DNA from: a virus
Taxonomy: Duplodnaviria; Caudoviricetes
Direction: 5' to 3' (one strand)
Length of the DNA stretch: 62,532 nucleotides
Virus record (IMG/VR): IMGVR_UViG_3300048574_000038
Span: 1 to 62,532 of that record
The position numbers and the translations under genes were made by a program. Positions 1-62,532 of this stretch are shown here, in pieces; within the stretch, counting starts at the first letter, position 1, and each line of letters opens with the position of its first letter. The notes below the pieces were generated by a model. That model was not told the origin of the DNA and made no database searches. It saw only the letters and a program-made list of their open reading frames with translations.

Positions 1-16
1 TAATCCAAAGCGTCAG
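1..16. repeat. Terminal direct repeat (copy 1), circular assembly overlap
   Basis: TAATCCAAAGCGTCAG at 1-16 is identical to 62517-62532. Confidence 0.95.
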
Positions 17-39
17 TGCGAGCGTGTCATGTACGTTAT

Positions 40-276
40 TCATAACTCTTCTCCATTAGCGTTGAGTAAATCAATTACAGCCTGTTTAATCACAACGTTC
101 TCGTACCATGTGGCTATGTTATCAGCTTTAATGACAGAGCATGCGTAGTAAAGATCTCGTAATTTTCTTGTAGGTAAATGAATGAGTACTTTAGATTTTT
201 TATACACGTCGAAAGCAAAACCCCAGCCAATTGCAAGCCCTAACAAACTTATAGATGTGATGATAATATAAAACAT
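40..276 (-). CDS. Hypothetical membrane protein
   Basis: GGAGG SD before ATG at 276 (MFYIIITSISLLGLAIGWGF, hydrophobic N-terminus); stop overlaps the ATG of the junction-spanning gene (ATGA). Confidence 0.7.
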   Translation of the reverse strand: MFYIIITSISLLGLAIGWGFAFDVYKKSKVLIHLPTRKLRDLYYACSVIKADNIATWYENVVIKQAVIDLLNANGEEL

Positions 277-292
277 AGCCCCTCCCATGTTA

Positions 293-965
293 GGGAACCT
301 AGAGATTGGCACGTCCCTAGGTTCCCGTAAAGTTTTTCATTCACATTACGGCGGCTCGTCTACACGTTTCATCGCTTTACTCCGTGTTTTCTTTAAACTG
401 TGTAACAGGAAATGCAGTTCTAGGTAAGTCTACCTAGTGTGGTCGTGAACTTTACTGGACAATTCCTAGCCCACGCTGGATTCACTAAGTCCTTACTAAC
501 CCTCTTCGTTAGTGCACGAACAAGGTGTTCATCTGTGAACCTCTATTGCTTTTTCAAGCAACCACCGTTAACGCTGATTGACCCTAACTCCCACGCATGG
601 GAGAGAGGCGGCTTTGCACCGTAGCTACTTTTCGTTTTGCAAGGCATCGAAAGCTTTTTCCGCATGAGTTGTACTGTCACTACAACCGTGGTTGGACACC
701 TCTTGTATGCAGCCTTTCGGGCATTAATGGCGGGACTGTCTTGTTGCAGTCTTTAGATACGCCATGCTGTGCTGATCTGGTATATTGTTGTTACACTCAA
801 CCAGTCTCCCTGTTTTCGTGCAGATTATTTCACCACACTTATCAGCACTACAAGACAACCATTGGCAATACGATCACTACTGTACTTCGTGACGGCTTAA
901 GACGCTTGTTAGAAACATACCTCTGCCTGTAGTTGAAAGGTTCATCTGTCGAATCCCACTTTCAA
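293..965 (-). ncRNA. Candidate large structured RNA A (about 670 nt)
   Basis: No credible CDS; continuous inverted repeats (293-302/317-326, 689-694/856-861, 701-707/849-855, 727-732/760-765, 769-776/841-848); GAAA tetraloops on the - strand at 546-561 and 707-724. Confidence 0.7.
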
Positions 966-992
966 AAGGTGGGACACAAGATGTGCCCCACT
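963..992 (-). terminator. Intrinsic terminator-like hairpin
   Basis: - strand GTGGGGCACA-TCT-TGTGTCCCAC followed by CTTTT, just after the stop of 1009..1716. Confidence 0.5.
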
Positions 993-1008
993 TGTTTGAA
1001 ATTAGGTA

Positions 1009-1716
1009 TTAGGCAGCCATGCCCTTGCCGGAGCCACGCGGCGGAACGATCTTCACGTTAGCAGGACGAGCCTTGCTGGCTTCTTCTGCTTGCTGTTCCA
1101 CAGCCTTTTCAGCTTCCTTCAGCTCATCACTGATGCCGGGGAGCATGCCGACAACGTAGTTGAGAACGCCCTCGATAGCAGCGTCCACATTGATGGCAGC
1201 ACCAGCTTCGAGGTAGATGGCCTTGATGCAGGCGCGGCCAACGAAGTCGAACTTCTTGGCACGTTCTTCATCACCCTGCTCACTGCAAATGCCCGCTTGC
1301 CGCAGCATGGCCGTGGCGAGAATGCCGAAGACCAGAGAGATAAAGCAGGTACGTGCTGTTTTCCAGAACTTGGACTCGTCGTGCCGGAAGTCATACAGAC
1401 GTGTGCCTTCCTCGGGCCGGAAGTATTTGTCGAAGATCTTCCAAATAAGGCCGCGAATAATCTTGGCCGTACCACGTTCAAGTTCTTCGACGCCCACGCT
1501 GGCAAAGACTTCTTTGCCCATGCGGTAAAGGACGAAGCCGTTGAGGACATCCTGTGCCTTGCCAGCGATATCGGAGGCTTTGTTCTTAAGCCTGCCGAAC
1601 CATCCGGCGTCTTTGATCGGAGCATCGTTGTCGTTGACGAGATTTTCCATATCCGCGCCCATCTGGTTGATGAACTCGTCGGTCATGTTCTTGGGCATTT
1701 CCTTCGTGTCTTTCAT
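1009..1716 (-). CDS. Hypothetical protein (235 aa) with a possible transmembrane segment
   Basis: Long ORF, GGGAG SD, strong GC3 codon bias. Confidence 0.8.
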   Translation of the reverse strand: MKDTKEMPKNMTDEFINQMGADMENLVNDNDAPIKDAGWFGRLKNKASDIAGKAQDVLNGFVLYRMGKEVFASVGVEELERGTAKIIRGLIWKIFDKYFRPEEGTRLYDFRHDESKFWKTARTCFISLVFGILATAMLRQAGICSEQGDEERAKKFDFVGRACIKAIYLEAGAAINVDAAIEGVLNYVVGMLPGISDELKEAEKAVEQQAEEASKARPANVKIVPPRGSGKGMAA

Positions 1717-1742
1717 AGTAACTCCCTACCTGAGTAAGATTG

Positions 1743-3680
1743 TTAGACGCGAGCCTTGGCGGCTTCAGCGCGGCGTTCGTGACGGTTCTTGCCTTTGCCC
1801 TTGTTCTTGCCAGAAGGCTTGGAAAGGACAACAGCCTTGTTGGCAGTGGCCTTGCTGATGGCTTCGCCGAGACTGTTGCCACTGGCCGCAGGCTTGGGAG
1901 CAGGGCCAACAGGAATGGCGGTACCGTTGCTGATGGCCGTGGCCTTTCTGTCAAAAGCGTTGAGCTTCAAACTGATGGTGGCGTAGTTCGTTTCGGCCTG
2001 CTGGAGATTGAACTTGGCATCTTCGAGAGCCGCTGCGGCATAAGGAGGAAGCTCACCAAGAGCGTCCTTGATTTTTTCGTTGTCCAAGGTGGTCTTGTCC
2101 ACAAGATCCTTCGCGGAAGTGACCTGCTGTTCGGCATCAAGAACTTCACGCAGAACAGCTTCTTCTTCGGCGGTAGCCTTGGCAGCTTCCTGCTTGGCCG
2201 TGTTGAAAGCTTTCACCGCAGCTTCACGCTGCTTGCGCAGGGCATCAGCGCAGGTGCCGCACATCCACGAGTTTTCGTACTTCACGGAGTCGGCAACGCC
2301 GGGGTAGTCATTGGCCATGCCTTCGGGCAATTTGGGCGGCTTGAGTTGGGACAGTCCGTTCTTCTTAAGGCCGGTCTTGCCGCACACGAGGCAAGAGTAT
2401 TTGTTGCCATTGCCGCACATTTCGCGAGTGATGGGCAGCTTTTCACCGCCGTTGTTTTCGTTGGTGGCGGAAATGTCAATGACCTTGGAGACACCTTCAC
2501 CGCCGTGCTGTTCGTTGTACACTTCCACGGTGCGTTCCCAGCTCTTCTGGATAATATCGGAGCCTTCCAGAACGTAGGTGTTCACCGCCGGGTCAAAGAT
2601 GGATTTGACCACAGGGATGCTGATGCACGGGATGCGAGTGATCGTGCCGTCGGCGTTTTGCACGTCCTTGTAGATCATGTCCTGCATCAGGTGCGGAGGA
2701 ACGTACGTGTGGACGCACTTGGGATCGTTCATCATGGTGGTGATGCGTTCGTGAATCATGCGGCGGGTGATCTGAAGAGGTTCCTTCACCGTGCCCACTT
2801 CGTAGCCGTACTGGACACCAACATACAAGCCAAGGGCGTCGTCGGTAGTGCGGTTCTGCAAATCCCAGTTGATGATCGCCGCTTCATCAAGAGTGGTATC
2901 TTTGCACAGAACTTCCTGAGGCCGTACCTGACCTTTAACGATTTCGCCATACCGAGAGTTGGGCCAGCGAACACACAGAAGAGCTTTGCCAGATGCCGCA
3001 GTAACGGTATCGATCTTACCGTTGCGTATGTCGTTGCTGATAACCGTAACTTCGTTTTCCGGCAGGCCATTGACATCGGTGATAATCACACGGTCACGGG
3101 TGGCATCCACGTTGATGGTGAGGTCGTTGACCTTAGCCTGCTGCATGCCGGGGATGGGGGCGACGGTCTTGTCGGCAAGGTTGATAACCATAGCCACGCC
3201 TTCGCCACCGGATTGCGTGTTGTAGAATTCGTCGTCGTTACCCCAACTGCGGTTGCGGTAGCCAAAGACGGAGCTTTGCGCTGCCTTCTCGGCGTAGTGC
3301 GCCACAATGGACTGCATAATGAGGGCAGGATCGGTGATGCCCTCCATGTCGCCGCCTTCCTTGAACTTCTTTTCGATGGCGCGGTCGTGCTTGAAGGTAT
3401 CCTTCAGCAGTTCGTGAACACGGAAAGCACTGGCCTTGAGGGCATTTTCGGCGGAAACACGCTGGAGGTCTGTGAGTTCAAAAGGATTGTTGGGGGACAG
3501 AGCAAAGACACTGGCGGCAAGAGCCGTACTGGCACGTTCCAGCGCCATGAGGTCGATGTTGCTGTTGACTTTGCCGACAACGATATCGGCGAAGGTGGTC
3601 TCCATACTGGAAGCTTTGGCTTCCGCAAGAGCTTTCTTCACCAACTCGTTCTGCATAAGACCAAGAATGTCGAAATGCAT
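1743..3680 (-). CDS. Hypothetical 645-aa protein with C-terminal Zn-ribbon and coiled coil
   Basis: AGGGAG SD; CLVC and CGTC motifs, Ala/Glu/Lys-rich helix, basic tail; strong codon bias. Confidence 0.85.
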   Translation of the reverse strand: MHFDILGLMQNELVKKALAEAKASSMETTFADIVVGKVNSNIDLMALERASTALAASVFALSPNNPFELTDLQRVSAENALKASAFRVHELLKDTFKHDRAIEKKFKEGGDMEGITDPALIMQSIVAHYAEKAAQSSVFGYRNRSWGNDDEFYNTQSGGEGVAMVINLADKTVAPIPGMQQAKVNDLTINVDATRDRVIITDVNGLPENEVTVISNDIRNGKIDTVTAASGKALLCVRWPNSRYGEIVKGQVRPQEVLCKDTTLDEAAIINWDLQNRTTDDALGLYVGVQYGYEVGTVKEPLQITRRMIHERITTMMNDPKCVHTYVPPHLMQDMIYKDVQNADGTITRIPCISIPVVKSIFDPAVNTYVLEGSDIIQKSWERTVEVYNEQHGGEGVSKVIDISATNENNGGEKLPITREMCGNGNKYSCLVCGKTGLKKNGLSQLKPPKLPEGMANDYPGVADSVKYENSWMCGTCADALRKQREAAVKAFNTAKQEAAKATAEEEAVLREVLDAEQQVTSAKDLVDKTTLDNEKIKDALGELPPYAAAALEDAKFNLQQAETNYATISLKLNAFDRKATAISNGTAIPVGPAPKPAASGNSLGEAISKATANKAVVLSKPSGKNKGKGKNRHERRAEAAKARV

Positions 3681-3697
3681 GTGTAACTCCCTTGTTG

Positions 3698-3955
3698 TTA
3701 ATGGTTTTTATTTTTGTCGCTACCACAGCCTTTGCCAGAGCATCTGCTGCACACGAGCAGAGACACAATAACCATGACTATGATAGCGATAGTCGCAGTG
3801 CTGATGAATACGTAAAACGCATCAAACATGCTGCTCATAACCTGTTCGTTGAACCGGCCAAGGAACATACCGAATGCGTAGACGGCAAGAAAAATGATAA
3901 CAGAGCCTACTTCAAGCTCCGCCAACAACACAATTGTCTTTCGGAGAGGGCACAT
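3698..3955 (-). CDS. Small two-TM membrane protein
   Basis: GGAGG SD before ATG at 3955; two hydrophobic stretches. Confidence 0.6.
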   Translation of the reverse strand: MCPLRKTIVLLAELEVGSVIIFLAVYAFGMFLGRFNEQVMSSMFDAFYVFISTATIAIIVMVIVSLLVCSRCSGKGCGSDKNKNH

Positions 3956-4184
3956 GATTTTCTTCCTCCACAGTGATCCATTTTGCTGAACCACGCAATC
4001 GTCTCTTGATGATTCGATTGGCTACAGGACAAAAGACTTCCACCTTGATAGCAATGCTCCTATCAAGGAGTCGCTTACCCTCTCGCATAGCACCCAAGAG
4101 AGTACGGTGGTACCGGTCAAACGTGCGTTCACGGCGCTGAATCTTGCCGACAACAAGCTTCGTGATGATAAGTCGGTATTCCAT
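3912..4184 (-). CDS. Small basic hypothetical protein
   Basis: AGGGAG SD before MEYRLIITK. Confidence 0.6.
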   Translation of the reverse strand: MEYRLIITKLVVGKIQRRERTFDRYHRTLLGAMREGKRLLDRSIAIKVEVFCPVANRIIKRRLRGSAKWITVEEENHVPSPKDNCVVGGA

Positions 4185-4206
4185 AGCCGTCTCCCTTGTA
4201 GCTAAG

Positions 4207-4479
4207 TTACTTGTTGTGGTGTCTCTTATGTAAAGTCTTTGCGCCTTTCTTTGTGACGCAATAGATCTTAACATCTGTGTAAATTCCATTACTGGAAACC
4301 ATAGCCAGAAGCATGCGCGATTCTTGAGCGGCGGCAATCGCATCACACGCTTCCGCAGTTTGCACAATTTCCAATCCGTCAGTGTGAAACTCTGGTTCTT
4401 GTTCAGCGATAGTGGCGGTACCGTCTGAACCCATGAGCATCACAATAAGAAGGAATGCAGATTTCATGCGAATGCCCAA
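4207..4479 (-). CDS. Hypothetical secreted or membrane protein
   Basis: Signal-like N-terminus; packed in the early operon. Confidence 0.55.
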   Translation of the reverse strand: MGIRMKSAFLLIVMLMGSDGTATIAEQEPEFHTDGLEIVQTAEACDAIAAAQESRMLLAMVSSNGIYTDVKIYCVTKKGAKTLHKRHHNK

Positions 4480-4766
4480 TGAATGAAGTCCGTTACAGGT
4501 TGATGGTACACAGCACCAAGAACGAAAACAATTGCTGCTGCGGCCAGACCTTTGAATATACCGTCCTCAGACTTGGCACACTCATGAAGGTAGGCATCTT
4601 CAACTGCGTCCATGTCTGCAAGCATAGATTGCCTGCGGTCGTGCATGATGGAAATGTATGTGGTGCACAGTTGCCGGTGAATAAGCAATGCAATCACAGC
4701 ATCACCAGATGCAAGAGCATTGGCAAACTTACGCTCGAGTTTCGTCACAGTGCGCATATCACGCAT
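4464..4766 (-). CDS. Hypothetical protein with C-terminal TM
   Basis: AGGAG SD before MRDMRTV; overlaps the stop of the upstream gene. Confidence 0.6.
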   Translation of the reverse strand: MRDMRTVTKLERKFANALASGDAVIALLIHRQLCTTYISIMHDRRQSMLADMDAVEDAYLHECAKSEDGIFKGLAAAAIVFVLGAVYHQPVTDFIHWAFA

Positions 4767-5163
4767 AAGAATCTCCTGAGATAGCGAAAGGGTACCCCAT
4801 GCACAGAAGTGGGTGGGCTTTCTTGTCCTCATGAATCGTGGCGATTACGCCGCGCAGGTATGTGCGGAACATACGAAGATCACTGTACTTGATCTTGTTT
4901 CCAACACGAGATACCCGATGCCGGACGACAATAACCAGACCGCCGTTGTCTTCCAACTGAACACTTGCAGTAGTTCCGAACTTACCGCGAGCCTTAAGCA
5001 AATACTTTGCTGCCCTTTCAGAGAACTCAAACAGAACGTACGGATGGTACCGTCTTCCGGGGTGGCCTGAGCAGCAGAAACGCGTGTGCAGACCGAGCAT
5101 ATTCAGGGCAATGATCTCCTGATATATGTAGCCGTCCAAGTGCACGTTAGGAAGTAAGCGCAT
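4759..5163 (-). CDS. Hypothetical protein with an LN-x-LGL-x-T-x-FCCSGH motif (TYW3-like signature)
   Basis: AAGGAG SD; motif ALNMLGLHTRFCCSGH...PYVLF. Confidence 0.6.
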   Translation of the reverse strand: MRLLPNVHLDGYIYQEIIALNMLGLHTRFCCSGHPGRRYHPYVLFEFSERAAKYLLKARGKFGTTASVQLEDNGGLVIVVRHRVSRVGNKIKYSDLRMFRTYLRGVIATIHEDKKAHPLLCMGYPFAISGDSYA

Positions 5164-5173
5164 CTCTTTCTCC

Positions 5174-5398
5174 TTATCCGTACAGATCAACGAGAATGCC
5201 AATCGTGCACAGAGCAGTAAAGACAGACAAGGCAGCATATGTCTTTTTAAACAAAAGCATGCTGTCTTTATAGATCTCTGGGTAGTCTTTCCTCAAAGGC
5301 ATGACGTTTAACAGCCAAGATACCGGAAGGCCAACTACTAAAGTAGCTACGCCACCTCCGGCAAAACCAGCTAAGCAAATTCTAAGTATCTCCTGCAT
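5174..5398 (-). CDS. Small membrane protein
   Basis: GAGGAG SD; two hydrophobic segments. Confidence 0.6.
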   Translation of the reverse strand: MQEILRICLAGFAGGGVATLVVGLPVSWLLNVMPLRKDYPEIYKDSMLLFKKTYAALSVFTALCTIGILVDLYG

Positions 5399-5600
5399 AG
5401 GTATTCTCCTCTACCATTCTGCGGTAGCGTCTTGCCCAAAGGAGCATACGAGCACGAGCCTGACGCATACGTTTGTATGCTGCTTCGAGCTTGGCATCAT
5501 AAGCATCGAGTTCCTGTTCCAATTGGCAGATTGTTTGAAGCATGTCGAAGCGTACGTACCTAAGGTTAGCTCTGCGCCGAGCGTGTGGCTTCACGCGCAA
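5382..5600 (-). CDS. Small basic coiled-coil protein
   Basis: GGAGG upstream; tightly packed ORF. Confidence 0.5.
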   Translation of the reverse strand: MRVKPHARRRANLRYVRFDMLQTICQLEQELDAYDAKLEAAYKRMRQARARMLLWARRYRRMVEENTYAGDT

Positions 5601-5919
5601 CCTCCGCAGGAATTATGGCAGTACGGGCAACACGTTCTTCCTTATTCGCATCGTGGTTAAGAGCAAACAACCACGTAGGTTCATTATGCGTACATGTTTG
5701 TACCTTCAACCAACGCCCTTGTCGCACATAAACACACAGCGTAGCACGGATAACACGAGGTTGCTTCTTGAGTTCGGATATTCTGGCATAAACTTCCGAC
5801 AAATTGCGCAGATATTCCCACGTAACTTTTTTGTTCTTGCCAGTAGGAATGCTGGTTCTCGGCATGACAGAATCGTGCTCTATCTTGAGAACCATTGCAG
5901 GAAAGGTTCTGTTCATCAC
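5566..5919 (-). CDS. Hypothetical protein
   Basis: ORF of 117 aa with a purine-rich leader, first gene of a packed cluster. Confidence 0.55.
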   Translation of the reverse strand: MMNRTFPAMVLKIEHDSVMPRTSIPTGKNKKVTWEYLRNLSEVYARISELKKQPRVIRATLCVYVRQGRWLKVQTCTHNEPTWLFALNHDANKEERVARTAIIPAEVAREATRSAQS

Positions 5920-6000
5920 CCACCTACCTAGTTAAAAGGTTATGTTCCTTGAAATAATAAAGCCACCAACTTTACGTTAGTGGCTCGATGTTGCAAGGAA

Positions 6001-7107
6001 TTATTCTACGTCCATCGGGGCGAAGTCGTTGTCCCTCGCGCCGTTCGTCTTACCCGGATGGTGCATCACACGGATTTTGCCTTCCGGCGGCCGCTTGTCT
6101 TCGTCGCTGGCGTGGCAAGTGCACACATGCTGCGGAGTTTCGGAATCATCCGCCTCCATCGGGTCAATGGCAGAAAGAAGTCGGAGAGATACGCGGGCTG
6201 CATCTTCCGCACTGATGCCGTCGATAACGATGGAAACACCACGCACAGCCATGTCGCCAGCACCAAGTTCATCCATTGTGATATCCAGCTTTGCCATGTT
6301 GTTCTCCTTCACAGGTTTGTAGGTGCGTGAAGCAAGCCAGTCGTATTCACCACGAAGTAAAAGAATATCTTTATCCTTCTGGTCAACGGTGTCGTGCAAA
6401 CTGTTGCACTCTTCTGTAAGCAGGTCGTTGCGCTGCTCCAGTTCCTTGATACGAACAGACGCAAGCCTCGCGTTGTGTTGGAGATTCTTGAGTGCTTCCA
6501 CGAGATACACCGGGTTAGTCCCGCTTGCTTTCAACTTGCGGAACTTGTTAACCAAGTGTTCCAACTTGTGCCTGTAACTAGCGGACATAAGGGACAAGTC
6601 TCTGTCCCGACGTTTGTGCGCTTGGCGTTGCCGTTCCAACTTGCTTTGCAACGCTGTGTTTTCCCGTTCAAGCTGACCAAGCCTGTGTTGGAGATCCTCA
6701 TTTTGTGCCTCAATAAATGTCAATCCGATATTGGGCACATTGCTTTCAGTGAGCAAAGCAAGTTCCTGCTCAAGTTGAGCAACCGTATCGAGAAGCTCCG
6801 CATTGCGATTGTTGCACTTCTCGCAGACGGTGTATTCCAACTGTTTGGGAGAACTTTCCGTGGGCAACTTCTGTCCAAACTGAAGAAACTTGCCTACTTC
6901 AGCATCCACTAACGCCACGAATTTGTCAAAAGCGCCGGATTCTTTGCTGACGATGTCGGGGATAAGTTCCCGTACACTTTCGTAGTCCAGTATCTGCTTA
7001 GCGAGAAGCAGCATGTTCTGCGCATGAGGGTAATCTTCCGCCAGTTTGTCAAGAATGTTGTTAGTAACACGCAGCGTCTCTTCCACGAGCGTTTCCAACT
7101 TTTCCAT
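6001..7107 (-). CDS. Coiled-coil protein (368 aa)
   Basis: AAGGAG SD; long heptad-rich region, CEKC motif; internal SD plus ATG at 6297. Confidence 0.8.
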   Translation of the reverse strand: MEKLETLVEETLRVTNNILDKLAEDYPHAQNMLLLAKQILDYESVRELIPDIVSKESGAFDKFVALVDAEVGKFLQFGQKLPTESSPKQLEYTVCEKCNNRNAELLDTVAQLEQELALLTESNVPNIGLTFIEAQNEDLQHRLGQLERENTALQSKLERQRQAHKRRDRDLSLMSASYRHKLEHLVNKFRKLKASGTNPVYLVEALKNLQHNARLASVRIKELEQRNDLLTEECNSLHDTVDQKDKDILLLRGEYDWLASRTYKPVKENNMAKLDITMDELGAGDMAVRGVSIVIDGISAEDAARVSLRLLSAIDPMEADDSETPQHVCTCHASDEDKRPPEGKIRVMHHPGKTNGARDNDFAPMDVE

Positions 7108-7127
7108 AATAGCTCCTTTGTTTTATT

Positions 7128-7483
7128 GGGCAGCCTTGCGCACGACTGCCCTAAAAACCAAGGATATTTTACGTTAATGAGTACCAACAAACTAGCAGGG
7201 AATTGCTAGACTTGGTAAATATCAGCCAACTGCTGTACATACAGAGTCCCAAACTCTGCGTTGCAACAGGCACAACACGGCGCATGGCACGTACACTAAT
7301 GTGTAGATAGCTGACTGTATTATGAATGTGGTGAACATGTGTTCCCATCCATCCCACAGCGGGGTAAGCCAGATACTAACACACTTGTACACGGCAGTAC
7401 GCATAATAGCTACTGCATACACAACCACTCCTTTGTTTTATGCAAGCCCCAACTCTAGGTCAGAGCTTGTATTAAAGCAAAGG
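7128..7483 (-). ncRNA. Possible structured RNA B or processing leader
   Basis: Hairpins GGGCAG/CTGCCC, ACCAA-CTAGCA/TGCTAG-TTGGT, CAGAG/CTCTG, GCAGTA/TACTGC and a long irregular stem at 7430-7483; ORFs here are unconvincing. Confidence 0.4.
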
Positions 7484-7519
7484 AATTGACCGAAGGGAAA
7501 CTAATTGACCGAAGGGAAA
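7484..7519 (+). repeat. Tandem 17-bp motif AATTGACCGAAGGGAAA (2 copies)
   Basis: Copies at 7484-7500 and 7503-7519; further copies at 10996-11012 and, inverted with 2 mismatches, at 9824-9840. Confidence 0.85.
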
Positions 7520-7528
7520 GGAAACAAG

Positions 7529-8224
7529 TTATGCCGCCTGCTTGTTAACCTGCAAGCAAGAGGCAATGGCCGCAACCACGCTTGCCATCATGGCGTTATT
7601 GTCGGCAACAGGAGAAAGCATTTTCACCACGTCTTCAAGAGGCTTGGGCAGAGGAGCCGCAGTACTGGAAGGCAGGTCAACGCCAAGCTCCTTTGCCTTC
7701 TTTTCAAGGCGAGAGAAGGAATCAAGAATGGCCTTCGCCTTGTCTTCCTGCGTCTTGGCGGCGTTCTTCGCTTCGCGTTCGGCCTTTTGTTCGGCCTTCA
7801 GGTTGTCGTACCACTTGCCCGCGCCAAGAACAGTGATGGCAATGGCGGACACAAAGGCCAGACATTCCTTGTCCACGTCAGACAGTTTGTTCGGGTCACG
7901 GCTGGACTCCCAAGCCTTGCCGCCGGACTTGTCCTTATAAATGGCCTGTGCGGCGCGGAAAGAGAAGACAACCTTCTTCTTGTCCTTGTCCCACATAACG
8001 GGAACGCCCTTGCGCGTCATGTACTCGCGCATGTAGGGCTTCATCTTGTCCGGCACGGCGGCAAGCAATTGGTTGCAGTATGTGGCGTTGCAATCACGAA
8101 TGGCACGTTCAACGCAGGGAAGCAGCAGGGTTTGCGCACCTTCCTGCATTTCCTTGACGGTTGCCGTGAACTTCGCCAGCTTGGAAACAAGATCACTTTC
8201 GCTCATAATGTACGCAGTGGCCAT
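7529..8224 (-). CDS. Early hypothetical protein (231 aa)
   Basis: GAGGAG SD; strong codon bias. Confidence 0.85.
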   Translation of the reverse strand: MATAYIMSESDLVSKLAKFTATVKEMQEGAQTLLLPCVERAIRDCNATYCNQLLAAVPDKMKPYMREYMTRKGVPVMWDKDKKKVVFSFRAAQAIYKDKSGGKAWESSRDPNKLSDVDKECLAFVSAIAITVLGAGKWYDNLKAEQKAEREAKNAAKTQEDKAKAILDSFSRLEKKAKELGVDLPSSTAAPLPKPLEDVVKMLSPVADNNAMMASVVAAIASCLQVNKQAA

Positions 8225-8253
8225 GGTGTATCTCCTCTGTATTAAATTGTTGT

Positions 8254-8269
8254 TGTTTCATGTGAAACA
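8254..8269. promoter_or_regulatory. parS-like palindrome
   Basis: TGTTTCATGTGAAACA, one mismatch from the chromosomal parS consensus TGTTTCACGTGAAACA. Confidence 0.75.
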
Positions 8270-8286
8270 TTGTTTAGTGACTAACC

Positions 8287-8334
8287 AAAAATAAAAACCG
8301 CTAGGTAAGACCTTTTGTCAAGGATACCTAGCGG
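8287..8334 (-). terminator. Intrinsic terminator
   Basis: CCGCTAGGTA...TACCTAGCGG stem followed by TTTTTATTTT on the - strand. Confidence 0.75.
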
Positions 8335-9014
8335 CTTGTATTTTGTTTTGTCTTTCCTGCCGTATCGTTGCTTCGCTAGAAACATCGTCTACGGCTACCT
8401 TTGAATCAAACGGATTTCGCCAGCCCATACTTTCGTTGCTGGTATTACACAAGCCCGTGTACTTGTGCTTTTACTGGCTATCTTTACAAGTAACCCCTTT
8501 TGCCTTTTATCAAGGCCAGCCTAGTGTTTGTGAAACACTAAACCGCGTTTCGGTTACTTGCTGGAAGCGTTGTTTCATGTGAAACGCATATTGTTTTCTC
8601 CGTAAAGAAAACTAACGTTCACTTAAAACGTACTTCCATCACGCAATCCCATTATGCTTATGCAAGGGCAATCCTTGCCATACTTGGGATATGCTATCCG
8701 CCGTATTGTCTCTTTATATGGCGCAATCTTGCGCGAGACTATCCCACTGCATTACGCTTTCTGAGTCTGCGCAATGTGCCAGTACAGCAGGAAGGCGGGC
8801 CAGTAACTAAGCATGTGCCTAGCTTGGCGGTCTTTACGGCAATGCAGTATTATGAGCGCTGCACCGTGTGACAATTCACACGCTAAGTATAGGGAAAAGT
8901 TAATCTAGTTAACCCTTTCGTTAATCCCTAACTTTTCGCCTTTTGTATCTTATGTGCGGCTTGCGCTGCACAACGTACTAAGGCTTGCGCTTGGTACTTT
9001 CGTACCTTCTCTTG
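8290..9014 (-). ncRNA. Candidate large structured RNA C (about 720 nt), bounded by promoter and terminator
   Basis: Starts just after the promoter at 9021-9049 and ends at the terminator; GGTAC-GAAA-GTACC and GC-GCAA-GC GNRA hairpins on the - strand; dense stems; no - strand ORF of 60 aa or more. Confidence 0.72.
8571..8586. promoter_or_regulatory. parS-like palindrome (second copy)
   Basis: TGTTTCATGTGAAACG. Confidence 0.7.
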
Positions 9015-9020
9015 ATAGTT

Positions 9021-9049
9021 ACCTTACACGAAAGCAAGGAACTTGTCAA
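9021..9049 (-). promoter_or_regulatory. Sigma70-type early promoter
   Basis: TTGACA-17bp-TAAGGT with TG upstream of the -10 and an AT-rich UP region. Confidence 0.75.
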
Positions 9050-9118
9050 GAAAAAACTTTATTTAATTTTCAGCGGGCTTGCGGCGCTTTGAGCTGCCAG
9101 CTACTGCCCTATGTGAAA

Positions 9119-9147
9119 ATCCTACTCTTTTGCGGCGGGCTTGTCAA
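9119..9147 (-). promoter_or_regulatory. Sigma70-type early promoter
   Basis: TTGACA-17bp-TAGGAT, A-tracts upstream. Confidence 0.75.
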
Positions 9148-9234
9148 CTACTTTTTTCACTTTTCAAAAACTTTCTTTTCTTGTATTTGCGGGTCAAATC
9201 TACTCTAGGTTGAGTGCCTACCCTGTTAGAAAAG

Positions 9235-9263
9235 AGATTAAAGAAAACTGGAAACAATGTCAA
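9235..9263 (-). promoter_or_regulatory. Sigma70-type early promoter
   Basis: TTGACA-17bp-TAATCT, AT-rich upstream. Confidence 0.72.
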
Positions 9264-9321
9264 GTAAAATTTTTGGGCTTGTCTTATTTAATGTAGCACA
9301 AGCCCTAAGCTACTGATATTG

Positions 9322-9807
9322 TTAGCTTTTTTCTTCTTGTCTTTTGCAATAGCGGCGAGCTATCACAAGATTGCATGCCCGCAAATGCCTTGCCTGCCGG
9401 ACATTATCCGCAGATACAGTGACCGTCATTGCGAGATTGTCACTTGTTTGGCCTATGTATATGGCCTTGCTGCGGCCTTTGCCTTGTGCAACGTCCATCC
9501 ACAAGGCGTTGCTGATTGTCTTGGCCTTGGATGCAATGCGGCAACCATTGTTTTTATACGTTCGCCGCGTGTTCTTTGCCGGTAATGTGATAACGTCCAC
9601 GCCCTCGATTGTTTCCACAATACACTTGCTCACATAGCGTTGCAATTTGTCGGCCTTGCGTTGTGCCTTGTCCTGCCATTCTTTGCCTTGCGCCATGAGC
9701 CGCATGGCCTCTCCGGCTAACTGCCTTGCTTCCTTGGCGGATTTGCCTTGCTTGCGATATAGCTTTATCAGCTTTTTGATATAGCCAGCCCTTTCGATTT
9801 TGTCCAT
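9322..9807 (-). CDS. Basic early hypothetical protein
   Basis: GAGGAGG SD before MDKIERAG; Lys/Arg-rich. Confidence 0.75.
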   Translation of the reverse strand: MDKIERAGYIKKLIKLYRKQGKSAKEARQLAGEAMRLMAQGKEWQDKAQRKADKLQRYVSKCIVETIEGVDVITLPAKNTRRTYKNNGCRIASKAKTISNALWMDVAQGKGRSKAIYIGQTSDNLAMTVTVSADNVRQARHLRACNLVIARRYCKRQEEKS

Positions 9808-9912
9808 TTTTTGCCTCCTCACTTTTCCCTTTAGTCAATTGTTGTCTATATAGATTGTTCTACCATAGCAAAGCACAAACTATACAGGCTTGTGCCTTGG
9901 CTGATAGAACAG

Positions 9913-10074
9913 CTAATAGTTGACAGTATGATTTGCACCGGGCATAAAATCGTATGCCCAATCTATGCCAGCACGCCATGCCCGCCAATGGGAGCCAAAA
10001 CATACAGATGCCGTGCTAAACCGCATATCGTTATGGGATACTGCCATGACGATACAAGAAAAGAAATTATCCAT
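9913..10074 (-). CDS. Small early protein (53 aa), absent from the ORF track
   Basis: GAGGTAGG SD, MDNFFSCIVMAV...TVNY*. Confidence 0.5.
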   Translation of the reverse strand: MDNFFSCIVMAVSHNDMRFSTASVCFGSHWRAWRAGIDWAYDFMPGANHTVNY

Positions 10075-10170
10075 TACCTACCTCGCAAGTTAATTGTTAA
10101 TCCAATCCAAGGCGCAAATATTCCAGCTACTTGCGCCTTGTATGATTCAACAATCGTAATTCCAGCGGCC

Positions 10171-10335
10171 TTACTCCGCATTGCGTCTGGTAATGTTGTC
10201 TATTTCAATCTGGATTGCCCTTTCTTCGGCCTCTTCACGCTCCTCGGCAAGCCGCCTGCGTTCTTCGGCTGATTGTTCAACCCGTTGTGACCATTCCAGC
10301 AAGAGAGATATGACATAATCGTTTGTATTGCTCAT
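10171..10335 (-). CDS. Small acidic helical early protein
   Basis: AGGGAG SD before MSNTND. Confidence 0.65.
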   Translation of the reverse strand: MSNTNDYVISLLLEWSQRVEQSAEERRRLAEEREEAEERAIQIEIDNITRRNAE

Positions 10336-10899
10336 GGTATTTGCTCCCTTTAATCGCAAAGGTTATTAAGCAGCAAGCTAGCTGATTGCATAGCCAAGTT
10401 TGCCTGAAACATACTCGCGCATTCATTGTAACGGCGTTGCGTCCAGCTATACGTTGTGTGCATGTGCAAGCGTTGCATACGGATTGCTCCAAGAGACATT
10501 GTTTCGAGGCGGGCTTGATCGTAGCGTTCGCGTCCGTAGTATGTGGCCATGTGCATTCTCCTGATGCCTTGCGGCGGTTAAGGTGAACTTGAACTGAAAA
10601 CAATTTAGCAAAGTTTTAAAAGAAAGTAAAGTTTTAATAAAATCAATTAGTTAGCTTTAAGTTCTTGTTGGAGCCTATGCTTCTAGCGAAGCGACGATGG
10701 TACTTGTCTTTCCATTGGTATCGTATTGCAGACTATGTGCCGATTCCGGGTAATTTTTGGGTGCAATTTCGCTTGTTTACGTCCAAATACCTGTAATTAT
10801 TGACAAAAAGTCACAAAAGTGAAGAATTTCACAAGGGGGAGAGGGGTTATAGGGGTACCAGTGGACACGAGGGTGACGGCTACGGGTGCAAGGAAAGCC

Positions 10900-11330
10900 A
10901 TCTCTGTGTATATTTATAAAATTTAGATTGATATTTATATCACCTCTATGTATATTTACTAAAGTTAGCTGTATATTTACAAAACTTAGATAAATAATTG
11001 ACCGAAGGGAAAAAGAAAAGGCCACCAATCTTTTCCTGATAATTCGGAGAAAACTGATGGCCAGTAGTGGGTATGAGAAGTACCAAAGGTACCATGAAGT
11101 TCTTTAAGCTACTTAAAGTAGTTTAATTATTTATAGTACTATATGTAGATAATAGCCTAGAACATATAGTATTATTATAATAAAATATAATATATTAAAG
11201 TATTTTAGTACTTTATGTAGATAAATTAACTATAAGTACTTGACATACTTATAGTATGTATTATAAGTACTTTAAGTTATTTAAGATAAATTTAAAGATC
11301 ATAATAGCCCGCCTTAAGTTTCTTAATTTC
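10900..11330. other. AT-rich non-coding region with short repeats and palindromes (candidate genome end or origin)
   Basis: TGTATATTTA x3 (10907, 10949, 10970), AGTACT/AAGTACTT palindromes, G-rich tract at about 10834-10890 just before. Confidence 0.5.
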
Positions 11331-11406
11331 CGAACTACGGTTATACTGCTTTTTGTTTTTAAAGAAGATAGTTGGTTGAACTGCCCTTTTACGAACTTTA
11401 ATATCT

Positions 11407-12351
11407 TCATTCCGAATTACTAGTTTGAAGTTTGCGCTCATCTTCGTATACATCCCATGTTAGATCTTCCGGAACTTGCTCAGGCAAGTGTGACGTATCT
11501 GTAAATTTCTTTTTATTTTTCTTTATACGAGACTCTAATACCTCATAGCGCGTCTTGCCACTTGCAACTTCTTTCTCCGTCATAAAGAAATTATTATCTG
11601 TGCCTACGAAATATTTACCGGGAAGATAGTTGTAATAGCACCAAAGCTTATTTACACCATTTTCAACGTCTCGAAGTACGAAACGCTTAATAACTTTCTT
11701 ATCTTCCTTATATCTTTTCTCTCGAAGTAGGCTTTGTAGGTGTTTAAGTTCTTTATCATCTGTTTCAGATGGGAAAACTTCACCCGTACTTTCTCTTAAT
11801 TTGTATTCTAATCCATTTAAACCAAGCATTTGGTGAGGATTATCATACAACATCAAGCCTCTTTTGTGAAATCTTAGATTATTTTTAAACCAAAGTATCT
11901 TACTGCCCGGCGTTGCTGAACTATTTTTATGTGTCAGATACCAAGCCGGGTCATTAAATGCATTTTTAGGCGAGCAAACGTGCATAGCATACGGGGATGG
12001 AAGCAAAATAGGCTGACATCTTTGTATGACTTTTGGCGTTGCATTAAATTGATTAAGGCCAATGTTAAAAGTAACACGTCCGGCGAAGTATTGTCCATGA
12101 AATCTTCCGAAATATGGCACTTTTACTTCCTTGCCTTCTCGAATGCACGTTAAAATTTCGTGAAATAAGCAATTTACCAGACGAACTTGTTCAGATCTTG
12201 GTATTGTAAAATACGGCATGATCCGATCCATAAGTTCGCTAAAGCAAATTGAGTTATTTCTTGGTTTACCAGTCTTAGGATCACGACTAACATACGGCAC
12301 ATGTGGTGAAAGACCCCTAAAAGGCAGTCTGTATGTTCCTAAATTTCCCAC
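11407..12351 (-). CDS. Protein with an HU/IHF-like DNA-binding domain and unknown C-terminal region
   Basis: SEQVRLVNCLFHEILTCIREGKEVKVPYFGRFH...RVTFN matches the HU/IHF pattern (L..GE.V.I.GFG.F...R.G.NP); AGGAG SD. Confidence 0.65.
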   Translation of the reverse strand: MGNLGTYRLPFRGLSPHVPYVSRDPKTGKPRNNSICFSELMDRIMPYFTIPRSEQVRLVNCLFHEILTCIREGKEVKVPYFGRFHGQYFAGRVTFNIGLNQFNATPKVIQRCQPILLPSPYAMHVCSPKNAFNDPAWYLTHKNSSATPGSKILWFKNNLRFHKRGLMLYDNPHQMLGLNGLEYKLRESTGEVFPSETDDKELKHLQSLLREKRYKEDKKVIKRFVLRDVENGVNKLWCYYNYLPGKYFVGTDNNFFMTEKEVASGKTRYEVLESRIKKNKKKFTDTSHLPEQVPEDLTWDVYEDERKLQTSNSE

Positions 12352-12393
12352 AACTATCTCCTACTTAAAATAAATATCTGAGTGTGAACAACA

Positions 12394-12675
12394 ATGGACG
12401 TTTCTACAGTACTTGAGTTCTTTAAAGACATAAGCCCGCTGATAAATACGGCTAGTTTCGCTACATTTTTGATTTTGTATTCAAAAATACGGGACATAGA
12501 GGCTACAATAGCACTGCTTGATGGCAGAGTTACGAGATATCTTGAAAGAACAGTAACTGTAGAGCAAGATCTTAAAGAAATTACTTCTTTTGTCTACTCA
12601 CACTACAATCTTACTCCCGAAAATGCTTTGAAATATCTTCATAGGCATAACGGGTGTCAATCTGTAGAAAAATAA
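12394..12675 (+). CDS. Small membrane/coiled-coil protein
   Basis: N-terminal hydrophobic helix followed by heptads; first gene of the late block. Confidence 0.6.
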   Translation: MDVSTVLEFFKDISPLINTASFATFLILYSKIRDIEATIALLDGRVTRYLERTVTVEQDLKEITSFVYSHYNLTPENALKYLHRHNGCQSVEK

Positions 12676-12720
12676 ACATAAAAGTAGCAGTTGTCAAACT
12701 TAATTAGATAGGTATATACT

Positions 12721-13077
12721 ATGAGTAAGTCAATATCCGAAATACGAGATCTTGCTTTAGATCTAAAAGACCAATTTAAAGTACCCTGCGCTATGGCTGC
12801 TTCAAAAGCGCCCACTGGTGTTGGGAAAAGTAAGAATGACGTGCTTGTGCAGCGACTTGCAATGGAGTTTAATCACGATCCGGTGCAAGAGTTAGTTAAA
12901 CTCGCGCAGAGTAATCGCATTAGTCCAGATCTTAAAGCTAAAATCAATATGGAATTTTTGCAGTATTATCTTCCGAAGCTTCGTGCCATTGATACGAACC
13001 CGAATCAAGGCGAAGTTATTCAGATTAATATTGTAAACCCCCACGACATTGTGGATGCTGAAATAATAGACAGATAA
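12721..13077 (+). CDS. Putative terminase small subunit
   Basis: Position upstream of TerL; KNK-type segment (VGKSKND), DP..EL helices, YYLPKLRAI motif, C-terminal beta strand. Confidence 0.6.
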   Translation: MSKSISEIRDLALDLKDQFKVPCAMAASKAPTGVGKSKNDVLVQRLAMEFNHDPVQELVKLAQSNRISPDLKAKINMEFLQYYLPKLRAIDTNPNQGEVIQINIVNPHDIVDAEIIDR

Positions 13078-13095
13078 ATATAAATGAGGTAAGTT

Positions 13096-13416
13096 ATGTT
13101 GCTTAAAATTGTTTACGGTGCTGGTAACAGTTTGTACATTACAGATATTAAGTCTGTAAGTTTTGTAGCTCACCACTCGGATGATGCAGAGATCATTGAT
13201 TTTGACAAAGAGCTTGGCTGCAATGAACGTGTAATTTTTTCAGAAGATTACCTGCGAAATCAAGTAGGCTGTTCTCCTAAGGGGGAAGACGATCGTAAAT
13301 ACTATATGAACTCTGTGTGCATCTATACCCCGGCTACCGATCCGGAAGTTATTTTCTTCACCGGTACCGCGTACCTCTGTGATGATACGGGGAAGACTGT
13401 AGATACACTGAGGTAA
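13096..13416 (+). CDS. Hypothetical protein
   Basis: GAGG SD; C-terminal YLCDDTGKTV motif. Confidence 0.7.
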   Translation: MLLKIVYGAGNSLYITDIKSVSFVAHHSDDAEIIDFDKELGCNERVIFSEDYLRNQVGCSPKGEDDRKYYMNSVCIYTPATDPEVIFFTGTAYLCDDTGKTVDTLR

Positions 13417-13420
13417 TCTT

Positions 13421-14848
13421 ATGCAGATTACTTACGAAGTATCTCCCACTTTCGCACTGTTTCATAAGTGTGAAAAGTTTATGAAATTTGTAATGGGGCC
13501 AGTTGGTTCGGGTAAAAGCTCCAGTTGTGTTATGGACTTGTTCTTTAATGCAATGAAACAAGTTCCAGATAAAGATGGTATACGTAGATCTCGTTACTGT
13601 GTTATCCGCGCAACCTATCCTCAGCTTCGGTCGTCAACAGTTAAGACGTGGCAGGAATGGTTCAAGGATAAGATTCAAATTACGTATACTAACCCGATCA
13701 CTGGCCGCATTCGCTACGATCTTGCCGATGGTACAAAACTTGACATGGAAATATTCTTTGTCGCCATCGAAGATGAAGTAGCGGCTGAAAAATTACGTTC
13801 TTGGGAATTTACAGGTGCGTGGGTTAACGAAGCTCACGAAATACCTGAATATCTTCTTGAAGCTATTCTTCCTGCTCGTGTAAACCGTTATCCATCTATC
13901 AACAGTGGACATGGTGCTGTGTGCCCTCAGATAGTAGTTGACTACAACGCTGTCTCTACGGAGCACTGGCTTTATAAATGGGCTGAGGAAATAAAACCTG
14001 AGAATTGTGAGTTCTTTAGACAGCCTCCTGCGGTACTTAAAGATGCTTCCGGGAGATACTTCGTAAATCCAGATGCTGAGAATTTAAATCACCTTGCTGA
14101 TAATTATTATCAGAACATGTTAGCTGTCGCTTCTACGGAAGTTATTCAGACAGACTTGATGAACATGTATGGTGAACGTAAAGCTGGTAAGCCTGTATAT
14201 AAAGACTTTGAAGATGCAAGTCACACAGCAGTAGCTACATTGACTCCTCCACAAGGTCTCCCTGTTATCATTGGCCTTGACCAAGGATTAACTCCTGCCG
14301 CAGCTTTTACGTACCAAGCAATGGATGGTACACTCTGTATTTTTGATGAAATCTCTACAGAAGATTGTTCTCTTAAAGAGTTCGCAGAAAGCTATCTGTG
14401 GCCGATGATTAATACAAAATACCCTTGGATCAAAAAGAATTTCGTTTGTGTAATAGATCCTGCCGCAGCGCAGAGAAGTATGAACGATGCCAAGGCTGGT
14501 CTAGAAATATTAAAGGAAGCTGGATTACCTGTAAAGCTAGCTAAATCCAACTCTCCTGTAGAACGACGAGAAGCTGTTACACACTTCCTGTTGTTACGTG
14601 ACAAATTTAAGTTGTCTCCAGATTGCCATATGCTTAGACGCGGCTTCATATCTGAATATAAATATGAAGAGCGTAGAGCAGTATCCGGCGAACGGTTCAA
14701 AGATAAACCTTTGAAAAATATGTATTCTCATGTGCATGATGCTTTGCAATATGCTGCTATGGAGTACGTTGGTTCAAGGAAACGGAATAAATTCATAAAT
14801 CAACATCCTAAAAAGTATACAGTCGCTAGCACTATCGGTGGTTATTAA
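13421..14848 (+). CDS. terL: Terminase large subunit
   Basis: Walker A GPVGSGKS, IRATYPQL, Walker B WVNEA, nuclease GLDQG, DPA and HVHDALQY. Confidence 0.93.
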   Translation: MQITYEVSPTFALFHKCEKFMKFVMGPVGSGKSSSCVMDLFFNAMKQVPDKDGIRRSRYCVIRATYPQLRSSTVKTWQEWFKDKIQITYTNPITGRIRYDLADGTKLDMEIFFVAIEDEVAAEKLRSWEFTGAWVNEAHEIPEYLLEAILPARVNRYPSINSGHGAVCPQIVVDYNAVSTEHWLYKWAEEIKPENCEFFRQPPAVLKDASGRYFVNPDAENLNHLADNYYQNMLAVASTEVIQTDLMNMYGERKAGKPVYKDFEDASHTAVATLTPPQGLPVIIGLDQGLTPAAAFTYQAMDGTLCIFDEISTEDCSLKEFAESYLWPMINTKYPWIKKNFVCVIDPAAAQRSMNDAKAGLEILKEAGLPVKLAKSNSPVERREAVTHFLLLRDKFKLSPDCHMLRRGFISEYKYEERRAVSGERFKDKPLKNMYSHVHDALQYAAMEYVGSRKRNKFINQHPKKYTVASTIGGY

Positions 14849-14850
14849 AC

Positions 14851-17046
14851 ATGGCAGAACTTGATTTTTTTAAGTATCCTATACAGCCTGAACAGAACAG
14901 CAATCCACAAGATGAACAACTTGCTGCAACAGAAGCTGCTATTAAGGATACCGTTAAAAAACTTGAAGAAGAGCAGGCTAAGAAAGATAAACTTGATAAG
15001 CTGGTTGCTCCGCTTACTGTTGATAGTACTACTAAAGAAGATGGTGCTAACTACAAAGAATACGCGGATAACCTCGCTATCTTTGTGCGCGATTGCTTTG
15101 AAGCTTCTGAGAACTCTCGTAAGACCATTGAAGATGGTTGGATTAAGTCTCTTAAGCAATATAAAGGTATCTATCAATCTGATGTTGCCGCGCGAATAGT
15201 TCCGAATCGTAGTCAAGCATTTGTGCGTATTACTCGTACAAAAGTTAAGACCGTCGATTCTCGTCTTTGTGACCTGTTGTTCCCGGCTAATGGCGAGAAG
15301 AACTGGGGTATTACTCCTACGCCAATTCCTGACTACTCTCCGCAGAAGAAACAAATGCTTATCCAAATGCATGCTCAGGAGACTGGTGAAGAAGTTACAC
15401 CTGAAGAATTTGATGTGCTTCTTACTGAAACAGCTAAGAAACAATCTACGAAGATGGCCAAGAGGATTGAAGACCAGCTTTCAGAAATGAAGTACAGGGA
15501 GATTATGCGTGAAGTTATTCACAGCGGTAATGTCTATGGTACAGGGTTTCTTAAAGGGCCATTCGTCTCTATCGTTGAAAATAAGCAGTATACCAAACAA
15601 CCAAGTGATGATGGTAGTGGCAAATGGCTGCTTGAAAATTACGACAGGATCATACCCTTCGCAGAAAACGTTCGTGTTTGGGACATCTACCCGGACATGG
15701 AAGCAACGACTATCAATGATTGTCGATATATTATCCAACGTCGTAAAATGAATAAGCATGATCTACTGTGTCTTTCTAAACGTAACGACTTCTCTACGGA
15801 TGTTATTAACAACTATGTTAAGATGTATCCGGAAGGTCGTTATACAAAGAAAGCCTTTGAGCTTGATCTGCAAACGATGGGTGATGTAACAAGTCTTCCT
15901 GCTGATAGCGAGAGCACAGCTCGTAAGTACGAAGTGCTTGAATTTTGGGGATACGTTGATGCTAAGTCTCTTACAGAGTTTGGCGTTAAAGTTCCCGATG
16001 ATAAACTTGGTTTGATTGACATTCCTGCTAACGTTTGGGTTCTTGGTAATAAAGTAATTAAAGCTATTCTCTCACCTCTCGAAGGTGTTAAATGGCCGTA
16101 TTTTACATATTACTACGATAAAGACGAGACATGTGTTTTTGGTGAAGGTATTCCCAGTATCATGTCTACAATGCAGGAAATGACGAACTCTGCTTTCCGT
16201 GCTATGCTTGATAATGCTGCTATTTCCGCTGGCCCTCAGATGGAAGTAAATCTTGATTTGCTTTCTGAGGATGAAGATCCGCGAGAAGTTCACCCATTTA
16301 AAGTATGGATGCGTACAGGTACAGGTAGTGATGCACAAGCACAATGCCTGCGTATGCTGGAAGTACCTTCATACACGGCAGAGTTTGAACGCATGCTCAA
16401 TCTGTTCTCTACGTATAACGATGAAATCACTACGATTCCTCGGTATATGTGGGGTGATAATTCTGGTGGTGCTGGTCGTACATCCAGTGGCCTGTCTATG
16501 CTTATGGGCAGTGCTAACATGGCTATTAAAGATCAGGTAAAGAACTTTGATGATGGTATTACTACTCCATTTATTCGTTCTATGTACCACTGGAATATGC
16601 AGTTTAGTGATGATGAAGACATCAAGGGAGATTATACAGTAATTGCTCGTGGTAGTGCTTCTCTCATTGCTAAAGAAATGTATGCTCAATATCTTATTCA
16701 GTTCCTTAACATTACGGCTAATCCAGAAGATGCGTCTATTGTTAAACGTCCTGATATTATTCGTGCAGTTGCGGATACCTTTGACTTGAACAGTGAAGCT
16801 TTCGTTCTTTCTGATAAGGAAATCGAAGCGCGTAATCAACAGAGTCAAGCTGAGCATCAACAACAGCAACAATTCATGTACAGCATTATTGAAGCTGCTC
16901 GTGAAAATGGTATCTCTCCCGAAGCTCTTATCTCGAATATGAGGCAACTGCAGCAGGAACAGCAGAAGACCTTGCAACAGCAAGTTAATATGCTGCAACA
17001 GCAGAAACAACAGCAACGTGCGCCACAAGCGCAAGGTATGATGTAA
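14851..17046 (+). CDS. Portal protein
   Basis: 731 aa after TerL; YGTGFLKGP, FGEGIP, AMLDNAAISAGP and RTSSGLSML motifs; Q-rich C-terminus. Confidence 0.88.
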   Translation: MAELDFFKYPIQPEQNSNPQDEQLAATEAAIKDTVKKLEEEQAKKDKLDKLVAPLTVDSTTKEDGANYKEYADNLAIFVRDCFEASENSRKTIEDGWIKSLKQYKGIYQSDVAARIVPNRSQAFVRITRTKVKTVDSRLCDLLFPANGEKNWGITPTPIPDYSPQKKQMLIQMHAQETGEEVTPEEFDVLLTETAKKQSTKMAKRIEDQLSEMKYREIMREVIHSGNVYGTGFLKGPFVSIVENKQYTKQPSDDGSGKWLLENYDRIIPFAENVRVWDIYPDMEATTINDCRYIIQRRKMNKHDLLCLSKRNDFSTDVINNYVKMYPEGRYTKKAFELDLQTMGDVTSLPADSESTARKYEVLEFWGYVDAKSLTEFGVKVPDDKLGLIDIPANVWVLGNKVIKAILSPLEGVKWPYFTYYYDKDETCVFGEGIPSIMSTMQEMTNSAFRAMLDNAAISAGPQMEVNLDLLSEDEDPREVHPFKVWMRTGTGSDAQAQCLRMLEVPSYTAEFERMLNLFSTYNDEITTIPRYMWGDNSGGAGRTSSGLSMLMGSANMAIKDQVKNFDDGITTPFIRSMYHWNMQFSDDEDIKGDYTVIARGSASLIAKEMYAQYLIQFLNITANPEDASIVKRPDIIRAVADTFDLNSEAFVLSDKEIEARNQQSQAEHQQQQQFMYSIIEAARENGISPEALISNMRQLQQEQQKTLQQQVNMLQQQKQQQRAPQAQGMM

Positions 17047-17047
17047 T

Positions 17048-17302
17048 ATGACTGGTGCAGAATTAAAAACTTTTGAAAAGTCATTTAAGTCCACAACAGA
17101 GAGTATGTTACAGAGAAATCTGAGGACATATCTCTCTGGACTTAAAGAACAAAAGTTTAATAGGTTGTTACAAGAAGGTACGACGGTTTTTACCGTGGAA
17201 GATAGAAACATTATTATTGGAGAACTTAGGGTCATTCAAAAGCTACTGGATGTTCTGGAACCGAAGTCAGAAGTTATCTCACTGACAAATTCGCAATCCT
17301 AA
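17048..17302 (+). CDS. Small head-assembly protein (hypothetical)
   Basis: Short ORF between portal and scaffold, as is usual in podoviruses. Confidence 0.6.
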   Translation: MTGAELKTFEKSFKSTTESMLQRNLRTYLSGLKEQKFNRLLQEGTTVFTVEDRNIIIGELRVIQKLLDVLEPKSEVISLTNSQS

Positions 17303-17357
17303 ACATTCTTCCAGTAATTTAGGACTTGGCACTTGTGTCCCCTAAAAGGAAAAAAGA

Positions 17358-18317
17358 ATGTCTGATATTAGTACTGTGGCGACCACTCCGGTCACTTCCA
17401 CAGAAAACATGGATAATAGTACAACAAGTTCAACAGCAGATAACCATTTGGACGCTGCCTTCGATAAACTAGCTCGCGAGTGGGACGGTACCTCCACCGA
17501 CGGCAAGCTCGGAGATTCAGAAGAGCCAACACAGGTATCTACCTCTGGTGAAAGTGTACAAACAAGCCAGCCTGAGGGTACGGAAACACAGACTGAAACG
17601 CAACCTGCGGAGCAGCCTGCCACACCGAACCTTGACTATCAGCAGCTTTATCAACAGATGCTCAAAGAGAAAGAGTTGCAACAGCAGAACGTTAATCTTC
17701 TGTATGACCGACTTAACGATCTTTCAGAGCGTTACCAGTCTCTTAAACAAGAGGTTACGAAAGCTCCTGAAGCTACTAAGACGGAAACTCCTCAAGAAGT
17801 ACAGGAACTGTATGAACTCTATCCTGACATTGCAAAAGCAGTGGACAAGATGATAGATTCTCGTACGAAATCTGTACAGAAAAGCGTCGAAGATACAACT
17901 GAATCTAAGTCGCTGCAACTTCAACAAGCAGTGCAAACACTTGCTCAGCAGAACTTTGTAAATAAGGTTATTTCGGTTCACCCCGATATGCCGCAGATTA
18001 TGCAAACTCGTGCTCTGCACACTTGGGTCGATGGCCTTGATCCTATTCAGAAAGCTGGTGCTTCTTACATCATGCAGTATGGATCGGCTGACGATATTAT
18101 CGGGCTTGTGTCGCAGTATAAAACTGCTACAACGAAGCCTGCCAATACCACTACGCAAACAAAAGAAGATCTCGTTGATCGAGTTAAAAATGCCATAAGC
18201 GTTCCGTCTAATCGACAAGAACCTGCGGTAATTAAGACTCAGGAACCTATTAGCGAGCAAGCAACATTTGATGCTCTTGCTAAGGACTATGAGAAGACTT
18301 TTGGTTTTCGTAGGTAA
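17358..18317 (+). CDS. Capsid scaffolding protein
   Basis: Acidic disordered N-terminus, coiled coil, YPD/HPD motifs, directly upstream of the major capsid gene. Confidence 0.75.
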   Translation: MSDISTVATTPVTSTENMDNSTTSSTADNHLDAAFDKLAREWDGTSTDGKLGDSEEPTQVSTSGESVQTSQPEGTETQTETQPAEQPATPNLDYQQLYQQMLKEKELQQQNVNLLYDRLNDLSERYQSLKQEVTKAPEATKTETPQEVQELYELYPDIAKAVDKMIDSRTKSVQKSVEDTTESKSLQLQQAVQTLAQQNFVNKVISVHPDMPQIMQTRALHTWVDGLDPIQKAGASYIMQYGSADDIIGLVSQYKTATTKPANTTTQTKEDLVDRVKNAISVPSNRQEPAVIKTQEPISEQATFDALAKDYEKTFGFRR

Positions 18318-18345
18318 TACTACACATCTTTAGAGGTTATCTACA

Positions 18346-19377
18346 ATGGCTATGAATACAACTGGCGGCACAATCGTCGCTAATGGTACTACTACTGGTG
18401 CGCTGAGCACCATGCTTAATGCGCATGCTATTTTCCAGTTCCTCGTGCGTGCTCTGCCGTATCTGGTTCTGGAAAAGTTTGGTCAGGCTTATCCCCTGCC
18501 CGAACGTAGCACCAAGCAGATCAAGTTCCGTCGTTACGAAGCTCTGCCTGCTACTCCCACGAAACTGACCGAAGGTGTTACACCTACGTCTCAGTCGCTG
18601 ACCACCACTGACATCACTGCTACGCTCGACCAGTACGGTTCGCTCGTGACTCTGACAGACGTGCTGATCGATACCAACGACAGTGAACCCTTGCGGAACG
18701 CTGCTGAAGTTATCGGTGAGCAGGCTGCTGAAATGATCGAACGTCTGCGTCTCGACGTGGTGCTCGGTGGCTCTAACGTGGAGTACGCTAACGGTTCCGC
18801 TCGTTCGGACGTGAATACCCCCATCTCTCTGTCTCTCCAGCGCCGCATCGTGCGTAAACTGAAGAACCAGAAAGCTCGTGGTATCACCAGCATCGTGCGT
18901 TCTACCCCTAACTTCAATACGGAAAACGTGGCGCCGTCTTTTGTGGCTATCTGCCATCCTGACTGCGAATCCGACATCCGTGATATGGTTCACTTCCAAG
19001 ACGTGAAAGACTACGGTAGCACGTCTGCTTGGGAAAACGAAATCGGTGCTGTGGAACAGGTTCGTTATCTGTACACCACACTGATGGAAGCCTTCCCGGA
19101 TGCTGGTGGTGTGAACGGTACTGGCGCTGACAAGATGCTGTCGACCACAGGCACCAATTGTGACGTATACCCCGTGCTCTTCATTGCGAAAGATGCTTAT
19201 GGCATCGTTCCCTTCAAGAACACTTCTGCCGTTACTCCTGTTATCGTGAATCCCGCTCCTTCTGCTTCCGATCCGCTTGGCCAGCGTGGCCATGTGGCGT
19301 GGAAGTCGATGCAGACCGCTGTGATTCTGAATCAGGCGTGGATGGTTCGTGCTGAAGTCGCCGTTTCCGCGAAGTAA
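18346..19377 (+). CDS. Major capsid protein, N4-gp56 family
   Basis: LEKFGQ..PLP....K.IKFRRY, LTEGVTP, ENEIG, SDPLGQRG..AWK, ILNQAWM.R.E. Confidence 0.93.
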   Translation: MAMNTTGGTIVANGTTTGALSTMLNAHAIFQFLVRALPYLVLEKFGQAYPLPERSTKQIKFRRYEALPATPTKLTEGVTPTSQSLTTTDITATLDQYGSLVTLTDVLIDTNDSEPLRNAAEVIGEQAAEMIERLRLDVVLGGSNVEYANGSARSDVNTPISLSLQRRIVRKLKNQKARGITSIVRSTPNFNTENVAPSFVAICHPDCESDIRDMVHFQDVKDYGSTSAWENEIGAVEQVRYLYTTLMEAFPDAGGVNGTGADKMLSTTGTNCDVYPVLFIAKDAYGIVPFKNTSAVTPVIVNPAPSASDPLGQRGHVAWKSMQTAVILNQAWMVRAEVAVSAK

Positions 19378-19391
19378 GCTTAGTTAGACTT

Positions 19392-19422
19392 TAGGGGAGC
19401 TGCTTTACGTGGCTCCCCTTAT
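19392..19422 (+). terminator. Hairpin after the capsid gene
   Basis: AGGGGAGC...GCTCCCCT followed by TTAT. Confidence 0.55.
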
Positions 19423-19444
19423 AAATAAAGAAAGGAACATAGAA

Positions 19445-19879
19445 ATGTTGAAGATTAATTATAATACGCTTAAAGATGCTGAGCTTATCAAAGCGTGTGA
19501 CGATCGTGGCTTTGTTGCTCCCATGAATGAAGATGGTCGAGTGATTCGTACAGAAGCCATCCGTATGCTTAAAGAGCGTGATGATACAGAAGCGAAGAAT
19601 GATGTTTCGGAACGTGTGTGGGTTGTTTTCCACAACAGTGGTAGCCCTAGCGCTGGCCCTTACGTGTTCGCGTCTGTTAACGAAAAGAATTTTCAGGCTC
19701 CTTACGAAAAGGAAGTTTGTATTCCTAAGTACTTCCTTACAGAGTGCATTGATCGCGCATCTACTATTAAGCGTTCTTACAGCATCCAAGCTGATGGTTC
19801 TACAGCCTCTGTCGTAACTAAGATACCTACGTATCCTTACACGATTATTCGTCCTGCTTCTGCCGAAGACTTTGCGTAG
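19445..19879 (+). CDS. Hypothetical virion-associated protein
   Basis: AAGGA SD; VFASVN motif typical of genes following N4-type capsid genes. Confidence 0.7.
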   Translation: MLKINYNTLKDAELIKACDDRGFVAPMNEDGRVIRTEAIRMLKERDDTEAKNDVSERVWVVFHNSGSPSAGPYVFASVNEKNFQAPYEKEVCIPKYFLTECIDRASTIKRSYSIQADGSTASVVTKIPTYPYTIIRPASAEDFA

Positions 19880-19886
19880 GTGACTT

Positions 19887-20381
19887 ATGTTTGGCACATC
19901 TATGATATGTAAAACTTGGTATCCTGACGCAGACCGAGCCAAAAGTTTGTATGCCGAATCCTTAGATTCTGTTGCTTTTGCTGCGCGAGATGTGGAAAAG
20001 ACTGTCGAAAGGTTGTACGCTTATGCAAATGATAGTCTTCTTAGCGGAGAAGTTGTATCTAGTGGTACCGTCGTCTTTAACAAGAATGACGTAGTTAATC
20101 CAGAACTGGTGTTTGATCCAAAAACAGCGCACATTCGGAAAGGTTTTCGTTGGCGGCTTGCGAACGATCTTGAACGCTTGAAAAATGAGTATGCTAAAAC
20201 TTGTATTATTCGTGACTGGCTTAATAGCGATGAAGAGCGAAATGCTTTAAAGAGTAAGATAGCTGAATTGCAGGATAAACTTTTTGATAAGCAATGTAAT
20301 CTCGCTGCTGCTCTAGTCGATAAAGACATCGTGAATTTGAATACAGTTTTTAATAAAATGTGTGAAGAAGCAAACAAATAA
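19887..20381 (+). CDS. Hypothetical protein
   Basis: 164-aa ORF in the late operon. Confidence 0.65.
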   Translation: MFGTSMICKTWYPDADRAKSLYAESLDSVAFAARDVEKTVERLYAYANDSLLSGEVVSSGTVVFNKNDVVNPELVFDPKTAHIRKGFRWRLANDLERLKNEYAKTCIIRDWLNSDEERNALKSKIAELQDKLFDKQCNLAAALVDKDIVNLNTVFNKMCEEANK

Positions 20382-20394
20382 GCTAAGGTGAGTT

Positions 20395-21153
20395 GTGAAA
20401 GTAAAAGACATTATTAATCGCGTTATTCTTCTGTATCATGATGAAGACTATGTACGAATGACTGAGCAGCAGTATCTTCGCTTCCTTGATGATGCGCTTT
20501 TGCAACTCATTCTTGCTCGTCCTGATGCTAATGAAAAGCGGGATGTCGTAAAGCTCTCTCCGGGAGCAAGACAAACGCTTCCTGATGAAGCGTATACTCT
20601 GATAGATGTGTATCTTAATAAAGTATATCTTAAAGATATTGATGCGTATCTTGATGGTAAACCTATTTATCAAGTTGCACGAAAAGACTTGGATTACTTT
20701 AATAACTGGTATAGTGTTTCTGGTAATACAGAAGAGATAAATGAATTTGCGTATGACATACGTACACCTAAAAGTTACTGGGTTAATCCCCCTGTAACTA
20801 ATTCTCCTGATGTGTATGTAGAAATTGGTTACAGCTATGGTGTGCCAGCGTTCGCGGATACGACAGATGAGTACGCAGTAACACTTGAAAAAGTTGTTCC
20901 GGTTTCAGAAGAGTTTCGTAACGCACTTGTGAACTACATGCTGTATCTTTGTTACAGTGTAGACAGTACTTCTCAATACGATCGTGCTGTTGCCGATAAG
21001 TACTTGCAACTCTTTGTGCAAATGCTCCAGCTTGACAATAAGACTTCTCTTACATCGTCTAACCGTATTATTGAGAATACTACGCAGGGTATTGGTGTTT
21101 ATGGCACTACAGCGCCTATGACTGCCTCTCCTGCTGCACAAGCGAGGTCGTAA
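20395..21153 (+). CDS. Head-tail adaptor-like protein
   Basis: M.V.DII.RV..L..D, L.FLDDA..Q....RPDA and ALVNYMLY motifs. Confidence 0.7.
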   Translation: MKVKDIINRVILLYHDEDYVRMTEQQYLRFLDDALLQLILARPDANEKRDVVKLSPGARQTLPDEAYTLIDVYLNKVYLKDIDAYLDGKPIYQVARKDLDYFNNWYSVSGNTEEINEFAYDIRTPKSYWVNPPVTNSPDVYVEIGYSYGVPAFADTTDEYAVTLEKVVPVSEEFRNALVNYMLYLCYSVDSTSQYDRAVADKYLQLFVQMLQLDNKTSLTSSNRIIENTTQGIGVYGTTAPMTASPAAQARS

Positions 21154-22034
21154 TGGCCATTGATCTTATTGCACAATATTCTATAGGTTTACAACCTCTG
21201 TGCTTCTCTAAAGTACGGTCTCTTGGCTTTATGCGTAATAAGTGTAAGGCTGATGGTTCCCTTAAAGCAAATGTGGATATGGCTATAGTACGTCCACAAC
21301 ATTTAACTTTTGCGGGTGTTTTGTTTTCATATTCGCAACCTACTGTAGGAAAATATGCTATGGTGACTTGGGACGCATTCTACGAATACGTTTTTCCTAG
21401 TGTACAGGGTTGTCCGACTTCTATTGTTAAACATGCTATTCGTAGTGCTTGCATTGATTTTTGTGCACGTACTTTGATCTGGAAACAAGATAGTATTCTT
21501 AATGATATTGTTGCTGGACTTAGTATGTACACATTTGCTCCGCCTACTGGGGCAAAAGTAGTTACGCCATACCGTGTAGCTATTAAAGATGTAGACAGTG
21601 GTAAGGATAAAGAACTTGCTCCTTACTCTTTGGAAACTCTAGAATCTTTTGCACCTAGTTGGCGAGAAGAGACAGCAGAGTATCCAGATAAGTACGTGCT
21701 TATTACAGACGACACTGTTCGTCTTATTGGTACACCCACAAAGGATTTGCCAGAAGCGTTGAGTGCATGTGTTGCACTTAAACCTTCAAGGGATGCGGAA
21801 GATTGTCCCTCCTTTATTTATGAGGACTGGGCTGAAACTGTAGCCGCAGGTGCTCTTGCAAAGCTTCACGCAAGTAAAGAGAAAGTGTGGGCTATTCCTG
21901 AACTTGTTGCTTACTACACAAAGATGTATCGTGATGGTATTTCTCGTGCTCGTAGTAAGGCTACTAAATCCGGTCTGCGTGAGAGTAAGGATATCTTGCC
22001 CGTGCAGTTCTCTAATCTAAAAGGATATAACTAA
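21153..22034 (+). CDS. Adaptor / tail tubular A-like protein (possible alternative start at 21360)
   Basis: V.P.V.GCP......AIR.A.IDFC..T.IW and E.VAAGALA.L....K.W..P motifs. Confidence 0.7.
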   Translation: MAIDLIAQYSIGLQPLCFSKVRSLGFMRNKCKADGSLKANVDMAIVRPQHLTFAGVLFSYSQPTVGKYAMVTWDAFYEYVFPSVQGCPTSIVKHAIRSACIDFCARTLIWKQDSILNDIVAGLSMYTFAPPTGAKVVTPYRVAIKDVDSGKDKELAPYSLETLESFAPSWREETAEYPDKYVLITDDTVRLIGTPTKDLPEALSACVALKPSRDAEDCPSFIYEDWAETVAAGALAKLHASKEKVWAIPELVAYYTKMYRDGISRARSKATKSGLRESKDILPVQFSNLKGYN

Positions 22035-22447
22035 TGGCTAGTTTTTCTGACTATTCTGAAAATAAGGTTCTAAACTACCTTCTGCGCGGCGAAGCTTTTG
22101 CCGTTCCTAATCTCTATCTCGCTCTGTTCACGTCGAGTAACGGTCTTGAAGCTAATACTCCTCTGACACAGACTGAGGTGGCTACAGCTAGCACAGGTTA
22201 CGCTCGTGTGGCTATTCCCAGTTACACAGCTTTCTCTGATGCAGCTTCTGGTTCTTCTTCTAATACGGTTACTTTTGAATTTCCTGTCGCTCAAGCTGAC
22301 TGGGGTACCATTACACATGGTGCTTTGATGGATGCAGCTACTGGTGGTAATGTGATTTGGTGGAGCGCTCTTTCTGCTCCTCGTGTTGTGTACAGTGGTG
22401 ACACTATTCGCTTTGCTCCTGCTACGACTGTTGTAACTCTTGATTAA
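22034..22447 (+). CDS. Virion structural protein (fibre-associated)
   Basis: SDYSEN..L, YLALFT, GYARV and FP.A.ADWGTITH motifs. Confidence 0.75.
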   Translation: MASFSDYSENKVLNYLLRGEAFAVPNLYLALFTSSNGLEANTPLTQTEVATASTGYARVAIPSYTAFSDAASGSSSNTVTFEFPVAQADWGTITHGALMDAATGGNVIWWSALSAPRVVYSGDTIRFAPATTVVTLD

Positions 22448-22462
22448 TAGTGGGTATTCGTT

Positions 22463-22924
22463 ATGAGTTTAGTTAATGCTAAAGAGATAAATGCTGTAGC
22501 TATCAATGCAGACAGTGGTAGTATCAAAGATGCTGCTATGCTTCTGTCATGCAGTAGTTCTGGTATTCTTTTGGAAACACGAGTAGTACCGTCGTCTATA
22601 GCATTAACTACTTATAGCGATGGTTCTATAGACAGACCTGTTCTTATTGTTAGTCCTAACATGTCTTTCTTATGTCAAAGTAGTGGAAAACTTAAATTAG
22701 TAATTCCCCTTTACCTTGACATAACTTTTGACACATCTTCAGATTTACAATTGAATGTTGCTGAAGTATTTAATCTAGGTTTAAATTTTGTAGCTAAGAG
22801 TGATGGCAGCATAGGTAGATTTGTTATTTATAGAAAGGCAAATCCCGGTATTGTCTTTACTTTGCATAGTCTGCAATACCTTAATTCTGGTAGAATACGG
22901 ATTAATAAAAATAAGTACCTTTAA
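22463..22924 (+). CDS. Hypothetical beta-rich structural protein
   Basis: N-terminal INAVAIN and repeated S[SD]G motifs. Confidence 0.6.
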   Translation: MSLVNAKEINAVAINADSGSIKDAAMLLSCSSSGILLETRVVPSSIALTTYSDGSIDRPVLIVSPNMSFLCQSSGKLKLVIPLYLDITFDTSSDLQLNVAEVFNLGLNFVAKSDGSIGRFVIYRKANPGIVFTLHSLQYLNSGRIRINKNKYL

Positions 22925-22942
22925 TCTTGGTAATGTGATAGT

Positions 22943-24124
22943 ATGTACAGTGGCATTAAATTTACAAATAACGCAAGTACTCAGTTAACACAGACGTTGC
23001 TGGCTACAGATACAGTTTTGTACGTAGGGACTAACGGTGCTTCGATATTTCCTAAATTGGATACTACCGACGACTACTTTTTACTTACCCTACTTGACGT
23101 AGATAAAAATAGAGAAGTCGTTAAGTGCACTTCTCGTACAGATGATTCTTGTACCGTTGTACGAGCACAAGAAGGAACGACAGCTAGAACCTTTCAAGTT
23201 GGTACGTTAGTTGAACTGCGACTAACAGCGAATAGTATTACGAAAGTTGCAGAAGACGCAAGTGTTACAAAACCACACGCTTCTACAGATCCTGCTGCGT
23301 GTGGTCAAGCTACGGCACAAGTGTACAGTCATGTAAAACTTACAGACAATTTTGAATTGGGTACACAGGCTATTAACGGTGTGATCTGTACTCCATATGC
23401 TTTACAGCAGGCTGTGGCCAGACTTACATCTGTTGCAGGTACACAACTAATTACTTCTTCTACAACCTATGTTGTTCCTGAAACTGGTACTTACACAGTT
23501 ACGTGTGTTGGTGGTGGTGGGAATGGTGGCAGAGGCGGTAATGGTTCAGCACGATGGGACGCATACTCACAAACATGTATTACTGGCTGTGAAGAGCACT
23601 CCGTCTACTCTGAAGCACATTCCGGTGGTAGTGGTGGTGGTGGTGGTGCAGGTCAGGTTATCACACGTCAACTATCTTTAACTAAAGGAACTAGTATACC
23701 GATTACTGTAGGCGGTGTTAGTGGTACTACTACCTTTGGGACACACATTACAGCTTTAGGTGGCGGAGCTGGTGGCAATGGTGGCAATGCTCATACCGGA
23801 GATGGTTGTTCTACTGGTAATCATGGTGGTGCTGGAGCTTTGGGTGTATCATATGGTACAGCCTCTACCGCTGGTACTGCCGGTTCTTCTAGTGTAAATG
23901 TGTTTTGTAGTAATCTTTCTGGAAATAGAGGTTTTGTATCTGTGTCTGGAACGTCTGGTGGGTATTCTGGAAAGTCTTTCGACGGTGTTTACGGGAACGG
24001 TGGCGATGGTGGTAACGGTGGTGGTACTGCAATAACGTACGATGGCCCGGTAGGTTATTCTGGAACTGTCGGTAAAAGCGGAACACAAGGCTGTGTTAAA
24101 ATTACTATGAAACTAGGATCTTAA
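22943..24124 (+). CDS. Gly-rich tail fibre-like protein 1
   Basis: IKFTNNAS...RAQEGT..VELRLTA module, HAS..HVKL fibre motif, Gly-rich C-domain. Confidence 0.8.
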   Translation: MYSGIKFTNNASTQLTQTLLATDTVLYVGTNGASIFPKLDTTDDYFLLTLLDVDKNREVVKCTSRTDDSCTVVRAQEGTTARTFQVGTLVELRLTANSITKVAEDASVTKPHASTDPAACGQATAQVYSHVKLTDNFELGTQAINGVICTPYALQQAVARLTSVAGTQLITSSTTYVVPETGTYTVTCVGGGGNGGRGGNGSARWDAYSQTCITGCEEHSVYSEAHSGGSGGGGGAGQVITRQLSLTKGTSIPITVGGVSGTTTFGTHITALGGGAGGNGGNAHTGDGCSTGNHGGAGALGVSYGTASTAGTAGSSSVNVFCSNLSGNRGFVSVSGTSGGYSGKSFDGVYGNGGDGGNGGGTAITYDGPVGYSGTVGKSGTQGCVKITMKLGS

Positions 24125-24126
24125 TT

Positions 24127-25275
24127 GTGGCTAATATAAAATTTACAAATCTGGCTAGTTCTACACTTCAAGTAGCAATTAATAATCTTGCTACTGCTGT
24201 TACAATAGATCCTGCTGACGTTGCAAAGTTTCCTAGTATCTCGGGTAATGAGTATTTTATTATCGTACTCATTACATCTGCTGGTGACTTTGAGATCATG
24301 CGCGTTACAGATGTTAATTCTAACGTCTTCACGGTAATTCGTGCGCAAGAGGGTACTCCTGCTCGGGCTTTCGACATAGGTGATAAAGTAGAGCATCGTC
24401 TGACAGCAGAGAGCTTGGTCACTATCGTTGAAGAAGCTAGCATAACTAAGCCTCATACATCTACAGACGCAGACACTTATGGTCATGCTACTTCTACTTT
24501 GTTTAGTCATGTAAAAATCACTGACGAAACAAATAGTTCAGCATCGTCAATACTTGGTATTGGTATATCTCCATATGCTGTTAAAACACGTTTTGACCAA
24601 CTGCTTGGCGCTAGTAACCAAAACGTGATTACGGCGTCCGGTTCATTTGTTGTACCGGAAAGTGGTACATACGAAGTTGTTGCCATTGGTGGCGGTGGAG
24701 CTGGTGGTACTGGTGGTAATGCTAGTGAAGGCACGGTCGTTTATGAAGGTGGTGGCGGAGATTACGTTATTGGTTCCGGTGGTGGAGCAGGTGGTGGTGG
24801 TGCTGGTCAAGTTATAACTCAACAAATAGCCCTCACTAAAGGAACAAGTATACCTGTTACTATAGGTGGTTCTGGTGGTGTTACTACTTTTGGCACGTAC
24901 ATAACAGCTCTTGCTGGTGAACGTGGTAACAACGGTGGCAGTTCCTCTGGCTGTGGGTGTAACTGTGGGAACACTAGAGATTATTTCTTTAGTGGGCCGG
25001 GTGCTGGTGGTGCTGGTGGATACTCTTATGGTTCTTTGGCTATGACCGGTAGCGCTGGCGCAAGTGGCACATATTCATATCGTACTTGCAATGGTGGTGC
25101 TGGTGGCACCGGTGGTGTATCCATCGAAGGTACCTACGGTAATGGTGGTAATGGCGGTGCTGGACAGGGGATAAGTAATCCGCAAGCCGGTTGTAGTACA
25201 CAGTTTTTCGGTTCCACAGCAGGCACAGCAGGTACGCAGGGTTGTGTTAAAATTCGTTTAGTTCTTGGAAGTTAA
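24127..25275 (+). CDS. Gly-rich tail fibre-like protein 2 (paralog of fibre 1)
   Basis: Collinear with 22943..24124 (LTKGTSIP.T.GG..G.TTFGT.ITAL.G; GTQGCVKI...LGS). Confidence 0.8.
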   Translation: MANIKFTNLASSTLQVAINNLATAVTIDPADVAKFPSISGNEYFIIVLITSAGDFEIMRVTDVNSNVFTVIRAQEGTPARAFDIGDKVEHRLTAESLVTIVEEASITKPHTSTDADTYGHATSTLFSHVKITDETNSSASSILGIGISPYAVKTRFDQLLGASNQNVITASGSFVVPESGTYEVVAIGGGGAGGTGGNASEGTVVYEGGGGDYVIGSGGGAGGGGAGQVITQQIALTKGTSIPVTIGGSGGVTTFGTYITALAGERGNNGGSSSGCGCNCGNTRDYFFSGPGAGGAGGYSYGSLAMTGSAGASGTYSYRTCNGGAGGTGGVSIEGTYGNGGNGGAGQGISNPQAGCSTQFFGSTAGTAGTQGCVKIRLVLGS

Positions 25276-25276
25276 T

Positions 25277-25804
25277 ATGAGTAATACTTACTATTCTCCG
25301 GAAGGTAATCCCGAAATATGGGATCGCAAACCTAAAGGTTATATGTCTGTTGCAGAGTGGGAAGTTTATAGTGCTGCGCAACAGAAGATAAAAGACGAAG
25401 AGGCCGAAAAGGAACGACTGCTTCCGCAGAACTTGTATATTGCTCGTTTGCAGGAAGTAGAGACAGCTTACACACAAGCTATGGCTAAGCTTACACGTAA
25501 GTATCAGGATGCCGAGACTTCTACTTTTTATCGTCAATTGCAAGAAGCTAAAGACTATATAGCCAATAGTGCTACAGCAGATGCACCATTTATTATTAAT
25601 GCGGCAAAGCAACGAAACATTTCTCCTACTGCATTAGCCAATAGTATACTTGAACAAGCTGATACATACGCTGCTGTTTCTGGATATCTCACAGGTCTTC
25701 GTCATAAGTATGCCAAAACTATTCAAGATATTGGCCCTACAAGTACCGAAGCTCTTCTTAATGTAGCTATTGACTATGCAATAGTCGACGAGGAAGTTAT
25801 CTAA
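25277..25804 (+). CDS. Tail fibre assembly/chaperone-like protein
   Basis: YYSPEGN.E.W..KP.GY; Y..AE.STF..Q..EA; follows the fibre genes. Confidence 0.65.
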   Translation: MSNTYYSPEGNPEIWDRKPKGYMSVAEWEVYSAAQQKIKDEEAEKERLLPQNLYIARLQEVETAYTQAMAKLTRKYQDAETSTFYRQLQEAKDYIANSATADAPFIINAAKQRNISPTALANSILEQADTYAAVSGYLTGLRHKYAKTIQDIGPTSTEALLNVAIDYAIVDEEVI

Positions 25805-25805
25805 T

Positions 25806-26516
25806 ATGCCTGATTATAATTTCAAAAATAACTTAAAGTCTACACTACAGTCTAAACTGTGGAGTGATGCTACATCAATCTACTGTAATCATGTAGTTGA
25901 GAGCGAAGATGCAGAAACTCGCCGCAGTGCTTGGCCTGCTTTTCCTTTTACACTTACTCTTGTAGATACAGCAAATGATAATATAGAGGTAATTAAATGT
26001 ACTGGTTTAGCTGATAATGCTAATAACTTTATTGCTTTTGCCTGTGATAGAGCACAAGAAAACACAACTGCTCAAACTTTTGAAATAGCTACTACTAGTG
26101 TAGAACATAGGTTAACTTCCGGAGCACTTAACTCTATAGTTAATGATATATCTACAGCAAATACAAATATAGCCACATTAAGTACAGAAGTTTCTACATC
26201 ATTAACTAGCAAGCTTAATACAAGTGTAAGCAACATAACTGCATCTGGTATCAACGTCTTATTTCCGGCATTAAAGAGCACGTCTGGATATCAAAAATTT
26301 GCCAATGGCTTGATTATTCAGTGGGGGTCAGTGGCTGCAAACGCCACGTACTCATTTCCTATAACCTTCCCCACCGCAGCAGTATCTCTCACATTTGGTA
26401 GGGTATTTGGTGGCGAAGGTACGCCTGGCGCAGACAATATTACAACGTCAAGCTTTGTATATCGTAGCCTTAACATTGCAAACGTCCCTGCGCGCTACAT
26501 GGCAATCGGATATTAG
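25806..26516 (+). CDS. Short tail fibre with gp53-like C-terminal domain
   Basis: Shared N-module plus SGYQKFANGLIIQWG...FPITFP...YMAIGY. Confidence 0.8.
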   Translation: MPDYNFKNNLKSTLQSKLWSDATSIYCNHVVESEDAETRRSAWPAFPFTLTLVDTANDNIEVIKCTGLADNANNFIAFACDRAQENTTAQTFEIATTSVEHRLTSGALNSIVNDISTANTNIATLSTEVSTSLTSKLNTSVSNITASGINVLFPALKSTSGYQKFANGLIIQWGSVAANATYSFPITFPTAAVSLTFGRVFGGEGTPGADNITTSSFVYRSLNIANVPARYMAIGY

Positions 26517-26525
26517 GAGGATACT

Positions 26526-26900
26526 ATGAAATATTATAGTATTAGTACTGGCGGATTTTATGACCCAGAAATTAATCAGGTTATTCCACATGATGCACTT
26601 GCAGTAAGTGACGATCTGCATATGGCATTGTTAGCCGGGCAACGTGAAGGAAAAGTAATTATTTGCGATGGTGGTGTGCCACAGTTGGGTATGCCACCAG
26701 CCAAAACAATCAATGAAAAGATTGCGGATGTAGAAGCCGAGTATCAGAAGAAACTCGCTGATCTTGATGCATCGCTGCTTGCAGTTCTGTGGGCTGGCGG
26801 TGCAAATGAAGTTGCTAACAGGCAAGCGTTGTCTGCTCAGCGACAGCAACTGACAGCAGACAAAACTGCTGCCATAACAAACGTATTCCTTAATGGTTAA
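26526..26900 (+). CDS. Tail fibre assembly protein
   Basis: YS.STGGFY......IP.DA..VS......LL.GQ..GK.I, typical partner of gp53-like fibres. Confidence 0.75.
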   Translation: MKYYSISTGGFYDPEINQVIPHDALAVSDDLHMALLAGQREGKVIICDGGVPQLGMPPAKTINEKIADVEAEYQKKLADLDASLLAVLWAGGANEVANRQALSAQRQQLTADKTAAITNVFLNG

Positions 26901-27102
26901 TCATATGATGCAATGTCCTCTTTGTGGTGATGTCCCTGCTACTTGCCTTACGCAAGAAGGCATGAATCCCAATCCTGAATACAATGCTATCCTCGTGTCG
27001 ATGGGTTACTGGCTGTGTACAGTACATCACGCACTCATCAAACCGAACATGATTCCTGACCGCATTGTGGCTCCTGAAGCGCCTGTGGCTGAAGCGGCTT
27101 AA
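26893..27102 (+). CDS. Small Cys/His protein
   Basis: CPLC...C..H; overlaps the upstream stop. Confidence 0.5.
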   Translation: MVNHMMQCPLCGDVPATCLTQEGMNPNPEYNAILVSMGYWLCTVHHALIKPNMIPDRIVAPEAPVAEAA

Positions 27103-27127
27103 GTAAAAACTACCTGAGTAAGTAATT

Positions 27128-28003
27128 ATGGAAATTAAATTCTCGAACATGGCGTCGTCGTTGCTGCTTGATAATATCACGGACACATCTACGACACTTA
27201 GTGTCATTCCTGATACAGGTGCACTGTTCCCTATTCTCGTGCAGGTTGCAGATTATTTTAAGATCTGCGTCACAAATCCCGGCGATGGTACGTACGAGAT
27301 TATGAAAGTGACGAAAACTCAGGGAGATCAGTTCACTGTTGAACGTGGGCAAGAAGATACGCTTGCTATCGCTTTTCCTCAGAACTCTATTGTCGAAAAC
27401 CGACTTACTGCTGGTTCTATTGAACAGATTCTGAATGATGTGGCTGCGACTACTACCAACGAAGGTCGTATTCGTATTGCTACAGCAGCAGAAGCTAAAG
27501 CTGGTGTTCTTAATACTGTCGCAATGACACCACTCAACAGCGCTAGTATTGGTGTTCTTGTTGGTACCATCATGATGTTTGCTGGTCAAATCGACGACGA
27601 CGGTTTCGTCATTGATGCTAAGACTAGCACCTCTCGGACAGACTGGCACGTCTGTGATGGTACCAACGGTACACCAGATATGCGTGATAAGTTCATCGTT
27701 GGTGCTGGTCACGATTATACACTTCACGCTACTGGCGGCAATAAGAAAGTTACACCTACAGCAACAGTTGCTGGTACAGCACTTACTGTTGAACAGATGC
27801 CTGCACATAACCACCAAGTCTACCAAGACTGTGGTGTATCTGGTGAAGGTAATGTATCCTCGGCTGACGAAGATCACGGGCCGGGCGGTCGTTATACGTC
27901 TACTGTTGGTGGTGGGCAGGAGCATACGCATACTGCTACAGTTTCGGAAATAGATACTCGTTCTCCGTATCATGCACTTTATTACATAATGAAGATTAAC
28001 TAA
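27128..28003 (+). CDS. Tail collar domain fibre protein
   Basis: Shared N-module; GTIMMFAG, W.VCDGTNGTPDMRDKFIVGAG, LTVEQMPAHNH, PY.ALYYIMK. Confidence 0.85.
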   Translation: MEIKFSNMASSLLLDNITDTSTTLSVIPDTGALFPILVQVADYFKICVTNPGDGTYEIMKVTKTQGDQFTVERGQEDTLAIAFPQNSIVENRLTAGSIEQILNDVAATTTNEGRIRIATAAEAKAGVLNTVAMTPLNSASIGVLVGTIMMFAGQIDDDGFVIDAKTSTSRTDWHVCDGTNGTPDMRDKFIVGAGHDYTLHATGGNKKVTPTATVAGTALTVEQMPAHNHQVYQDCGVSGEGNVSSADEDHGPGGRYTSTVGGGQEHTHTATVSEIDTRSPYHALYYIMKIN

Positions 28004-28004
28004 T

Positions 28005-30512
28005 ATGGCAGCAGCAGATAGCACATCCGCAGCGTTAATGGAACTCCTTTCTGGAGACGCTAGTACTAAGAGTAAAATGAAGTACTCTCTTAGTGGTTTT
28101 CTTGGTATGTTTCCTCGTTACCAAGCATATCTCATTAAGGATAGTGCTTCTCAAACAGCCATAGATGTAAACACCCTATCTGGTGGGCTGGAAGCTTTTC
28201 GTCAAGACTCTGTTGTTCTTAAAACAGATAAGCTTTACAAAGATGTTTACAGATACGTACATGACGATATTAATACATGGTTGTTTTTTGATAAGCATGT
28301 AAACATTGTTCGTAGTGCAGTTATTGACGATCTTAACAACCAGACTTATATTACAGGATATAGTGATTTACGTGTGTTTGATTCTAACACGCTCGTAAAC
28401 GATACTACTCTCAGTACTACTAAAACAATCACGACTAGTAACTCGTACAAGGCCGGGCTTTCTCGGCCTGTACGTCCTACTATAGATACAACGAAGAACT
28501 TCATAACAACAACTGTGTATGAAGCTATTCCGTATTTTAATAAAACAACGGCGTATGCCTCTGTTAACTCTTCTGCAACCACGATTAATGTAGCTAAACC
28601 TACTGTTAATATGTGGCCTGCAACAGTTAGCACAGGAGCGCCGTTAGCTTTAACTATAACAAATATTCTTACGAATGCTGTAGAGAAGGTATCCTGTACT
28701 GCGGTAGACAAGAGTAACACTAATTACGACCAGCTTACCATAGTTCGTGCTCAAAGTGGCACAACAGCTATGGATATACCTACGGGTTCCAAGATTATGG
28801 CTGGTACAGATCTACTTAAAGTAGCTAAGCCGTCTAAAGCTTGGCCTACAGATATTACTACAGTTAATACACTTCGTCTTACTCTGCAAAATGCGGCAGG
28901 TACATTAGAAATAGCTAGTTGTACAAATATTGACACAACTAACGGTTCTTACGATGTTCTTACACTTAATCGTGCAGTAACAACAGTGTCGGATTCTGAG
29001 GATGAAGATATAGTATTTTCTGCAACAGCAATACCTCTTGCTGTAGGTGACTCTGTTAAAGAACGTTCTAAGAAAACTTCTACTACCCGTGCTTATGCCA
29101 TATCGTATGTGCGACAGTGGGATAGTGGTAAAATAGACCTTGGGCCTATTTCTAATCCAGCTCGTACAGCGGACGGTCTTACATACATTGATGCTATTGA
29201 CGGCCAATCTGTTGTTGTATCTGATATGGTGGCTGATCCTACTGCGGATGAACACGCTAACTATATTCAAGTCTACAGGTCTGCTGTATCTAACGCGAGT
29301 TCTGTAACTAGTGCTACAGCAAATTGGCGAGAAGTAATTAAATTTAGTACCAAACCCGGTGCAGTACTACCTCCCGGCGTTACCTATGACAATGCTACGC
29401 ATAAGTTCTCTTTTGTTGATAGCATTCTCGATGAAGACTTGGGTGACACGCCTACCAATGCAGACTGGACTTGTCCGGCTAACCTGCAAGGTATCGTGTC
29501 CTTGCGTAACGGTGTCTTTGCTGCTTATAGTAATAACACAATCTACTTCTCTGTAGCTTATCAAGGGCATGCGTGGCCAGAAGCTTACGCAATCCCTCTG
29601 GACTATAAGATCGTTGGACTTGGATGTTTCGGTAATACATTAGTTATCTGTACTACTGCTAATACATTCTTGTGCATGGTTTCTAATCCGGAAAGTGTAA
29701 TACTTATTCCAATGCAAGAAGCTTGTGCTTGTGTATCTGCACAGAGTATTGTTTCTATGCAAGAAGCTGTGGTGTTTGCTACAGACTTTGGTTTGGTAAA
29801 GATTACAAACAATGGTATTTCTCGAATCACAGCAGGTATTCTATCCGAACGTGCTTGGCGAAGGTTAGTTCCTTCTACAATTAGGGCATGTGTCTGGAAT
29901 GGTCAATACCTTATGTTCTTCGATTCACCAGAACTTCCGTACAGTGGCTGTGTAATTGACCTTAGTGATCTGTCTACAGGTATCTTTGGTTTGTCTCAAA
30001 AGATATCTTGTATACGTAAAGACGATTATAGTTCTGATGTATACATTCAATATACACACCCTATCCTGCGTAAGCCTTGTATCTTTACTTTCGCTACGTC
30101 TAGCTCATTGAAACGTATCTATCGTTGGGTTAGTAAGAAGTTCTTAAACACCCTAGGTTTGTTTAACATTGCCTGTGGTAAAGTTAACTTCTATGACGAC
30201 TCAACATACATTGAAAATAAAGAATTTGTTTTTCAACAAGAGTCTAATGCTTTCAATGCATGTTACGTGAATAAGTTTTCAATAGCTGGTGATGCTAGTA
30301 CGAATGAATACGTACAGCAAGTATTTAATAAGAAGTGGTGCAAATTTACATTGTACCTTAATGACAAAGAATATTGTACAGTTTATGCGAAAGATAACAC
30401 ACCCTTCCGTCTGCCTGCTGGTAAACGTGGTGATTCTTTCTATGTTGAAATTGTAAGTACTGAACCTATCGCTAGGGTGCAAGTTGCAGCTAGCATTGGA
30501 GAATTGGAATAA
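28005..30512 (+). CDS. Tail tubular/nozzle (stabilisation) protein
   Basis: F.GM.PR N-terminus, NGVFAAY.....YFS..Y..HAWP, ACVS..SIV, FRLPAG C-terminus. Confidence 0.75.
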   Translation: MAAADSTSAALMELLSGDASTKSKMKYSLSGFLGMFPRYQAYLIKDSASQTAIDVNTLSGGLEAFRQDSVVLKTDKLYKDVYRYVHDDINTWLFFDKHVNIVRSAVIDDLNNQTYITGYSDLRVFDSNTLVNDTTLSTTKTITTSNSYKAGLSRPVRPTIDTTKNFITTTVYEAIPYFNKTTAYASVNSSATTINVAKPTVNMWPATVSTGAPLALTITNILTNAVEKVSCTAVDKSNTNYDQLTIVRAQSGTTAMDIPTGSKIMAGTDLLKVAKPSKAWPTDITTVNTLRLTLQNAAGTLEIASCTNIDTTNGSYDVLTLNRAVTTVSDSEDEDIVFSATAIPLAVGDSVKERSKKTSTTRAYAISYVRQWDSGKIDLGPISNPARTADGLTYIDAIDGQSVVVSDMVADPTADEHANYIQVYRSAVSNASSVTSATANWREVIKFSTKPGAVLPPGVTYDNATHKFSFVDSILDEDLGDTPTNADWTCPANLQGIVSLRNGVFAAYSNNTIYFSVAYQGHAWPEAYAIPLDYKIVGLGCFGNTLVICTTANTFLCMVSNPESVILIPMQEACACVSAQSIVSMQEAVVFATDFGLVKITNNGISRITAGILSERAWRRLVPSTIRACVWNGQYLMFFDSPELPYSGCVIDLSDLSTGIFGLSQKISCIRKDDYSSDVYIQYTHPILRKPCIFTFATSSSLKRIYRWVSKKFLNTLGLFNIACGKVNFYDDSTYIENKEFVFQQESNAFNACYVNKFSIAGDASTNEYVQQVFNKKWCKFTLYLNDKEYCTVYAKDNTPFRLPAGKRGDSFYVEIVSTEPIARVQVAASIGELE

Positions 30513-30641
30513 ATGGCAATAACTATTAAGCTTCCTGAAATTCCGAAAGATATCAATACAGAAATGTATAATTATTATGTGCAACTTCATCTTAATCTTA
30601 AGACGATTGTAGATGCCATCAATGCACTAGAGGGTAAATAA
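30513..30641 (+). CDS. Small 42-aa virion protein, absent from the ORF track
   Basis: ATG immediately after the tail gene stop; MAITIKLPEIPKD...ALEGK*. Confidence 0.55.
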   Translation: MAITIKLPEIPKDINTEMYNYYVQLHLNLKTIVDAINALEGK

Positions 30642-30643
30642 CT

Positions 30644-31537
30644 ATGTTTGATTTAGGTGGTGCATCTGGCCTGTTTAGTGCCGGGTCGTCTATTTTAGGG
30701 GGACTTGGTAGTATTGGTGGTGGTTTGTTTGGTGGTGGCGGTTCTGAGTCTGATCTGGCTGATCAAGCAAGCGGTGTCTCTGCACAACAACTCGCATTCC
30801 TTAGTAACATATACAGTAAGTACAACGATCTGTATAACAACTACTACTGGCCCATTGAGACAAAGCAAGCTGCTAACTATCTGGATAACCTGAATACAGC
30901 TACTCCGTATATGCAGACAATGCGTAATTACCAGCTTAACCGTGGTAACGAACTCATTGATCTTGCTCAAGACACAAATCCTGTTCTTGATGAAAACAGG
31001 AAGTCTCTTATCCAGCGGCTTACTGAAGGTGAAGATGTTCTTGCTAACCGTTATCGTTCAGATGCATCTAACGATGTAGCTGCTTCGTTTGCACAGCAAC
31101 GTAACTCTCTGAATAACCAAATGGCCCAGTATGGTGTTAACCCTAACAGTGGTCAATGGGCTTCTCAGACAGCTAAGCTTGGTCGTTCTGAAGCTCTTGG
31201 TCAAGCTGCTGCTCGTACAAATGCCTCCCGTACAGCAGAGGATACATCCCTTAGTCGTATGGCACAAGCTAATAACTACTACACAACACCTACGATGCAG
31301 TACAGCCTTGGTAACGCTCCTACTCCGGGTCTTAGCCTTGGTAGCCTTATGGGTGGTAATGCTTCTTCTGGCTTTAAGTCCTCTACCGGTAGTGATATGT
31401 GGAGTTCTATGGGTTCAGGTCTTGGCCTTATCGGCTCTGGTTTGGATGCCTTTAGTTCCTTGTTTGGTAGTGGAAGTGGCAGTGCTGGCGATGGTGTAGA
31501 CTATGCAGCAGCTCTTCGTGCAGATATGTACGCATAA
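30644..31537 (+). CDS. Internal virion (ejection) protein 1
   Basis: Gly/Ser-rich termini, YGVNPNSG motif, position after the tail genes. Confidence 0.7.
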   Translation: MFDLGGASGLFSAGSSILGGLGSIGGGLFGGGGSESDLADQASGVSAQQLAFLSNIYSKYNDLYNNYYWPIETKQAANYLDNLNTATPYMQTMRNYQLNRGNELIDLAQDTNPVLDENRKSLIQRLTEGEDVLANRYRSDASNDVAASFAQQRNSLNNQMAQYGVNPNSGQWASQTAKLGRSEALGQAAARTNASRTAEDTSLSRMAQANNYYTTPTMQYSLGNAPTPGLSLGSLMGGNASSGFKSSTGSDMWSSMGSGLGLIGSGLDAFSSLFGSGSGSAGDGVDYAAALRADMYA

Positions 31538-31546
31538 GGAAATCAC

Positions 31547-32695
31547 ATGAATAATCCTTTTTCTCGCATCCCCGGACTTTCCTTGGCGCAAGGTCTGCAA
31601 GCTGGCTATCAGGCTGCTGGTACTGGTCTACAAAACGTAGATACTATCAATAAACTTAGTGAGTGGAATAAAAATGCAGCTATTCGTGATCTTCAACGTG
31701 CCGCTGCTCAAGATCAGCTCACAACAAACAACCAACTCAATGCTGCATCTAACCAAGCACTTCTCGGTATTCAGAAGCTTCGTCCACAACTTTATAGTAG
31801 TCCAGATGGATACCTTCAAGCACTTAATCAAATAAGTCCTGTTGGTCAAGGGTTTACTCGTAGGCTTTCTTCTGATGGAAAGACTATTGAGACAGTTAAC
31901 CCTCTTGGTGCTGTTGTAGGCACAACTCCGAATTACACTGGCAAAGCTGCTGAGAATGCTCTGCTTAATGCTGGTGGTATATCTCTTGCTGCTCGTGCAC
32001 AACAACTTCCGCAACAAGAAGAAGCTGATGCTAAGAATCAGACAGCTCTTATGGTTGCAAAGATGCATGCTGACGCACAACGTGATGTTGCTCTGTATGG
32101 ACTTAGGGCAGCTCGTGCTGCCGCAGGTGCTGCTGGTAAAGGTCTTGGCCCTGATGCCGCACCCAAACTTGATGCAGAGACTTACAAGAAGTTGCATCAA
32201 GAACTCATTCGTCAATTTGACGCTCGTAATGGCTTTAAGTTGCCTTGGGCTAAAGACGGTTCTGTAGATATGAGTATGTTGCAAGGTAACAACGATGCTG
32301 GTGCTCTGTATGCAGATTACAGCAGACGAGCTGATGCAGCATTGATGCAAAGTGCTCAAGCTGGTGTTCAACCTGCTATTGCTGTAATGGGTAGTCTTGC
32401 TCAGTTTGATAGGGATCTCGGAGCAGCTAATGCCCGTTCTGCTGAACGTGCTGCTGCTGAAAAAGCTAAGCAAGATGCTGAACGTCAAGCTAAGATGGAT
32501 CAACCTGTACAACCGCTCTTCCAAAATACGAATCCGTATTCAGTAGAGACGACACCACAATTTAATCCTAACTTCGCGAACGAGTTGGGACAAGCTCTTC
32601 AACCGCTTGTGCCTAATGTCTTGCAACGCCAAGTTACTCCGCAAGCTCCTTCACAGGATTTCCTTAATCGTTACGGTAATGTGTATTTAGACTAA
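31547..32695 (+). CDS. Internal virion (ejection) protein 2
   Basis: Ala/Gln-rich helical protein in the ejection gene position. Confidence 0.65.
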   Translation: MNNPFSRIPGLSLAQGLQAGYQAAGTGLQNVDTINKLSEWNKNAAIRDLQRAAAQDQLTTNNQLNAASNQALLGIQKLRPQLYSSPDGYLQALNQISPVGQGFTRRLSSDGKTIETVNPLGAVVGTTPNYTGKAAENALLNAGGISLAARAQQLPQQEEADAKNQTALMVAKMHADAQRDVALYGLRAARAAAGAAGKGLGPDAAPKLDAETYKKLHQELIRQFDARNGFKLPWAKDGSVDMSMLQGNNDAGALYADYSRRADAALMQSAQAGVQPAIAVMGSLAQFDRDLGAANARSAERAAAEKAKQDAERQAKMDQPVQPLFQNTNPYSVETTPQFNPNFANELGQALQPLVPNVLQRQVTPQAPSQDFLNRYGNVYLD

Positions 32696-32705
32696 GAGGT
32701 AGTAT

Positions 32706-35700
32706 ATGGCTATTGATTTGAGCACAGATGCCCTTCTGTCTTCAGCTAACCCTGCTGTGAATAACTTAGGTACATTTATGCAAGGGTACGATGCTGCTAG
32801 AGCAGATCAGACAGCCGCTATGTTGGCTGCACAAGAGGCATACAAAGGAAGGCAAGGGCCGAACCCTAATGCTGCTGCTTATTTAAAAACAGCATTTGAG
32901 AATGCTCAATATCCTGCTGCCTTTATGCCGCAGGAACCTACTGCTCCTAAAGCATCATTTACAAACTCTGTTGGACGTGGTGTTGACCAACTTCAACAGT
33001 CTTTGTATGGTTTCGCTGCGCAAGTCGGTGATATGGCTGGCTCCAAAGATCTTCGTAACTGGGGTCTGCTTGGAGCCTACAATAACGAAGATCAGATTAA
33101 TGCTAATCCAAGAGCAGTACCGTCTATTAGTAATATTAATAGCATGGGTGACTTTGGTAACTGGGCTGTTGAAACACTCGGTGAACAGATTCCGAATCTT
33201 GGTTTAAGTCTTGGTACTGCTGCTCTTACAGGTGGTGCTAGCCTTGCTGCTGGTCTTCCTGCTGCCGCTGCTCGTGGTCTTGGTACTGCTGGCTTTTATG
33301 GTACAGTGATGGCACCAGAGTCTGGTCAAGCATATCTTACAGACTTTGAAAAACATGGTAGTAATACCAGCCCTTGGAAAGACCTTGGCGTTGGTGCTAT
33401 CAACGCTGCTCTTGAGACTGCCTTCTCTGTTGAAGGCGGCCTGATGCGTCGCATCCTTGGACATCCTGTGTCTGAAGCTGCTAACGAAACAGCTAAGAAT
33501 ACTGTAGGTAGTTTCCTTCGTAACCGGGCAATGGGTGGTTTGCGAGAGGGTGCTACGGAAGGCGCACAAGAGCTTACACAGATGCTCAACGAACGTATGC
33601 AAGATAACAACTTTGGTGATATGTTCAACAAAGATGATGTCATGCGTATTCTTGATTCAGTTGCTGCTGGTGCTGTTCTTGGTGCCCCGCTTAGTGTCTT
33701 TGAAGGTGGTAAGCGTAAAGGTGCACAAGTTACTCCGGACACAACTAACGTTGATCCTACAAATAGAACATTTGGTCAGGATTGGGTTAGCGGTGTAACA
33801 CCTTCTGCAACTCCTGAAGGCTTTGCTACTACTCCAGATTCTTTTCTTGCTAGTGCTCCTAGAATAGCTGAGTTCTCGAACTCGCTAGATAACAACTTCT
33901 TAGATCAAGCACAACCTGTAGTTAATCCTGCACCGTCTGCTCTTGTACGAGAAGCTGGCTTTGCTCCTTTTGAAGCTACACCTGATTCTTTCCTGCAACA
34001 GCAACAATCTGTTACTCCTTACCAAGAACGTGCTCCTTTCCAGAGTAGCATGGATAACGGCTTCCTTAATCAAGCTACAGCTTCTCCTGCTGGCTTTGAA
34101 CGTACACCAGACCAGTTCCTTCAGAATACAGCTTCTGTTGTTCCGAACATTACTACACCTCCGACTACTGCGGAGATTATGTCTGGTCAAGCTGCGGCAC
34201 TTGGCTCTTCTCGTGATACAGCTCTGAAGACAGTTTCTAATAACTTTCTCCCTCTGATTAATAATCAAGTTGAGACAGCTAACCGTGCACAAGATCAGGT
34301 AGCCATGATGATGGCTAACAGTGTTGCACGTAAGAGTGAAATACTTCAACGTATACAGACTGCTGATCCTATTCAGCAACGCCAGCTTAATAAGATTATG
34401 TCTGGTCTTGATGAACAAGTACAGCAAGCTAAAGACAGCGTTGTTAAAGAACAAGCTAAACTCGCTGCTATGCGTCAACAGTTTACTGATGCACAAGAGC
34501 GCGTCAATAAGTTGTATGATGCTCGTGAACGTAAACTCAGTGGTAATGCCCTTACTGCACAAGAGACTGCACGTCAACAGTTAGTTACGAAGGATGCTAA
34601 TTACTTTACTCGTATGCAAGCTATTGCTGACGATACTAAAGTACTTGGCTCTCGTATAGCGAATAATATTCAAGAATCTCTTGATGCTGCACGTAATAAG
34701 GTACTTGAACTTCGTAATCTTGCAGATAATCCTCGTAATGGTTTATCTCCTGACGAGATCCGCCGTGTACGTAAACAACTCCGTGCAGCTGAAGCTACAC
34801 AACTTGATCTGTCCGGTAAAATGAAAAAAGCTTCAAAGCTTGCTGATACACTTATGCAGAGGACTACAGATCCTGCAAAGTTGTATAACAGCATTCTCGA
34901 GGCTCAGACAGACTTTGATCAGCTCAGGTCGATTGGTTCTGTTGCACAAAGTGTTGGTGCTGAATCTGTTACATCTCAAATTGAAGCTCCTGTTGTTGAT
35001 AAAGTAGCAGAGCTTACTAAGACTATTGAACAGAATCGTGCTGAGCAAGCTCGGCAAAAAGCTGCTGAACAGGCTACGGGGGAGACCCAAAAAGCTCCGG
35101 CTCAGCAAGAAGCTACTGCACCGAAAGCTGAAAATGCCCCCGCGCAAATTGCTCAAACTCAATCGTCAGTGCAGAACGTAACTGAACAACCTACTGCTCC
35201 AGTTCAACAAACACAGACAGTTCCTACACAAGAGACAGGTACACGACAAGTTAGCCCATTGGCTCGGCGATTTGCTGAAGTTCGTGCGGCGCAAACAGCA
35301 GCCCAAGAACAAGCAAGAACTCGTCCTGCTAATATGCAAGTTGTTAGTGCGGTCTCTAAGCACATTACGAGTTTTACAAGTAAATTCAAAGGTCTTGCTG
35401 GAAAGATATCTCAAGTGTGGCAAGCACCTGCGGAACACCTCAATGACCTTGGTTTCATAGATCAAAACGGTAATATCGTACTTATCGCCTCTAATCTTGA
35501 AAACTATGCAAGGACTAATGGTATAAGCCTTAAGGATGTTGTCACGGCAACAATTCAACATGAAGGTATCGGCCATTATGGATTACGCACTGTTTTCGAT
35601 AATGCAGGACTTACTTCCTTCCTTACAAACGTTAGGGATAGCTTATCTTCTAGTCCGGCATGGAAAGCTCTCGAAGCAAGTAGCGAAGCTTTCAGAAATC

Positions 35701-38700
35701 AGTCTCCTATTAGGCAAGCAGAGGAGTTCTGTTCCCTTATCGCAGAACGATCCATTAATGCAGCTAATCTTGGAACACCAGAAAGATCTGCGTGGACTAA
35801 ACTTAAAAGCATAGTAAAGTCTGCTTTGACTAAACTCGGATTCGTTTCTGAAAATAAGCTTCTTGGTAAGCAGAACGCCAACATCACAGAAAAGGATATC
35901 GTTGATATTCTTACGAAAGGTGCTCAAAATTTAACTGATGCAGGTGCTCAACGCATAACTGACATCAACGAGTCGATGGGTAGAAGTGGTGATATCACTA
36001 CAGAAAATACTCCTGCTGCTCGTACAGTTAGGGCTACCGAAGAGTCTAATAAGACTATTGCGGATAAGTTTAAGCATGCTATGGACTTAGTAATGAGTCC
36101 GGATAAACGTTCAGATGTTCGTAACTACTGGTACGATAGACTTGTAGATGCTAATGATCCTGTTCGTCGCATGGTTGATTCGTTAAAAGCACTTGGTTAC
36201 AAAGAAGATGGCACGTCTCGTGTCAACATGTTTAATAACGTATTTAAACATCTTCAAGTGTTGAATAACAAGACAGTCATTCAGCTTGACCAGCATCGTG
36301 CGAAGTATGTTCAACCTCTACTTGAGGCTATTAATAAGCTTAAGCAACCGGGTGAAGATGCAAGTATAGCTTATGCTAAAGCTGCTGACTATCTTGAAGC
36401 ACAGCATGCTCTTGAACGTAATAAGTTTGCAAGAGAGAATAGTAAGAATGCTGGTAATCATCCAGTGTCTGGTATCTCTGACGAACTTGCACGTAAGACT
36501 ATTGAGCAACTTAGTTCCCCGCAGATGGATGAAGTATCTCGTAAGATGCAAGAACTCAATGAAGCTCGTCTGCGTATGATTGAAGAGTACAAACTTATTC
36601 CTAATGCTAAAGAGGTAGTTAATAACTGGCGACAAGCTTACCAATATTATGTACCTTTTAAGGGTTGGGAAGATGTAGTTAAAGTACTCGATCCTTCTTG
36701 GTATAAGAGTGATACTCGCAAGAATATTAGTACACCTTCTGCACAGAAGACTATTACTAAACGTGCGATTGGTCGTGAAGGTGAAGCTCACAACCCTGTA
36801 GCTCACGGTATCATGCAGATGTATGATGTTGTGTATCTGGCTAATAAGACAGAAGCTGGCAGGTCTTTGCTTCAACTTGCACGAGACAATGCTGATGCTT
36901 CTGATATCCTTGAACTTGTTAAGACAAAGAAGACTGATCCTGAAGAAGCATTTGGTCTGCGTCCCCGTGTGGACAGTAAGACTGGTGAAATAACTTGGAT
37001 TAACAACACGCATTCTGCTGTTGGTGAAATGGTTAATACAGTAGCTGTCATTGACGAACAAGGTAACATGCAACGTGTTCTTGTTAAAGACGAGAATGCT
37101 GCACGAGCTATGCGTGGTGAAAATATCCTACAGTCTCACCCAATCATTAAAGCTATTGGTAACATACAGAGTGTGATGGCTAGGTACGTAACTGCACTTA
37201 ACCCGCTGTTCTGGCTCCGTAACCCATTCAGGGATACTGTTACCGCAGCTTTGAATATGAAGTCTGTAGAAAATGAGTTAAGGAACCTTGGCATCCCTTC
37301 TTCTAAGGATATTGCAAAGTCCCTTATGTTCAAAGGTCTTATGGGTTCTTTTAGTAAGAACTCTGTAAGACAGGCTTTGTTTGACTACTATCGTACACAC
37401 GATATGTCTTTCAGTAAGTTCTCTCCTGAGATTCAAAGGTACATGGGAGACTTGAATAAGTTTCTTGAATACGGTGGTCAGACGGAATACTTTACGCAGA
37501 CATCCTACAATGCCATTCAGAAAGATATAGTGTCAGCCCTTCGTGATTTAAGTCCTAACGGACGGCTTCAAAAAGGTCAAGCATTAGCACGAAATATGGT
37601 TGAATATATGAGTCACATATCTGACTCTCTCGAAAATATGACTAGGTACATTGCTTTTAAAGAAATGGTTGATGCCATTAAAGCTAACAACAAGCAACTT
37701 AGTCCCGGTCTGTGGCAACGTGCAGATGGTAGACTTCTTCATGAGAATGAAATCTACTCTCGTGCTGCTAACGTAGCTCTTAACCTTACGGTTAACTTTG
37801 GCATGAAGGGTAGTTGGGCACCAGTAATCAACTCTCTGTATATGTTCGCTAGCGCTAGTATTGCTGGTAACGCACGTATGCTTGAAACGATCATGCGTAA
37901 GAATCCTGCTACAGGCAAGTTAGATGTTCCGAACTTTGCTAAGTTTATGATGGTGCCTGTTGTAGCTTATGCCGCGCAAGCTATGCTCTGTCGAGCCTTA
38001 ATGCCTGACGATGATGATGGTATTAATAAGTATGATAAGATTCCGGATTACGAGAAGAACTCGAACATGATTATTCCCGGCCCGGATGGATCACACATTA
38101 CAGTACCTCTTCCTTTTGGTTACAACTTCCTGTGGACTGCTGCAAGAAATATGATTGACGTGGCTTATGGTAAAGCTAATGGCGTATCTGGCCCGTCTGT
38201 TACGAAAGCAGCTTGGTCTACACTGATGTCTGCATTTGATACATTCAATGCTACAGGTCAACATGAGGAAGGACTTAACATGTTCATTCCCTCTGTTGTC
38301 AGACCTTTCTGGCAACTTGCAGAGAACAAGAACTTTGCTGGTAATCCTATTAAACCTGAAGGCAACGAATACGTAAAGGGTGAAGTTCCTGAACACCAGA
38401 AGTACTGGAGTACACAGAATGAGTCTGTAGTAAAGCTCTGCAAGGGTCTTTACCAAGCTACAGGTCTTGATGTGTCTCCTGAAACTCTCGAACATCTTGT
38501 TACATCTTACACAGGTGGTCTTGGTAAAATCTTTACTCAGACTCTTGCTCGTGTAGACGACTGGCAACGTGGAAAGCCTCTTGACATTGGTAGACTTCCC
38601 GGTGTTAACGTGTTTGTTAAAACGCCGCAAGATAGTGACACAAGTGCTGTATTCTCGAAGCTTCGTACACAGGTGCTCACTCAGAACACTGCTGCTGAAG

Positions 38701-38966
38701 AAGCTAAGATGGATAGGACACTTCCAATGGAAGAACGCCTGCGTATTCAAAAAGAGAATGCTGCTGGCACTAAACTTAAGAGTTCCTTGGATAGTATTCA
38801 AAACACTCTCAATAACCTGCGTCAGCAAGAACGAGCACTTGATAAACAAGATATCTCGAATGACGTTAAGCAACAACGGTTGGAAGCAATCAAAGCTGCA
38901 AAGACACGTACAATGATGCGCTTTAATAAACTTGCTATTTCAGCGGGTATTACAGACATTCAATAA
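32706..38966 (+). CDS. Large polyvalent internal virion protein (2086 aa) with zincin-like HExxxH and LPD38-like C-terminal domain
   Basis: EGATEGAQE N-terminal region, coiled coils, HEGIGHYGL, C-terminal PLPFGY...ENKNFAGNPI...SPETLEHLVTSYTGGLG. Confidence 0.8.
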   Translation: MAIDLSTDALLSSANPAVNNLGTFMQGYDAARADQTAAMLAAQEAYKGRQGPNPNAAAYLKTAFENAQYPAAFMPQEPTAPKASFTNSVGRGVDQLQQSLYGFAAQVGDMAGSKDLRNWGLLGAYNNEDQINANPRAVPSISNINSMGDFGNWAVETLGEQIPNLGLSLGTAALTGGASLAAGLPAAAARGLGTAGFYGTVMAPESGQAYLTDFEKHGSNTSPWKDLGVGAINAALETAFSVEGGLMRRILGHPVSEAANETAKNTVGSFLRNRAMGGLREGATEGAQELTQMLNERMQDNNFGDMFNKDDVMRILDSVAAGAVLGAPLSVFEGGKRKGAQVTPDTTNVDPTNRTFGQDWVSGVTPSATPEGFATTPDSFLASAPRIAEFSNSLDNNFLDQAQPVVNPAPSALVREAGFAPFEATPDSFLQQQQSVTPYQERAPFQSSMDNGFLNQATASPAGFERTPDQFLQNTASVVPNITTPPTTAEIMSGQAAALGSSRDTALKTVSNNFLPLINNQVETANRAQDQVAMMMANSVARKSEILQRIQTADPIQQRQLNKIMSGLDEQVQQAKDSVVKEQAKLAAMRQQFTDAQERVNKLYDARERKLSGNALTAQETARQQLVTKDANYFTRMQAIADDTKVLGSRIANNIQESLDAARNKVLELRNLADNPRNGLSPDEIRRVRKQLRAAEATQLDLSGKMKKASKLADTLMQRTTDPAKLYNSILEAQTDFDQLRSIGSVAQSVGAESVTSQIEAPVVDKVAELTKTIEQNRAEQARQKAAEQATGETQKAPAQQEATAPKAENAPAQIAQTQSSVQNVTEQPTAPVQQTQTVPTQETGTRQVSPLARRFAEVRAAQTAAQEQARTRPANMQVVSAVSKHITSFTSKFKGLAGKISQVWQAPAEHLNDLGFIDQNGNIVLIASNLENYARTNGISLKDVVTATIQHEGIGHYGLRTVFDNAGLTSFLTNVRDSLSSSPAWKALEASSEAFRNQSPIRQAEEFCSLIAERSINAANLGTPERSAWTKLKSIVKSALTKLGFVSENKLLGKQNANITEKDIVDILTKGAQNLTDAGAQRITDINESMGRSGDITTENTPAARTVRATEESNKTIADKFKHAMDLVMSPDKRSDVRNYWYDRLVDANDPVRRMVDSLKALGYKEDGTSRVNMFNNVFKHLQVLNNKTVIQLDQHRAKYVQPLLEAINKLKQPGEDASIAYAKAADYLEAQHALERNKFARENSKNAGNHPVSGISDELARKTIEQLSSPQMDEVSRKMQELNEARLRMIEEYKLIPNAKEVVNNWRQAYQYYVPFKGWEDVVKVLDPSWYKSDTRKNISTPSAQKTITKRAIGREGEAHNPVAHGIMQMYDVVYLANKTEAGRSLLQLARDNADASDILELVKTKKTDPEEAFGLRPRVDSKTGEITWINNTHSAVGEMVNTVAVIDEQGNMQRVLVKDENAARAMRGENILQSHPIIKAIGNIQSVMARYVTALNPLFWLRNPFRDTVTAALNMKSVENELRNLGIPSSKDIAKSLMFKGLMGSFSKNSVRQALFDYYRTHDMSFSKFSPEIQRYMGDLNKFLEYGGQTEYFTQTSYNAIQKDIVSALRDLSPNGRLQKGQALARNMVEYMSHISDSLENMTRYIAFKEMVDAIKANNKQLSPGLWQRADGRLLHENEIYSRAANVALNLTVNFGMKGSWAPVINSLYMFASASIAGNARMLETIMRKNPATGKLDVPNFAKFMMVPVVAYAAQAMLCRALMPDDDDGINKYDKIPDYEKNSNMIIPGPDGSHITVPLPFGYNFLWTAARNMIDVAYGKANGVSGPSVTKAAWSTLMSAFDTFNATGQHEEGLNMFIPSVVRPFWQLAENKNFAGNPIKPEGNEYVKGEVPEHQKYWSTQNESVVKLCKGLYQATGLDVSPETLEHLVTSYTGGLGKIFTQTLARVDDWQRGKPLDIGRLPGVNVFVKTPQDSDTSAVFSKLRTQVLTQNTAAEEAKMDRTLPMEERLRIQKENAAGTKLKSSLDSIQNTLNNLRQQERALDKQDISNDVKQQRLEAIKAAKTRTMMRFNKLAISAGITDIQ

Positions 38967-38979
38967 ACTGGAGTTACGA

Positions 38980-39426
38980 ATGTTTCCACTGTTAGTTCCT
39001 TTACTTTCAATTGGTACCTCCTTGATTGGTCAGATCACTGGCCAGTCAAGTGAGTCCAAGACTACCATGCTTAGTACGATTCAAAGGTTATTTGAGTCAG
39101 GTGACAAAGAACAACTTGAAGCAGAAGTGCAAAGAATAGCTCTTCTTGCCAAAGCCAATCAAACACAAGCCGATACTACGCAAGCCTCTATCGAGCAAGG
39201 TGGAGGTAAGTGGCGTGATGAACTTGGTTCTGTTGGTGTAAAATCTCTGTGGATTAACTGGATAGGTATTCCTGTCTTCAATATCTTAGCAGTGTGGATA
39301 AACGGTGTATTCCAAACTAGCGTGTCTGTAGTTCCGTATATGAATCTAGACCAAACAATTACAGTACTCTGCGGCTTAGCCGGAATAACGGGTCTCAATG
39401 CTCTAGCTCAAAACAGACAACAGTAG
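38980..39426 (+). CDS. Putative holin (3TM holin-like)
   Basis: GGAG SD; hydrophobic N-terminus, WR motif, two further TM segments. Confidence 0.6.
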   Translation: MFPLLVPLLSIGTSLIGQITGQSSESKTTMLSTIQRLFESGDKEQLEAEVQRIALLAKANQTQADTTQASIEQGGGKWRDELGSVGVKSLWINWIGIPVFNILAVWINGVFQTSVSVVPYMNLDQTITVLCGLAGITGLNALAQNRQQ

Positions 39427-39433
39427 GTAAAAT

Positions 39434-39949
39434 ATGTACCAACAAAGACAAGCAGGCGTTAACCCGCTTAACGGATTGAACGCCCTTAAAATGTATAGTA
39501 ATTACCAGAATGGTACAGGTCTAATGGGTCTGTTTAATTCTGGTGCAGCAGGTGGTACTGCTGGTGGTACTGGTGCAGCCGGTATGACAGGTACCGCTGG
39601 TGCAGCTACTGGAGGTACTGGTGCTACTGCTGGTGCCGGAGGTGCTGGTGGTATGGCAGGGATGGGTGGTCTTGGTGCTTTAGGTATGTTTGCTCTTCCA
39701 GCTTACATCCTTGGTGGTCTAGCTGCCGGTTCAGCAGATCCGGAAACCTTTGGTAAACTTCCTCTCGTAGGCACCACAGGTGAAGCACTTAATGGTCTGT
39801 TTAATGGCAAAGGACTTACTGAGTTCTTCGATACAGACAATATAGCTCAGAACTTGCTTCCCGGTATTGGCGACTTCTTGCCAGATGATACATCTGAAAG
39901 CATCTTTAAACCAGTTCAAAATATGTTTGGCAGCATCTTTGGTTTTTAA
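39434..39949 (+). CDS. Gly-rich hypothetical protein
   Basis: Gly/Ala/Thr low-complexity region plus a hydrophobic segment. Confidence 0.65.
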   Translation: MYQQRQAGVNPLNGLNALKMYSNYQNGTGLMGLFNSGAAGGTAGGTGAAGMTGTAGAATGGTGATAGAGGAGGMAGMGGLGALGMFALPAYILGGLAAGSADPETFGKLPLVGTTGEALNGLFNGKGLTEFFDTDNIAQNLLPGIGDFLPDDTSESIFKPVQNMFGSIFGF

Positions 39950-40006
39950 CCTATGCTCACTACGTTCACACCTATAAGACTGGAAACCGATTGCCGTATG
40001 GCTAAA

Positions 40007-40057
40007 TAAAATAAGAAAGCCCCGTTGGTATTTAACCTTCGGGGCTTTTCCTGTTTA
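40007..40057. terminator. Bidirectional terminator between the convergent blocks
   Basis: GAAAGCCCCG...CGGGGCTTTTC with A-tract on the left and T-rich sequence on the right. Confidence 0.75.
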
Positions 40058-40087
40058 TACAGTTCTGTTTAATATTTGTTGATTCAG

Positions 40088-40309
40088 TCATACTTTAAAC
40101 TTAGGAGAAGCAATGCATCGTTTAAATGCATTCTTCTTGTTTTGAAGTTGACTACGTTCATCACGTCCTTCGCCAACTGCACCAGAAGCATTGTGAATGC
40201 AGCGTACACCAGAGTCAGTTTTGTTTTGCTTCTGTCCGCCTTTACCTCCAGCCCTAAAAGTCTGAATTGTAAAGTCGTCTCTGGTTACTGAAAATAGGAG
40301 TTCTCGCAT
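40088..40309 (-). CDS. Stand-alone RF-1 (GGQ) peptidyl-tRNA hydrolase domain protein
   Basis: FRAGGKGGQKQNKTDSGVR.IH..SG......ERSQLQNK..A. Confidence 0.88.
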   Translation of the reverse strand: MRELLFSVTRDDFTIQTFRAGGKGGQKQNKTDSGVRCIHNASGAVGEGRDERSQLQNKKNAFKRCIASPKFKV

Positions 40310-40414
40310 ATACGTTAAATAAAGATTGTAACAATGTTAATTCAAAATTGGTAGCCTGTTTCTTCCAGTTTGCGTGGCCTATACAGAACCAGTGCCAAAG
40401 TATATTACTTTTCA

Positions 40415-40699
40415 TCAATACCCTTCTCCATACACTTTACCGACAATTCCTTGTAACTTATCTGATGGCCCTCTTTCTGAGTCTTTATTCCAATAACGTG
40501 GGACACTACTTACAAAATCATGGCCACCTACCGTAAAGAGAAAGTATACACGCTTTATCGTCCATGCATAAAATGGTGGAAACTCTTCTTGTTCTACATC
40601 AAGATCTCTTGTATCATACGTATGGAAGTTGATGTCGTCCATCTTTTCATGTGTATAATACATTTCTGCTTCAATAAGCTTTCGTAATGTTGTTTTCAT
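40415..40699 (-). CDS. Hypothetical phage protein
   Basis: F.AWT..RVYF......V.SVPR motif. Confidence 0.7.
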   Translation of the reverse strand: MKTTLRKLIEAEMYYTHEKMDDINFHTYDTRDLDVEQEEFPPFYAWTIKRVYFLFTVGGHDFVSSVPRYWNKDSERGPSDKLQGIVGKVYGEGY

Positions 40700-40707
40700 A
40701 CTACCTA

Positions 40708-40971
40708 TTATATACTTTTCATATTGTCGTACAGAGTGTCTATGTACGTATTTATCATATCCGTGATAAGATCCGGATGTGCGTTAACTACCCACAGGAT
40801 GTTTTTCTCAATTGCGTGTTTTCTTCCATGTGCTAGCCACAAATAGAGCTTACGCAGCAAACTGGCGGTAGGTTCTGCATTTATCTTTTTAAGCTCTGAA
40901 AGTCTATCTAGTAAATACGTGAGATACCAGACATCATTAAATATCTTATCCCGCTGTTCTAGTTTATTCAT
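40708..40971 (-). CDS. Hypothetical protein
   Basis: Packed ORF overlapping the upstream stop. Confidence 0.6.
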   Translation of the reverse strand: MNKLEQRDKIFNDVWYLTYLLDRLSELKKINAEPTASLLRKLYLWLAHGRKHAIEKNILWVVNAHPDLITDMINTYIDTLYDNMKSI

Positions 40972-41812
40972 ATCTTATTATCCAGTTACTATTGTAATCA
41001 TCTATATCTGAAAGACAAAGAAACTTACAATCCTTTACGTCTGCTGCAAATGGAACATGCCAATGACCAAAGAACCACTGCTTTGGTTTATAATCTCTCA
41101 GTATCTCTGATAGCTTATCGTTAGAAGGATCGTTAACCTTCTCACCACGAAAGGCATTTACACATTGCTTTATTTTACTAGCCAATTCCGTAGGACATGT
41201 GTGAGAGATAACTACATCAATGTCTGCATGGTGCAGTAGTTTTTCCATGTCAGCTTCTGTAATAACTTCTTGCGGAAACCAAGACACACCTTCTTTACGA
41301 AAGGCTTTATCAATACTGTCTGCTCCACCACAGAACATAATGTTTTTACCTAGAATATTAATCACACAGCCAAAATCACAAAAGTATACGTCACCTTCAT
41401 AACAAGGATTCATAAGCCTGTACGTTTTGCCAAAACTAGCCATACCTGCAATTTCATCCAGATCATCCCAATCTTCATGATTACCGGGGCAGAAATACAC
41501 AGCTACATCATTTGGTACTACCAGAGTGCCAAAATCATACTTAGGCCAGTGCCCGAAATCTCCACAGACAAATACATAAATGTGTTTGTGTGGATGTTGC
41601 ATTTTAAGCATGTGGAGTTTCTGGCTAAAGTCGACAAAATTACCGTGCACATCGCCACAGATGTAAACAACATTTGTACAGTATGTAAACAACCAACGTG
41701 TCATCGTTCTAAATATGTTCGGAATAAGTATGCATCTATTAGCCTCTGACCTTGGTATGTTTGACATATTGGGTGTTGTGCTACTGTATCTGCCTGTCAT
41801 TACTGACTCCAT
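40964..41812 (-). CDS. Calcineurin-like metallophosphoesterase
   Basis: GDVHG, GDFG, GNHE, GGADSID, SHTCP, FGHWH. Confidence 0.9.
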   Translation of the reverse strand: MESVMTGRYSSTTPNMSNIPRSEANRCILIPNIFRTMTRWLFTYCTNVVYICGDVHGNFVDFSQKLHMLKMQHPHKHIYVFVCGDFGHWPKYDFGTLVVPNDVAVYFCPGNHEDWDDLDEIAGMASFGKTYRLMNPCYEGDVYFCDFGCVINILGKNIMFCGGADSIDKAFRKEGVSWFPQEVITEADMEKLLHHADIDVVISHTCPTELASKIKQCVNAFRGEKVNDPSNDKLSEILRDYKPKQWFFGHWHVPFAADVKDCKFLCLSDIDDYNSNWIIRYE

Positions 41813-41869
41813 ATATACCTCAAAATGGGCCAGAAATGGCCTTCTAAGCGTTCAAAATAAGAAACGTGA

Positions 41870-42055
41870 CTAGTTGTCTATCTTGTAGTGAATACGGTCT
41901 TCTGTAATGGTTTCATAACCGAACAGCGGGTGAAAAATTCCGTACTTCGGAATACCATCTTCCATGTATACCATCTCAATTTCACCAACAACATCACGTC
42001 CATCATTCGGAGAACGATATTGAACCTGATCGCTCTTAGAAAAAGAAGGTTGCAT
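41870..42055 (-). CDS. Small SH3/Tudor-like protein
   Basis: GAGG SD; F...D.V.Y.......GEI......Y pattern. Confidence 0.6.
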   Translation of the reverse strand: MQPSFSKSDQVQYRSPNDGRDVVGEIEMVYMEDGIPKYGIFHPLFGYETITEDRIHYKIDN

Positions 42056-42228
42056 TACTTTACCTCTCTACAAATATTTCGTTCTTCAACAGTAAGATAG
42101 CCTAGTGTATCATGGTAAATACTATACCAATCACCGTTCTCTTCAATGTGCTCTACAATAGTACCACAGACTTTGCAACCAACTTCATAACAGTAAAACT
42201 GAACAAGTTTACCTATTTGATATTTCAT
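42055..42228 (-). CDS. Small SH3/Tudor-like protein (paralog of 41870..42055), absent from the ORF track
   Basis: MKYQIGKLVQFY...GTIVE...YSIYHDTLGYLTVEERNI; TAATG overlap with the next gene. Confidence 0.6.
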   Translation of the reverse strand: MKYQIGKLVQFYCYEVGCKVCGTIVEHIEENGDWYSIYHDTLGYLTVEERNICREVK

Positions 42229-42241
42229 AGAGTACCTATAA

Positions 42242-42275
42242 GAAATCCCACAGTAGCAAAACTATTGTGGGATTT
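42242..42275 (-). terminator. Hairpin/terminator
   Basis: AAATCCCACA...TGTGGGATTT. Confidence 0.55.
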
Positions 42276-42279
42276 GTTG

Positions 42280-42696
42280 TTAATCAGTAGTGGCGCTGTT
42301 AGCAAACACACTGTTTTCAAGTGTACGAATAATACTGTGGACTTCTTCTTCCCAGTCAAGATCAGAAGCTTTTGGATCAAAAGCTATACTTCCAGCTCGA
42401 GCAAGGAACAGTTCACAAACTTCGTGAAACGCACACTTACGTACTTCATATTCGTCAGGTTCATAATTCCAGTATTGGTTAAGTACAATATCTGCAACTT
42501 TACCAACACGGTTAGACCTGCAAATAGCTCTTGATTCAAGTAGGTTTTGATCTACAAGAGAACTACCGTCTTCTTGAGGTGTAACAACTTTCTCAAGTGT
42601 TATGTAAACTTCCCAATTCTTGAGATTAAAGAAGTCAAGCCACTTACCACACTCTTCCTTAAAGACAGGAAAGAAGTCTTCTGTGGAGTATGCCAT
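42280..42696 (-). CDS. Zincin-like protein with HExxE
   Basis: W...FNL.NWEV, AFHEVCELFL, EE..H. Confidence 0.6.
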   Translation of the reverse strand: MAYSTEDFFPVFKEECGKWLDFFNLKNWEVYITLEKVVTPQEDGSSLVDQNLLESRAICRSNRVGKVADIVLNQYWNYEPDEYEVRKCAFHEVCELFLARAGSIAFDPKASDLDWEEEVHSIIRTLENSVFANSATTD

Positions 42697-42699
42697 ATA

Positions 42700-42912
42700 T
42701 TAACTGAAAGTTACGTTAGCAATTGTGCCGTTTTCAGCAACAACAGGAATGATCTTGCCGAGACGGATATCATTCATCAAACGAAGTATTGCTTCATCTT
42801 TTTCCAGATCTTTAATTCGCGCGGAGTGAAAAGCTGTATGTATGGCCAGCTTCTTTTTTGACATCTGAATTTCTCGCTGGAATTTGCTAAGTTCTCGTTC
42901 AACATGTGTCAT
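42700..42912 (-). CDS. Small coiled-coil protein
   Basis: 70-aa ORF with AAGGA SD. Confidence 0.55.
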   Translation of the reverse strand: MTHVERELSKFQREIQMSKKKLAIHTAFHSARIKDLEKDEAILRLMNDIRLGKIIPVVAENGTIANVTFS

Positions 42913-42926
42913 ATATAAAATTCCTT

Positions 42927-42944
42927 AAGGGGCCGAAGCCCCTT
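42927..42944 (-). terminator. UUCG-capped hairpin
   Basis: - strand AAGGGGC-TTCG-GCCCCTT. Confidence 0.65.
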
Positions 42945-42961
42945 TATTGATCTATTGTAAA

Positions 42962-43144
42962 CTAGGCAGCTTCTGCAACAGGAGCTTCAGCAGTGGGTTC
43001 TTCAGTCTTGGGAGCGAAACCAGCCAGCATCTGTTCCAGCATAGCGCGCTGTTCAACAGTAATAGCTTCGGGCAGTTCAACTTCCACGGGAGTAACTTCG
43101 GGGGCCGAGCCTTCAAAAGTAATGATCATCTTGTACTTACTCAT
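42962..43144 (-). CDS. Small acidic protein
   Basis: AGGAAG SD; high-expression codon bias. Confidence 0.65.
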   Translation of the reverse strand: MSKYKMIITFEGSAPEVTPVEVELPEAITVEQRAMLEQMLAGFAPKTEEPTAEAPVAEAA

Positions 43145-44195
43145 TTGTTTCTTCCTTCTTTATATTAACCTGATTAACATGTTTGTGGTCAAACTCGATA
43201 GCGAGTGTTCGGAAATGGGCTACTTCGTCGTCACCGTGTGCGTTAGTAAACTGCTTAGCGAAGTCAATAGCACTACCGCCTTCTGGCAACTTAATAATCG
43301 TCACATCAAACCAAGGCTTGTCCTCGCAAGCGAGGTAATACCAGCCACAATAGGGGAAAGCACTTCCGTTGCTAACAAAGTAGTCACGGACTGTATCTAC
43401 GTCAAGGTCACGAGAATTAACCATAATGGCTCTCGTACCCTCTTCAAAGATGTGTGTTTTGAACTTGTTGCCATCAAGCAAATCTTGAGAGATAAGCCTT
43501 TGATAAGAGTCAACGATAGTTCCCATATTGATAATCTGATACGTAGCATCCCACGTCATACGAGTAAATACTTCGTCTTCCGTGTGGCCCATGTGTTCGA
43601 TGTCAACAGGATCATTAACTTGGAAACAAGCTTCCCAAACATTACTTGGATCATTCTCACCTTCACCAACAGCAGGATACTTAGCAAGTTCCTTAGGTGA
43701 AGTTTCGATAAGTTTAAGTCCATAGAAGAAAGCTTTTGCTGTAGCATTAGCTTTACCCTGCATGTACATATCAACCCAAGTAATACAAGGAGGAATCTTT
43801 TCATTAGGAAAGAGATCTGTCCACATCTGCTGTCCAAGGTCTGCAAGTGCAGTTCTTGAACCGGGCCAGTTCTCAATACCAGAAGATTCCTTATCCTCAA
43901 ATATCCTTTCAATCATAGATATGTGATAGTCATACCAGTAAACCTTTTTAGGTTTAGTCTCTGACTTAATATCAATCATACCCCGTTGAGTAGGACTTTG
44001 ACCAAGCATCCAGATAGTATCTTGCTTACTAATGGTCTTAGGCATCTGCAAGTGTGTAACCATACTTACAGTTTCGTTAGGCCAGTAAACAATCTCACTA
44101 CTTGGATGCTTAATCTTTATATACCTTTCCGCTATCGCAGCAAGCATGTGACCATACACATCATTTGCGTATATGAGCCAATGTTTGTTAGGCAT
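43137..44195 (-). CDS. DHH-family phosphoesterase-like protein (degenerate motifs)
   Basis: IYANDVYG in place of DxDG, WYDYHIS in place of DHH, AKQF.NAHG...A.F in place of GGGH. Confidence 0.65.
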   Translation of the reverse strand: MPNKHWLIYANDVYGHMLAAIAERYIKIKHPSSEIVYWPNETVSMVTHLQMPKTISKQDTIWMLGQSPTQRGMIDIKSETKPKKVYWYDYHISMIERIFEDKESSGIENWPGSRTALADLGQQMWTDLFPNEKIPPCITWVDMYMQGKANATAKAFFYGLKLIETSPKELAKYPAVGEGENDPSNVWEACFQVNDPVDIEHMGHTEDEVFTRMTWDATYQIINMGTIVDSYQRLISQDLLDGNKFKTHIFEEGTRAIMVNSRDLDVDTVRDYFVSNGSAFPYCGWYYLACEDKPWFDVTIIKLPEGGSAIDFAKQFTNAHGDDEVAHFRTLAIEFDHKHVNQVNIKKEETNE

Positions 44196-44198
44196 TTA

Positions 44199-44783
44199 TT
44201 ATTCCTCAATATTGACGATTTCACCTTCAAGAGGAAGGTCAGTAGTACTTTCGTCAGGAAGTTTTACAGAAAAAAGATCTTCGTAGCCACGAAGCTTAAG
44301 CCAAGCAACACTTGCATAGTGAGCAATCTTAAGAAGATCTGTAAGATTTTCCTGTTCACCGCGGGCATTACTGTCCATACGGGCAACGTACTTACCAATC
44401 TGCTTGATGCACTGATCAGGTGTCCAACTGTACAACTGATCGGTAGGTGCGTCACCGTACTGAGGCACGGCATATTCACGAAGATGCAGACCGACAACCG
44501 TAGAGAAGATCACCCACATATGTTCACGCATAGAACTACCGGTAGGAGAAAACACTTCATCATCAGGTGCAGCATCTTTCTTGTACAGTTTACCGAATGC
44601 ACCATTGCAAAGGTAGGACATGTATGCATCAATTTCGTTTGTGTAGTCTCGTGCTGCTACAGGAAGCTTGGGCTTATCAGTGGCATCTTCATCAGAAGAT
44701 TCTTCTTTAGTCTCTTTTTCAAGAGAGCATGTTTCACAATCTTCGCAAGAGCCACATGCACAATTAAGTTCTTTCTTTTCCAT
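44199..44783 (-). CDS. Hypothetical protein
   Basis: YAVPQYGD, KYVAR and DLLKIAHYA motifs; Cys-rich N-terminus. Confidence 0.7.
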   Translation of the reverse strand: MEKKELNCACGSCEDCETCSLEKETKEESSDEDATDKPKLPVAARDYTNEIDAYMSYLCNGAFGKLYKKDAAPDDEVFSPTGSSMREHMWVIFSTVVGLHLREYAVPQYGDAPTDQLYSWTPDQCIKQIGKYVARMDSNARGEQENLTDLLKIAHYASVAWLKLRGYEDLFSVKLPDESTTDLPLEGEIVNIEE

Positions 44784-44955
44784 AAATTTCCTTAAATACC
44801 TTCGTAGTTCTAAAATAATAAAGTGGACAATCAATTAAATGGCACAGTTCACGTTCTTTAGTATTACCACCAGAACACTCTAAGCAATATGCATGAATCG
44901 CACTAAGCGGCGAGCGATACTTCTTCTTTGGTACTACTTTCTTTCGTGGTGCCAT
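44764..44955 (-). CDS. Small Zn-binding protein
   Basis: AIHAYCLECSGG...C...DCPLY.FR. Confidence 0.65.
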   Translation of the reverse strand: MAPRKKVVPKKKYRSPLSAIHAYCLECSGGNTKERELCHLIDCPLYYFRTTKVFKEIYGKERT

Positions 44956-45184
44956 CAGCAGCCTCTACAAGATTACGTGTAATAGACGGTGCAACAGGTG
45001 CTGAACTGGTGGCATTAACGGACGACTTACCAAATGTAACATTAGCTTTGAAGTCCATCTTAATCTTGCCGCAACGAGAACACTTATAAAACACGAGTGT
45101 ACCATTACTCATAGGGCCAGATTCAGCATTGAATTGATAGGTCTGCTCCCACTTATGGGGAAGAAACAGGCACAAAAATTTCAT
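44903..45184 (-). CDS. Small Zn-ribbon protein (DUF1660-like)
   Basis: LC...PHKW...CSRCGK. Confidence 0.6.
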   Translation of the reverse strand: MKFLCLFLPHKWEQTYQFNAESGPMSNGTLVFYKCSRCGKIKMDFKANVTFGKSSVNATSSAPVAPSITRNLVEAADGTTKESSTKEEVSLAA

Positions 45185-45511
45185 TTACTTTACCTCTTCA
45201 TTATCAATATGTGACAGCAGATCTCGGTCGATAATCGTTCTGTAGCAAGCTGCCATTATGTCAATTAGTTCTTTATAGATTTTTGTATAGTCCCATTCCG
45301 AATCTTTCTTAAACAATTCAGCACAGAACTCACGATACTCTTCTTCAATAATCCAAGCAGCATGCTGGTAAGAAGGGTAATCCATGTACTTATCTTTTAT
45401 TTCCGCCAGTTTACAATCTATATCGCTAGATATCCTAGCACTTTTTACAAAAGTGAGACGTGCATCATCGTAGTCTTTTTTAATTTTCTCGGCTACATCA
45501 TTTAACAACAT
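45185..45511 (-). CDS. MazG-like all-alpha NTP pyrophosphohydrolase
   Basis: IIEEEYREF...KELIDIMAA. Confidence 0.55.
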   Translation of the reverse strand: MLLNDVAEKIKKDYDDARLTFVKSARISSDIDCKLAEIKDKYMDYPSYQHAAWIIEEEYREFCAELFKKDSEWDYTKIYKELIDIMAACYRTIIDRDLLSHIDNEEVK

Positions 45512-45947
45512 AATCAGTTACCTCTTCTTCTCCCTCAAGCCAAGTACCGTACTCGTTGAAGTGTCTTACAGGATATTTGTTTTTCTCTGCCCAATCAAGA
45601 TACGTCATTGGAGACTTAGGAGAAATACGAGTGTACTCTTTCATGAAGTGTAGAACAATAGGCATATCAGGATACTGCTGTTTAATCATCTGCATCTTAG
45701 TACGTGCTTGAGGATCAAAGTAGCCTTTGACTTCAATGTATTCAACACGTCCATCAGGATACGTAACTTTAAAATCCGGAGAGTACACTGCAAGAGGTGG
45801 TTGATACGTAAATTTCTCTGGTTCGTATTGCCATTTTACACCTTGTGCATCGAGTATCTGAGCCACTTGAGCCTCATATGTACTCTTGAAGCGTACGCCT
45901 TTGTACGTCTTTTGTTTAAAGTTACGTTTGTTTTTTACTTTATGCAT
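45498..45947 (-). CDS. T7 endonuclease I-like resolvase
   Basis: FKS.YE..VA..L, YEPEKF.Y, YSPDF, IEVKGYF, TY.DWAEK. Confidence 0.85.
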   Translation of the reverse strand: MHKVKNKRNFKQKTYKGVRFKSTYEAQVAQILDAQGVKWQYEPEKFTYQPPLAVYSPDFKVTYPDGRVEYIEVKGYFDPQARTKMQMIKQQYPDMPIVLHFMKEYTRISPKSPMTYLDWAEKNKYPVRHFNEYGTWLEGEEEVTDYVVK

Positions 45948-45990
45948 CTTAGGAAAGACCAACCTTACAACTAAGTCTAGAAATTTGTTC

Positions 45991-46245
45991 GGCCCACCCG
46001 AAACGCGGATAACGAGTGGGCCACAATGGTCGATTATTGATAGGAACGCTTAACTAGGGTGTCGTCTGTTAAGCTGTGTTTCCTTACGGTCGTTCCGGCA
46101 AAGCCGACAACTGGTGTAGCGACATGTAAGTACCCACTAACTGTAGAATAGTTCCTAATAGTCCGGCGCATTACACAGCCACCCTCTCGGTTCAAGTTTA
46201 GTAGCGCTGCCACTTGAAGCCACCTCTAGAAGCTAAAGAGAGGGA
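45991..46245. ncRNA. Candidate structured RNA D (about 255 nt)
   Basis: GGCCCAC/GTGGGCC; three-way junction TAGGAAC/GTTCCTA, GCTTAAC/GTTAAGC, CTTAC/GTAAG; CCCTCTC/GAGAGGG enclosing TTCAAGT/ACTTGAA. Confidence 0.65.
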
Positions 46246-46249
46246 ACTT

Positions 46250-46732
46250 TTAGTTACAAGGAATAGCTTTACAACACTCGTTACTGTACGAACTTTCCTG
46301 CATAGCAGCCCATTCTTCATAACCTGCGATCTTAGGGAAGTCACGAACACCAGCTTCACGAGCTTTATTGAACCCGTCATACACACGATTAAGCGCATCA
46401 ATGACGGCAGGAATGTCACGCATATAGATACGTGTGCTACCACCCTGATTAAAGGTGTTCAGCCGCACAAAAGAATACGTGTCGTAGTAATCCGTATTAA
46501 ACTGTTTGTGGTTTACCGGACTGTTAGGTGTATCCAGTGATACCTGAATAGGACAAACATCCGGCTCATACGGACTGCTAAGGAAAGCACTGTACGTAAG
46601 TCCAGAGATGTAGTCATTAAAAGCCTTTGTGTCAAAGCGCTTTTCAGGTTTTGTTGTGTCCACAAATGTGAGGAACTCTGGCACAACGGAAAGTTTATCT
46701 TCCTGCTTAGTTGTCATAATACTCATGTGCAT
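46250..46732 (-). CDS. Hypothetical protein
   Basis: 160-aa ORF with GAAGG SD. Confidence 0.7.
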   Translation of the reverse strand: MHMSIMTTKQEDKLSVVPEFLTFVDTTKPEKRFDTKAFNDYISGLTYSAFLSSPYEPDVCPIQVSLDTPNSPVNHKQFNTDYYDTYSFVRLNTFNQGGSTRIYMRDIPAVIDALNRVYDGFNKAREAGVRDFPKIAGYEEWAAMQESSYSNECCKAIPCN

Positions 46733-46754
46733 ACCTTCTTACTTAAATATTAAT

Positions 46755-46928
46755 GCGTCGGGAATATCTCTAGGTTACGCCAATAACCATAACCGGATAG
46801 ACGCTCCTCGCCGGGGCCAAAGGCTGGCCAACACCGTCACATTTTGTACGTAGTGCACTCTTTCGAGGCACGGGTAGAGTAGTTGTCTAGAATGTGACCA
46901 ACTCCACAACTATGGCGTTATCTCTACC
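46755..46928 (-). ncRNA. Candidate double-pseudoknot RNA E (about 175 nt)
   Basis: Stems GGTAGAG/CTCTACC and TAGTTGT/ACAACTA; crossing GTCACATT/AATGTGAC and ACGCCA/TGGCGT; CTC-GAAA-GAG tetraloop on the - strand. Confidence 0.72.
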
Positions 46929-46935
46929 ACAAACT

Positions 46936-47295
46936 TTAGTCGTCTTCGTCCGAATCCTTCATAGGAAGGACTTCAGTAAGAGCTTCACGGATCTGTTCCG
47001 CATCCTCAATAGCAGTAGTCAGATACGGAAGCAACGTACGCGCGTCTTCAAGGGAGAGAGAAAGATAGTCGTCCTCGTTGCCAATGTTGATGCTTACGCT
47101 GTTGTCGAACTCTTCCACAGAATCAAGCCAATTGCCAGCACCAAGCCACGTACGAATAATTTTAACATCCGACGGCTTGCTCTTATTTCCGATAAATACC
47201 GCGCCTACGTTACCACGAGCTTCCCTATACTTGTCACTATCGTACACAGAAGACTTAGAGGAATCTGCACTTTTCTTAAAATCAAATTTAGACAT
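46936..47295 (-). CDS. Hypothetical acidic protein
   Basis: 119-aa ORF with AGGTAGG SD. Confidence 0.7.
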   Translation of the reverse strand: MSKFDFKKSADSSKSSVYDSDKYREARGNVGAVFIGNKSKPSDVKIIRTWLGAGNWLDSVEEFDNSVSINIGNEDDYLSLSLEDARTLLPYLTTAIEDAEQIREALTEVLPMKDSDEDD

Positions 47296-47345
47296 TTTGT
47301 ACCTACCTATCTGTTTATATTAATCAACTCTACAACTATGTCTAG

Positions 47346-47972
47346 TTAAGCAACCAGACCTTGCTCATTGTATTTACCTACACGATTGAGAAGCCATCCA
47401 CGGACATACTTACGGTAATCCGAACGACCAGAATTAGAGTTGCCAAGATTAATATACCAACTAACCTGCAACCCATCCATAGCCTTTCGGAGAACTTCTG
47501 TGTACTTGGGATTGTTACCAACATCTGCAAGACGTTGACGTGTAGCCGGGCCAACAGCCCCATCTACAACGAGATCACTACCGAACTGGTAGTTGTAATT
47601 GAGAGCATTGAGAGCCTGCTGCATAAGCTGTGTAGTTTTACCTACGCCAAGATTAACAGACTGGTCGAATATCTCATAAGCAAGACTGTAATCATTAATA
47701 GAGTCAAGTCCAAACTTGTCCCAAAAATTATATTTGTACCAAGATTCTCGAAGCTCGGCAATACGCTGATCTCCAGAGAGTGCATTAATGAATGCTGTGG
47801 AACCAGCACCGAACTGTGACTTGTAGCTATCAACAATAGCCCAACCAGCCCAGTTAGGGAAATTATTACGAGAGATACCAAAGACTGTTTCGCCACCAGT
47901 ATCATTCGCATCATTATCGTAGACACCTTCGATGCCTACAACTTGAGCATAACTAATCTTAAAATTTGACAT
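47346..47972 (-). CDS. Endolysin, glycoside hydrolase family 108 with peptidoglycan-binding domain
   Basis: EGVY.ND.ND.GGET.FGIS, FD.SVNLG, LQ.ALN, VDG.VGP.T, GWL.NR. Confidence 0.9.
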   Translation of the reverse strand: MSNFKISYAQVVGIEGVYDNDANDTGGETVFGISRNNFPNWAGWAIVDSYKSQFGAGSTAFINALSGDQRIAELRESWYKYNFWDKFGLDSINDYSLAYEIFDQSVNLGVGKTTQLMQQALNALNYNYQFGSDLVVDGAVGPATRQRLADVGNNPKYTEVLRKAMDGLQVSWYINLGNSNSGRSDYRKYVRGWLLNRVGKYNEQGLVA

Positions 47973-47993
47973 ACCTTACCTCAGATAAAAATA

Positions 47994-48618
47994 ACACTAG
48001 CTAGAGAACAATCTGTAGCAGCAAGCCATTTCAGGCTTTCCATTACATAATCACTCCCTAGCTAGTGTCTAGACCCAAGGTGCACCCGATGTGCAATGTT
48101 ACCACCTACGTGGCTGCAACCAGTTGGTAGAGACTGGCTGGAAATTTAACACGGTACCGTTTGCGATCGTACTCGTTGGTATGCCTGTACTATTACTAAC
48201 AACGATTTAGCTAACAACAGTACTTAGTTGTTGGTATGCTTCCCAACAACACTCGGATAGTGTTATCGACGAGACACATTATTAAGGTTGTGTAACCCAA
48301 ACACAGCAGTGCGTCCCTTGCGTGGAGGGACATACACCTACACATGTACGATATGATAATCGGTTAGCTGTTGATCACCGAGGTACAAGAGCTAGCGAAC
48401 TCTCTTTTAGCAGCCGTGTACCAGTAGGCTGGTGGATCTTACGCTATATCTATGATGTATCCACTACCATCACAGTTTGAACATTGGTGCGGGGCTTCGT
48501 TACTTCCCCTATCTTCTCCGAAGAATTTCTGGAATAGCACCATCGTCCGGCTGATACATTCAAACGAAGTCCAACCCTCACAGCTTTGGTTGGTTGCACT
48601 GTAGCCTATTATCTAGGC
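47994..48618 (-). ncRNA. Candidate large structured RNA F (about 625 nt)
   Basis: No ORF of 60 aa or more within it; more than a dozen stems, e.g. ACACTAGCTAG/CTAGCTAGTGT extended by several G-U pairs on the - strand, GTTTGAA/TTCAAAC enclosing TGGTGC/GCACCA. Confidence 0.72.
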
Positions 48619-48620
48619 AG

Positions 48621-48851
48621 CTAAAACGAGAGTTGGAAGTTCTCTCGTATAAATTTGTAGGCATCCTCACCGTCCAACTCATACAACTTGGCAACGATGT
48701 CTTCCAAACTTACCATCTTTTCCAGATGAGAAGCGTTGTAGAACGCCTGTCCTACGCGTTGCCCCTCATACTTACCGTTAGCAACGTCTTGCTTAAACTG
48801 TATGTACGAAGGGCCATGCAACAGAGGTCTTTGTTCATTTTGTATAAACAC
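48621..48851 (-). CDS. Hypothetical protein
   Basis: QRVGQAFYN motif; abuts the upstream gene. Confidence 0.6.
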   Translation of the reverse strand: MFIQNEQRPLLHGPSYIQFKQDVANGKYEGQRVGQAFYNASHLEKMVSLEDIVAKLYELDGEDAYKFIRENFQLSF

Positions 48852-49268
48852 TTATGCAGCCTCTGCAAAGTCCACACCACCAGTAGTGAACGCCTGCTTG
48901 ATAGCGGCGGCCAACGTAGTGATGGTCTGGTGAGGCAGCTTGAGATCGCAGATAGAGTTGATGGCTTCAATCGTCTCGTGAACGAAGGAAGTCTCGCACA
49001 CATCTTTGTAATTCTCGTCGTGCCAGTTAGTAATCGCGTTCTCACGAACGGAGAACTTGCCAAGAACATAGGAGTTCTTTACAGGAATGGTGTTTTCACA
49101 ACCACAAGCCGGGCAAGCCTTGTCTTCACTGCCGAAAGGCACGGGAAACTCAAGGTGAGCACCGTTAAACATGCACACAGGGCATGTATGCTTCTGGTAG
49201 ATAGGCTTGTCAACAATGGACACGCCCACTTCCTGACCAAGGATTTTCATAGATTTGGGGTACTTCAT
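48852..49268 (-). CDS. Zincin-like protein with Zn-ribbon insert
   Basis: GGAGG SD; P.S.KILG, CPVC/CPAC, SFVHETIEAI. Confidence 0.7.
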   Translation of the reverse strand: MKYPKSMKILGQEVGVSIVDKPIYQKHTCPVCMFNGAHLEFPVPFGSEDKACPACGCENTIPVKNSYVLGKFSVRENAITNWHDENYKDVCETSFVHETIEAINSICDLKLPHQTITTLAAAIKQAFTTGGVDFAEAA

Positions 49269-49331
49269 AGCGCACCTCCGAAGTTAAAGATGGAGGTTGG
49301 CAATATCGCCTTACAGCACCTCGGATACCTA

Positions 49332-50282
49332 CTATTCTTCGGTCTCCGTCTCCTCTGTTTTTGGAGAGTTTTTAGCAAGCCAGTCTTTGTACTGGTTGCA
49401 AAAATTATTTACACGACAGTACTTTTCACACCGTCTGCGAGTACCAGCACGTTCTTGAATACGAACATCACCGGCAAGATTCTTAAATTTGATGTACTCT
49501 TCCGCTTCTCGTTGTGACTTACAAAGCTTCATAGCTTTAGTAGCATTAGGACGATACACAGCGTATACTGCTGGACTTTCCCAACAATACTCTCTGTCGC
49601 AGAAAGGAAGAAGATCATCTGGAATATTCTCTGCATCAACATGATTCTTCAGCAGACGAAGATACAAACCTTCACGATCCTGCATAGACCACGCTTTACA
49701 AGAAAAGGATGCACAAGGAGCTTCTGGATAATCACCCGGTTGAGCGTACTGCAAACGACTATCACGCCAGTCACAATAGATGGCATTGATCGTGCACACG
49801 TCAACGGGATAACCCTCTTTCTCAAGGAAGTAGGCATTAATCATCAACTGATGTACCCACTCGTCTTTCATTTCCTTGCCGTGCATAAAAGTTGTAATTG
49901 TTTTATGGTCGTAAAGAGTCTTAGATTCTTTATCATAAGCATCAAACTTTGCACCAACTCTACGGTAGTCTTTTTCAGTACCACCTATGGGCTTGTCAAA
50001 GCGAATAAGACGACGTTCAACAAGGTACTTATCATTGTTGTTGAGCTTCTTTTCCATGTAATCATGGACAGCATTGCCAAAGAAACTGTACCAATTGTCA
50101 AAGAAGCCACTCTGCTCGATTTCGTCTTTATGCCTACGTTCAAGTTGAACTTGTCGAGGAGACTTGCACAGTACTGTAGCGCTGTACTCAAAAGGACGAG
50201 CAAGAGTCATATCGTCACGCTTAGCGTCAATCTCGATAACGTCTCGCATAATCTGCGGAACTATATTAATATTCGGAGTCAT
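49332..50282 (-). CDS. PD-(D/E)XK nuclease, Cas4-like exonuclease
   Basis: SAT.L.KSPR, GNAVH, E.R, G.KFD, YDHK, Q...Y, C-terminal RC..YC....FC. Confidence 0.8.
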   Translation of the reverse strand: MTPNINIVPQIMRDVIEIDAKRDDMTLARPFEYSATVLCKSPRQVQLERRHKDEIEQSGFFDNWYSFFGNAVHDYMEKKLNNNDKYLVERRLIRFDKPIGGTEKDYRRVGAKFDAYDKESKTLYDHKTITTFMHGKEMKDEWVHQLMINAYFLEKEGYPVDVCTINAIYCDWRDSRLQYAQPGDYPEAPCASFSCKAWSMQDREGLYLRLLKNHVDAENIPDDLLPFCDREYCWESPAVYAVYRPNATKAMKLCKSQREAEEYIKFKNLAGDVRIQERAGTRRRCEKYCRVNNFCNQYKDWLAKNSPKTEETETEE

Positions 50283-50285
50283 TAC

Positions 50286-50945
50286 CTAATACTCAATGTC
50301 GTCAAAAATTACAGGAATACTGGCTTTAAGATCATCCAGAAGCGGACACATAAGTTCACGCATCTGCGGGTGAGCAGCTTTAGAAGTACGAAGCTTAAGG
50401 ATGTGTCGCCACTCTCGAAGATTAGCAGTCATTACAACTTCTGTTTTCAAACAAGTAGGAAGCACACAACGTGCAACTTGTGGAGAGCATCCATGAAGAA
50501 GCAACTGTTTATAACAAAGTTCAGCAGCGTTGACTGCGTTATACCAATGTTGCTTTTTTGTGTATACCTGTTCCTTCTCTGCAAAAGAAACGTCTTCGTA
50601 CTTAACAAACGGTGGCAGAAAACTAGGTTGGATAACCGTAATATTATCTTCATCTGTGCTACCGTAGTTGCAATACCGTGTACTCTCTTGCGAAAAAGAG
50701 GCAAGTCTGTGTCGTACAAGTTCGTGACTCACACCACGATCGCAGATGAATCGTACTGTAAGCATGCTGTGCTCCAGTACAGACTCGTGCCCACGACGAA
50801 CAATCTGCTCAAGAAAGTCTACAAAAGATGTATCTGTAGTTCTCTCTTCGGACTTGTAACAAACACGTCCGGCAGCCTCGATAAGTTTCATATCTTCCTT
50901 AGAAGGAAGCTTTTCAATTTTATAACTAGCGTCTATAGTATTCAT
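50286..50945 (-). CDS. thyX: FAD-dependent thymidylate synthase
   Basis: GHESVLEH, SHELVRHR..SFSQESTRY, NLREWRH...LR....AHPQMR. Confidence 0.95.
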   Translation of the reverse strand: MNTIDASYKIEKLPSKEDMKLIEAAGRVCYKSEERTTDTSFVDFLEQIVRRGHESVLEHSMLTVRFICDRGVSHELVRHRLASFSQESTRYCNYGSTDEDNITVIQPSFLPPFVKYEDVSFAEKEQVYTKKQHWYNAVNAAELCYKQLLLHGCSPQVARCVLPTCLKTEVVMTANLREWRHILKLRTSKAAHPQMRELMCPLLDDLKASIPVIFDDIEY

Positions 50946-51032
50946 ACTACCTCAATAAAAATACGGATAATGCTATGCCAAAAGGTAATGCACTATCCGT
51001 ACTAGTCAAGGTACTATAAATACCGAAATGTG

Positions 51033-51109
51033 TGGCAGCAGCGCTAGGATTCGAACCTAGGAATAACCGAGTCAAAGTCGGTTGTGTTAAACCACTTCAC
51101 CACGCTGCT
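51033..51109 (-). tRNA. tRNA-Gln(UUG)
   Basis: Acceptor AGCAGCG/CGCTGCT, anticodon arm ACCGA-CTTTGAC-TCGGT, T arm CTAGG-TTCGAAT-CCTAG, encoded CCA. Confidence 0.92.
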
Positions 51110-51111
51110 AC

Positions 51112-51510
51112 ATCTGGTAGGATAACCTGTTGTGGACTTTTGCTGGATCACACTCCTTCCAGTTATCCTACCAGTTCACCAAGCACAACGCTTGGATAAA
51201 TTCCTCCACCTAACTAGCGCCCTCACGTTACTAGTTACTAGTCAGATGGAGGCACGGCCCTTACAAGGAGGGAGAGTAAGGAGGCTTGCCGTGTAATTTG
51301 TTGGCTACCCAGACCGCCGAGACAGGGTAGCCATTCGTCCATGCGAGGGAGTAGGCACACGACGAAAATTTGTGGCACTAGCAACATGCTACGAGGCTAT
51401 CCTCCTTGTCGATTATACATGTCACTGTGCCAGTAGTTCAGTTTTAACAGCCAGTTATTATCAAACGCCGTACTGCGGTGTCCGGAACATACCGAACTAA
51501 CTGAACAATA
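51112..51510 (-). ncRNA. Candidate structured RNA G (about 400 nt) filling the tRNA-Thr/tRNA-Gln spacer
   Basis: Eight back-to-back hairpins; + strand A-C mismatches become G-U pairs on the - strand (51203-51252, 51373-51432); complementary loops. Confidence 0.8.
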
Positions 51511-51513
51511 AAA

Positions 51514-51589
51514 TGGAGCTAGCGAAGGGACTTGAACCCATAACCCCCTGATTACAAATCAGGCGCTCTGCCAATTGAGCTACGCTAGC
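51514..51589 (-). tRNA. tRNA-Thr(UGU)
   Basis: GCTAGCG/CGCTAGC acceptor, CCTGA-TTTGTAA-TCAGG anticodon arm, GTTCAAGTC T loop, CCA. Confidence 0.93.
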
Positions 51590-51599
51590 AAAAGAAATT

Positions 51600-51684
51600 T
51601 GGTGCGAGAGGTGGGATTTGAACCCACACGCCTTTCAGCAGCGGGGTTTAAAGCCGCCCTGTCTACCGTTCCATACACTCTCGC
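51600..51684 (-). tRNA. tRNA-Leu(UAA)
   Basis: GCGAGAG/CTCTCGC acceptor, loop TTTAAAC, long variable arm, GTGGG-TTCAAAT-CCCAC, A discriminator, CCA; C-C mismatch in the anticodon stem. Confidence 0.85.
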
Positions 51685-52554
51685 TTAATCTTTATCGTAT
51701 CTGGCACGTACAAATCTCGGGTGTCGTAGTGCTTTGCCTGTTTTGCCTTTAAAGGCTACTTCGATAATCTTCGGTAGATCCTCGCGGTGTTCCCACCAAT
51801 GACGAAGCTGTTCATGTGTGGCTTTACCCGGCGCTACAATACATGTATCGCACAAGAACTTACCTACGCAACCAGTAAGCTTTCCTTTACCTTCAACTAC
51901 ACCCGTAACAAGCAAATCTTCTGTGTGATGGATAAGACCCTTAACCCAAAGTTTGCAAGACTTCTTACCCTGCTCATACAAGGAGTCACGCTTTTTAAAT
52001 ACGACACCTTCCCATTTACTGTGGGCAATCACATTCTTTACAAAGCTACGTATCTTATCAGGTGTATGTTTTGCCTCCATAGCAAAAGCAACAACACAAT
52101 ATACGGGTTCTGTTGAAAGAATCTCTGCGTCCGCCATAGCCATCCATAATGTATCCTTGCGCACATTATAAGGCATGTTATTGACAACGATGTCAAAAAT
52201 TTGATAAGTTAGCTTTGTTGTGTCTACGTTTACTTCGCGAAACAGTTGTTCCGAGGCATCTTTAAATTCTGTTCCACAAACTTCCCCATCAAAAACTACA
52301 GGAAACGGTATATGCTTTTGGATTCTTTTACAGACCTCTTTAAGGAAGTCGAAATTTTTGTATACTGTGCCGGTGCGAGAATAACACTCGTCTGTGTTAG
52401 GATCATACAAGCAGCGAACGCCGTCGAATTTACGCTCATATACCCATTCTTCCGGACGAAAATCTGGAGAATCTAAAAGTTTGTCTAAATCAGGATGTGG
52501 CTGGAGCGTTTTAACAGGTTTCGTTGCTTTATCTTTAATTTTACTCACATCCAT
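51685..52554 (-). CDS. ATP-dependent DNA ligase
   Basis: E.KFDGVR, FDGE, IFDI, EGVVFK, W.K, LRHPRF..R.DK. Confidence 0.92.
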   Translation of the reverse strand: MDVSKIKDKATKPVKTLQPHPDLDKLLDSPDFRPEEWVYERKFDGVRCLYDPNTDECYSRTGTVYKNFDFLKEVCKRIQKHIPFPVVFDGEVCGTEFKDASEQLFREVNVDTTKLTYQIFDIVVNNMPYNVRKDTLWMAMADAEILSTEPVYCVVAFAMEAKHTPDKIRSFVKNVIAHSKWEGVVFKKRDSLYEQGKKSCKLWVKGLIHHTEDLLVTGVVEGKGKLTGCVGKFLCDTCIVAPGKATHEQLRHWWEHREDLPKIIEVAFKGKTGKALRHPRFVRARYDKD

Positions 52555-52566
52555 ATCCTTCTTTAA

Positions 52567-52614
52567 TTAGGGTGACATCCATGAACAACAAGGAAATCAC
52601 GGATGCCACCCTAA
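52567..52614 (-). other. Long G-U-containing hairpin (RNase III site-like) before the ligase RBS
   Basis: - strand TTAGGGTGGCATCCGTGA...TCATGGATGTCACCCTAA. Confidence 0.6.
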
Positions 52615-52636
52615 ATGTAGGTACTACTATGTCAAA

Positions 52637-53047
52637 CTACTCTGCCCAAGAGGGAATGTTATTTTCCGAATCTTCGGCAGGTTTCTGTGCGGAACGCAGG
52701 AGGTCAGCCTGTTCGTCGGTAAGAGGCTCATAAGAAGGATTTTCTTGAGACCGATTCTCAATCTTAGTCCAACGCCAAAACTTACCATCACGTTCCGATT
52801 GGATAGACAGTGTATCACCGGGTTTAACAGCCTTCTGCAAGAACTGCAAGAGCGATTGGCCACGACGCACCACACCCTTCTCAACAACGGTAATAGACTG
52901 ATTATCAAAAATTGTTTTCGTATACGGCTCGTCAGGAGTTTCTTGAAAACCCTTCTTCGTGCCGTGAATAACCCAACCGTCAAACTTTTTACCCTGACGG
53001 CTTACCATGTCTTTCTTTTCTTCGATACCTTCAAATACGAGCCACAT
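52637..53047 (-). CDS. Putative single-stranded DNA-binding protein
   Basis: Next to the polymerase, aromatic/basic beta-rich core, acidic tail ending IPSWAE. Confidence 0.55.
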   Translation of the reverse strand: MWLVFEGIEEKKDMVSRQGKKFDGWVIHGTKKGFQETPDEPYTKTIFDNQSITVVEKGVVRRGQSLLQFLQKAVKPGDTLSIQSERDGKFWRWTKIENRSQENPSYEPLTDEQADLLRSAQKPAEDSENNIPSWAE

Positions 53048-53074
53048 ATTATTTACCTTCTGTATATTTCTTGG

Positions 53075-55138
53075 CTAAAGCCAATCTTTATATAAGCCCT
53101 TGAGCTTATCTGTCAACATGTCAAACATAACAAAGCTATTAATTGTACCATAAGTAACTTCGCTAGCTTTAAATTCTGTCTTAAGATCACCGTAGGTTTT
53201 ACCTATAGCTACTTCACATGTAATAGGAATACCCATATCGTAATCAAAATACTTTTTAACTAGCTGCGGAATACTTTCAAAAGCTTTTGTGCAAATGCTT
53301 GATACAAGCCACACTTCTTCTGGTGGACAATCAAAGACCAAAGAGTCATGCACTTGCAGGATAACCTGTGATTTCAAATTAAGTGCAGTAATAGTCTTGT
53401 AGATTTCGTACATAGCCACAAGCATACAGTCCGTAGAGAATGACTGCACAGGGTAATTACAGACCTGTTGTGGACTGTAACCCAATGGGCCATCATCTGG
53501 ATTGGTGTTGTTCTTAAACGTAAGAACTCTACCACTTGGACTACGCAAATACTTCTGCTTGTCAAGCAATCTTTTATTAGCAAGCTGCCATGCACGAAGA
53601 CCCTTATACTTTTTATAAAAGTCCTGCACGATTTCTTCGTACTTATGCAATGGAAAGTCAGGCATGTTGCCATCGTAAAAGAAAGCTTTCGCAGTACCAC
53701 CGTAAATCATACGGAAGTTAAATGTCTTTGACGCCTGCCGCATAGCTTTAAATTCTTTACTATGTGGATCTAGGTTATCCCCACCAAAAGAACGTTTAGC
53801 TCTATCTGTATGTACGTCAAAGTTGTGCCAGAGTTCCTCACACATGATGGGATCTCTGCTCAAACAACCAGCATTACGCCACTCGATCTGTGACAAGTCG
53901 GCATTGACGATATAGCCAAGTTGACTCTTGATAAGTTTTTTAATCGGGGAAGTACCAGATCTAGGAAAGTTCTGGCCATTTGGGTTTGAAGAAGACAAAC
54001 GACCTGTACGAGTGACTGTTTGATTAAATCTAGGGTGCAAGCGACTACGCTTATCTACCTTGCTAACCAAACCTTTATCATTCGTTTCATCATCATCTGC
54101 TTCATCGCTGCCAATGAGTGTAGACACAACTTTCTGCGTAACAGATACATCATTCAGGAGTTTTATGAAATCTTTCTGTTTAGGTGTAGAAGCTTTAAGC
54201 AAAGCTCGAGCTTTCTTCCCGGTAGAGTACCTACCAGTCTTCTTGCTAAAACTCTGCTCACTAGGTTCAAAACCTAAACCATCATACGGGTACTCCATCA
54301 CAGCTTTGCGTGTATACACGCGAAAGGTGCCATCTTTGCGTTGCTTAGCAACCAACTCCTGCACTTCTTTCTTTAGTGTGCCACCATACATAACAGTTTC
54401 CATCTGCACACTTGACTTGTGTGAAAACGGAACGCCTGCCAGTACTTGCATATCTTTACGCAACACGGCAACTTTCTCTTTGTACTCTGCTCCGTACTTC
54501 TTTGCCTCTTTGGCATCAAAATACAAACCATTATACTCCATGCGCGCCAGCATCTTAGTCAACTGCATTGCAAAATACGCAATCTTGTCAACTCCAGCTT
54601 TCTTAAGCTCGTTGTACTGACGCAAGAATAGTTGCTTTGTAAGATGAACGTCTTGCCGCACATACTTATCGTGCACGTCAAATGGAATTTCATCGGTCTC
54701 AAAACCGTTATCCCAAAAGTCAGCCATGTCTCCGACTTTCTGTCCCAACTTCCTACGCCTTGCACAAGCATTCATGTTGAGAGCAACGTCAGGATTCTGA
54801 CCGTAAAGCATGTAGTCACCGAGCATAGTACACCACACTTCTTTGTGGTCAAACTCAATGCCCATGTGAATGAGCCAAGCTAAATCGTATTTAGCATTAT
54901 GGAAAATAAGCAGATCTGCGGCATCAATGCGCGCTTGCATTTCGGCAAGCATCTTCTTGTGCGGACGAATTGGTTCGGATACATGATTGAACAACCAGAC
55001 TGTGCTGGTGTCCTGCATGTGTGTATCTGGCATGTCTATTTCGCCGGACTCCATACACCAAGAGCAGATGTATGCTTTACTATCCCACGGCTCACTGTGA
55101 GGCAGTTTTGTTGCCTCGGAGTCTAAGACTTCAAACAT
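53075..55138 (-). CDS. DNA polymerase family A with 3'-5' exonuclease
   Basis: Exonuclease DSE, HNAKYD, YVRQD; TGRLSSSNPN, ADLSQIE, RQASK.FNF..IYG, NYPVQS, QVHDS. Confidence 0.95.
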   Translation of the reverse strand: MFEVLDSEATKLPHSEPWDSKAYICSWCMESGEIDMPDTHMQDTSTVWLFNHVSEPIRPHKKMLAEMQARIDAADLLIFHNAKYDLAWLIHMGIEFDHKEVWCTMLGDYMLYGQNPDVALNMNACARRRKLGQKVGDMADFWDNGFETDEIPFDVHDKYVRQDVHLTKQLFLRQYNELKKAGVDKIAYFAMQLTKMLARMEYNGLYFDAKEAKKYGAEYKEKVAVLRKDMQVLAGVPFSHKSSVQMETVMYGGTLKKEVQELVAKQRKDGTFRVYTRKAVMEYPYDGLGFEPSEQSFSKKTGRYSTGKKARALLKASTPKQKDFIKLLNDVSVTQKVVSTLIGSDEADDDETNDKGLVSKVDKRSRLHPRFNQTVTRTGRLSSSNPNGQNFPRSGTSPIKKLIKSQLGYIVNADLSQIEWRNAGCLSRDPIMCEELWHNFDVHTDRAKRSFGGDNLDPHSKEFKAMRQASKTFNFRMIYGGTAKAFFYDGNMPDFPLHKYEEIVQDFYKKYKGLRAWQLANKRLLDKQKYLRSPSGRVLTFKNNTNPDDGPLGYSPQQVCNYPVQSFSTDCMLVAMYEIYKTITALNLKSQVILQVHDSLVFDCPPEEVWLVSSICTKAFESIPQLVKKYFDYDMGIPITCEVAIGKTYGDLKTEFKASEVTYGTINSFVMFDMLTDKLKGLYKDWL

Positions 55139-55171
55139 AGTATCCTCAAAAATATACAGGGAAACGTACGG

Positions 55172-55438
55172 TTAAAGATTCATTTGCTTTTTAAGCTTTG
55201 CTATCTGCGCATCAACACTTGCAAGCGCTTTTTCATCTTGCCTGATACGGTTAGATAAGACTTCTCGCTTCTTAAGCAAGGCATCGTACTGTTGTTTATG
55301 TGCCCGAGTTGACTGTACTCCTCTTTGCTGTGCAGCCAACTTGGCACCGGGTACTCGTGCGAACACGATATCCGCGATGGTGTTAAGCAGCCATGTAAGC
55401 CAGTCTGTCCGGGGCTGTGTCGCTTGGGATGTTTCCAT
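55172..55438 (-). CDS. Small coiled-coil protein
   Basis: GGAG SD; C-terminal heptads; overlaps the helicase 3' end. Confidence 0.55.
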   Translation of the reverse strand: METSQATQPRTDWLTWLLNTIADIVFARVPGAKLAAQQRGVQSTRAHKQQYDALLKKREVLSNRIRQDEKALASVDAQIAKLKKQMNL

Positions 55439-56726
55439 AGGCTAACTCCAGCTCCTTGTACGTCGGTTCCCTGTATAAAGCTCGGGATGTGTCGATGATT
55501 GCTTCAAATTGGGCATGATTACCAGTACCCAACTTGTTCTTGCAAAGATGCATATAGCGAATATCAACAGCACCACTAATGGAATCTCCGAAAAGTTTGC
55601 CAATACCAATGATGTAGTCAAACTCACCCGGCTTAAGTGTCTTAGAGCTATCAAGGTCTGTGGGAAGAAGCCACTTCTTGTTCTCCGCAGATTGTGAAGC
55701 TTGGCCAACAGTGAGCACATGCACATCATACTTCTTCGATATTTCACGAAGTTTAGCATAAACCATTTGAAGTCTCGCAACGTCACCTAGTTTAGAGTGA
55801 CCTGTAAAGACAAGCTTATCTGCTTGGTCAACTACAATAATGCGAGCGTTACAGTTCTTTAGTTCTTCTTCAATATCTTCAATAGAGATAATAGCATCGT
55901 CGTAAAGTTTAAAGCGATTGCCACCTTTAGCATAAAATTCTTTCTTACACCTATCTGGAAATTTTGCGAGGGTGTCTTTATCAATATTAAGAAAAGCTTG
56001 ATAAAAACGTTTCATCAACTTCTTACCATCTTCTTCATTATTAAAATGAATGAGGCATTCATCATCTTTGAGTTGCTTTACCCAATAAGATTCTTCCGAG
56101 AACACAAAGGATGTTTTACCTGTATCAACACGAGCGAATATGTGGCCAAGTGTCTTACCAACAATATCTCCAAGATGCTCGTTAAGCGAGGGCAGTCTCC
56201 ACTTAAAGCCGGGACGCTCCTCTTGCTCACGAATGATCTCTTCAATATCCGTAGTCACGAACTTGCTGTCTTTATCAACAAGACGCAGCTTTGCGGCATC
56301 AAATTCGTCAATAGTTTTCTTTACCTCTTCAAGAACTTCCCGCTCGTCATTTTCAATTGCGGAGGAAAGTTTGAAGAGAATTTCGGAACTGTAATACTTT
56401 TCAAGCAAACTATTAAAATTTTCTTTAATTAAAACCGAATCAACTTTAAGAGTTTCAAGTTTTTGAAAAAGTTCGGAATATAGTTCTCTTTTCTTTATTA
56501 ACGGATTCCTTAAAGAATTATAAATAATCAACTCTGAAATTAGTATGTTTTCCTTATCAGGAAATTCTTTATAGTAATCCGTAATAGAATTAAGCACCGT
56601 GGATGTTTCTTGTTCCAGATTAAATTCTTTAATGTACCGAATATACTTATTATAATTCTCCTTGTTAGTTAAGAACTTTAACAGCGCTATTTCCTGCATT
56701 GCCTCATTAACATTGATATCTGACAT
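55383..56726 (-). CDS. DnaB-like (SF4) replicative helicase
   Basis: FARVDTGKT Walker A, FNNEE, IVVDQAD Walker B, GQAS, KNK. Confidence 0.9.
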   Translation of the reverse strand: MSDINVNEAMQEIALLKFLTNKENYNKYIRYIKEFNLEQETSTVLNSITDYYKEFPDKENILISELIIYNSLRNPLIKKRELYSELFQKLETLKVDSVLIKENFNSLLEKYYSSEILFKLSSAIENDEREVLEEVKKTIDEFDAAKLRLVDKDSKFVTTDIEEIIREQEERPGFKWRLPSLNEHLGDIVGKTLGHIFARVDTGKTSFVFSEESYWVKQLKDDECLIHFNNEEDGKKLMKRFYQAFLNIDKDTLAKFPDRCKKEFYAKGGNRFKLYDDAIISIEDIEEELKNCNARIIVVDQADKLVFTGHSKLGDVARLQMVYAKLREISKKYDVHVLTVGQASQSAENKKWLLPTDLDSSKTLKPGEFDYIIGIGKLFGDSISGAVDIRYMHLCKNKLGTGNHAQFEAIIDTSRALYREPTYKELELAYGNIPSDTAPDRLAYMAA

Positions 56727-56737
56727 AAACTAATACC

Positions 56738-56837
56738 TTTAAAGTTTATTAAGCTTAATATATATATATATATATATATTAAAGTTATTTAAAGCTAATA
56801 TTATATATATATATATATATATATTAAAGTATTTAAG
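56738..56837. repeat. Duplicated (TA)10-11 microsatellite unit
   Basis: TTAA(TA)10TTAA palindrome at 56755-56782 and (TA)11TTAAAGT at 56802-56830. Confidence 0.9.
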
Positions 56838-57105
56838 TTAGTTTAATAAACTAAATTTTCTTTGCTTCTTTCTTTTGTTCGAAGCTTTTTAGTTCAAAAA
56901 CCAACGAAAACACAACCTCGCAGCAGACCCTAGTTGGGAATTGCCCAAAGTGCGTTCATAAAAGATAGGGTCAAATGCTCAATAGACAAGGTGGGAAGTT
57001 GAAAGTAACTCCTGCACAATCAACTTCCGCATCTTGTTTGCGTGGGATTCTTCATGGGCTAGGCCACAAGCCCCTTTAGCAGGGTAACAAGTTCCGATAA
57101 TCACC

Positions 57106-57495
57106 TTAGTGCCTTGCTTTAACAAGACAGCCAGTTGCTGAGTCAACAACTCCATCTTTCGTGATAAAGAATGGCTGGCTATAACCAAAGTATGCATGAC
57201 TATCTCGCAGGAGGCCAAAATCCCGTGCAAGTTCCTCGTCAGAAAGTGTACTGAAATGCCGAAGACGGTCACGAATCTCCGGAGGATACTCTTCCTTGTG
57301 CAGCCGCCTGTACCGCGCAAGACTTTCAGAGTCTGGGTACACAATCTGGGTATCTGCAAATCGAAGCCAGAAGCTTAGAACCTTGCCTCGAACTTCTTTC
57401 TTGATATACTCACCGGCGTCTATGAAACTAGGCAACGAACCAAAGACGGTATCGGTAAGGCTCTGCCAAAGCTCTTTCAGCATAGAGTACCTCAT
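57106..57495 (-). CDS. Hypothetical protein
   Basis: 129-aa ORF; GAGG SD before the internal Met at 57483. Confidence 0.6.
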   Translation of the reverse strand: MRYSMLKELWQSLTDTVFGSLPSFIDAGEYIKKEVRGKVLSFWLRFADTQIVYPDSESLARYRRLHKEEYPPEIRDRLRHFSTLSDEELARDFGLLRDSHAYFGYSQPFFITKDGVVDSATGCLVKARH

Positions 57496-57617
57496 AATAG
57501 CGCAGAAATGGCCCTAGAAACGATAAAGTTACTAATCTTGACACATAGTCTAGCTTTCGCAATATCGTTGATTCTAGGGCCATTTACGGCTGATTTTGAG
57601 GGTTTGGGTGTTATCCA

Positions 57618-58832
57618 CTATACTGTGGTACGGCTGGCGCTTTCGAGTGGGTGCAGAATGTACCCGGCTACCAGTATCCGTTCCAGAATTAAATCAAAAG
57701 TCTCCGGAACTTGGTGATGCAAGCTCTGCCGTTCTGGTACACAAGTACCGCGTTGTAAAAGGCAGAAATCACCGATTTCAGCTTCTGGAAAAGCTGCGTG
57801 AGAATCACAGGGATTTTCGGAGGACGCCAAACCGGAATGGCCGTTCCGCAATTTTTGCGTGGGCCATTGGTCAGTACCATCGGGCCAACTCGCGCCATGG
57901 GAGGAAGGTACTTCTCGTACTTCCTCGAAAAGAGGTCGGAGATCATTGCCTTTATCGTCATTGAAAAGTTGGGGAAACGCATGGCGCAACTCCTTGCATA
58001 TCGTTGATGGTTTATAACACTTTGGGTCTTTTACCGTCGATACGGTCTTGGCAGTAATGCCAAACACATTAAGTCGCTTCGTGAAGACTAACGCATCACA
58101 CCGTTTATCTCGGTCAAGCCACACGCAGACTTGCCTATCCTCCGAGAGCAGCTTGACAATCAAGTTGTCGCTGATGAAACTCCCAAGGAGTGCAATGGCC
58201 CGAGCTTTGCCTGTTCGGGAAATAGCTATAGCAGACAGAATGTCTTCAACCAAGACGGTTATAGGAAAGTCACCACCCGTATCAAACCAAATATTGCCGC
58301 GAGAGCTTTTTGTGTTGATATACTTCGATTGCCTTTTATCAAGGCCGAAATACCTACCCTGCCAGTACACGAGTCTACCATTCTCGTCCCTTACGGGTAG
58401 GACTAGGCGGTTATATTTTGGACTCCAGCAAAATCCGTACTTTTGTATCTCCTGTTGAGTAATTCCGTACAGTCGCAACCACACTAAGGCGCTCGTTGGC
58501 AGCTCATCTGTGATATCCATTGGAAGATACACAGAATACTTAGTAATTGTTTGCGTGTTTGCCGATGGTACGCGCTTACGAGGATTCTGGATCATTCGTG
58601 CTTTTAGCTCACCAGATACTCGCAAACATTCTTTCCTTGGAGGTATGGCCCCACCAATACCATAAGACTTGTGACACCCATGACACCAGCAAATAAAGCC
58701 GGTATTTGTTCGGGTAACTACAAAGCCAAGGCGCTTAACCGTCCCACAGAATGGGCACTTACCGTACCTTTTGGTACCGCCTATGGTCTGGTTGTAATCA
58801 AGATACGTTCGCATCAAGTCTCGGTCAAACAT
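57618..58832 (-). CDS. DNA primase (Zn-binding plus Toprim)
   Basis: CPFC...CHGC, RLVLP, YWQGR, KY, LVEDILSA, ALLG, WLD.D, KDPK. Confidence 0.88.
   Translation of the reverse strand: MFDRDLMRTYLDYNQTIGGTKRYGKCPFCGTVKRLGFVVTRTNTGFICWCHGCHKSYGIGGAIPPRKECLRVSGELKARMIQNPRKRVPSANTQTITKYSVYLPMDITDELPTSALVWLRLYGITQQEIQKYGFCWSPKYNRLVLPVRDENGRLVYWQGRYFGLDKRQSKYINTKSSRGNIWFDTGGDFPITVLVEDILSAIAISRTGKARAIALLGSFISDNLIVKLLSEDRQVCVWLDRDKRCDALVFTKRLNVFGITAKTVSTVKDPKCYKPSTICKELRHAFPQLFNDDKGNDLRPLFEEVREVPSSHGASWPDGTDQWPTQKLRNGHSGLASSENPCDSHAAFPEAEIGDFCLLQRGTCVPERQSLHHQVPETFDLILERILVAGYILHPLESASRTTV
57689..57982 (-). CDS. Small basic protein nested in the primase 3' extension
   Basis: AAGGAG SD 7 nt upstream of ATG; starts right after the KDPK end of the Toprim domain. 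Confidence 0.5.
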   Translation of the reverse strand: MRFPNFSMTIKAMISDLFSRKYEKYLPPMARVGPMVLTNGPRKNCGTAIPVWRPPKIPVILTQLFQKLKSVISAFYNAVLVYQNGRACITKFRRLLI

Positions 58833-58890
58833 ACTGGTAGTTCCTTAAAAGTATTCAGTACTTCAAATAAGCACTCTCCTTATAAGTATG

Positions 58891-59256
58891 TTACATGCAG
58901 GCAAAGTCAATCTGGATCAGCGGACTTCCGCTATAGTTACCCGTACACCGGCTCCAGAAGGATTTCAGGCATCGGCTGAACGCCGCGAGAGGCTGTATGC
59001 CACTGGCCTCGAAACAATCTTCGTAGCCAACTTTCACGACGTTTTGCAAGGGCAAACTTGGGTAACGTCGCTTCGCATAAGCGGCCAGCCCACCGAGAAA
59101 AAAATGCTTTCCCTCGGTTTTCGCCATCTGTTTCAACTCCGTCTTAGTGATGGAGGCGAGATCATCTTGGCGAGCTTTGATCTCACGTTTAAGAATGCGT
59201 ACAGAATCATCAAAGAATCTGCACAACCAGTCCCACAGTTTTCGTAGGATGTTCAT
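58891..59256 (-). CDS. Hypothetical protein
   Basis: AGGAGG SD; amphipathic N-terminus. Confidence 0.7.
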   Translation of the reverse strand: MNILRKLWDWLCRFFDDSVRILKREIKARQDDLASITKTELKQMAKTEGKHFFLGGLAAYAKRRYPSLPLQNVVKVGYEDCFEASGIQPLAAFSRCLKSFWSRCTGNYSGSPLIQIDFACM

Positions 59257-59270
59257 AGTTACCTCCTACC

Positions 59271-60395
59271 TTAAAAGCCCTTGGAAACACACCGTTTGCA
59301 CACAACCCGCGTTGTGTTAGTGTTCGCCTCGTATCTGGTAGTGAAGTCAATCACCACCTTCCGGCACTCGTCGCACGTCATTAGTTCAACGGCCTTCATA
59401 AGAGGCCACGAACCGGCAAGGCTTTTGCCGTCGTCGCTTATCTTTTGTACGAATTGTGTGCCGAGATTTTCCACGATTCTGTAATAATGCTTATTCTTAT
59501 ACCAGACAGTTCTGCCACAGGCATCACAGTGGTATTCGTGATATTCTTTGGACGTGAGCTTTCCGCCGCAGTCGGGGCAAACAGGTTCCTTCTTCCACAA
59601 GGCCAACGTATTTGCGGTACTGGTGTTCATGCGCTCAACCTTGAGTTCAACAGCAAGTCTGTACCAGTTCGTAATGTTTATGCCACCCTTACGGTTACGC
59701 ATTTTGCGTATGCAAGTCGGGCAGAGATTGCCTTGTATTGCATGGAAGTATTGCAGGTCATTGCCTGTCTTGTGGCAACATACGCAACGCTTGTCCGTAT
59801 TGGGGCGTGTGAAGTTGCCGGGGAAGTCCATGCCTTTTTGGTAATTGTAATCAGGATACTCTTCCGCAAGGCAAGCCAAGAACTCCTTGATGTCCATGTA
59901 GTCCTGTTCAGCACCAACAAAGTGTGTACTCACCACAGGCTTGTTGAACATCTGACCAAGAGTTTCTGCGAAGCCGTTGCCCACGTTGGTATACTTGCCA
60001 AGGAACTTGATGTGGGCAAGCCTTTCTTCAAGTTGAAAAGGAAGGTTATTCCAATACGTAGCAAAGCCTTGCAAGAAGCCGAAACGTTCGTTGTTCATGG
60101 ACAGGATGCCATTGAACAGAGGAACAATCTCGTTAACTTCCAAATACGAGGCTACTGAAGCAGCGATGCTCGCTTGGTTGCCGTCTGTGATAAGGACAAT
60201 AGGTGGGGTGCCACACTCAAGCAAATACTTGACGATGTTGTGCGTGGCTTGGGAAATGTTTTTGTAGTCACAGTGCAGAAGCACTGGGTAGTATTCCGTA
60301 CCAACAGGCGGAACAATAACCATGTACTTGGAGGTTTGTTCAACCTCGCCAAAGGGCCGCAAAGACAGCGCGAGTTTATTCATAACGAGGCTCAT
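59271..60395 (-). CDS. Degenerate M20/M28 peptidase-like protein with C-terminal Zn fingers
   Basis: GGAGG SD; PVLLHCD, PIVLITDG; CVCC/CPTC, CPDC/CDAC, CDEC/CKRC. Confidence 0.6.
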   Translation of the reverse strand: MSLVMNKLALSLRPFGEVEQTSKYMVIVPPVGTEYYPVLLHCDYKNISQATHNIVKYLLECGTPPIVLITDGNQASIAASVASYLEVNEIVPLFNGILSMNNERFGFLQGFATYWNNLPFQLEERLAHIKFLGKYTNVGNGFAETLGQMFNKPVVSTHFVGAEQDYMDIKEFLACLAEEYPDYNYQKGMDFPGNFTRPNTDKRCVCCHKTGNDLQYFHAIQGNLCPTCIRKMRNRKGGINITNWYRLAVELKVERMNTSTANTLALWKKEPVCPDCGGKLTSKEYHEYHCDACGRTVWYKNKHYYRIVENLGTQFVQKISDDGKSLAGSWPLMKAVELMTCDECRKVVIDFTTRYEANTNTTRVVCKRCVSKGF

Positions 60396-60477
60396 ACTTA
60401 CCTCCCGTAAACATTGTTATATGTTAAGGAACCTATAAGGCAGGATACACTATCCTAACTTATTGAATTACTTAACA

Positions 60478-60509
60478 AAAGGCGGGAAGCTTTTACACTC
60501 CCCGCCTTT
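60478..60509 (-). terminator. Intrinsic terminator
   Basis: - strand AAAGGCGGGG...CCCGCCTTTTGTT. Confidence 0.7.
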
Positions 60510-60515
60510 ATTCAC

Positions 60516-60944
60516 TTACTTGGTTTCTGCCGGAGCCGCGCTGATGGCATTCAGCATATTGGTGACAGCTTCCTTGGACTTGCCGTCAGGATCACCCATT
60601 GCAGCAAGGGCCGGACTGACGGTCTTCACGACGTGGCGAAGTTCCGACAGCTTGAACTGTCCGCCTTCTGTAGCCTTGAGGAAAGCGCCCTTGAGAGCGT
60701 TGGTGTCGGAAACGTCGATGGTGTTGACCTTGGCGGCTTCGTCACTGATACCGAAGCCGAAGCGGCGCAGGAAGGGCATGCCCCAACGGAGGGCAAGCGC
60801 AGCAATGACCGTGACGCCAGCAATACCAGCCACATTGGCCAGCTTGTTGTCATTCATATCCGCCGGGTCAATGCCCACAGACATGGTAAGACCATTGGCA
60901 GCCTTCTGTTGACCGCCACCCTTGTTGTTATTGTTATCAGCCAT
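60516..60944 (-). CDS. Hypothetical membrane-anchored protein
   Basis: GAGGAG SD; TM segment; strong codon bias. Confidence 0.75.
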   Translation of the reverse strand: MADNNNNKGGGQQKAANGLTMSVGIDPADMNDNKLANVAGIAGVTVIAALALRWGMPFLRRFGFGISDEAAKVNTIDVSDTNALKGAFLKATEGGQFKLSELRHVVKTVSPALAAMGDPDGKSKEAVTNMLNAISAAPAETK

Positions 60945-60983
60945 GATGTAATTCTCCTCGCATGTTTGATGTGTTGATGAAAG

Positions 60984-61010
60984 AAAGGGGCGTATTGTTA
61001 GTACGCCCCT
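60984..61010 (-). terminator. Intrinsic terminator
   Basis: - strand AGGGGCGTA...TACGCCCCT-TTCTTT. Confidence 0.7.
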
Positions 61011-61022
61011 AGGTTTGTGCAG

Positions 61023-61268
61023 TTACGCCTTGGGTTCAGCCTTGCGGAAGAACTTGCGGTACAGGCCGTAGACAACGAGGCCCACAATGGCCGACACGGG
61101 GGTGTAGCCCGCGGCGGTCTTCACGCCGGAGGGCATTTTGTCCATAACGGAGGCCGGGGTCACGTCGGAAACGGTGGTCTTGAGAGCCTTGAAGCCCTTG
61201 TCGGCCAGATTCTTCAGAGTGGTGGTGCCTTCAGCGGTAACGACGGGAGTGGTGGGATTCTCGGACAT
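61023..61268 (-). CDS. Small C-terminally anchored membrane protein
   Basis: AAGGA SD before MSENPTT; C-terminal TM plus basic tail. Confidence 0.65.
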   Translation of the reverse strand: MSENPTTPVVTAEGTTTLKNLADKGFKALKTTVSDVTPASVMDKMPSGVKTAAGYTPVSAIVGLVVYGLYRKFFRKAEPKA

Positions 61269-61392
61269 GGTGTTTTCCTTATTGTCGTTGAGGTTAGGTT
61301 GTTCTGTTTCTGTTACCAAATTACTATCCAAAGAGCCTGCGGCTAAAGCCGGGCCACCCTTGGTGAAACGTCCAGCTTTGTCGCGAGCAGGC

Positions 61393-61680
61393 TTAGCTTC
61401 CCGCTTTGGGTGTTGCTTTTTCGGCATCTGCCTTCCTGTTCTTGAGTTCAAGCATTTTGGCAGACGCCGCAGTTGATGCCGCGTTGTGTATAGCGTCAGA
61501 CTCTTCCTGTGTGGAAGCTGATGTCTCAATGTGGCAATACATTTTGCCGTCTGTAGCATTTACCGCTTTGTCGCGGTGTTTTTTGGCCTTCTCGGCAAAA
61601 ACTACAACACCAAGACCGTATAAACCTGCTAGCGCAGCATACCCAACGCTTTTCAGCACGTTCTTCCAGTAAGGACTCAT
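61393..61680 (-). CDS. Small membrane protein
   Basis: GAGG SD; N-terminal TM. Confidence 0.6.
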   Translation of the reverse strand: MSPYWKNVLKSVGYAALAGLYGLGVVVFAEKAKKHRDKAVNATDGKMYCHIETSASTQEESDAIHNAASTAASAKMLELKNRKADAEKATPKAGS

Positions 61681-61682
61681 GG

Positions 61683-61913
61683 TTAACCTCGCACGAGGAT
61701 TTGTACGCGGACACTAGCGGAGTCAAGTTTCCGAACTTGCGATTCTGGAACAATGACATTCACACCGTCTTCGCGAAGGATGTAGTTAAAGCTCATGCCA
61801 TTCATGCGGCAAGAGCTTATGTATATCCCTTTTACAGTGCGACCATGCTCGTCTGTGTATTCACAAGGACGAGTAGGCCACGTTTCCACAGACACCAGAG
61901 TTTTCACATCCAT
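61683..61913 (-). CDS. Small beta-barrel-like protein
   Basis: AAGGA SD before MDVKTLV. Confidence 0.6.
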   Translation of the reverse strand: MDVKTLVSVETWPTRPCEYTDEHGRTVKGIYISSCRMNGMSFNYILREDGVNVIVPESQVRKLDSASVRVQILVRG

Positions 61914-61980
61914 AATTTTTCCTTTGTTAAGGTTTAAGAAAGACAAGAAAAGTATTGCCCGGAGCAGCACAGTTAATACA

Positions 61981-62260
61981 GGTGATATTGAGCAGTACTA
62001 CTTAGTTACTGACCCTCTCCGCAGACAAGGATTTCACAGTTTTTCCTGAACTCGTATTGCCTCCGTCGTCGCTTCGCTCATGTGAACGTAGTGAGCACTA
62101 GAAGCGTAGAAGCAGATCACCATAACTGGAGCTAATCGAGATGTTTTATCGACCGTTAAGTCCTCGTATGTGCGAACTCTGGCCAGAGCGCGTCTTATTT
62201 AACGGGTGTCAACCTACTATTAGGAGCTACCTAACTTCGGCGGAAGACGTTATCTCTGCG
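61981..62260. ncRNA. Candidate structured RNA H (about 280 nt)
   Basis: GGTGAT/ATCACC, CGCTTC-GCTCA/TGAGC-GAAGCG, CCGTTAA/TTAACGG crossed by CGTCTT/AAGACG, long-range CGCAGA/TCTGCG. Confidence 0.55.
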
Positions 62261-62262
62261 CA

Positions 62263-62532
62263 TCAACGGGCAAATTTTGAACGAATCCAGAAATATTGTC
62301 GGGCAAGTTTGTGAATGCACTGCCAGAAGAGGCGTTGATGCTTGTTTTTAGCACCCACGATCTTGCCATCGATACCAGCGAAGACAAAAATCTCATGCCA
62401 GTATCTTGTTTTTATATGAAAAATCAGGAGAAAAGTGAGGTTGAGGAGAAAGAGAACACCCAACACAGGGAACACAAAAGACACCGTTTGGAAAAACTCG
62501 CCGAGTAACTCGGACATAATCCAAAGCGTCAG
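62263..62532 (-). CDS. Membrane protein spanning the circular junction (true start at position 43)
   Basis: Frame continues through the 16-nt overlap to ATG at 41-43 with GGAG SD: MNNVHDTLALTLWIMSELLG... Confidence 0.75.
   Translation of the reverse strand: MTLWIMSELLGEFFQTVSFVFPVLGVLFLLNLTFLLIFHIKTRYWHEIFVFAGIDGKIVGAKNKHQRLFWQCIHKLARQYFWIRSKFAR
62517..62532. repeat. Terminal direct repeat (copy 2)
   Basis: Identical to 1-16. Confidence 0.95.

What the first reader, a model, noticed from the sequence alone, without database searches (positions are those of the whole stretch)
293..62260. Phage genome with a suite of seven to eight large, densely folded non-coding RNAs
Seen: most large intergenic gaps in the - strand arm (293-965, 7128-7483, 8290-9014, 45991-46245, 46755-46928, 47994-48618, 51112-51510, 61981-62260; over 3 kb together) lack a credible ORF and are tiled with helices, junctions and crossing pairings. 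GNRA loops and G-U polarity mostly indicate the - (transcribed) strand. Known: large phage RNAs such as GOLLD and ROOL occur, often beside tRNAs, but typically as one element per locus. I found no group I, group II, RNase P or tmRNA signatures. Inference: this is an RNA-based host-takeover or scaffold toolkit, possibly of new RNA classes, in a phage that also encodes translation-related functions (GGQ domain, tRNAs).
Basis: partly seen in the sequence, partly recalled or inferred. Interest (0 to 1): 0.92.

Follow-up and report, generated by a model that had tools for sequence, protein, structure and literature searches.

The report
Three structured phage RNAs, not eight
Of eight gene-free stretches in this 62.5-kb phage genome, three fold far better than chance; the best is a ~725-base RNA unit behind the early promoters, and the RNA at the same position in related phages has a fold conserved in evolution.

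Summary
The window is a complete 62,532-bp podovirus-like phage contig. All eight gaps really lack credible ORFs: stops of all three kinds occur in nearly every frame. None matches Rfam, and they do not resemble one another.

Only three fold better than every length-matched coding control:
- 8250-9020(-), z -7.9
- 47973-48620(-), z -5.8
- 51110-51513(-), z -6.9

The other five are ordinary intergenic DNA.

The strongest gap is a complete transcription unit by sequence. Three tandem TTGACA promoters (9263-9021) are followed by about 725 nt without an ORF and an intrinsic terminator (8335-8287). The first early gene comes next.

Related phages have the same layout. In one subgroup the 742-835-nt leader shows compensatory changes at 68 of 192 pairs, against 23 ± 3 in shuffles, and it is not in Rfam. 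I could not show that the window's RNA is homologous to it.

Verdict: the suite of seven to eight RNAs is overcalled. One large immediate-early RNA is well supported, and two further candidates are specific to this lineage. No function was tested.

The parts
9235..9263 (-). Promoter-like site P1: TTGACA, 17-nt spacer, TAATCT
   Evidence: Read from the sequence. The TTGACA site is listed. It is one of a cluster of three TTGACA sites on the - strand (9263, 9147, 9049).
9119..9147 (-). Promoter-like site P2: TTGACA, 17-nt spacer, TAGGAT (10 of 12 matches)
   Evidence: Consensus scan; sequence.
9021..9049 (-). Promoter-like site P3: TTGACA, 17-nt spacer, TAAGGT. The inferred start of the RNA is near 9014.
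   Evidence: Sequence; site list. The start site is inferred, not shown.
8287..9014 (-). ORF-free, strongly folded immediate-early RNA, about 725 nt counted from P3 and longer from P1 or P2
   Evidence: z -7.86 for 8250-9020(-). The 200-nt windows reach z -6.9. The 771-nt coding controls range from -1.4 to -3.7. No ORF has a ribosome-binding site. No Rfam match.
8287..8335 (-). Intrinsic terminator: an 11-bp G+C-rich outer stem with a 4-bp inner stem (8335-8298), then UUUUUAUUUUU (8297-8287)
   Evidence: Local fold of 8285-8362(-): dG -27.8 kcal/mol, z -5.5 with 200 shuffles. Sequence.
8254..8269 (.). Palindrome TGTTTCACATGAAACA between the terminator and the ATG at 8224. A second copy with one mismatch lies inside the RNA at 8571-8586.
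   Evidence: Pattern search: these are the only two sites with 3 or fewer mismatches. As RNA the hairpin is weak (dG -4.7). Its role is unknown.
7529..8224 (-). First early gene after the RNA unit (231 aa, no known family)
   Evidence: ORF. No Pfam or PHROG hit. Six homologues exist in public data. A homologue lies at the same position in G001.
51110..51513 (-). 404-nt structured spacer that abuts tRNA-Thr on its 5' side and tRNA-Gln on its 3' side. It folds as a row of about eight hairpins.
   Evidence: z -6.94 on - (100 shuffles) against -3.08 on +. No tRNA is found by ARAGORN at an 80% threshold. No Rfam match. tRNA positions come.
47973..48620 (-). 648-nt ORF-poor structured stretch upstream of the endolysin gene. 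It ends in a roughly 33-pair branched-free long hairpin (48069-47993) followed by UAUUUUUAU.
   Evidence: z -5.81 on - against -3.02 on +. Hairpin dG -44.4 kcal/mol. The relatives have only about 85-200 nt at this position.
48439..48543 (-). Possible 34-aa ORF with a CxxCxGxG motif inside the previous stretch
   Evidence: PHROG hits are weak, E 0.02-0.05. The ribosome-binding site is weak. Doubtful.
293..965 (-). Ordinary ORF-free gap
   Evidence: z -3.0 on - and -1.9 on +. Of the 8 coding controls of 771 nt, 2 are as low.
7128..7483 (-). Gap with moderate folding. Two copies of the 17-nt motif AATTGACCGAAGGGAAA (given on the + strand) lie at its upstream edge, 7480-7519.
   Evidence: z -4.11 for 7108-7528(-). 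Of 18 controls of 420 nt, 2 are at or below -3.9. Repeat family D12.
45991..46245 (-). Ordinary short intergenic spacer
   Evidence: 200-nt windows give z -1.4 to +1.0.
46755..46928 (-). Ordinary short intergenic spacer
   Evidence: z -2.0 in one 200-nt window.
61981..62260 (-). Ordinary intergenic spacer with a TTGACA site at 62212
   Evidence: 200-nt windows give z -0.2 to +1.0. Site list.

Best explanation
The phage does not carry seven or eight large RNAs. It carries one well-supported RNA and two candidates.

(1) The main element, 9014 to about 8290 on the - strand. This is an immediate-early non-coding transcription unit. Three tandem host-type promoters with perfect TTGACA -35 boxes lie about 100-115 nt apart. 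They drive an RNA of about 725 nt that is heavily base-paired and has no ORF. The RNA ends at a strong intrinsic terminator about 65 nt before the first early gene.

I infer that this RNA is made in large amounts as soon as the genome enters the cell. I also infer that RNA polymerase reading through its terminator supplies the early genes downstream, because no promoter is visible between the terminator and the ATG at 8224. On this reading the element is both a discrete stable RNA and a gate on early transcription.

Shown: the sequence signals, the exceptional folding, the same layout in related phages, and a covariation-proven fold for the leader of one related subgroup. Inferred: that the RNA is transcribed, its ends and abundance, any action in trans, and the read-through.

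(2) 51110-51513(-). A 404-nt row of hairpins sits flush between tRNA-Thr and tRNA-Gln. It would be released by the enzymes that trim the tRNAs.

(3) 47973-48620(-). A structured stretch ends in a long hairpin with a U-rich tail just ahead of the endolysin gene.

The remaining five gaps are ordinary promoter, terminator and spacer DNA.
For: Folding against matched controls:
- 8250-9020(-): z -7.86. 47973-48620(-): z -5.81. The eight 771-nt coding controls range from -1.4 to -3.7.
- 51110-51513(-): z -6.94. The eighteen 420-nt controls range from +0.7 to -4.6.
- Two of the three favour the transcribed strand: -6.9 against -3.1, and -5.8 against -3.0.

Transcription-unit signals:
- Three TTGACA sites at 9263, 9147 and 9049. 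This is one of only two such clusters on the - strand (sequence; P2 scores 10 of 12).
- The terminator has dG -27.8 kcal/mol and an 11-nt U-rich tail.

The same layout appears in relatives:
- G001 (DNA polymerase 55% identical) has a terminator, three TTGACA sites 109-125 nt apart, about 500 nt without an ORF (z -4.2), a terminator of dG -30.8, and then the homologue of the 231-aa gene.
- G005 (46% identical) has three TTGACA sites, a 742-nt ORF-free leader and a long terminal hairpin before its first gene.

The fold is real in the G005 subgroup (6 contigs):
- 192 predicted pairs, with 97.4% of cells paired against 88.5% in shuffles.
- 68 pairs show changes on both sides, against 23.1 +/- 3.3 in shuffles (0 of 500 reach 68) and 4-14 when partners are slid.
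- Among the five closer lineages, the 3' 385 nt is 92-97% identical, where the adjacent gene is 78-93%.

Contigs of relatives cover the window's RNA (run X2). Substitutions are 64 in 783 nt there, against 32 in 591, 26 in 376 and 105 in 645 in the flanking genes.

Non-coding status.
Against: - There is no covariation test for any of the window's own three elements. The close relatives (DNA polymerase 63-97% identical; 231-aa protein 55-99%) exist only in collections I could not fetch.
- The window's RNA shows no detectable similarity to the leaders of G001 or the G005 group. nhmmer finds nothing. The covariance model R1 gives 5-7 bits at best, and does so on both strands. The positional analogy may therefore hide unrelated RNAs.
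- For 8250-9020 the two strands fold equally well (-7.9 and -7.5). The strand assignment rests only on promoter and terminator orientation, and a DNA-level role is not excluded.
- The promoter scan as a whole is at chance level: 20 sites found against 16.7 expected. The -10 boxes are imperfect.
- z-scores for stretches over 300 nt rest on 20 shuffles.
- Of the four substitutions listed inside the RNA, two keep the predicted pair (G-U to G-C, and G-C to G-U). One breaks its pair unless the partner also changed. One lies in an unreliable long-range pair. This settles nothing.
- One X5 contig joins 8269 to 10679, which suggests a variant without the unit. Only 20 letters lie on the shorter side, which the tool flags as unreliable.
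- The retrieved relatives lack elements (2) and (3).
- Element (3) may hold a 34-aa ORF.
Confidence: 0.55

Rival explanations
1. The 8290-9014 element is purely a cis-acting leader or attenuator of the early operon, not an RNA with a job of its own. On this reading its fold and terminator set how much transcription reaches the early genes. It might do so by processive antitermination or by a protein that binds the two UGUUUCACAUGAAACA hairpins. Alternatively, its long hairpins are RNase III processing sites like those of T7 early transcripts.
For: - No promoter-like site lies between the terminator and the ATG at 8224, so the downstream genes need read-through.
- The palindrome occurs exactly twice, once inside the RNA and once after the terminator.
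- In the G005 subgroup the leader ends in a 31-bp hairpin without a clean U-tract, directly before the ribosome-binding site. That looks more like a processing or attenuation site than a terminator.
Against: - At 500-835 nt with 190 or more pairs, it is far larger than known attenuators, riboswitches or antitermination RNAs (their sizes are recalled, not tested here).
- The 3' domain of the G005-type leader is more conserved than the gene it precedes, including long invariant loops. That suggests a specific partner.
- The window and G001 both end the unit with canonical terminators of dG -28 to -31 kcal/mol.
Confidence: 0.3
2. The three strongly folding gaps are DNA-level or decaying sequence, such as a replication origin, a packaging or recombination site, or the remains of lost accessory genes and mobile elements. 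On this reading the hairpins are by-products or simple terminators, and no functional RNA exists.
For: - 8250-9020 folds equally well on both strands.
- The retrieved relatives lack gaps 47994-48618 and 51112-51510, which sit where gene content varies.
- One contig in run X5 appears to lack 8270-10678 (weak).
- The window's own elements have no covariation data.
Against: - The promoter-to-terminator layout recurs at the same syntenic place in G001 and the G005 group.
- The G005-type leader covaries strongly and has many invariant G-U pairs, which would be A-C mismatches on the other strand.
- Two of the three gaps fold much better on the transcribed strand.
- The AT-rich repeat regions that look like origins or genome ends lie elsewhere, at 10.6-11.4 kb and 56.7-57.0 kb.
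Confidence: 0.12
3. One reading: all seven or eight gaps are functional large RNAs that form a toolkit. On this reading folding energy is simply a poor detector for five of them.
For: - All eight gaps are ORF-free.
- Some real RNAs do not stand out by z-score (general knowledge).
- 7108-7528 has z -4.1, and 293-965 ends in a 13-bp hairpin.
Against: - Five gaps are indistinguishable from coding controls.
- G001 is tightly packed where the window has gaps 45991, 46755 and 47994.
- The gaps share no sequence with one another and none matches Rfam.
- Gaps of 174-280 nt are normal for promoter and terminator regions.
Confidence: 0.03

Closest known systems
GOLLD and ROOL, the large ornate RNAs often found in phages and prophages near tRNA genes (PMC12286853 and PMC5737381: search listing and abstracts only)
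   Same: They are large (over 500 nt), heavily structured and non-coding, are carried by phages and have no known function. The 51110-51513 element also sits among tRNA genes.
   Different: No match to any Rfam 15 model, even at E<=10 on the isolated gaps. The main element is tied to the early promoter cluster, not to tRNAs. Multimer formation was not tested.
The early region of coliphage T7: tandem host promoters A1-A3 near the genome end, an untranslated leader, and RNase III sites before the first gene (recalled from general knowledge; no call)
   Same: - Three tandem host-type promoters point inward.
- They lie near what is probably the genome end: the terminal repeats of G001 map next to this region.
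- An untranslated stretch with strong hairpins comes before the first early gene.
- The replication module is T7-like: primase, helicase, family A DNA polymerase, ligase, exonuclease and endonuclease I.
   Different: - The untranslated RNA is much longer, about 725 nt after the last promoter.
- It is far more structured than coding sequence.
- It ends in a canonical terminator in the window and in G001.
- In one subgroup its sequence and fold are conserved more strongly than the first gene.
- I did not find a phage RNA polymerase gene among the proteins scanned; not every ORF was scanned.
Processive antitermination RNAs: the put sites of phage HK022 and the nut/boxB sites of lambda (recalled; no call)
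   Same: The RNA elements are transcribed just downstream of early promoters and upstream of terminators. A short hairpin motif is repeated here, in two copies of UGUUUCACAUGAAACA.
   Different: Those elements are tens of nucleotides long, not 500-835. There is no sequence or model comparison available here. Antitermination was not tested.
The stable RNAs (species 1 and 2) encoded within the tRNA gene cluster of phage T4 (recalled; no call)
   Same: The 51110-51513 spacer lies flush between two tRNA genes on the same strand. It would be co-transcribed with them and cut out by tRNA-processing enzymes.
   Different: It is 404 nt long and folds as about eight hairpins. Beyond the tRNAs themselves it has no similarity to any of 50,697 phage records. 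Processing has not been shown.
The candidate structured RNAs (csRNAs) predicted from IMG/VR intergenic regions (PMC10690425: passages read)
   Same: They have the same kind of evidence, covariation in phage intergenic regions, and come from the same source collection as the G005-type leader.
   Different: That survey reports motifs of 29-151 nt (mean 67). An RNA of 750-835 nt could appear there only in pieces.

Membership tests
Any Rfam 15 family (including GOLLD, ROOL, group I and II introns, RNase P, tmRNA, 6S) | Match to the family's covariance model at or near its gathering score | tested here: not met
   The whole window at gathering thresholds gives only 3 tRNAs. At E<=5 nothing falls in the gaps. 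The three strong gaps searched alone at E<=10 give only miRNA-type noise at 14-20 bits, far below the thresholds.
GOLLD/ROOL-like large phage RNAs | Typical context: next to tRNA genes in a phage | tested here: met
   This holds only for 51110-51513, which lies between tRNA-Thr and tRNA-Gln. It is a contextual trait, not a defining one.
G005-type early-leader RNA (alignment A3 and model R1, defined here) | Position: downstream of tandem TTGACA promoters and upstream of the first early gene | tested here: met
   Window. G005 group. G001.
G005-type early-leader RNA (alignment A3 and model R1, defined here) | Match to the conserved 163-position core (model R1, 49 pairs) | tested here: not met
   No hit with default filters in the window or G001. 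With filters off the best score in the window is 5.4 bits (E 0.14), on the + strand; the best hit on the RNA strand is 5.2 bits, and hits on both strands score about equally. G001 reaches 7.1 bits.
G005-type early-leader RNA (alignment A3 and model R1, defined here) | Nucleotide similarity | tested here: not met
   nhmmer at E<=1 (81 loci) or E<=10 (G001) finds nothing when the window's gaps are searched against the 81 loci and G001. It also finds nothing when the leaders of G005 and G001 are searched against the window.
Independent non-coding transcription unit (promoter, RNA, intrinsic terminator) | Promoter consensus upstream and a G+C-rich hairpin with a U-tract downstream, on the same strand, with no ORF between | tested here: met
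   These are sequence signals only.
Independent non-coding transcription unit (promoter, RNA, intrinsic terminator) | A discrete transcript with those ends | not testable with these tools
   Only assembled contigs could be laid, and these cannot show ends, strand or level.
T7-type early promoter cluster and leader | Tandem host promoters near the genome end that enters the cell first | tested here: inconclusive
   The three tandem sites are present. Nearness to the end is inferred from two observations. In G001 the contig ends, which IMG/VR classes as direct terminal repeats, lie next to the syntenic region. In the window an AT-rich repeat block sits at 10.6-11.4 kb.
tRNA-cluster stable RNA (T4 species 1 and 2 type) | Encoded between tRNA genes on the same strand, with no terminator or promoter between | tested here: met
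   The spacer abuts the tRNAs on both sides. No cryptic tRNA lies in it.
tRNA-cluster stable RNA (T4 species 1 and 2 type) | Excised and stable in vivo | not testable with these tools
   No RNA data exist for this region.

The most novel reading that the evidence does not exclude
A whole clade of roughly 60-kb podoviruses, found in IMG/VR contigs and with near relatives in wastewater- and bioreactor-labelled runs, makes a large structured RNA of 500-835 nt as the first product after its early promoter cluster. The window's 725-nt RNA, the 500-nt RNA of G001 and the covariation-proven 742-835-nt RNA of the G005 group would then be fast-diverging members of one class.

That class would act in trans at the very start of infection. 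It might serve as a decoy or inhibitor for a host defence or a host RNA-binding machine. It would also gate early transcription through its terminator.

In addition, the window's lineage would have gained two more large RNAs: the hairpin array flanked by tRNAs and the element ahead of the endolysin gene.
Probability: 0.2. Interest if true: 0.85.

Novelty: new variant of a known kind. Interest (0 to 1): 0.6.

Why it matters
Very few natural RNAs above 500 nt have conserved folds, and each new class has been informative.

Its covariation is unusually dense for only six sequences. It sits at a defined and biologically suggestive place, directly behind the early promoter cluster and ahead of the first early genes. 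The window holds the positional counterpart with the strongest folding signal of all.

If these are one class, they would suggest that some phages begin early transcription with an RNA product where T7 has a protein gene. They would also give RNA structural biology and phage-host conflict research a concrete target.

The report also corrects the finding. Eight ORF-free gaps do not mean eight RNAs. Coding sequence in this genome already gives z-scores of -1 to -4, so raw foldability overstates the case.

Tried and rejected
Stop-codon reassignment. I rejected this because all three stop types occur in nearly every frame of the gaps.

A shared repeat family or mobile element. I rejected this because there is no similarity among the gaps and no repeat family covers them.

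Close relatives in the annotated phage collection. Gaps 293-965 and 8250-9020 have none. For 51000-51700 only the tRNAs match. The large terminase subunit is at most 37% identical to anything there.

Single-protein scans of viral contigs.
- Endolysin: one distant locus.
- The 645-aa protein: none.
- DNA polymerase: none.

The family of the 231-aa protein. It has only six members, none of which I could fetch. Profile scans of metagenome contigs and viral contigs returned only the G001 type. L086 is 100% identical to G001 across the leader, so it adds no variation.

An exact 26-nt stretch of the RNA in genome contigs gave 0 hits.

Model R1 found 0 hits in 52 DNA-polymerase loci. Those loci mostly do not reach the early region, so this says little.

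Cryptic tRNAs in the 404-nt spacer. None appears at an ARAGORN threshold of 80%. At 60% only spurious calls appear, on the + strand or with introns.

Sequencing runs.
- 20 runs from 11 studies hold 5-14% of the sampled words of 7500-9900. I laid four of them.
- The one definite RNA run (X20) gave a single 211-nt contig at 8047-8257 and nothing over the RNA. Lack of cover is not evidence either way.
- Most of the variant table was cut off (621 rows not shown), so I could not take covariation from it.

A shared nine-letter word between the window's RNA and the G005-type core, together with a similar helix-junction context, was seen by eye and in the 5.2-bit alignment. About two such word matches are expected by chance between sequences of these lengths, so I do not count it.

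The supplements of PMC10690425 were closed.

Full report
WHAT THE WINDOW IS. The window is a whole contig of 62,532 bp with about 43% G+C. Genes run on the - strand from about 1 to 12.3 kb and on the + strand from 12.4 to 40 kb. The + strand arm includes the large terminase subunit at 13421-14848 and a 2,086-aa protein with an LPD38 domain. Genes run on the - strand again from 40 to 62.5 kb. That last arm holds a T7-like replication and lysis set:
- primase, DnaB-like helicase, family A DNA polymerase and ATP-dependent ligase;
- ThyX, an exonuclease, a GH108 endolysin and endonuclease I.

Three tRNA genes (Leu, Thr, Gln) lie at 51033-51684 on the - strand.

CHECKING THE OBSERVATION. The eight gaps are truly ORF-poor. 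Stops of all three types occur in nearly every frame, so no alternative genetic code opens them (ORF lists). Rfam 15 finds only the three tRNAs at gathering thresholds. It adds nothing in the gaps at E<=5 over the window or at E<=10 on the three best gaps alone. The gaps share no sequence with one another.

Folding was tested against dinucleotide shuffles and, more importantly, against coding sequence of the same genome, because the background is not zero.
- 200-nt windows outside the gaps: mean z -0.93 and -1.05, sd 1.4, 5th percentile -3.3, n=190 per strand.
- Eight 771-nt coding segments: z -1.4 to -3.7.
- Eighteen 420-nt coding segments: z +0.7 to -4.6.

Three gaps lie beyond every control:
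- 8250-9020(-): z -7.86
- 47973-48620(-): z -5.81
- 51110-51513(-): z -6.94

Five gaps do not:
- 293-965: z -3.0
- 7108-7528: z -4.1
- 45991-46245, 46755-46928 and 61981-62260: 200-nt windows give z +1.0 to -2.0

The antisense strand folds clearly worse for two of the three strong gaps (-3.1 and -3.0). For 8250-9020 it does not (-7.5).

GNRA hairpins are no more frequent in the gaps (2.3 per kb) than in the genome (2.1 per kb), although they favour the - strand 8 to 2.

THE MAIN ELEMENT. The following reads 9320 to 8200 on the - strand.
- Gene 9322-9822 ends in a hairpin.
- Three perfect TTGACA boxes follow at 9263, 9147 and 9049, each with a 17-nt spacer and a TAnnnT-like -10 box (TAATCT, TAGGAT, TAAGGT). 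This is one of only two triple clusters on that strand.
- From about 9014 there are roughly 725 nt with no credible ORF.
- These end in a hairpin of dG -27.8 kcal/mol followed by UUUUUAUUUUU (8335-8287).
- About 65 nt later come a ribosome-binding site and the ATG at 8224 of a 231-aa protein of no known family.
- I see no promoter between the terminator and that ATG.
- A palindrome, TGTTTCACATGAAACA, occurs exactly twice: inside the RNA and just after the terminator.

RELATIVES. DNA polymerase homologues at 97, 84, 80, 63 and 59% identity exist, but only in collections I could not fetch. A profile scan of IMG/VR gave 80 loci. Their best identities were 55% (one group) and 46% (a second group).

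G001, a complete 58.9-kb contig of the first group, is syntenic with the window over most of its length.
- It lacks the ligase, tRNA and spacer cassette.
- It has only about 95 nt where the window has the 625-nt gap before the endolysin gene.
- It is tightly packed elsewhere.
- Upstream of its homologue of the 231-aa gene it has the same layout as the window. A terminator is followed by three TTGACA boxes 109-125 nt apart. About 500 nt without an ORF come next (z -4.2), and then a terminator of dG -30.8.

G005, of the second group, also has three TTGACA boxes, a 742-nt ORF-free leader (z -3.3) and a long terminal hairpin before its first gene. Its second gene is weakly similar to the 231-aa protein (E 4e-4 over 56 aa).

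COVARIATION IN THE SECOND GROUP. Six contigs carry homologous leaders of 742-835 nt. RNAalifold predicts 192 pairs.
- 97.4% of cells form standard pairs, against 88.5% in shuffles.
- 68 pairs have changes on both sides, against 23.1 +/- 3.3 in shuffles. None of 500 shuffles reaches 68.
- Sliding the partners by 1-3 columns leaves only 4-14 such pairs.
- Helix 7 keeps perfect pairing with three different sequences.

Among the five closer lineages the 3' 385 nt is 92-97% identical, while the adjacent gene is 78-93% identical. The 5' half is only 57-93% identical but stays paired. Many invariant G-U pairs fix the strand. Rfam has no match. A strict core motif occurs in 9 IMG/VR contigs, and the three new ones add little diversity. 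This is a genuine large structured RNA.

IS THE WINDOW'S RNA THE SAME CLASS? I cannot show it.
- nhmmer finds nothing in either direction.
- A covariance model of the 163-position conserved core (R1) finds nothing with default filters.
- With filters off it gives only 5-7 bits, about equally on both strands.

The link is therefore by position and architecture only.

NEAR RELATIVES SEEN INDIRECTLY. Runs labelled wastewater or bioreactor metagenome hold relatives at 80-99% identity.
- One contig in run X2 spans 8388-9170 with 64 substitutions in 783 nt.
- The flanking genes show 32 in 591, 26 in 376 and 105 in 645.
- The RNA region is thus no less conserved than its neighbours, but this rests on single contigs.
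- Only four substitutions inside the RNA were listed, and they are uninformative.

THE TWO OTHER CANDIDATES.
- 51110-51513 abuts tRNA-Thr and tRNA-Gln with no spare bases. It folds as a row of about eight hairpins with stems up to 16 bp. It holds no cryptic tRNA and matches nothing in 50,697 phage records. It would be released by tRNA processing.
- 47973-48620 ends in a long hairpin (dG -44.4) with a U-rich tail just before the endolysin ribosome-binding site. It may hold a doubtful 34-aa ORF with a CxxCxGxG motif.

Neither element is present in the four complete relatives that I fetched.

MECHANISM, WITH ODDS. My best reading, at 0.55, is that the early unit is a discrete, abundant immediate-early RNA whose terminator also meters transcription into the early genes. 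A purely cis-acting leader or attenuator is the main rival (0.3). A DNA-level element or decayed sequence is less likely (0.12). The full eight-RNA toolkit is unlikely (0.03).

Transcription, RNA ends, stability and any trans action are all inferred.

COMPARISON WITH KNOWN SYSTEMS AND NOVELTY. The element resembles GOLLD and ROOL in kind but fails their models. In placement it resembles the T7 early promoter cluster and leader, but it is much larger and more structured. The tRNA-flanked spacer recalls the T4 stable RNAs.

A published IMG/VR survey reports motifs of only 29-151 nt (PMC10690425, passages read). My two literature searches turned up no description of a large RNA in an early leader, but they were narrow.

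I rate the finding as a new variant of a known kind, with interest 0.6.

Noticed in passing
window 40088-40309 (-): A 73-aa protein with an RF-1 (GGQ, peptidyl-tRNA hydrolase) domain, Pfam E 5e-17. It is a very short stand-alone version at the start of the right-hand - strand arm.
   Followed up: partly
window 10600-11400: An AT-rich block (33% G+C) with 42-nt direct repeats and other repeats (D5, D14, D17). Laid contigs seem to be cut at 11167-11204. In G001 the contig ends, which IMG/VR classes as direct terminal repeats, map to the same syntenic place. This is probably the genome terminus or an origin.
   Followed up: partly
window 56727-56978: An AT-rich stretch (32% G+C) with (AT)n runs and 36-41-nt repeats, upstream of the helicase gene (D7, D16). 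It may be a replication origin.
   Followed up: no
window 7480-7519 and 10992-11012: Three copies of AATTGACCGAAGGGAAA (D12). Two are in tandem right after the 231-aa gene. On the - strand they read as a C(UUCG)G mini-hairpin followed by TCAATT. They may be a binding site or a terminator-like element.
   Followed up: no
window 12660-12733 and 62212 (-): Three TTGAC sites about 37 nt apart lie in the divergent region between the two arms. The word TTGACACCCGTTA is shared by 12660 and 62212. This may be a second promoter class.
   Followed up: no
window 51600-52554 (-): The ATP-dependent DNA ligase gene, the three tRNAs and the 404-nt spacer form a cassette. It is absent from the syntenic relatives G001, G002, G004 and G005.
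   Followed up: partly
window 8269 to 10679 (run X5): One contig joins these two points, which would remove the RNA unit, its promoters and the genes up to 10.68 kb. The left breakpoint is the palindrome at 8254-8269. Only 20 letters lie on the shorter side, so the joint is unreliable.
   Followed up: no
L116 1778-2546; L100 and L089 just downstream of the leader: L116 is a mosaic: the first ~190 alignment columns of its leader are like G004, and the rest (about 580 nt) is like G005. G008 and G002 carry an extra small ORF inserted between the leader's terminal hairpin and the first gene.
   Followed up: no
window 48439-48543 (-): A 34-aa ORF with a CxxCxGxG zinc-finger-like motif lies inside one of the non-coding gaps. 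Its PHROG hits are weak, E 0.02-0.05.
   Followed up: partly
window 32706-38966 (+): A 2,086-aa protein in the virion module with an LPD38 domain near its C-terminus, Pfam E 6e-38.
   Followed up: no

What the first reader, a model, noticed from the sequence alone, without database searches (positions are those of the whole stretch)
293..965. Candidate RNA A: multi-way junction with flush-stacked helices
Seen: the strands ATCAGCAC|TACAAGA|CAACCA (841-861) abut with no spacer and pair with 769-776, 701-707 and 689-694, enclosing a GAAA hairpin (707-724) and a compound stem (727-765). A second GAAA hairpin lies at 546-561, and a 10-bp stem (293-326) precedes the next RBS. GTTCATCTGT occurs twice (about 527 and 940). 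Inference: a tertiary-structured RNA in the GOLLD/ROOL size range.
Basis: partly seen in the sequence, partly recalled or inferred. Interest (0 to 1): 0.75.

Follow-up and report, generated by a model that had tools for sequence, protein, structure and literature searches.

The report
Conserved structured noncoding RNA, wastewater phage
A gene-free stretch of about 650 bases in an uncultivated wastewater phage stays almost unchanged between strains and shows the paired-base swaps typical of a folded RNA, yet matches no known RNA family, so it is a promising but thinly sampled candidate for a new large phage RNA.

Summary
The 21-base run of three abutting Watson-Crick helices beats 300 of 300 shuffles. 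The ~700-nt gap 313-1008 lies between two minus-strand genes of a circular 62.5-kb phage. It has no conserved ORF: 597-932 is frameshifted in the one fetched relative (L002) and has no protein family. Against L002 it diverges 2.0% (1.1% outside one variable hairpin), while synonymous sites next door diverge 15.6% (Fisher p 5e-10). Contig ends from more distant relatives in two wastewater runs show four double compensatory changes in helix 769-776:841-848 and one in 777-781:800-804. These helices flank a conserved strand, 805-840. Single-sided transitions keep pairing only on the minus strand, where both GAAA loops also lie. No Rfam family matches, ROOL and GOLLD included. My reading is a new large structured RNA element, probably on the minus strand, function unknown. 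The junction helices 701-707:849-855 and 689-694:856-861, any tertiary structure, the RNA ends and expression remain untested. No full-length divergent homolog could be fetched.

The parts
330..960 (-). Body of the candidate structured RNA. The limits are approximate and the strand is inferred.
   Evidence: The window-L002 comparison covers 313-1008. It shows 14 substitutions in 696 nt, against pS 0.156 in the adjacent gene. MFE z-score for 313-1008: -3.9 on the minus strand, -1.6 on the plus strand. A contig from an RNA-labelled library covers 351-952. No Rfam hit.
769..776 (-). Helix P_a, one strand. It pairs with 841-848.
   Evidence: 8 perfect base pairs. In divergent contigs of runs X1 and X16, GTGCTGAT:ATCAGCAC becomes GTCTTAGT:ACTAAGAC. 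That is 4 double compensatory changes and no mismatch (table 7; flanks aligned by eye).
841..848 (-). Helix P_a, partner strand.
   Evidence: As for 769-776.
777..804 (-). Hairpin P_b: stem 777-781:800-804 with a variable loop 782-799. It stacks flush on P_a.
   Evidence: Appears in the + strand MFE and in the minus-strand RNAalifold consensus. In the divergent relative the pair 781:800 changes from T-A to C-G, and the 18-nt loop shrinks to 4-6 nt. The L002 change 781 T>C gives G.U on the minus strand but C.A on the plus strand.
805..840 (-). Conserved junction strand between P_b and P_a. 818-840 is invariant in L002 and in the laid contigs shown; 805-817 tolerates small insertions.
   Evidence: 801-841 is the only part that the divergent contigs of X1 and X16 share with the window at >=85%. 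Insertions: 1 nt at 810 in L002 and a GTTTTC duplication after 811 in X17. No significant long-range partner was found (29 of 200 shuffled cores do as well).
849..861 (-).
   Evidence: Perfect complements. Both form in local folds of either strand. The run is unusual against shuffles. Not tested by covariation. Full-length minus-strand folds instead pair 850-856 with 761-767.
689..707 (-). Partner strands of H3 (689-694) and H2 (701-707), separated by a 6-nt bulge (695-700).
727..765 (-). Compound stem: 727-732:760-765 plus an inner hairpin.
   Evidence: In the divergent relative, 761 G>A and 765 T>C leave G.U pairs on the minus strand. On the plus strand they would be mismatches unless compensated by changes that were not seen (by eye).
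707..724 (-). Small hairpin (stem 712-714:720-722) with a variable tip.
   Evidence: The X15 contig carries +1 nt after 712 and +14 nt after 715. These sit in the loop and lengthen the stem (table 4; folding judged by eye).
546..561 (-). 6-bp hairpin with a GAAA tetraloop (minus strand only).
   Evidence: Unchanged in L002.
344..573 (-). Left domain, closed by long-range helices 349-356:560-567 and 344-348:569-573.
   Evidence: Present in the minus-strand MFE and RNAalifold consensus. The 8-bp helix has two G.U pairs on the minus strand, which are C.A on the plus strand. A divergent X1 contig has 352 C>T, turning G.U into A-U. Domain z-score (340-580): -3.0 minus, -0.8 plus.
499..531 (-). Variable hairpin. 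The base helix 499-503:522-526 is kept while the tip is replaced in L002.
   Evidence: L002 has a 7-nt deletion (506-512) and 8 substitutions between 505 and 531. 523 A>G turns U.G into C-G, and one pair changes on both sides.
960..1001 (-). Terminator-like hairpin after gene 1009-1716: 969-978:982-991, with an outer stem 960-966:995-1001.
   Evidence: 10 bp on the minus strand with a G.U at 974:986, which is A.C on the plus strand. 982 T>C in L002, X1 and X16 keeps the pair only on the minus strand. The simple terminator scan does not list it because its T run is short.
293..326 (-). 13-bp stem-loop at the 3' edge of the conserved block, just upstream of the RBS/ATG of the next ORF.
   Evidence: Invariant in L002, whereas the ORF downstream of it (55-272) is replaced.
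527..536 (.). Decamer GTTCATCTGT, repeated at 940-949. Chance-level; not counted as part of the element.
   Evidence: Changed in L002 at 531.

Best explanation
Window 330-960 encodes a large (about 600-650 nt), multi-domain structured non-coding RNA. It is most likely read from the minus strand, the same direction as all neighbouring genes.

Position. It sits between a block of unknown early genes and the replication module (primase, helicase, PolA, ligase, tRNAs) of a deeply novel, circular 62.5-kb wastewater phage. On the minus strand it begins just after the terminator-like hairpin 991-969 and ends before the 13-bp stem 326-293.

Domains. The left domain is closed by 349-356:560-567 and carries a GAAA hairpin. 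The right domain is built on the stacked helices P_a (769-776:841-848) and P_b (777-781:800-804). These helices hold out an invariant single strand (818-840), which I take to be the functional site for a tertiary contact or a bound partner.

What is shown: conservation far above neutral, no coding capacity, and base-pair covariation in P_a and P_b.

What is inferred: the strand, the ends, that it accumulates as a discrete stable RNA rather than acting only in cis, and the role of the conserved strand.

The biochemical function is unknown, as it is for ROOL and GOLLD.
For: 1. Purifying selection. Window against L002: 14 of 696 non-coding sites differ (7 of 663 outside the variable hairpin), against 23 of 147 synonymous sites in the adjacent gene (pS 0.156, pN 0.004; Fisher p 5e-10 and 1e-12). 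The contig pieces shown, table 8 (25 shown, 94 more not shown) give the same picture. X1: 3 changes in 753 nt non-coding against 55 in 1357 nt coding. X15: 6 in 602 against 77 in 1472.

2. Not coding. Each of the 9 ORFs tested (31-111 aa) in or overlapping the region is either frameshifted in L002 or carries only non-synonymous changes. ORF 597-932 has 3 non-synonymous changes and then a frameshift. phmmer of that ORF against 1.84 billion representatives gave only 2 hits, both long repetitive proteins. All three stop codons occur in the region, and 5 of its 6 frames carry all three.

3. Covariation. There are 4 double compensatory changes in P_a and 1 in P_b, with no mismatch. They are seen in contigs of two runs from different studies, X1 and X16 (table 7). 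Indels fall in hairpin tips (499-531 in L002; 712/715 in X15; the P_b loop).

4. Strand. Single-sided transitions at 982 and 781 (L002, in helices that are strand-symmetric) and at 761 and 765 (divergent relative) keep pairing as G.U only on the minus strand. 523, 352 and 726 turn minus-strand G.U pairs into Watson-Crick pairs. RNAalifold gives -219.1 on the minus strand against -195.9 on the plus strand. Whole-region z-score is -3.9 against -1.6. Both GAAA loops lie on the minus strand.

5. The three flush helices exceed 300 of 300 shuffles.

6. The element is held in RNA-labelled wastewater libraries (contigs 351-952 in X15, 540-920 in X17). This shows presence only, because DNA can be present in such libraries.

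7. No known RNA family matches.
Against: - Only one relative (L002, 96.6% identical) could be fetched whole. The covariation rests on 23-30-letter ends of single contigs, which I aligned to the window by eye.
- No statistical covariation test (R-scape type) was possible.
- H2 and H3 of the junction are untested. A competing fold, P_a extended by 850-856:761-767, fits one double change (852 A>G with 765 T>C) and L002's 726 A>G.
- The junction domain 685-865 folds slightly better on the plus strand (z -2.85 against -1.69).
- The only sigma-70-like site that could drive the element is on the plus strand (306-333, 9 of 12 matches). None was found on the minus strand upstream of 960.
- Contigs give no strand, no ends and no expression level.
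- Low divergence could in principle come from recent recombination spreading this segment among strains.
- The decamer repeat and the 707-724 'GAAA hairpin' are weak features.
Confidence: 0.45

Rival explanations
1. A cis-acting structured leader or intercistronic region of the long minus-strand transcript. The folded RNA is not a free product. It controls what happens to the polycistronic message between the early block and the replication block: read-through of the 969-991 hairpin, processing at the flanking stems, or stability and translation of downstream genes.
For: It has the same orientation as all neighbouring genes. It sits directly after a terminator-like hairpin and directly before a 13-bp stem plus RBS. 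No minus-strand promoter-like site was found upstream of it. All the conservation and covariation evidence of the main reading applies equally.
Against: The gene immediately downstream (55-272) is swapped for unrelated sequence in L002 and in X1 contigs, while the element is kept. The element is therefore not tied to that gene. About 650 nt with many helices is far larger than the cis elements of this kind that I know of (recalled: HK022 put, about 70 nt).
Confidence: 0.22
2. A stand-alone RNA gene on the plus strand, antisense to its neighbours. Its promoter would lie near 306-333 and the 967-993 hairpin followed by TTGTTTG would be its terminator. The reader's junction would then form with the extra G.U-containing helices 651-679:863-907.
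For: A promoter-like site TTGGCA-16-TAAAGT lies at 306-333 on the plus strand. The X15 contig starts at 351 and ends at 952, between that site and the hairpin. The junction domain folds better on the plus strand (z -2.85 against -1.69). The plus-strand MFE extends the junction with five further nested helices. The plus strand is G+U-rich over 601-800.
Against: Substitutions 982, 781 and 644 each break the pair predicted on the plus strand. The plus strand has A.C mismatches where the minus strand has G.U, in the terminal hairpin, in 349-356:560-567 and in 499-503:522-526. RNAalifold energy and the whole-region z-score favour the minus strand. The loops read UUUC instead of GAAA. Three promoter-like sites against 2.0 expected is not enrichment.
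Confidence: 0.13
3. A DNA-level element with no RNA function: an origin of replication, a cluster of regulatory or protein-binding sites, or a recombination hot-spot boundary. It would be conserved because proteins read the duplex or one DNA strand.
For: It lies next to the replication module on the circular map. Mosaic breakpoints lie at its left edge (273-289). Its GC content is lower than that of the flanking genes.
Against: There are no iterons or other repeat families. Conservation is even over about 650 nt rather than confined to short sites. Double compensatory changes and strand-asymmetric G.U behaviour are signatures of a folded single strand.
Confidence: 0.1
4. Nothing functional: a decayed gene or spacer that looks conserved only because this segment recently spread among strains by recombination. 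The helices would be what any 700-nt sequence offers.
For: Phage genomes are mosaic, and L002 shows a replaced segment right beside it. Single-sequence folds of random RNA look complex. The plus-strand z-score is only -1.6.
Against: The same low divergence is seen in contigs from several runs and studies, while their flanking genes differ. More distant relatives have diverged in the helices yet kept the pairing. The 21-nt flush run beats all 300 shuffles. The minus-strand z-score is -3.9.
Confidence: 0.06

Closest known systems
ROOL RNA (Rumen-Originating, Ornate, Large)
   Same: A phage-encoded, several-hundred-nucleotide, multi-helix non-coding RNA of unknown function with no known protein partner. 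ROOL is described as encoded in prophages and phages (PMC12286853, passages read).
   Different: No match to any Rfam model, even at E<=10. That Rfam holds a ROOL model is recalled, not checked. ROOL is often beside tRNA islands, whereas this element is about 11.5 kb from the phage's three tRNAs. The octameric nanocage of ROOL cannot be tested here.
[quoted passage not shown]
   Same: A large phage or prophage RNA. It has a universally conserved part alongside a less conserved part, and a conserved GAAA loop (PMC12286853). Here 801-841 is conserved while neighbouring helices vary.
   Different: GOLLD often exceeds 800 nt and sits near tRNAs. There is no covariance-model match here, and the helix layout bears no evident relation.
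OLE RNA
   Same: A structured RNA of about 600 nt (PMC12054373, abstract seen in the listing).
   Different: OLE is a chromosomal RNA of Bacillota extremophiles and anaerobes that works in a ribonucleoprotein. There is no model match here and the setting is a phage.
Cis-acting phage leader and processing elements (HK022 put RNA; T7 early-region RNase III hairpins). Recalled, not looked up.
   Same: Structured RNA inside a long phage transcript, placed between gene blocks and next to terminator-like hairpins.
   Different: Those elements are single or double hairpins of tens of nucleotides. This one is about 650 nt with at least a dozen helices and a junction.
Candidate structured RNAs of viruses and phages (Fremin, Bhatt, Kyrpides 2023, PMC10690425)
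   Same: A comparative screen of IMG/VR phage contigs for conserved RNA structure.
   Different: All 10,006 candidates are 29-151 nt long (passages read), so an element of this size was not described as a unit. Whether a sub-hairpin of it is in their lists could not be checked, because the supplements are closed.

Membership tests
ROOL RNA (Rfam) | Match to the family covariance model at or above its gathering score | tested here: not met
   cmscan of the whole window at gathering thresholds found only 3 tRNAs. cmscan of 1-1300 at E<=10 gave 3 chance-level hits to miRNA and CRISPR-repeat models, all at 1159-1256, outside the element.
GOLLD RNA (Rfam) | Match to the family covariance model | tested here: not met
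   no hit.
ROOL / GOLLD | Encoded in a phage or prophage, often next to a tRNA island | tested here: inconclusive
   Phage: yes (terminase, PolA, primase, helicase). The tRNA island at 51033-51684 is about 11.5 kb away on the circular map. 'Often' is not a strict criterion (PMC12286853).
ROOL / GOLLD | RNA-only homo-oligomeric nanocage held by kissing loops and A-minor contacts | not testable with these tools
   Needs native gels or cryo-EM of the transcript.
Other large or catalytic RNAs in Rfam (OLE, HEARO, group I and II introns, RNase P, tmRNA, 6S, riboswitches) | Match to a covariance model | tested here: not met
   ARAGORN finds no tRNA or tmRNA in the region.
Evolutionarily conserved structured RNA (generic) | Compensatory base-pair changes in homologs | tested here: met
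   P_a has 4 double changes and P_b has 1, with no mismatches, in contigs of 2 runs. All 6 L002 substitutions that fall in predicted minus-strand pairs keep the pair, but RNAalifold is biased towards that result. Met for two helices only; the other helices are untested.
Evolutionarily conserved structured RNA (generic) | Transcribed as RNA | tested here: inconclusive
   Contigs of RNA-labelled libraries hold it. Such libraries can contain DNA, and contigs show neither strand nor level.
Protein-coding gene | Open frame kept, and mostly synonymous change between relatives | tested here: not met
Intrinsic terminator (hairpin 969-991) | G+C-rich stem followed by a U run | tested here: inconclusive
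   A 10-bp stem on the minus strand, followed by CUUUUG. The consensus scan does not list it.

The most novel reading that the evidence does not exclude
This is the founding member of a new class of large phage RNA that acts as an RNA machine in its own right. It could self-assemble like the ROOL and GOLLD cages, or be a ribozyme or decoy that uses the invariant strand 818-840 held out by the P_a/P_b platform. It may work together with a second, even more strongly folding unannotated RNA inside the same phage's tRNA island (51110-51513).
Probability: 0.12. Interest if true: 0.85.

Novelty: new variant of a known kind. Interest (0 to 1): 0.6.

Why it matters
Only a handful of bacterial or phage RNA classes above 500 nt with complex conserved structure are known (my recollection). 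ROOL and GOLLD, which are phage-encoded and of unknown function, have recently been shown to form RNA-only cages (PMC12286853). A further, unrelated large RNA would widen that small set. It comes from a phage lineage with no close relative in the phage, viral-contig or genome collections searched. It would also offer a compact target of about 650 nt, with a defined conserved strand, for probing, cryo-EM and partner pull-downs. The element appears in wastewater runs of 11 studies, so material and deeper alignments should be obtainable.

Tried and rejected
Searches for homologs that found nothing:
- blastn of the region against phages, plasmids and E. coli genomes.
- Exact-pattern scans of viral contigs with four motifs and of genome contigs with one.
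- Scans seeded with a single neighbour protein.
- Alignment-seeded scans with the two neighbouring proteins in viral contigs and genome contigs.
- tblastn of the 645-aa neighbour against phages.
- Our-findings look-ups.

Only the metagenome scan gave a locus, L002. The lineage does exist elsewhere: 19 clusters of the 645-aa protein at 41-98% identity, and P0002 at 45% to the 235-aa protein.

Other dead ends:
- Alternative genetic codes were rejected, because all three stops occur in the region and 5 of its 6 frames carry all three.
- Iterons and tandem repeats: none.
- The decamer as a promoter or operator: not enriched.
- A long-range partner for the conserved strand: not significant. The 8-bp match to 513-520 is lost in L002.
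- AlphaFold models of the two upstream proteins came out at pLDDT 51 and 53, too poor for fold searches. Pfam and PHROGs gave no family above its curated cut-off for the neighbouring ORFs.

Read depth. In X15 the contig over 351-952 has depth 30.6, against 2.7-6.4 for contigs of the flanking genes. The DNA-labelled run X1 is flat. The tool warns that contig depth cannot rank genes, so I treat this as no more than a hint. Stretches without cover in X16 and X17 say nothing.

One search timed out and was repeated in smaller form.

Full report
SETTING. The window is a whole IMG/VR virus record of 62,532 bases, estimated 94% complete. Its last 16 bases repeat its first 16. A metagenome contig, L002, runs across the two ends, so the genome is circular or circularly permuted. 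The structural genes lie on the + strand from about 12.4 to 40 kb; the terminase match is. A long minus-strand array runs from about 12.35 kb down through position 1 and on into the high coordinates. There it holds a primase-like gene, a DnaB-like helicase, a family A DNA polymerase, an ATP-dependent ligase and three tRNAs. The polymerase is at most 30% identical to any phage in the GenBank phage set. The two genes just upstream of the finding (645 aa and 235 aa) have no Pfam or PHROG family above its curated cut-off. This is a deeply novel lineage. The finding sits in the gap 313-1008. That gap lies between the stop of the 235-aa gene (1009-1716, minus) and a small membrane-like ORF (40-312, more likely starting at the ATG near 276, behind GGGAGGGG). 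Of the gaps my crude ORF map flags, it is the only long one besides the tRNA island and 47973-48593.

THE OBSERVATION. All coordinates check out. 841-848, 849-855 and 856-861 abut and are exact reverse complements of 769-776, 701-707 and 689-694. The compound stem 727-765, the 10-bp stem 293-326 and the two copies of GTTCATCTGT are all there. The flush run is unusual. In the MFE fold of 685-865, 21 (+) or 20 (-) consecutive bases are Watson-Crick paired across three helices, while 300 dinucleotide shuffles reach at most 16 on either strand. Two corrections apply. First, the loops read GAAA only on the minus strand, and only 546-561 is a clean tetraloop hairpin. Second, the decamer repeat is at chance level.

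NOT CODING. All three stop codons occur in the region, and 5 of its 6 frames carry all three. In L002 a 1-nt insertion at 810 frameshifts ORF 597-932, and the three substitutions before it are all non-synonymous. The other ORFs tested (9 in all, 31-111 aa) are either frameshifted or changed only non-synonymously. phmmer of ORF 597-932 against 1.84 billion representative proteins returned 2 hits, both long repetitive proteins matched in 8-9 short stretches, and no protein of similar length.

CONSERVATION. L002 matches window 1669-273 at 96.6% (39 mismatches in 1398). The changes are very unevenly spread. The 235-aa gene shows 23 synonymous differences in 147 synonymous sites (pS 0.156) and 2 non-synonymous ones (pN 0.004). 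The 696 non-coding sites show 14 substitutions. Seven of these fall in one variable hairpin (499-531), which leaves 7 in 663 (Fisher p 5e-10 and 1e-12). To the left of 273 the small ORF is replaced by unrelated sequence. The element occurs in wastewater and aquatic runs of 11 studies. In the contig pieces shown for X1 and X15, the non-coding part carries 3 changes in 753 nt and 6 in 602 nt. The pieces over the flanking genes carry 55 in 1357 and 77 in 1472. Only 25 pieces were listed, with 94 more not shown (table 8).

COVARIATION. In X1 and X16 (different studies) single contigs match the window only over 801-841. Their flanks, printed as loose ends of 23-30 letters, are clearly homologous but changed (table 7). 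I aligned them by eye.
- P_a: the window's GTGCTGAT (769-776) with ATCAGCAC (841-848) reads GTCTTAGT with ACTAAGAC. Pairs 771:846, 772:845, 774:843 and 775:842 are each changed on both sides, and all eight pairs are kept.
- P_b: the adjoining helix 777-781:800-804 changes its last pair from T-A to C-G, and its 18-nt loop shrinks to a 4-6-nt loop.
- Between these helices lies 805-840, the strand that stays conserved. 818-840 is invariant in L002 and in the contigs shown. 805-817 takes a 1-nt insertion in L002 and a GTTTTC duplication in X17.
- Other length changes fall in hairpin tips: 499-531 in L002 (the base helix is kept, with U.G becoming C-G), and +1 and +14 nt at 712/715 in X15, which lengthen the small hairpin 712-722.

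WHICH STRAND. Four single-sided transitions fall in helices that are Watson-Crick on both strands. They are 982 T>C (hairpin 969-991), 781 T>C (P_b), and 761 G>A and 765 T>C in the divergent relative (stem 727-732:760-765). All four give G.U on the minus strand and A.C on the plus strand. Three more (523, 352, 726) turn minus-strand G.U pairs of the window into Watson-Crick pairs. However, those helices were predicted on the minus strand in the first place. RNAalifold of window plus L002 gives -219.1 kcal/mol on the minus strand and -195.9 on the plus strand. The whole region has z -3.9 (minus) and -1.6 (plus), and the left domain 340-580 has -3.0 against -0.8. Several points go the other way. 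The junction domain 685-865 folds a little better on the plus strand (-2.85 against -1.69). The only promoter-like site in a useful place is on the plus strand (306-333). The terminal hairpin could also serve a plus-strand RNA. I put the minus strand at roughly 70%.

ARCHITECTURE (minus strand, 5' to 3', window coordinates).
- Terminator-like hairpin 991-969, inside an outer stem 1001-995:966-960.
- A 5' region, 960-870, with small hairpins.
- The right domain. Local folds of both strands reproduce this model.
- Hairpins 687-667 and 603-588.
- The left domain, closed by 573-569:348-344 and 567-560:356-349. It contains the GAAA hairpin 561-546, the variable hairpin 531-499 and the 7-bp hairpin 437-420.
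- The 13-bp stem 326-293, followed by the next ribosome-binding site.

Full-length minus-strand folds prefer a competing arrangement. In it, 850-856 extends P_a by pairing with 761-767, and 858-862, 866-871 and 935-940 pair with 727-731, 721-726 and 713-718. The few informative changes are split between the two. The X1 changes 852 A>G with 765 T>C, and L002's 726 A>G, fit the competing model. The 5' partner strands of H2 and H3 in the divergent relatives were not seen. P_a and P_b are therefore supported, and the rest of the junction is open.

COMPARISON WITH KNOWN RNAS. Rfam 15 gives nothing in the element, either at gathering thresholds or at E<=10, and ARAGORN gives nothing there. ROOL and GOLLD are large phage or prophage RNAs of unknown function, often near tRNA islands, which form RNA-only cages (PMC12286853, passages read). 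This element shares with them its size class, its phage origin and its lack of known function. It shares no model match, and it is not next to the tRNAs. The large screen of viral contigs for structured RNAs reported only motifs of 29-151 nt (PMC10690425, passages read). Its supplementary lists could not be opened, so a sub-hairpin of this element might be listed there. Two further full-text searches for new large phage RNA classes turned up nothing closer.

VERDICT. This is a real, selectively maintained non-coding element, and most likely a large multi-domain structured RNA on the minus strand that belongs to no known family. About 85% of my odds go to some functional, selectively maintained element, and about 80% to one that works as folded RNA. 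Within that: 45% to a discrete minus-strand RNA, 22% to a cis-acting part of the long transcript, and 13% to a plus-strand RNA gene. The mechanism is inferred, not shown. P_a and P_b appear to form a platform that presents the invariant strand 818-840. The main weakness is sampling: one near-identical relative plus contig ends.

Noticed in passing
window 51110-51513 (minus strand), between tRNA-Gln 51033-51109 and tRNA-Thr 51514-51589: This 404-nt spacer inside the tRNA island folds far better than chance: MFE -156.8 against -120.7 +/- 5.2, z -6.9, and 0 of 100 shuffles fold as well. It holds only short ORFs (31-55 aa) in several frames and has no Rfam hit even at E<=5. A large unannotated structured RNA beside phage tRNAs is exactly the usual setting of ROOL and GOLLD. 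It shares no sequence with the element studied here.
   Followed up: partly
window 1-16 and 62517-62532; L002: The record ends with the same 16 bases it starts with, and contig L002 bridges the ends. The genome labelled 'linear' is therefore circular or circularly permuted.
   Followed up: yes
window 55-272 (small ORF 40-312, minus): Mosaic swap. In L002 and in X1 contigs this small membrane-like ORF is replaced by unrelated sequence, while both flanks stay conserved. Breakpoints lie at 273-289 and 33-54.
   Followed up: partly
window 1743-3680 and 1009-1716 (minus): A 645-aa protein (invariant C..C and WMCGTC motifs followed by a long coiled coil) and a 235-aa all-helical protein form a conserved pair with no known family. 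The 645-aa protein has 19 homolog clusters and the 235-aa protein has 2, all from metagenomes. The AlphaFold models were too poor to use.
   Followed up: partly
window 47973-48593: Another stretch of about 620 nt with no long ORF in my crude ORF map. The neighbouring + strand ORFs 48594-49517 and 49641-51005 overlap minus-strand ORFs (49332-50282, 50286-50945) and may be spurious. The true extent of the gap is unclear.
   Followed up: no

Follow-up and report, generated by a model that had tools for sequence, protein, structure and literature searches.

The early region of this tailed phage carries two copies of a variant of the chromosomal centromere site parS, at positions 8254 to 8269 (site 1) and 8571 to 8586 (site 3), in a genome that encodes no recognizable partition proteins. 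Given this variant pair and the lack of partition genes, the phage may well borrow the ParB of its host, as phi29 does. The chances that sites 1 and 3 (TGTTTCATGTGAAACA/G) are host-type parS sequences that would load host ParB, as in phi29, seem to us about even. A third palindrome of the same region is a hairpin of a large structured RNA and lies outside the parS system. The window analyzed here is the whole 62,532-nucleotide stretch of IMG/VR record IMGVR_UViG_3300048574_000038.

Results

Two variant parS-like sites at the head of the early region

All three palindromes listed by the original prediction are present in the genome, and its assignment of two of them to the chromosomal parS type was borne out. 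Site 1 (TGTTTCATGTGAAACA) and site 3 (TGTTTCATGTGAAACG) are 15/16 and 14/16 identical to TGTTTCACGTGAAACA, that is, with one and two mismatches, respectively, and they are the sole such sites in the genome, since the next-best positions in a scan of the entire 62.5 kb have four mismatches. Site 1 has 7-bp arms and TG where canonical parS has its central CG, and site 3 shows the same central change plus a G at the variable position 16. The central CpG is invariant in textbook parS. The perfect dyad including the central CG is absent from both phage sites, with CATG replacing the central CG of CACGTG, and the phage has no canonical parS copy beside the two variant ones. But for a single central mismatch, both sites agree with the relaxed NGTTNCACGTGAAACN form that has been quoted for Vibrio cholerae (PMC7022226).

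When the pattern TGTTTCAYGTGAAACR was searched for with up to two mismatches, only sites 1 and 3 matched, corresponding to four strand-matches. In 100 dinucleotide shuffles, the mean count was 0.22 and the maximum was 2, and no shuffle reached 4. The two sites share an exact 17-nucleotide direct repeat, GTTGTTTCATGTGAAAC (copy 1 at 8252 to 8268 on the plus strand and copy 2 at 8569 to 8585; 100% identity, spacing of 317 nucleotides). Being duplicates of a single 17-mer, they represent one event rather than two. Other candidates for these sequences were also considered. No sigma-70 promoter lies over site 1, either by sequence reading or by promoter scan, and no cluster of TTATCCACA-like boxes lies near the sites, as DnaA boxes or an origin would require. 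Cra/LacI-type and PsrA-type motifs, which have similar letters, have their half-sites oriented the opposite way.

The central change is found in bacterial chromosomes

Comparison with bacterial sequences indicates that the C-to-T change shared by both phage sites is a natural chromosomal parS allele and not a defect. As seen in many bacteria, the variant lies beside parA, parB, and gidAB, and the allele occurs in several phyla. A ParA or ParB homologue was present within 3 kb of the variant in 29 of 80 bacterial loci, some of which overlap on the same contig, and loci with multiple variant sites had ParA and/or ParB in 9 of 11 cases, often together with gidA/gidB. Canonical sites adjoin the variant in three loci (L115, L133, and L149). 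Site 1 has the commonest form of the variant, with T at position 1 in 24/29 and A at position 16 in 19/29 sampled bacterial sites. Among Moraxellaceae, the family of a Psychrobacter genome, the 14-nucleotide variant core was found in 12 of 61 genomes, with 2 to 9 copies each, whereas the reversed-core control gave single matches in 2/61 genomes. Canonical cores were also present in 11 of the 12 variant-bearing genomes, the exception (G016) having none, and variant and canonical cores were interleaved in the same zones in the genomes whose coordinates were compared (G039, G057, and G062). In part of the Moraxellaceae these interleaved arrays are origin-proximal, and TTATCCACA boxes abut the variant in four of these genomes. 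A literature search found the exact allele string in no paper, in either orientation, and found no paper assaying binding to the allele.

A phage without partition genes and its probable host

The proposed lack of a phage-encoded ParA or ParB also held: none of the 69 ORF translations (0/69) matches a ParA or ParB family in Pfam, and a six-frame HMM search of the entire record with the ParB_N, HTH_ParB, and AAA_31/ParA models found no match at an E value of ≤1. The record is rated 94% complete, and both of its ends share 16 nucleotides. Neither an integrase nor a plasmid-replication gene was found among the Pfam and PHROG matches. Judged by its gene content, the phage appears to be a lytic-type podophage without ParA, ParB, or lysogeny genes. 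For a protein of 2086 amino acids, the matches are confined to LPD38 and to the C-terminal part of two long PHROG profiles.

The phage lysin consists of GH108 plus PG_binding_3, and this lysin, together with distant relatives on Gammaproteobacteria, points to a probable Gram-negative host without spores. The protein atlas gave phylum Pseudomonadota only as a lead for the host. No link between the phage and Moraxellaceae was found with the tail-fibre protein or with the first 20 kb of DNA: against 301 Moraxellaceae genomes, the tail-fibre protein gave 2 weak matches, and bases 1 to 20000 gave 15 DNA matches, which is the chance level, with no direct repeats around the match at 3 of the 4 best. 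Small shares of the phage words (0.05 to 0.14) were recovered in sequencing runs from wastewater, sludge, bioreactor, and aquatic samples.

Conservation of the sites and occurrence in other viral contigs

Contigs from four studies that are 80 to 99% alike cover both sites, and no change falls inside either site among the 40 listed of 411 differences; this is an indirect view of conservation, in relatives that are closely similar in any case. In a relative from one sequencing run (X7), the match stops at 8585; the next letter, A, would complete the palindrome, and unrelated sequence follows. Four distant relatives, whose MCP is 35 to 41% identical and which are phages of Pseudoalteromonas, Pseudomonas, Xanthomonas, and Stenotrophomonas, have no parS-like sites at two or fewer mismatches. 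A close IMG/VR relative (L002; terminase 93% identical) ends 395 nucleotides upstream of the terminase gene. Searches of GenBank phages by blastn or tblastn gave no match, a 20-mer from the structured RNA described below had no matches in IMG/VR, and a 23-mer around site 1 retrieved a single, unrelated contig (L219) from JGI metagenomes.

Among viral contigs in general, canonical parS is present in at least 137 stretches, versus 2 for the reversed control. The phage's own 17-mer is present in 82 viral stretches, and the following base completes the palindrome in 45 of these. Among them are phi29-like contigs in which canonical and variant sites occur together (L010 and L061/L062), and no bacterial-type ParA or ParB was found within 2.5 kb of the 17-mer.

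A predicted large structured RNA covers site 3 and palindrome 2

A structured non-coding RNA of approximately 730 nucleotides is predicted on the minus strand at positions 8283 to 9014, with a 5' end that we infer; the RNA would be longer if started at the upstream promoters. The fold z-score was -11.7 for the minus strand and -6.4 for the plus strand at 8225 to 9015, a test window of 791 nucleotides that overshoots 8283 to 9014 at both ends, and four coding controls of equal length gave -2.2, -1.7, -4.35, and -1.3. No minus-strand ORF in the RNA region exceeds 44 amino acids. In the whole genome, 3 tRNAs only reached the gathering score of an Rfam family, and the segment from 8200 to 9350 gave nothing credible at an E value of ≤10, the best match being a snoRNA model at 24.4 bits versus a gathering score of 44. 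Related contigs from the four studies, with 80 to 99% likeness, also cover this stretch. Seven listed variants of relatives fall inside the RNA, six of them in predicted pairs, and pairing is kept in three of these six, so covariation from the listed variants is uninformative.

The RNA lies between sigma-70-like promoters and a strong terminator. The intrinsic terminator (8288 to 8344) has a 10-bp G+C-rich stem that extends to 20-nucleotide arms, 90% complementary around a 17-nucleotide loop, followed by TTTTTATTTTT on the minus strand. At 8304 in the terminator, relatives have a G>A change that preserves pairing, as G.U, only on the minus strand. Upstream of the RNA, the promoter scan identified a sigma-70-like promoter on the minus strand at 9119 to 9147 (TTGACA, 17-nucleotide spacer, TAGGAT; 10/12 matches). 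Two further candidates on this strand have the same TTGACA and a 17-nucleotide spacer. The first, at 9021 to 9049 (TAAGGT), is preceded by an A+T-rich stretch at 9051 to 9070 and has a perfect -35, but it is absent from the promoter-scan list because its -10 has only 3/6 matches; the second, at 9235 to 9263 (TAATCT; -10 with 3/6 matches), was found by reading and not by the scan. A virion RNA polymerase acting on N4-like hairpin promoters was considered and rejected, as no polymerase domain was found and sigma-70-like promoters are present. We also observed a second repeated motif in the region, AATTGACYRAAGGGAAA, in four copies.

Overall, positions 8283 to 9014 appear to hold a candidate new large structured phage RNA, previously undescribed. 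GOLLD and ROOL are large, ornate, phage-associated non-coding RNAs. Like them, the predicted RNA is several hundred nucleotides long, highly structured, phage-borne, and of no known function; unlike them, it matched no Rfam family. The structured RNA may be a more novel object than the parS-like sites.

Palindrome 2 (8522 to 8540) and site 3 both lie inside the structured-RNA gene, a setting that the original prediction had overlooked when it grouped palindrome 2 with the parS sites. This palindrome is perfect, with 8-nucleotide arms and a 3-nucleotide center, and corresponds instead to the apex of a 13-bp RNA hairpin at 8517 to 8545. The hairpin has a stand-alone energy of -14.3 kcal/mol and pair probabilities of 0.66 to 1.0 in the full RNA, and its three outer G.U pairs are possible on the minus strand only. 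In contigs of one sequencing run (X1), the inner stem and loop are replaced by a different self-complementary sequence, with loose ends at 8523 and 8539, and the outer pairs are kept. The overlap of palindrome 2 with parS is the 7-nucleotide half-site GTTTCAC on the minus strand alone; this heptamer is absent from palindrome 2 in a relative, and its genome-wide count is not elevated (7 versus 8.2 expected). Palindrome 2 is a hairpin of the structured early RNA, outside the parS system. Covariation of the palindromes as ordinary RNA hairpins, which had been named as evidence against parS, was thus seen for palindrome 2 only.

Alternative roles of the 17-mer

Palindromes are to be expected in a hairpin-rich RNA gene, and the location of the sites in or beside one speaks against the parS reading. 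The 17-mer could itself act as an RNA motif. Its hairpin GUUUCACAUGAAAC(AAC) would then be structural, serve in processing (e.g., by RNase III/RNase E), or be bound by a protein, and the likeness to parS would be coincidental; we regard this as possible, albeit unlikely. One copy would act in the structured early RNA, and the second, located in the downstream gene's 5' leader, could be, e.g., the operator through which an RNA-binding phage protein autoregulates. The low z-score of the RNA that encloses palindrome 2 and site 3 and the stem swap of palindrome 2 in a relative are consistent with such a role. So is the position of site 1 in a leader just past the terminator: in minus-strand reading, it lies 17 nucleotides downstream of the terminator U-tract and 16 nucleotides upstream of the Shine-Dalgarno sequence of the gene at 7529 to 8224. 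Site 3, moreover, is one strand of a long helix with 8615 to 8632 (p of ~0.99), which includes G.U pairs possible on the minus strand only. However, the structural contexts of the two copies differ, since site 3 pairs over a long range and its self-hairpin has a p of ~0 in the RNA ensemble, whereas site 1 lies outside the RNA and is a free, weak hairpin; the stand-alone energies are -4.7 kcal/mol for site 1 and -4.2 kcal/mol for site 3, both weak. The 17-mer is thus common to both sites without a common RNA role. Other gene junctions have no further copies, and a 7-bp stem equal to a natural parS allele would be improbable by chance, as the shuffles indicate.

The palindromes might instead form an operator for another DNA-binding protein, either an unrecognized phage early protein, such as the product of one of the ~15 unannotated early ORFs, or a host regulator, that controls the early RNA and the gene at 7529 to 8224, which we consider unlikely. 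Site 1 occupies the classic operator position directly upstream of a gene, most of the early proteins are unannotated, and the four copies of AATTGACYRAAGGGAAA indicate that the region has other regulatory repeats. Nevertheless, the 69 ORFs revealed neither an HTH nor a ParB-like domain, neither site is overlapped by a sigma-70 promoter by reading or scan, and an independent operator would match a natural parS allele exactly only by coincidence. The downstream gene (7529 to 8224, minus strand) encodes a 231-amino-acid protein of no assigned function, with 6 homologues at 55 to 99% identity and no Pfam or PHROG match. Its predicted fold (AF2; pLDDT of 72.9) had no Foldseek match at an E value of ≤0.001 (best E value, 0.56), and a wide VIA search gave generic helical matches only (Z of ≤6.8), with no recognizable DNA-binding fold. 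Searches with this protein gave nothing useful in IMG/VR, and its 6-sequence alignment gave nothing in JGI metagenomes or IMG/VR. The upstream gene (9322 to 9807, minus strand) encodes a basic 161-amino-acid protein, also of no assigned function, with 75 homologues, and its AF2 model is poor (pLDDT of 65.3; pTM of 0.33). Many of these homologues have 226 amino acids; the phage protein lacks their C-terminal extension, and no remnant of it was found in the window. The alignment of the 161-amino-acid protein gave nothing in IMG/VR. Homologues of the neighbor proteins sit on ENA/Logan contigs of 60 to 63 kb.

Finally, a functionless chance palindrome, duplicated locally in a repeat-rich non-coding region, would agree with the sites being one duplicated 17-mer and with the ordinary count of GTTTCAC, but it is highly improbable given that none of the shuffles reached the observed count, that a natural parS allele has the identical sequence, and that none of the 40 listed differences of the contigs covering the region falls inside the sites.

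Discussion

The sites described here exist, are non-random, and have the sequence of a natural parS allele, and the phage has no reader of its own. To our knowledge, experimental proof that a phage borrows the centromere protein of its host exists for the phi29 family alone, in which the borrowing serves spore entrapment. Meijer et al. 2005 is reportedly the work cited for parS of phi29 and Nf. In the Bacillus phages phi29 and Nf, host Spo0J (ParB) reads the parS sites, which leads to spore entrapment (PMC2731898, PMC9437464), and phi29 has five such sites that it uses through host Spo0J (PMC2731898). Our own scan of the phi29 genome found four exact TGTTCCACGTGAAACA sites. Like phi29, the phage studied here is, as predicted from its genes, a virulent podophage that lacks its own ParB and carries chromosomal-type parS; in phi29, the host ParB is the reader. 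The phi29 sites match the host consensus exactly and are spread across the right half of the genome, some of them within genes, whereas in this phage two central-variant copies separated by 317 bp occupy non-coding DNA at the head of the early region. The phages themselves are unrelated. Since a Gram-negative host without spores is indicated, spore entrapment cannot be the purpose here.

Chromosomal parS, TGTTNCACGTGAAACA, is described in a review as loading ParB-CTP clamps and SMC (PMC7022226). The phage sites resemble chromosomal ParABS in their 16-bp architecture, in their clustering, and in the presence of the exact allele in bacterial par/ori regions. They differ in belonging to a phage replicon without a cognate ParA/ParB and in having TG for the central CG in both copies. 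Pseudomonas aeruginosa ParB also binds half-parS sequences (GTTTCAC / GTTCCAC) (PMC7022226, PMC5961200, PMC10419367). Each of the three phage palindromes, which together span 333 bp, includes GTTTCAC on its minus strand, but the heptamer count of the phage is not elevated, and the heptamer of palindrome 2 is lost in a relative. The plasmid-prophages P1 and N15 have their own ParA/ParB and their own specific parS sequences. Like them, this phage has a genome carrying centromere sites; unlike them, it has no reader, motor, integrase, or plasmid-replication match.

If sites 1 and 3 act as parS, host ParB dimers would recognize them, 317 bp apart, after DNA entry; the leftward early gene block has this pair of sites at its head. 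The bound dimers would close as CTP-dependent clamps and spread over the adjoining phage DNA, which would couple the phage genome to the host ParA/SMC positioning machinery. This coupling could allow the segregation of an unreplicated or carrier-state genome, and ParB spreading might, in addition, dampen the transcription of the neighboring early RNA and gene. We infer both the binding of host ParB and these downstream effects by analogy with phi29 and host Spo0J. In an extended form of the proposal, which we hold to be quite unlikely, host ParB-CTP clamps on the host's parS allele, placed within and next to the gene of a new class of large structured early RNA, would act as a cell-cycle-linked switch or tether, by which this RNA and the early genes would be silenced or licensed, or the incoming genome would be marked as chromosome-like "self" for SMC-family machinery; the phage would thereby gain carrier-state persistence and segregation without its own partition gene.

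The TGTTTCATGTGAAACA sequence is a widespread natural parS allele, and knowing it helps parS annotation. If host ParB is indeed loaded on phage DNA in a non-sporulating, probably Gram-negative host, the borrowing of a host centromere protein would be a general trick, with a purpose other than spore entrapment, for instance, to position the genome, to pass it on in the carrier state, to silence transcription through ParB spreading, or to interfere with host segregation.

Two parS-like sites in the early region

The three sequences named in the original prediction are all present in the window, namely two parS-like 16-mers at 8254-8269 (site 1) and 8571-8586 (site 3) and a palindrome with 8-nt arms at 8522-8540 (palindrome 2). 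In a genome-wide scan, only sites 1 and 3 differed from parS by 2 mismatches or fewer, all others having 4 or more, and the observed number of sites was reached by 0 of 100 shuffles. Both sites carry a central change from CG to TG relative to the canonical parS (hereafter, the variant), and site 3 has an additional G at position 16, a position given as N for the Vibrio cholerae parS in a review table (PMC7022226). Since both sit within the exact 17-nt repeat GTTGTTTCATGTGAAAC, they are not independent of each other.

Contigs from four runs of four studies, which are the close relatives of this phage, were aligned to the window and cover the region between the flanking genes at 80 to 99% likeness, about equal to that of the genes themselves. 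Among the 40 listed of 411 differences, none falls within either 16-mer, these relatives being close (80 to 99% alike). In the high-depth contigs of run X1 that span sites 1 and 3, the listed differences likewise fall elsewhere, and an indel hot spot was seen at 8358-8417. In run X7, homology stops right after 8585; the next letter, A, would complete the palindrome and is followed by unrelated sequence. No parS-like site was found in the four distant cultured relatives.

Phage genome and gene content

The phage record is a single contig of 62,532 bp with a completeness rating of 94%. It is classed as linear, and its ends (1-16 and 62517-62532) overlap exactly by 16 nt; circularity or terminal redundancy of the assembly is possible. 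Genes at 12.4-40 kb (+) include those for terminase, portal, an N4-gp56-like major capsid protein, several tail fibres and a 2086-aa protein with an LPD38 domain (32706-38966, +). The very long PHROG profiles phrog_14770 and phrog_616 match only the C-terminal half of the latter, and no polymerase domain was seen in it. At 40-62 kb (-), the phage encodes a family-A DNA polymerase, helicase, primase, ligase, endonuclease I and ThyX, together with a GH108 lysin and three tRNAs. A 73-aa ORF at 40088-40309 (-) has an RF-1 (peptidyl-tRNA hydrolase/release-factor) domain (E = 5e-17), and its predicted product is a small phage-borne ribosome-rescue-like protein. The block at 1-10.6 kb (-) consists of genes without annotation and has a G+C content of 0.49 versus 0.43. 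Beside it, the A+T-rich gap at 10601-11400 (G+C 0.318 versus 0.44 overall) holds 21/42-nt tandem-like repeats and long imperfect inverted repeats, and is a candidate replication origin or physical genome end.

The original prediction of a phage lacking ParA and ParB was supported: Pfam detected no integrase, ParA or ParB in 26 + 43 ORFs, and six-frame HMM searches of the whole record gave zero matches to ParB_N, HTH_ParB and AAA_31 at E <= 1. The phages in culture that come closest are only distantly related (major capsid protein identity of 35 to 41%) and infect Pseudoalteromonas, Pseudomonas, Xanthomonas and Stenotrophomonas.

The variant as a natural bacterial allele

With each prokaryote species represented by one genome, a scan found the exact variant 16-mer in at least 132 stretches. 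A ParA or ParB homologue was present within 3-kb flanks in 29 of 80 variant loci, several of which overlap on one contig, and Pfam detected ParA and/or ParB in 9 of the 11 multi-site loci, typically a gidA-gidB-parB-parA-parB origin neighbourhood. Variant and canonical sites occur on common contigs in four proteobacterial genomes, and in three loci (L115, L133 and L149) the variant lies tens of bases away from canonical sites.

In 61 sampled genomes of the Moraxellaceae, to which a Psychrobacter aquimaris record belongs, the 14-nt variant core occurred in 2 to 9 copies in 12 genomes, and its reversed control gave single matches in 2. The canonical core was found in 21 of the 61, and 11 of the 12 variant-bearing genomes have it as well; in the three genomes compared by coordinates (G039, G062 and G057), cores of both kinds are intermingled within shared zones. 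As a multi-copy, origin-proximal sequence among canonical parS, the variant TGTTTCATGTGAAACA was seen in part of the family (G039, G052, G062 and loci L239-L242). At L239-L242, from genomes G057, G046, G033 and G012, it directly adjoins TTATCCACA boxes, which we take to be DnaA boxes, in what looks like oriC. G062 has one ParB_N gene, far from its variant and canonical sites. Among 29 variant sites with flanks, the first base is T in 24 and the last is A in 19; the commonest full form is therefore that of phage site 1.

Judged by this natural occurrence, the variant 16-mer is a real parS. The proposal of two chromosomal-type parS sites thus stands, as the variant is an allele found naturally in bacterial par/ori loci.

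parS in phi29 and in other viral contigs

Phage phi29 is described as having five parS sites, with host Spo0J taking part in the segregation of the phage genome to the prespore (PMC2731898), and the summary in PMC9437464 agrees. The phi29 record contains four exact TGTTCCACGTGAAACA sites. Canonical parS was found in at least 137 stretches of IMG/VR contigs versus 2 for the reversed control (at least 68-fold commoner), with arrays of up to 5 sites inside 0.8-0.9 kb among the matches listed (loci L246-L325). The phage 17-mer occurs in 82 IMG/VR stretches, none related to this phage; in 45 of them the following base completes the palindrome, and none of the 82 has a bacterial-type ParA or ParB at a distance of 2.5 kb or less. 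One stretch (L010) is phi29-like (Podovirus_Gp16) and has two canonical sites and one variant, and two others (L061/L062), the ends of one contig with a phi29-type capsid gene, have two variants each. In an unrelated metagenome contig (L219:3001-3026), identity to the phage around the variant site extends over 26 bases; copies of a second palindrome, GTGCCAAATTTGGCAC, lie on either side of the site there, with a gene starting downstream.

A virulent phage that lacks ParB but carries host-type parS is thus already known in phi29. Unlike in phi29, the allele here is the central variant, the sites sit within and next to a predicted RNA gene at the head of the early region, and the host is likely a non-sporulating Gram-negative, so that spore entrapment cannot be what they serve. 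In our searches the variant string turned up in no paper, and apart from the phi29 family we found no paper on a phage using host ParB.

Possible readers of the sites

We give roughly even chances to sites 1 and 3 being putative parS for host ParB, which, with the phi29 precedent, would be the simplest reader. Their origin in a single duplication event counts against this reading.

An RNA-level motif is an unlikely explanation for the sites, and it fits palindrome 2 but not the 17-mer common to sites 1 and 3. Palindrome 2 forms the apex of a 13-bp hairpin with a pair probability of about 1, whose outer pairs include G.U pairs, on the minus strand only. In the X1 contigs, another sequence, likewise self-complementary, has taken the place of its inner stem and loop, and the outer pairs are retained. 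Because the swapped stem is still self-complementary, palindrome 2 behaves, on the sequence comparison, as an RNA hairpin and not as a protein-binding DNA site, and its listing as a degenerate member of a parS cluster was not upheld. The original prediction had named covariation as ordinary RNA hairpins as what would speak against it; this describes palindrome 2. Sites 1 and 3 are unlike it in that they would form only weak stand-alone hairpins (-4.7 and -4.2 kcal/mol, respectively). For site 3, the predicted pairing partner is 8615-8632 (probability of about 0.99) and not the site itself (about 0), and site 1 lies beyond the terminator, hence outside the predicted RNA. With weak hairpins in such differing contexts, no common RNA role is apparent for the 17-mer, which in these folding models argues for recognition at the DNA level.

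Binding by another, phage-encoded protein would be compatible with most early proteins being without annotation. However, neither neighbour protein (231 aa and 161 aa) shows a DNA-binding fold, and the operator would equal a natural parS allele by coincidence, so that we consider this reader improbable. That the sites have no function is very improbable, as a chance origin is unlikely in view of the shuffle results and of the sites being identical to a natural allele.

A candidate structured RNA beside the sites

Read on the minus strand, a 1.1-kb gap lies between the 161-aa gene (9322-9807) and the 231-aa gene (7529-8224). It holds three promoter-like TTGACA-N17-TAnnnT sites, one from the promoter scan and two recognized by eye with weak -10 boxes, and the approximately 730 nt that follow on this strand contain no ORF of more than 44 aa. 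A strong terminator with a U-tract (inverted-repeat pair I6) is located at 8344-8288 (-); site 1 lies 17 nt past it, and another 16 nt on is the ribosome-binding site for the 231-aa protein. Folding of 8225-9015 gave z = -11.7 for the minus strand and -6.4 for the plus strand, with z = -2.2, -1.7, -4.35 and -1.3 for four equal-length coding controls. In a 300-nt sliding fold scan, this region and the tRNA cluster were the top minus-strand outliers. No Rfam family fits the gap RNA. From these predictions, the gap probably harbours the gene of a large, structured early RNA that belongs to none of the described classes, with a candidate extent of 8283-9014 (-), possibly up to 9112 or 9228, from sigma-70-like promoters to the strong terminator.

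Other repeats were observed in this block. A short repeat containing CAAGCCCGC occurs at 9066-9081, 9128-9143 and 10502-10517, just upstream of or within early-leader promoter-like sites, and CAAGCCC is also found at about 9277-9283. The 17-nt motif AATTGACYRAAGGGAAA has four copies at gene boundaries (0.07 expected; four reached in 0 of 100 shuffles): a tandem pair just past the stop codon of the 231-aa gene (7484-7500 and 7503-7519, +), one at 10996-11012 (+) and one closely preceding the 161-aa gene (9824-9840, -). The 161-aa protein is basic and has 75 homologues (P0008-P0081 among these), most of 226 to 245 aa with a conserved C-terminal extension that is absent here; no remnant of it was found in the window. 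The short-form lineage may be the carrier of the promoter and RNA insert.

Overall, the predicted structured RNA is an object separate from the parS sites, and possibly a more novel one.
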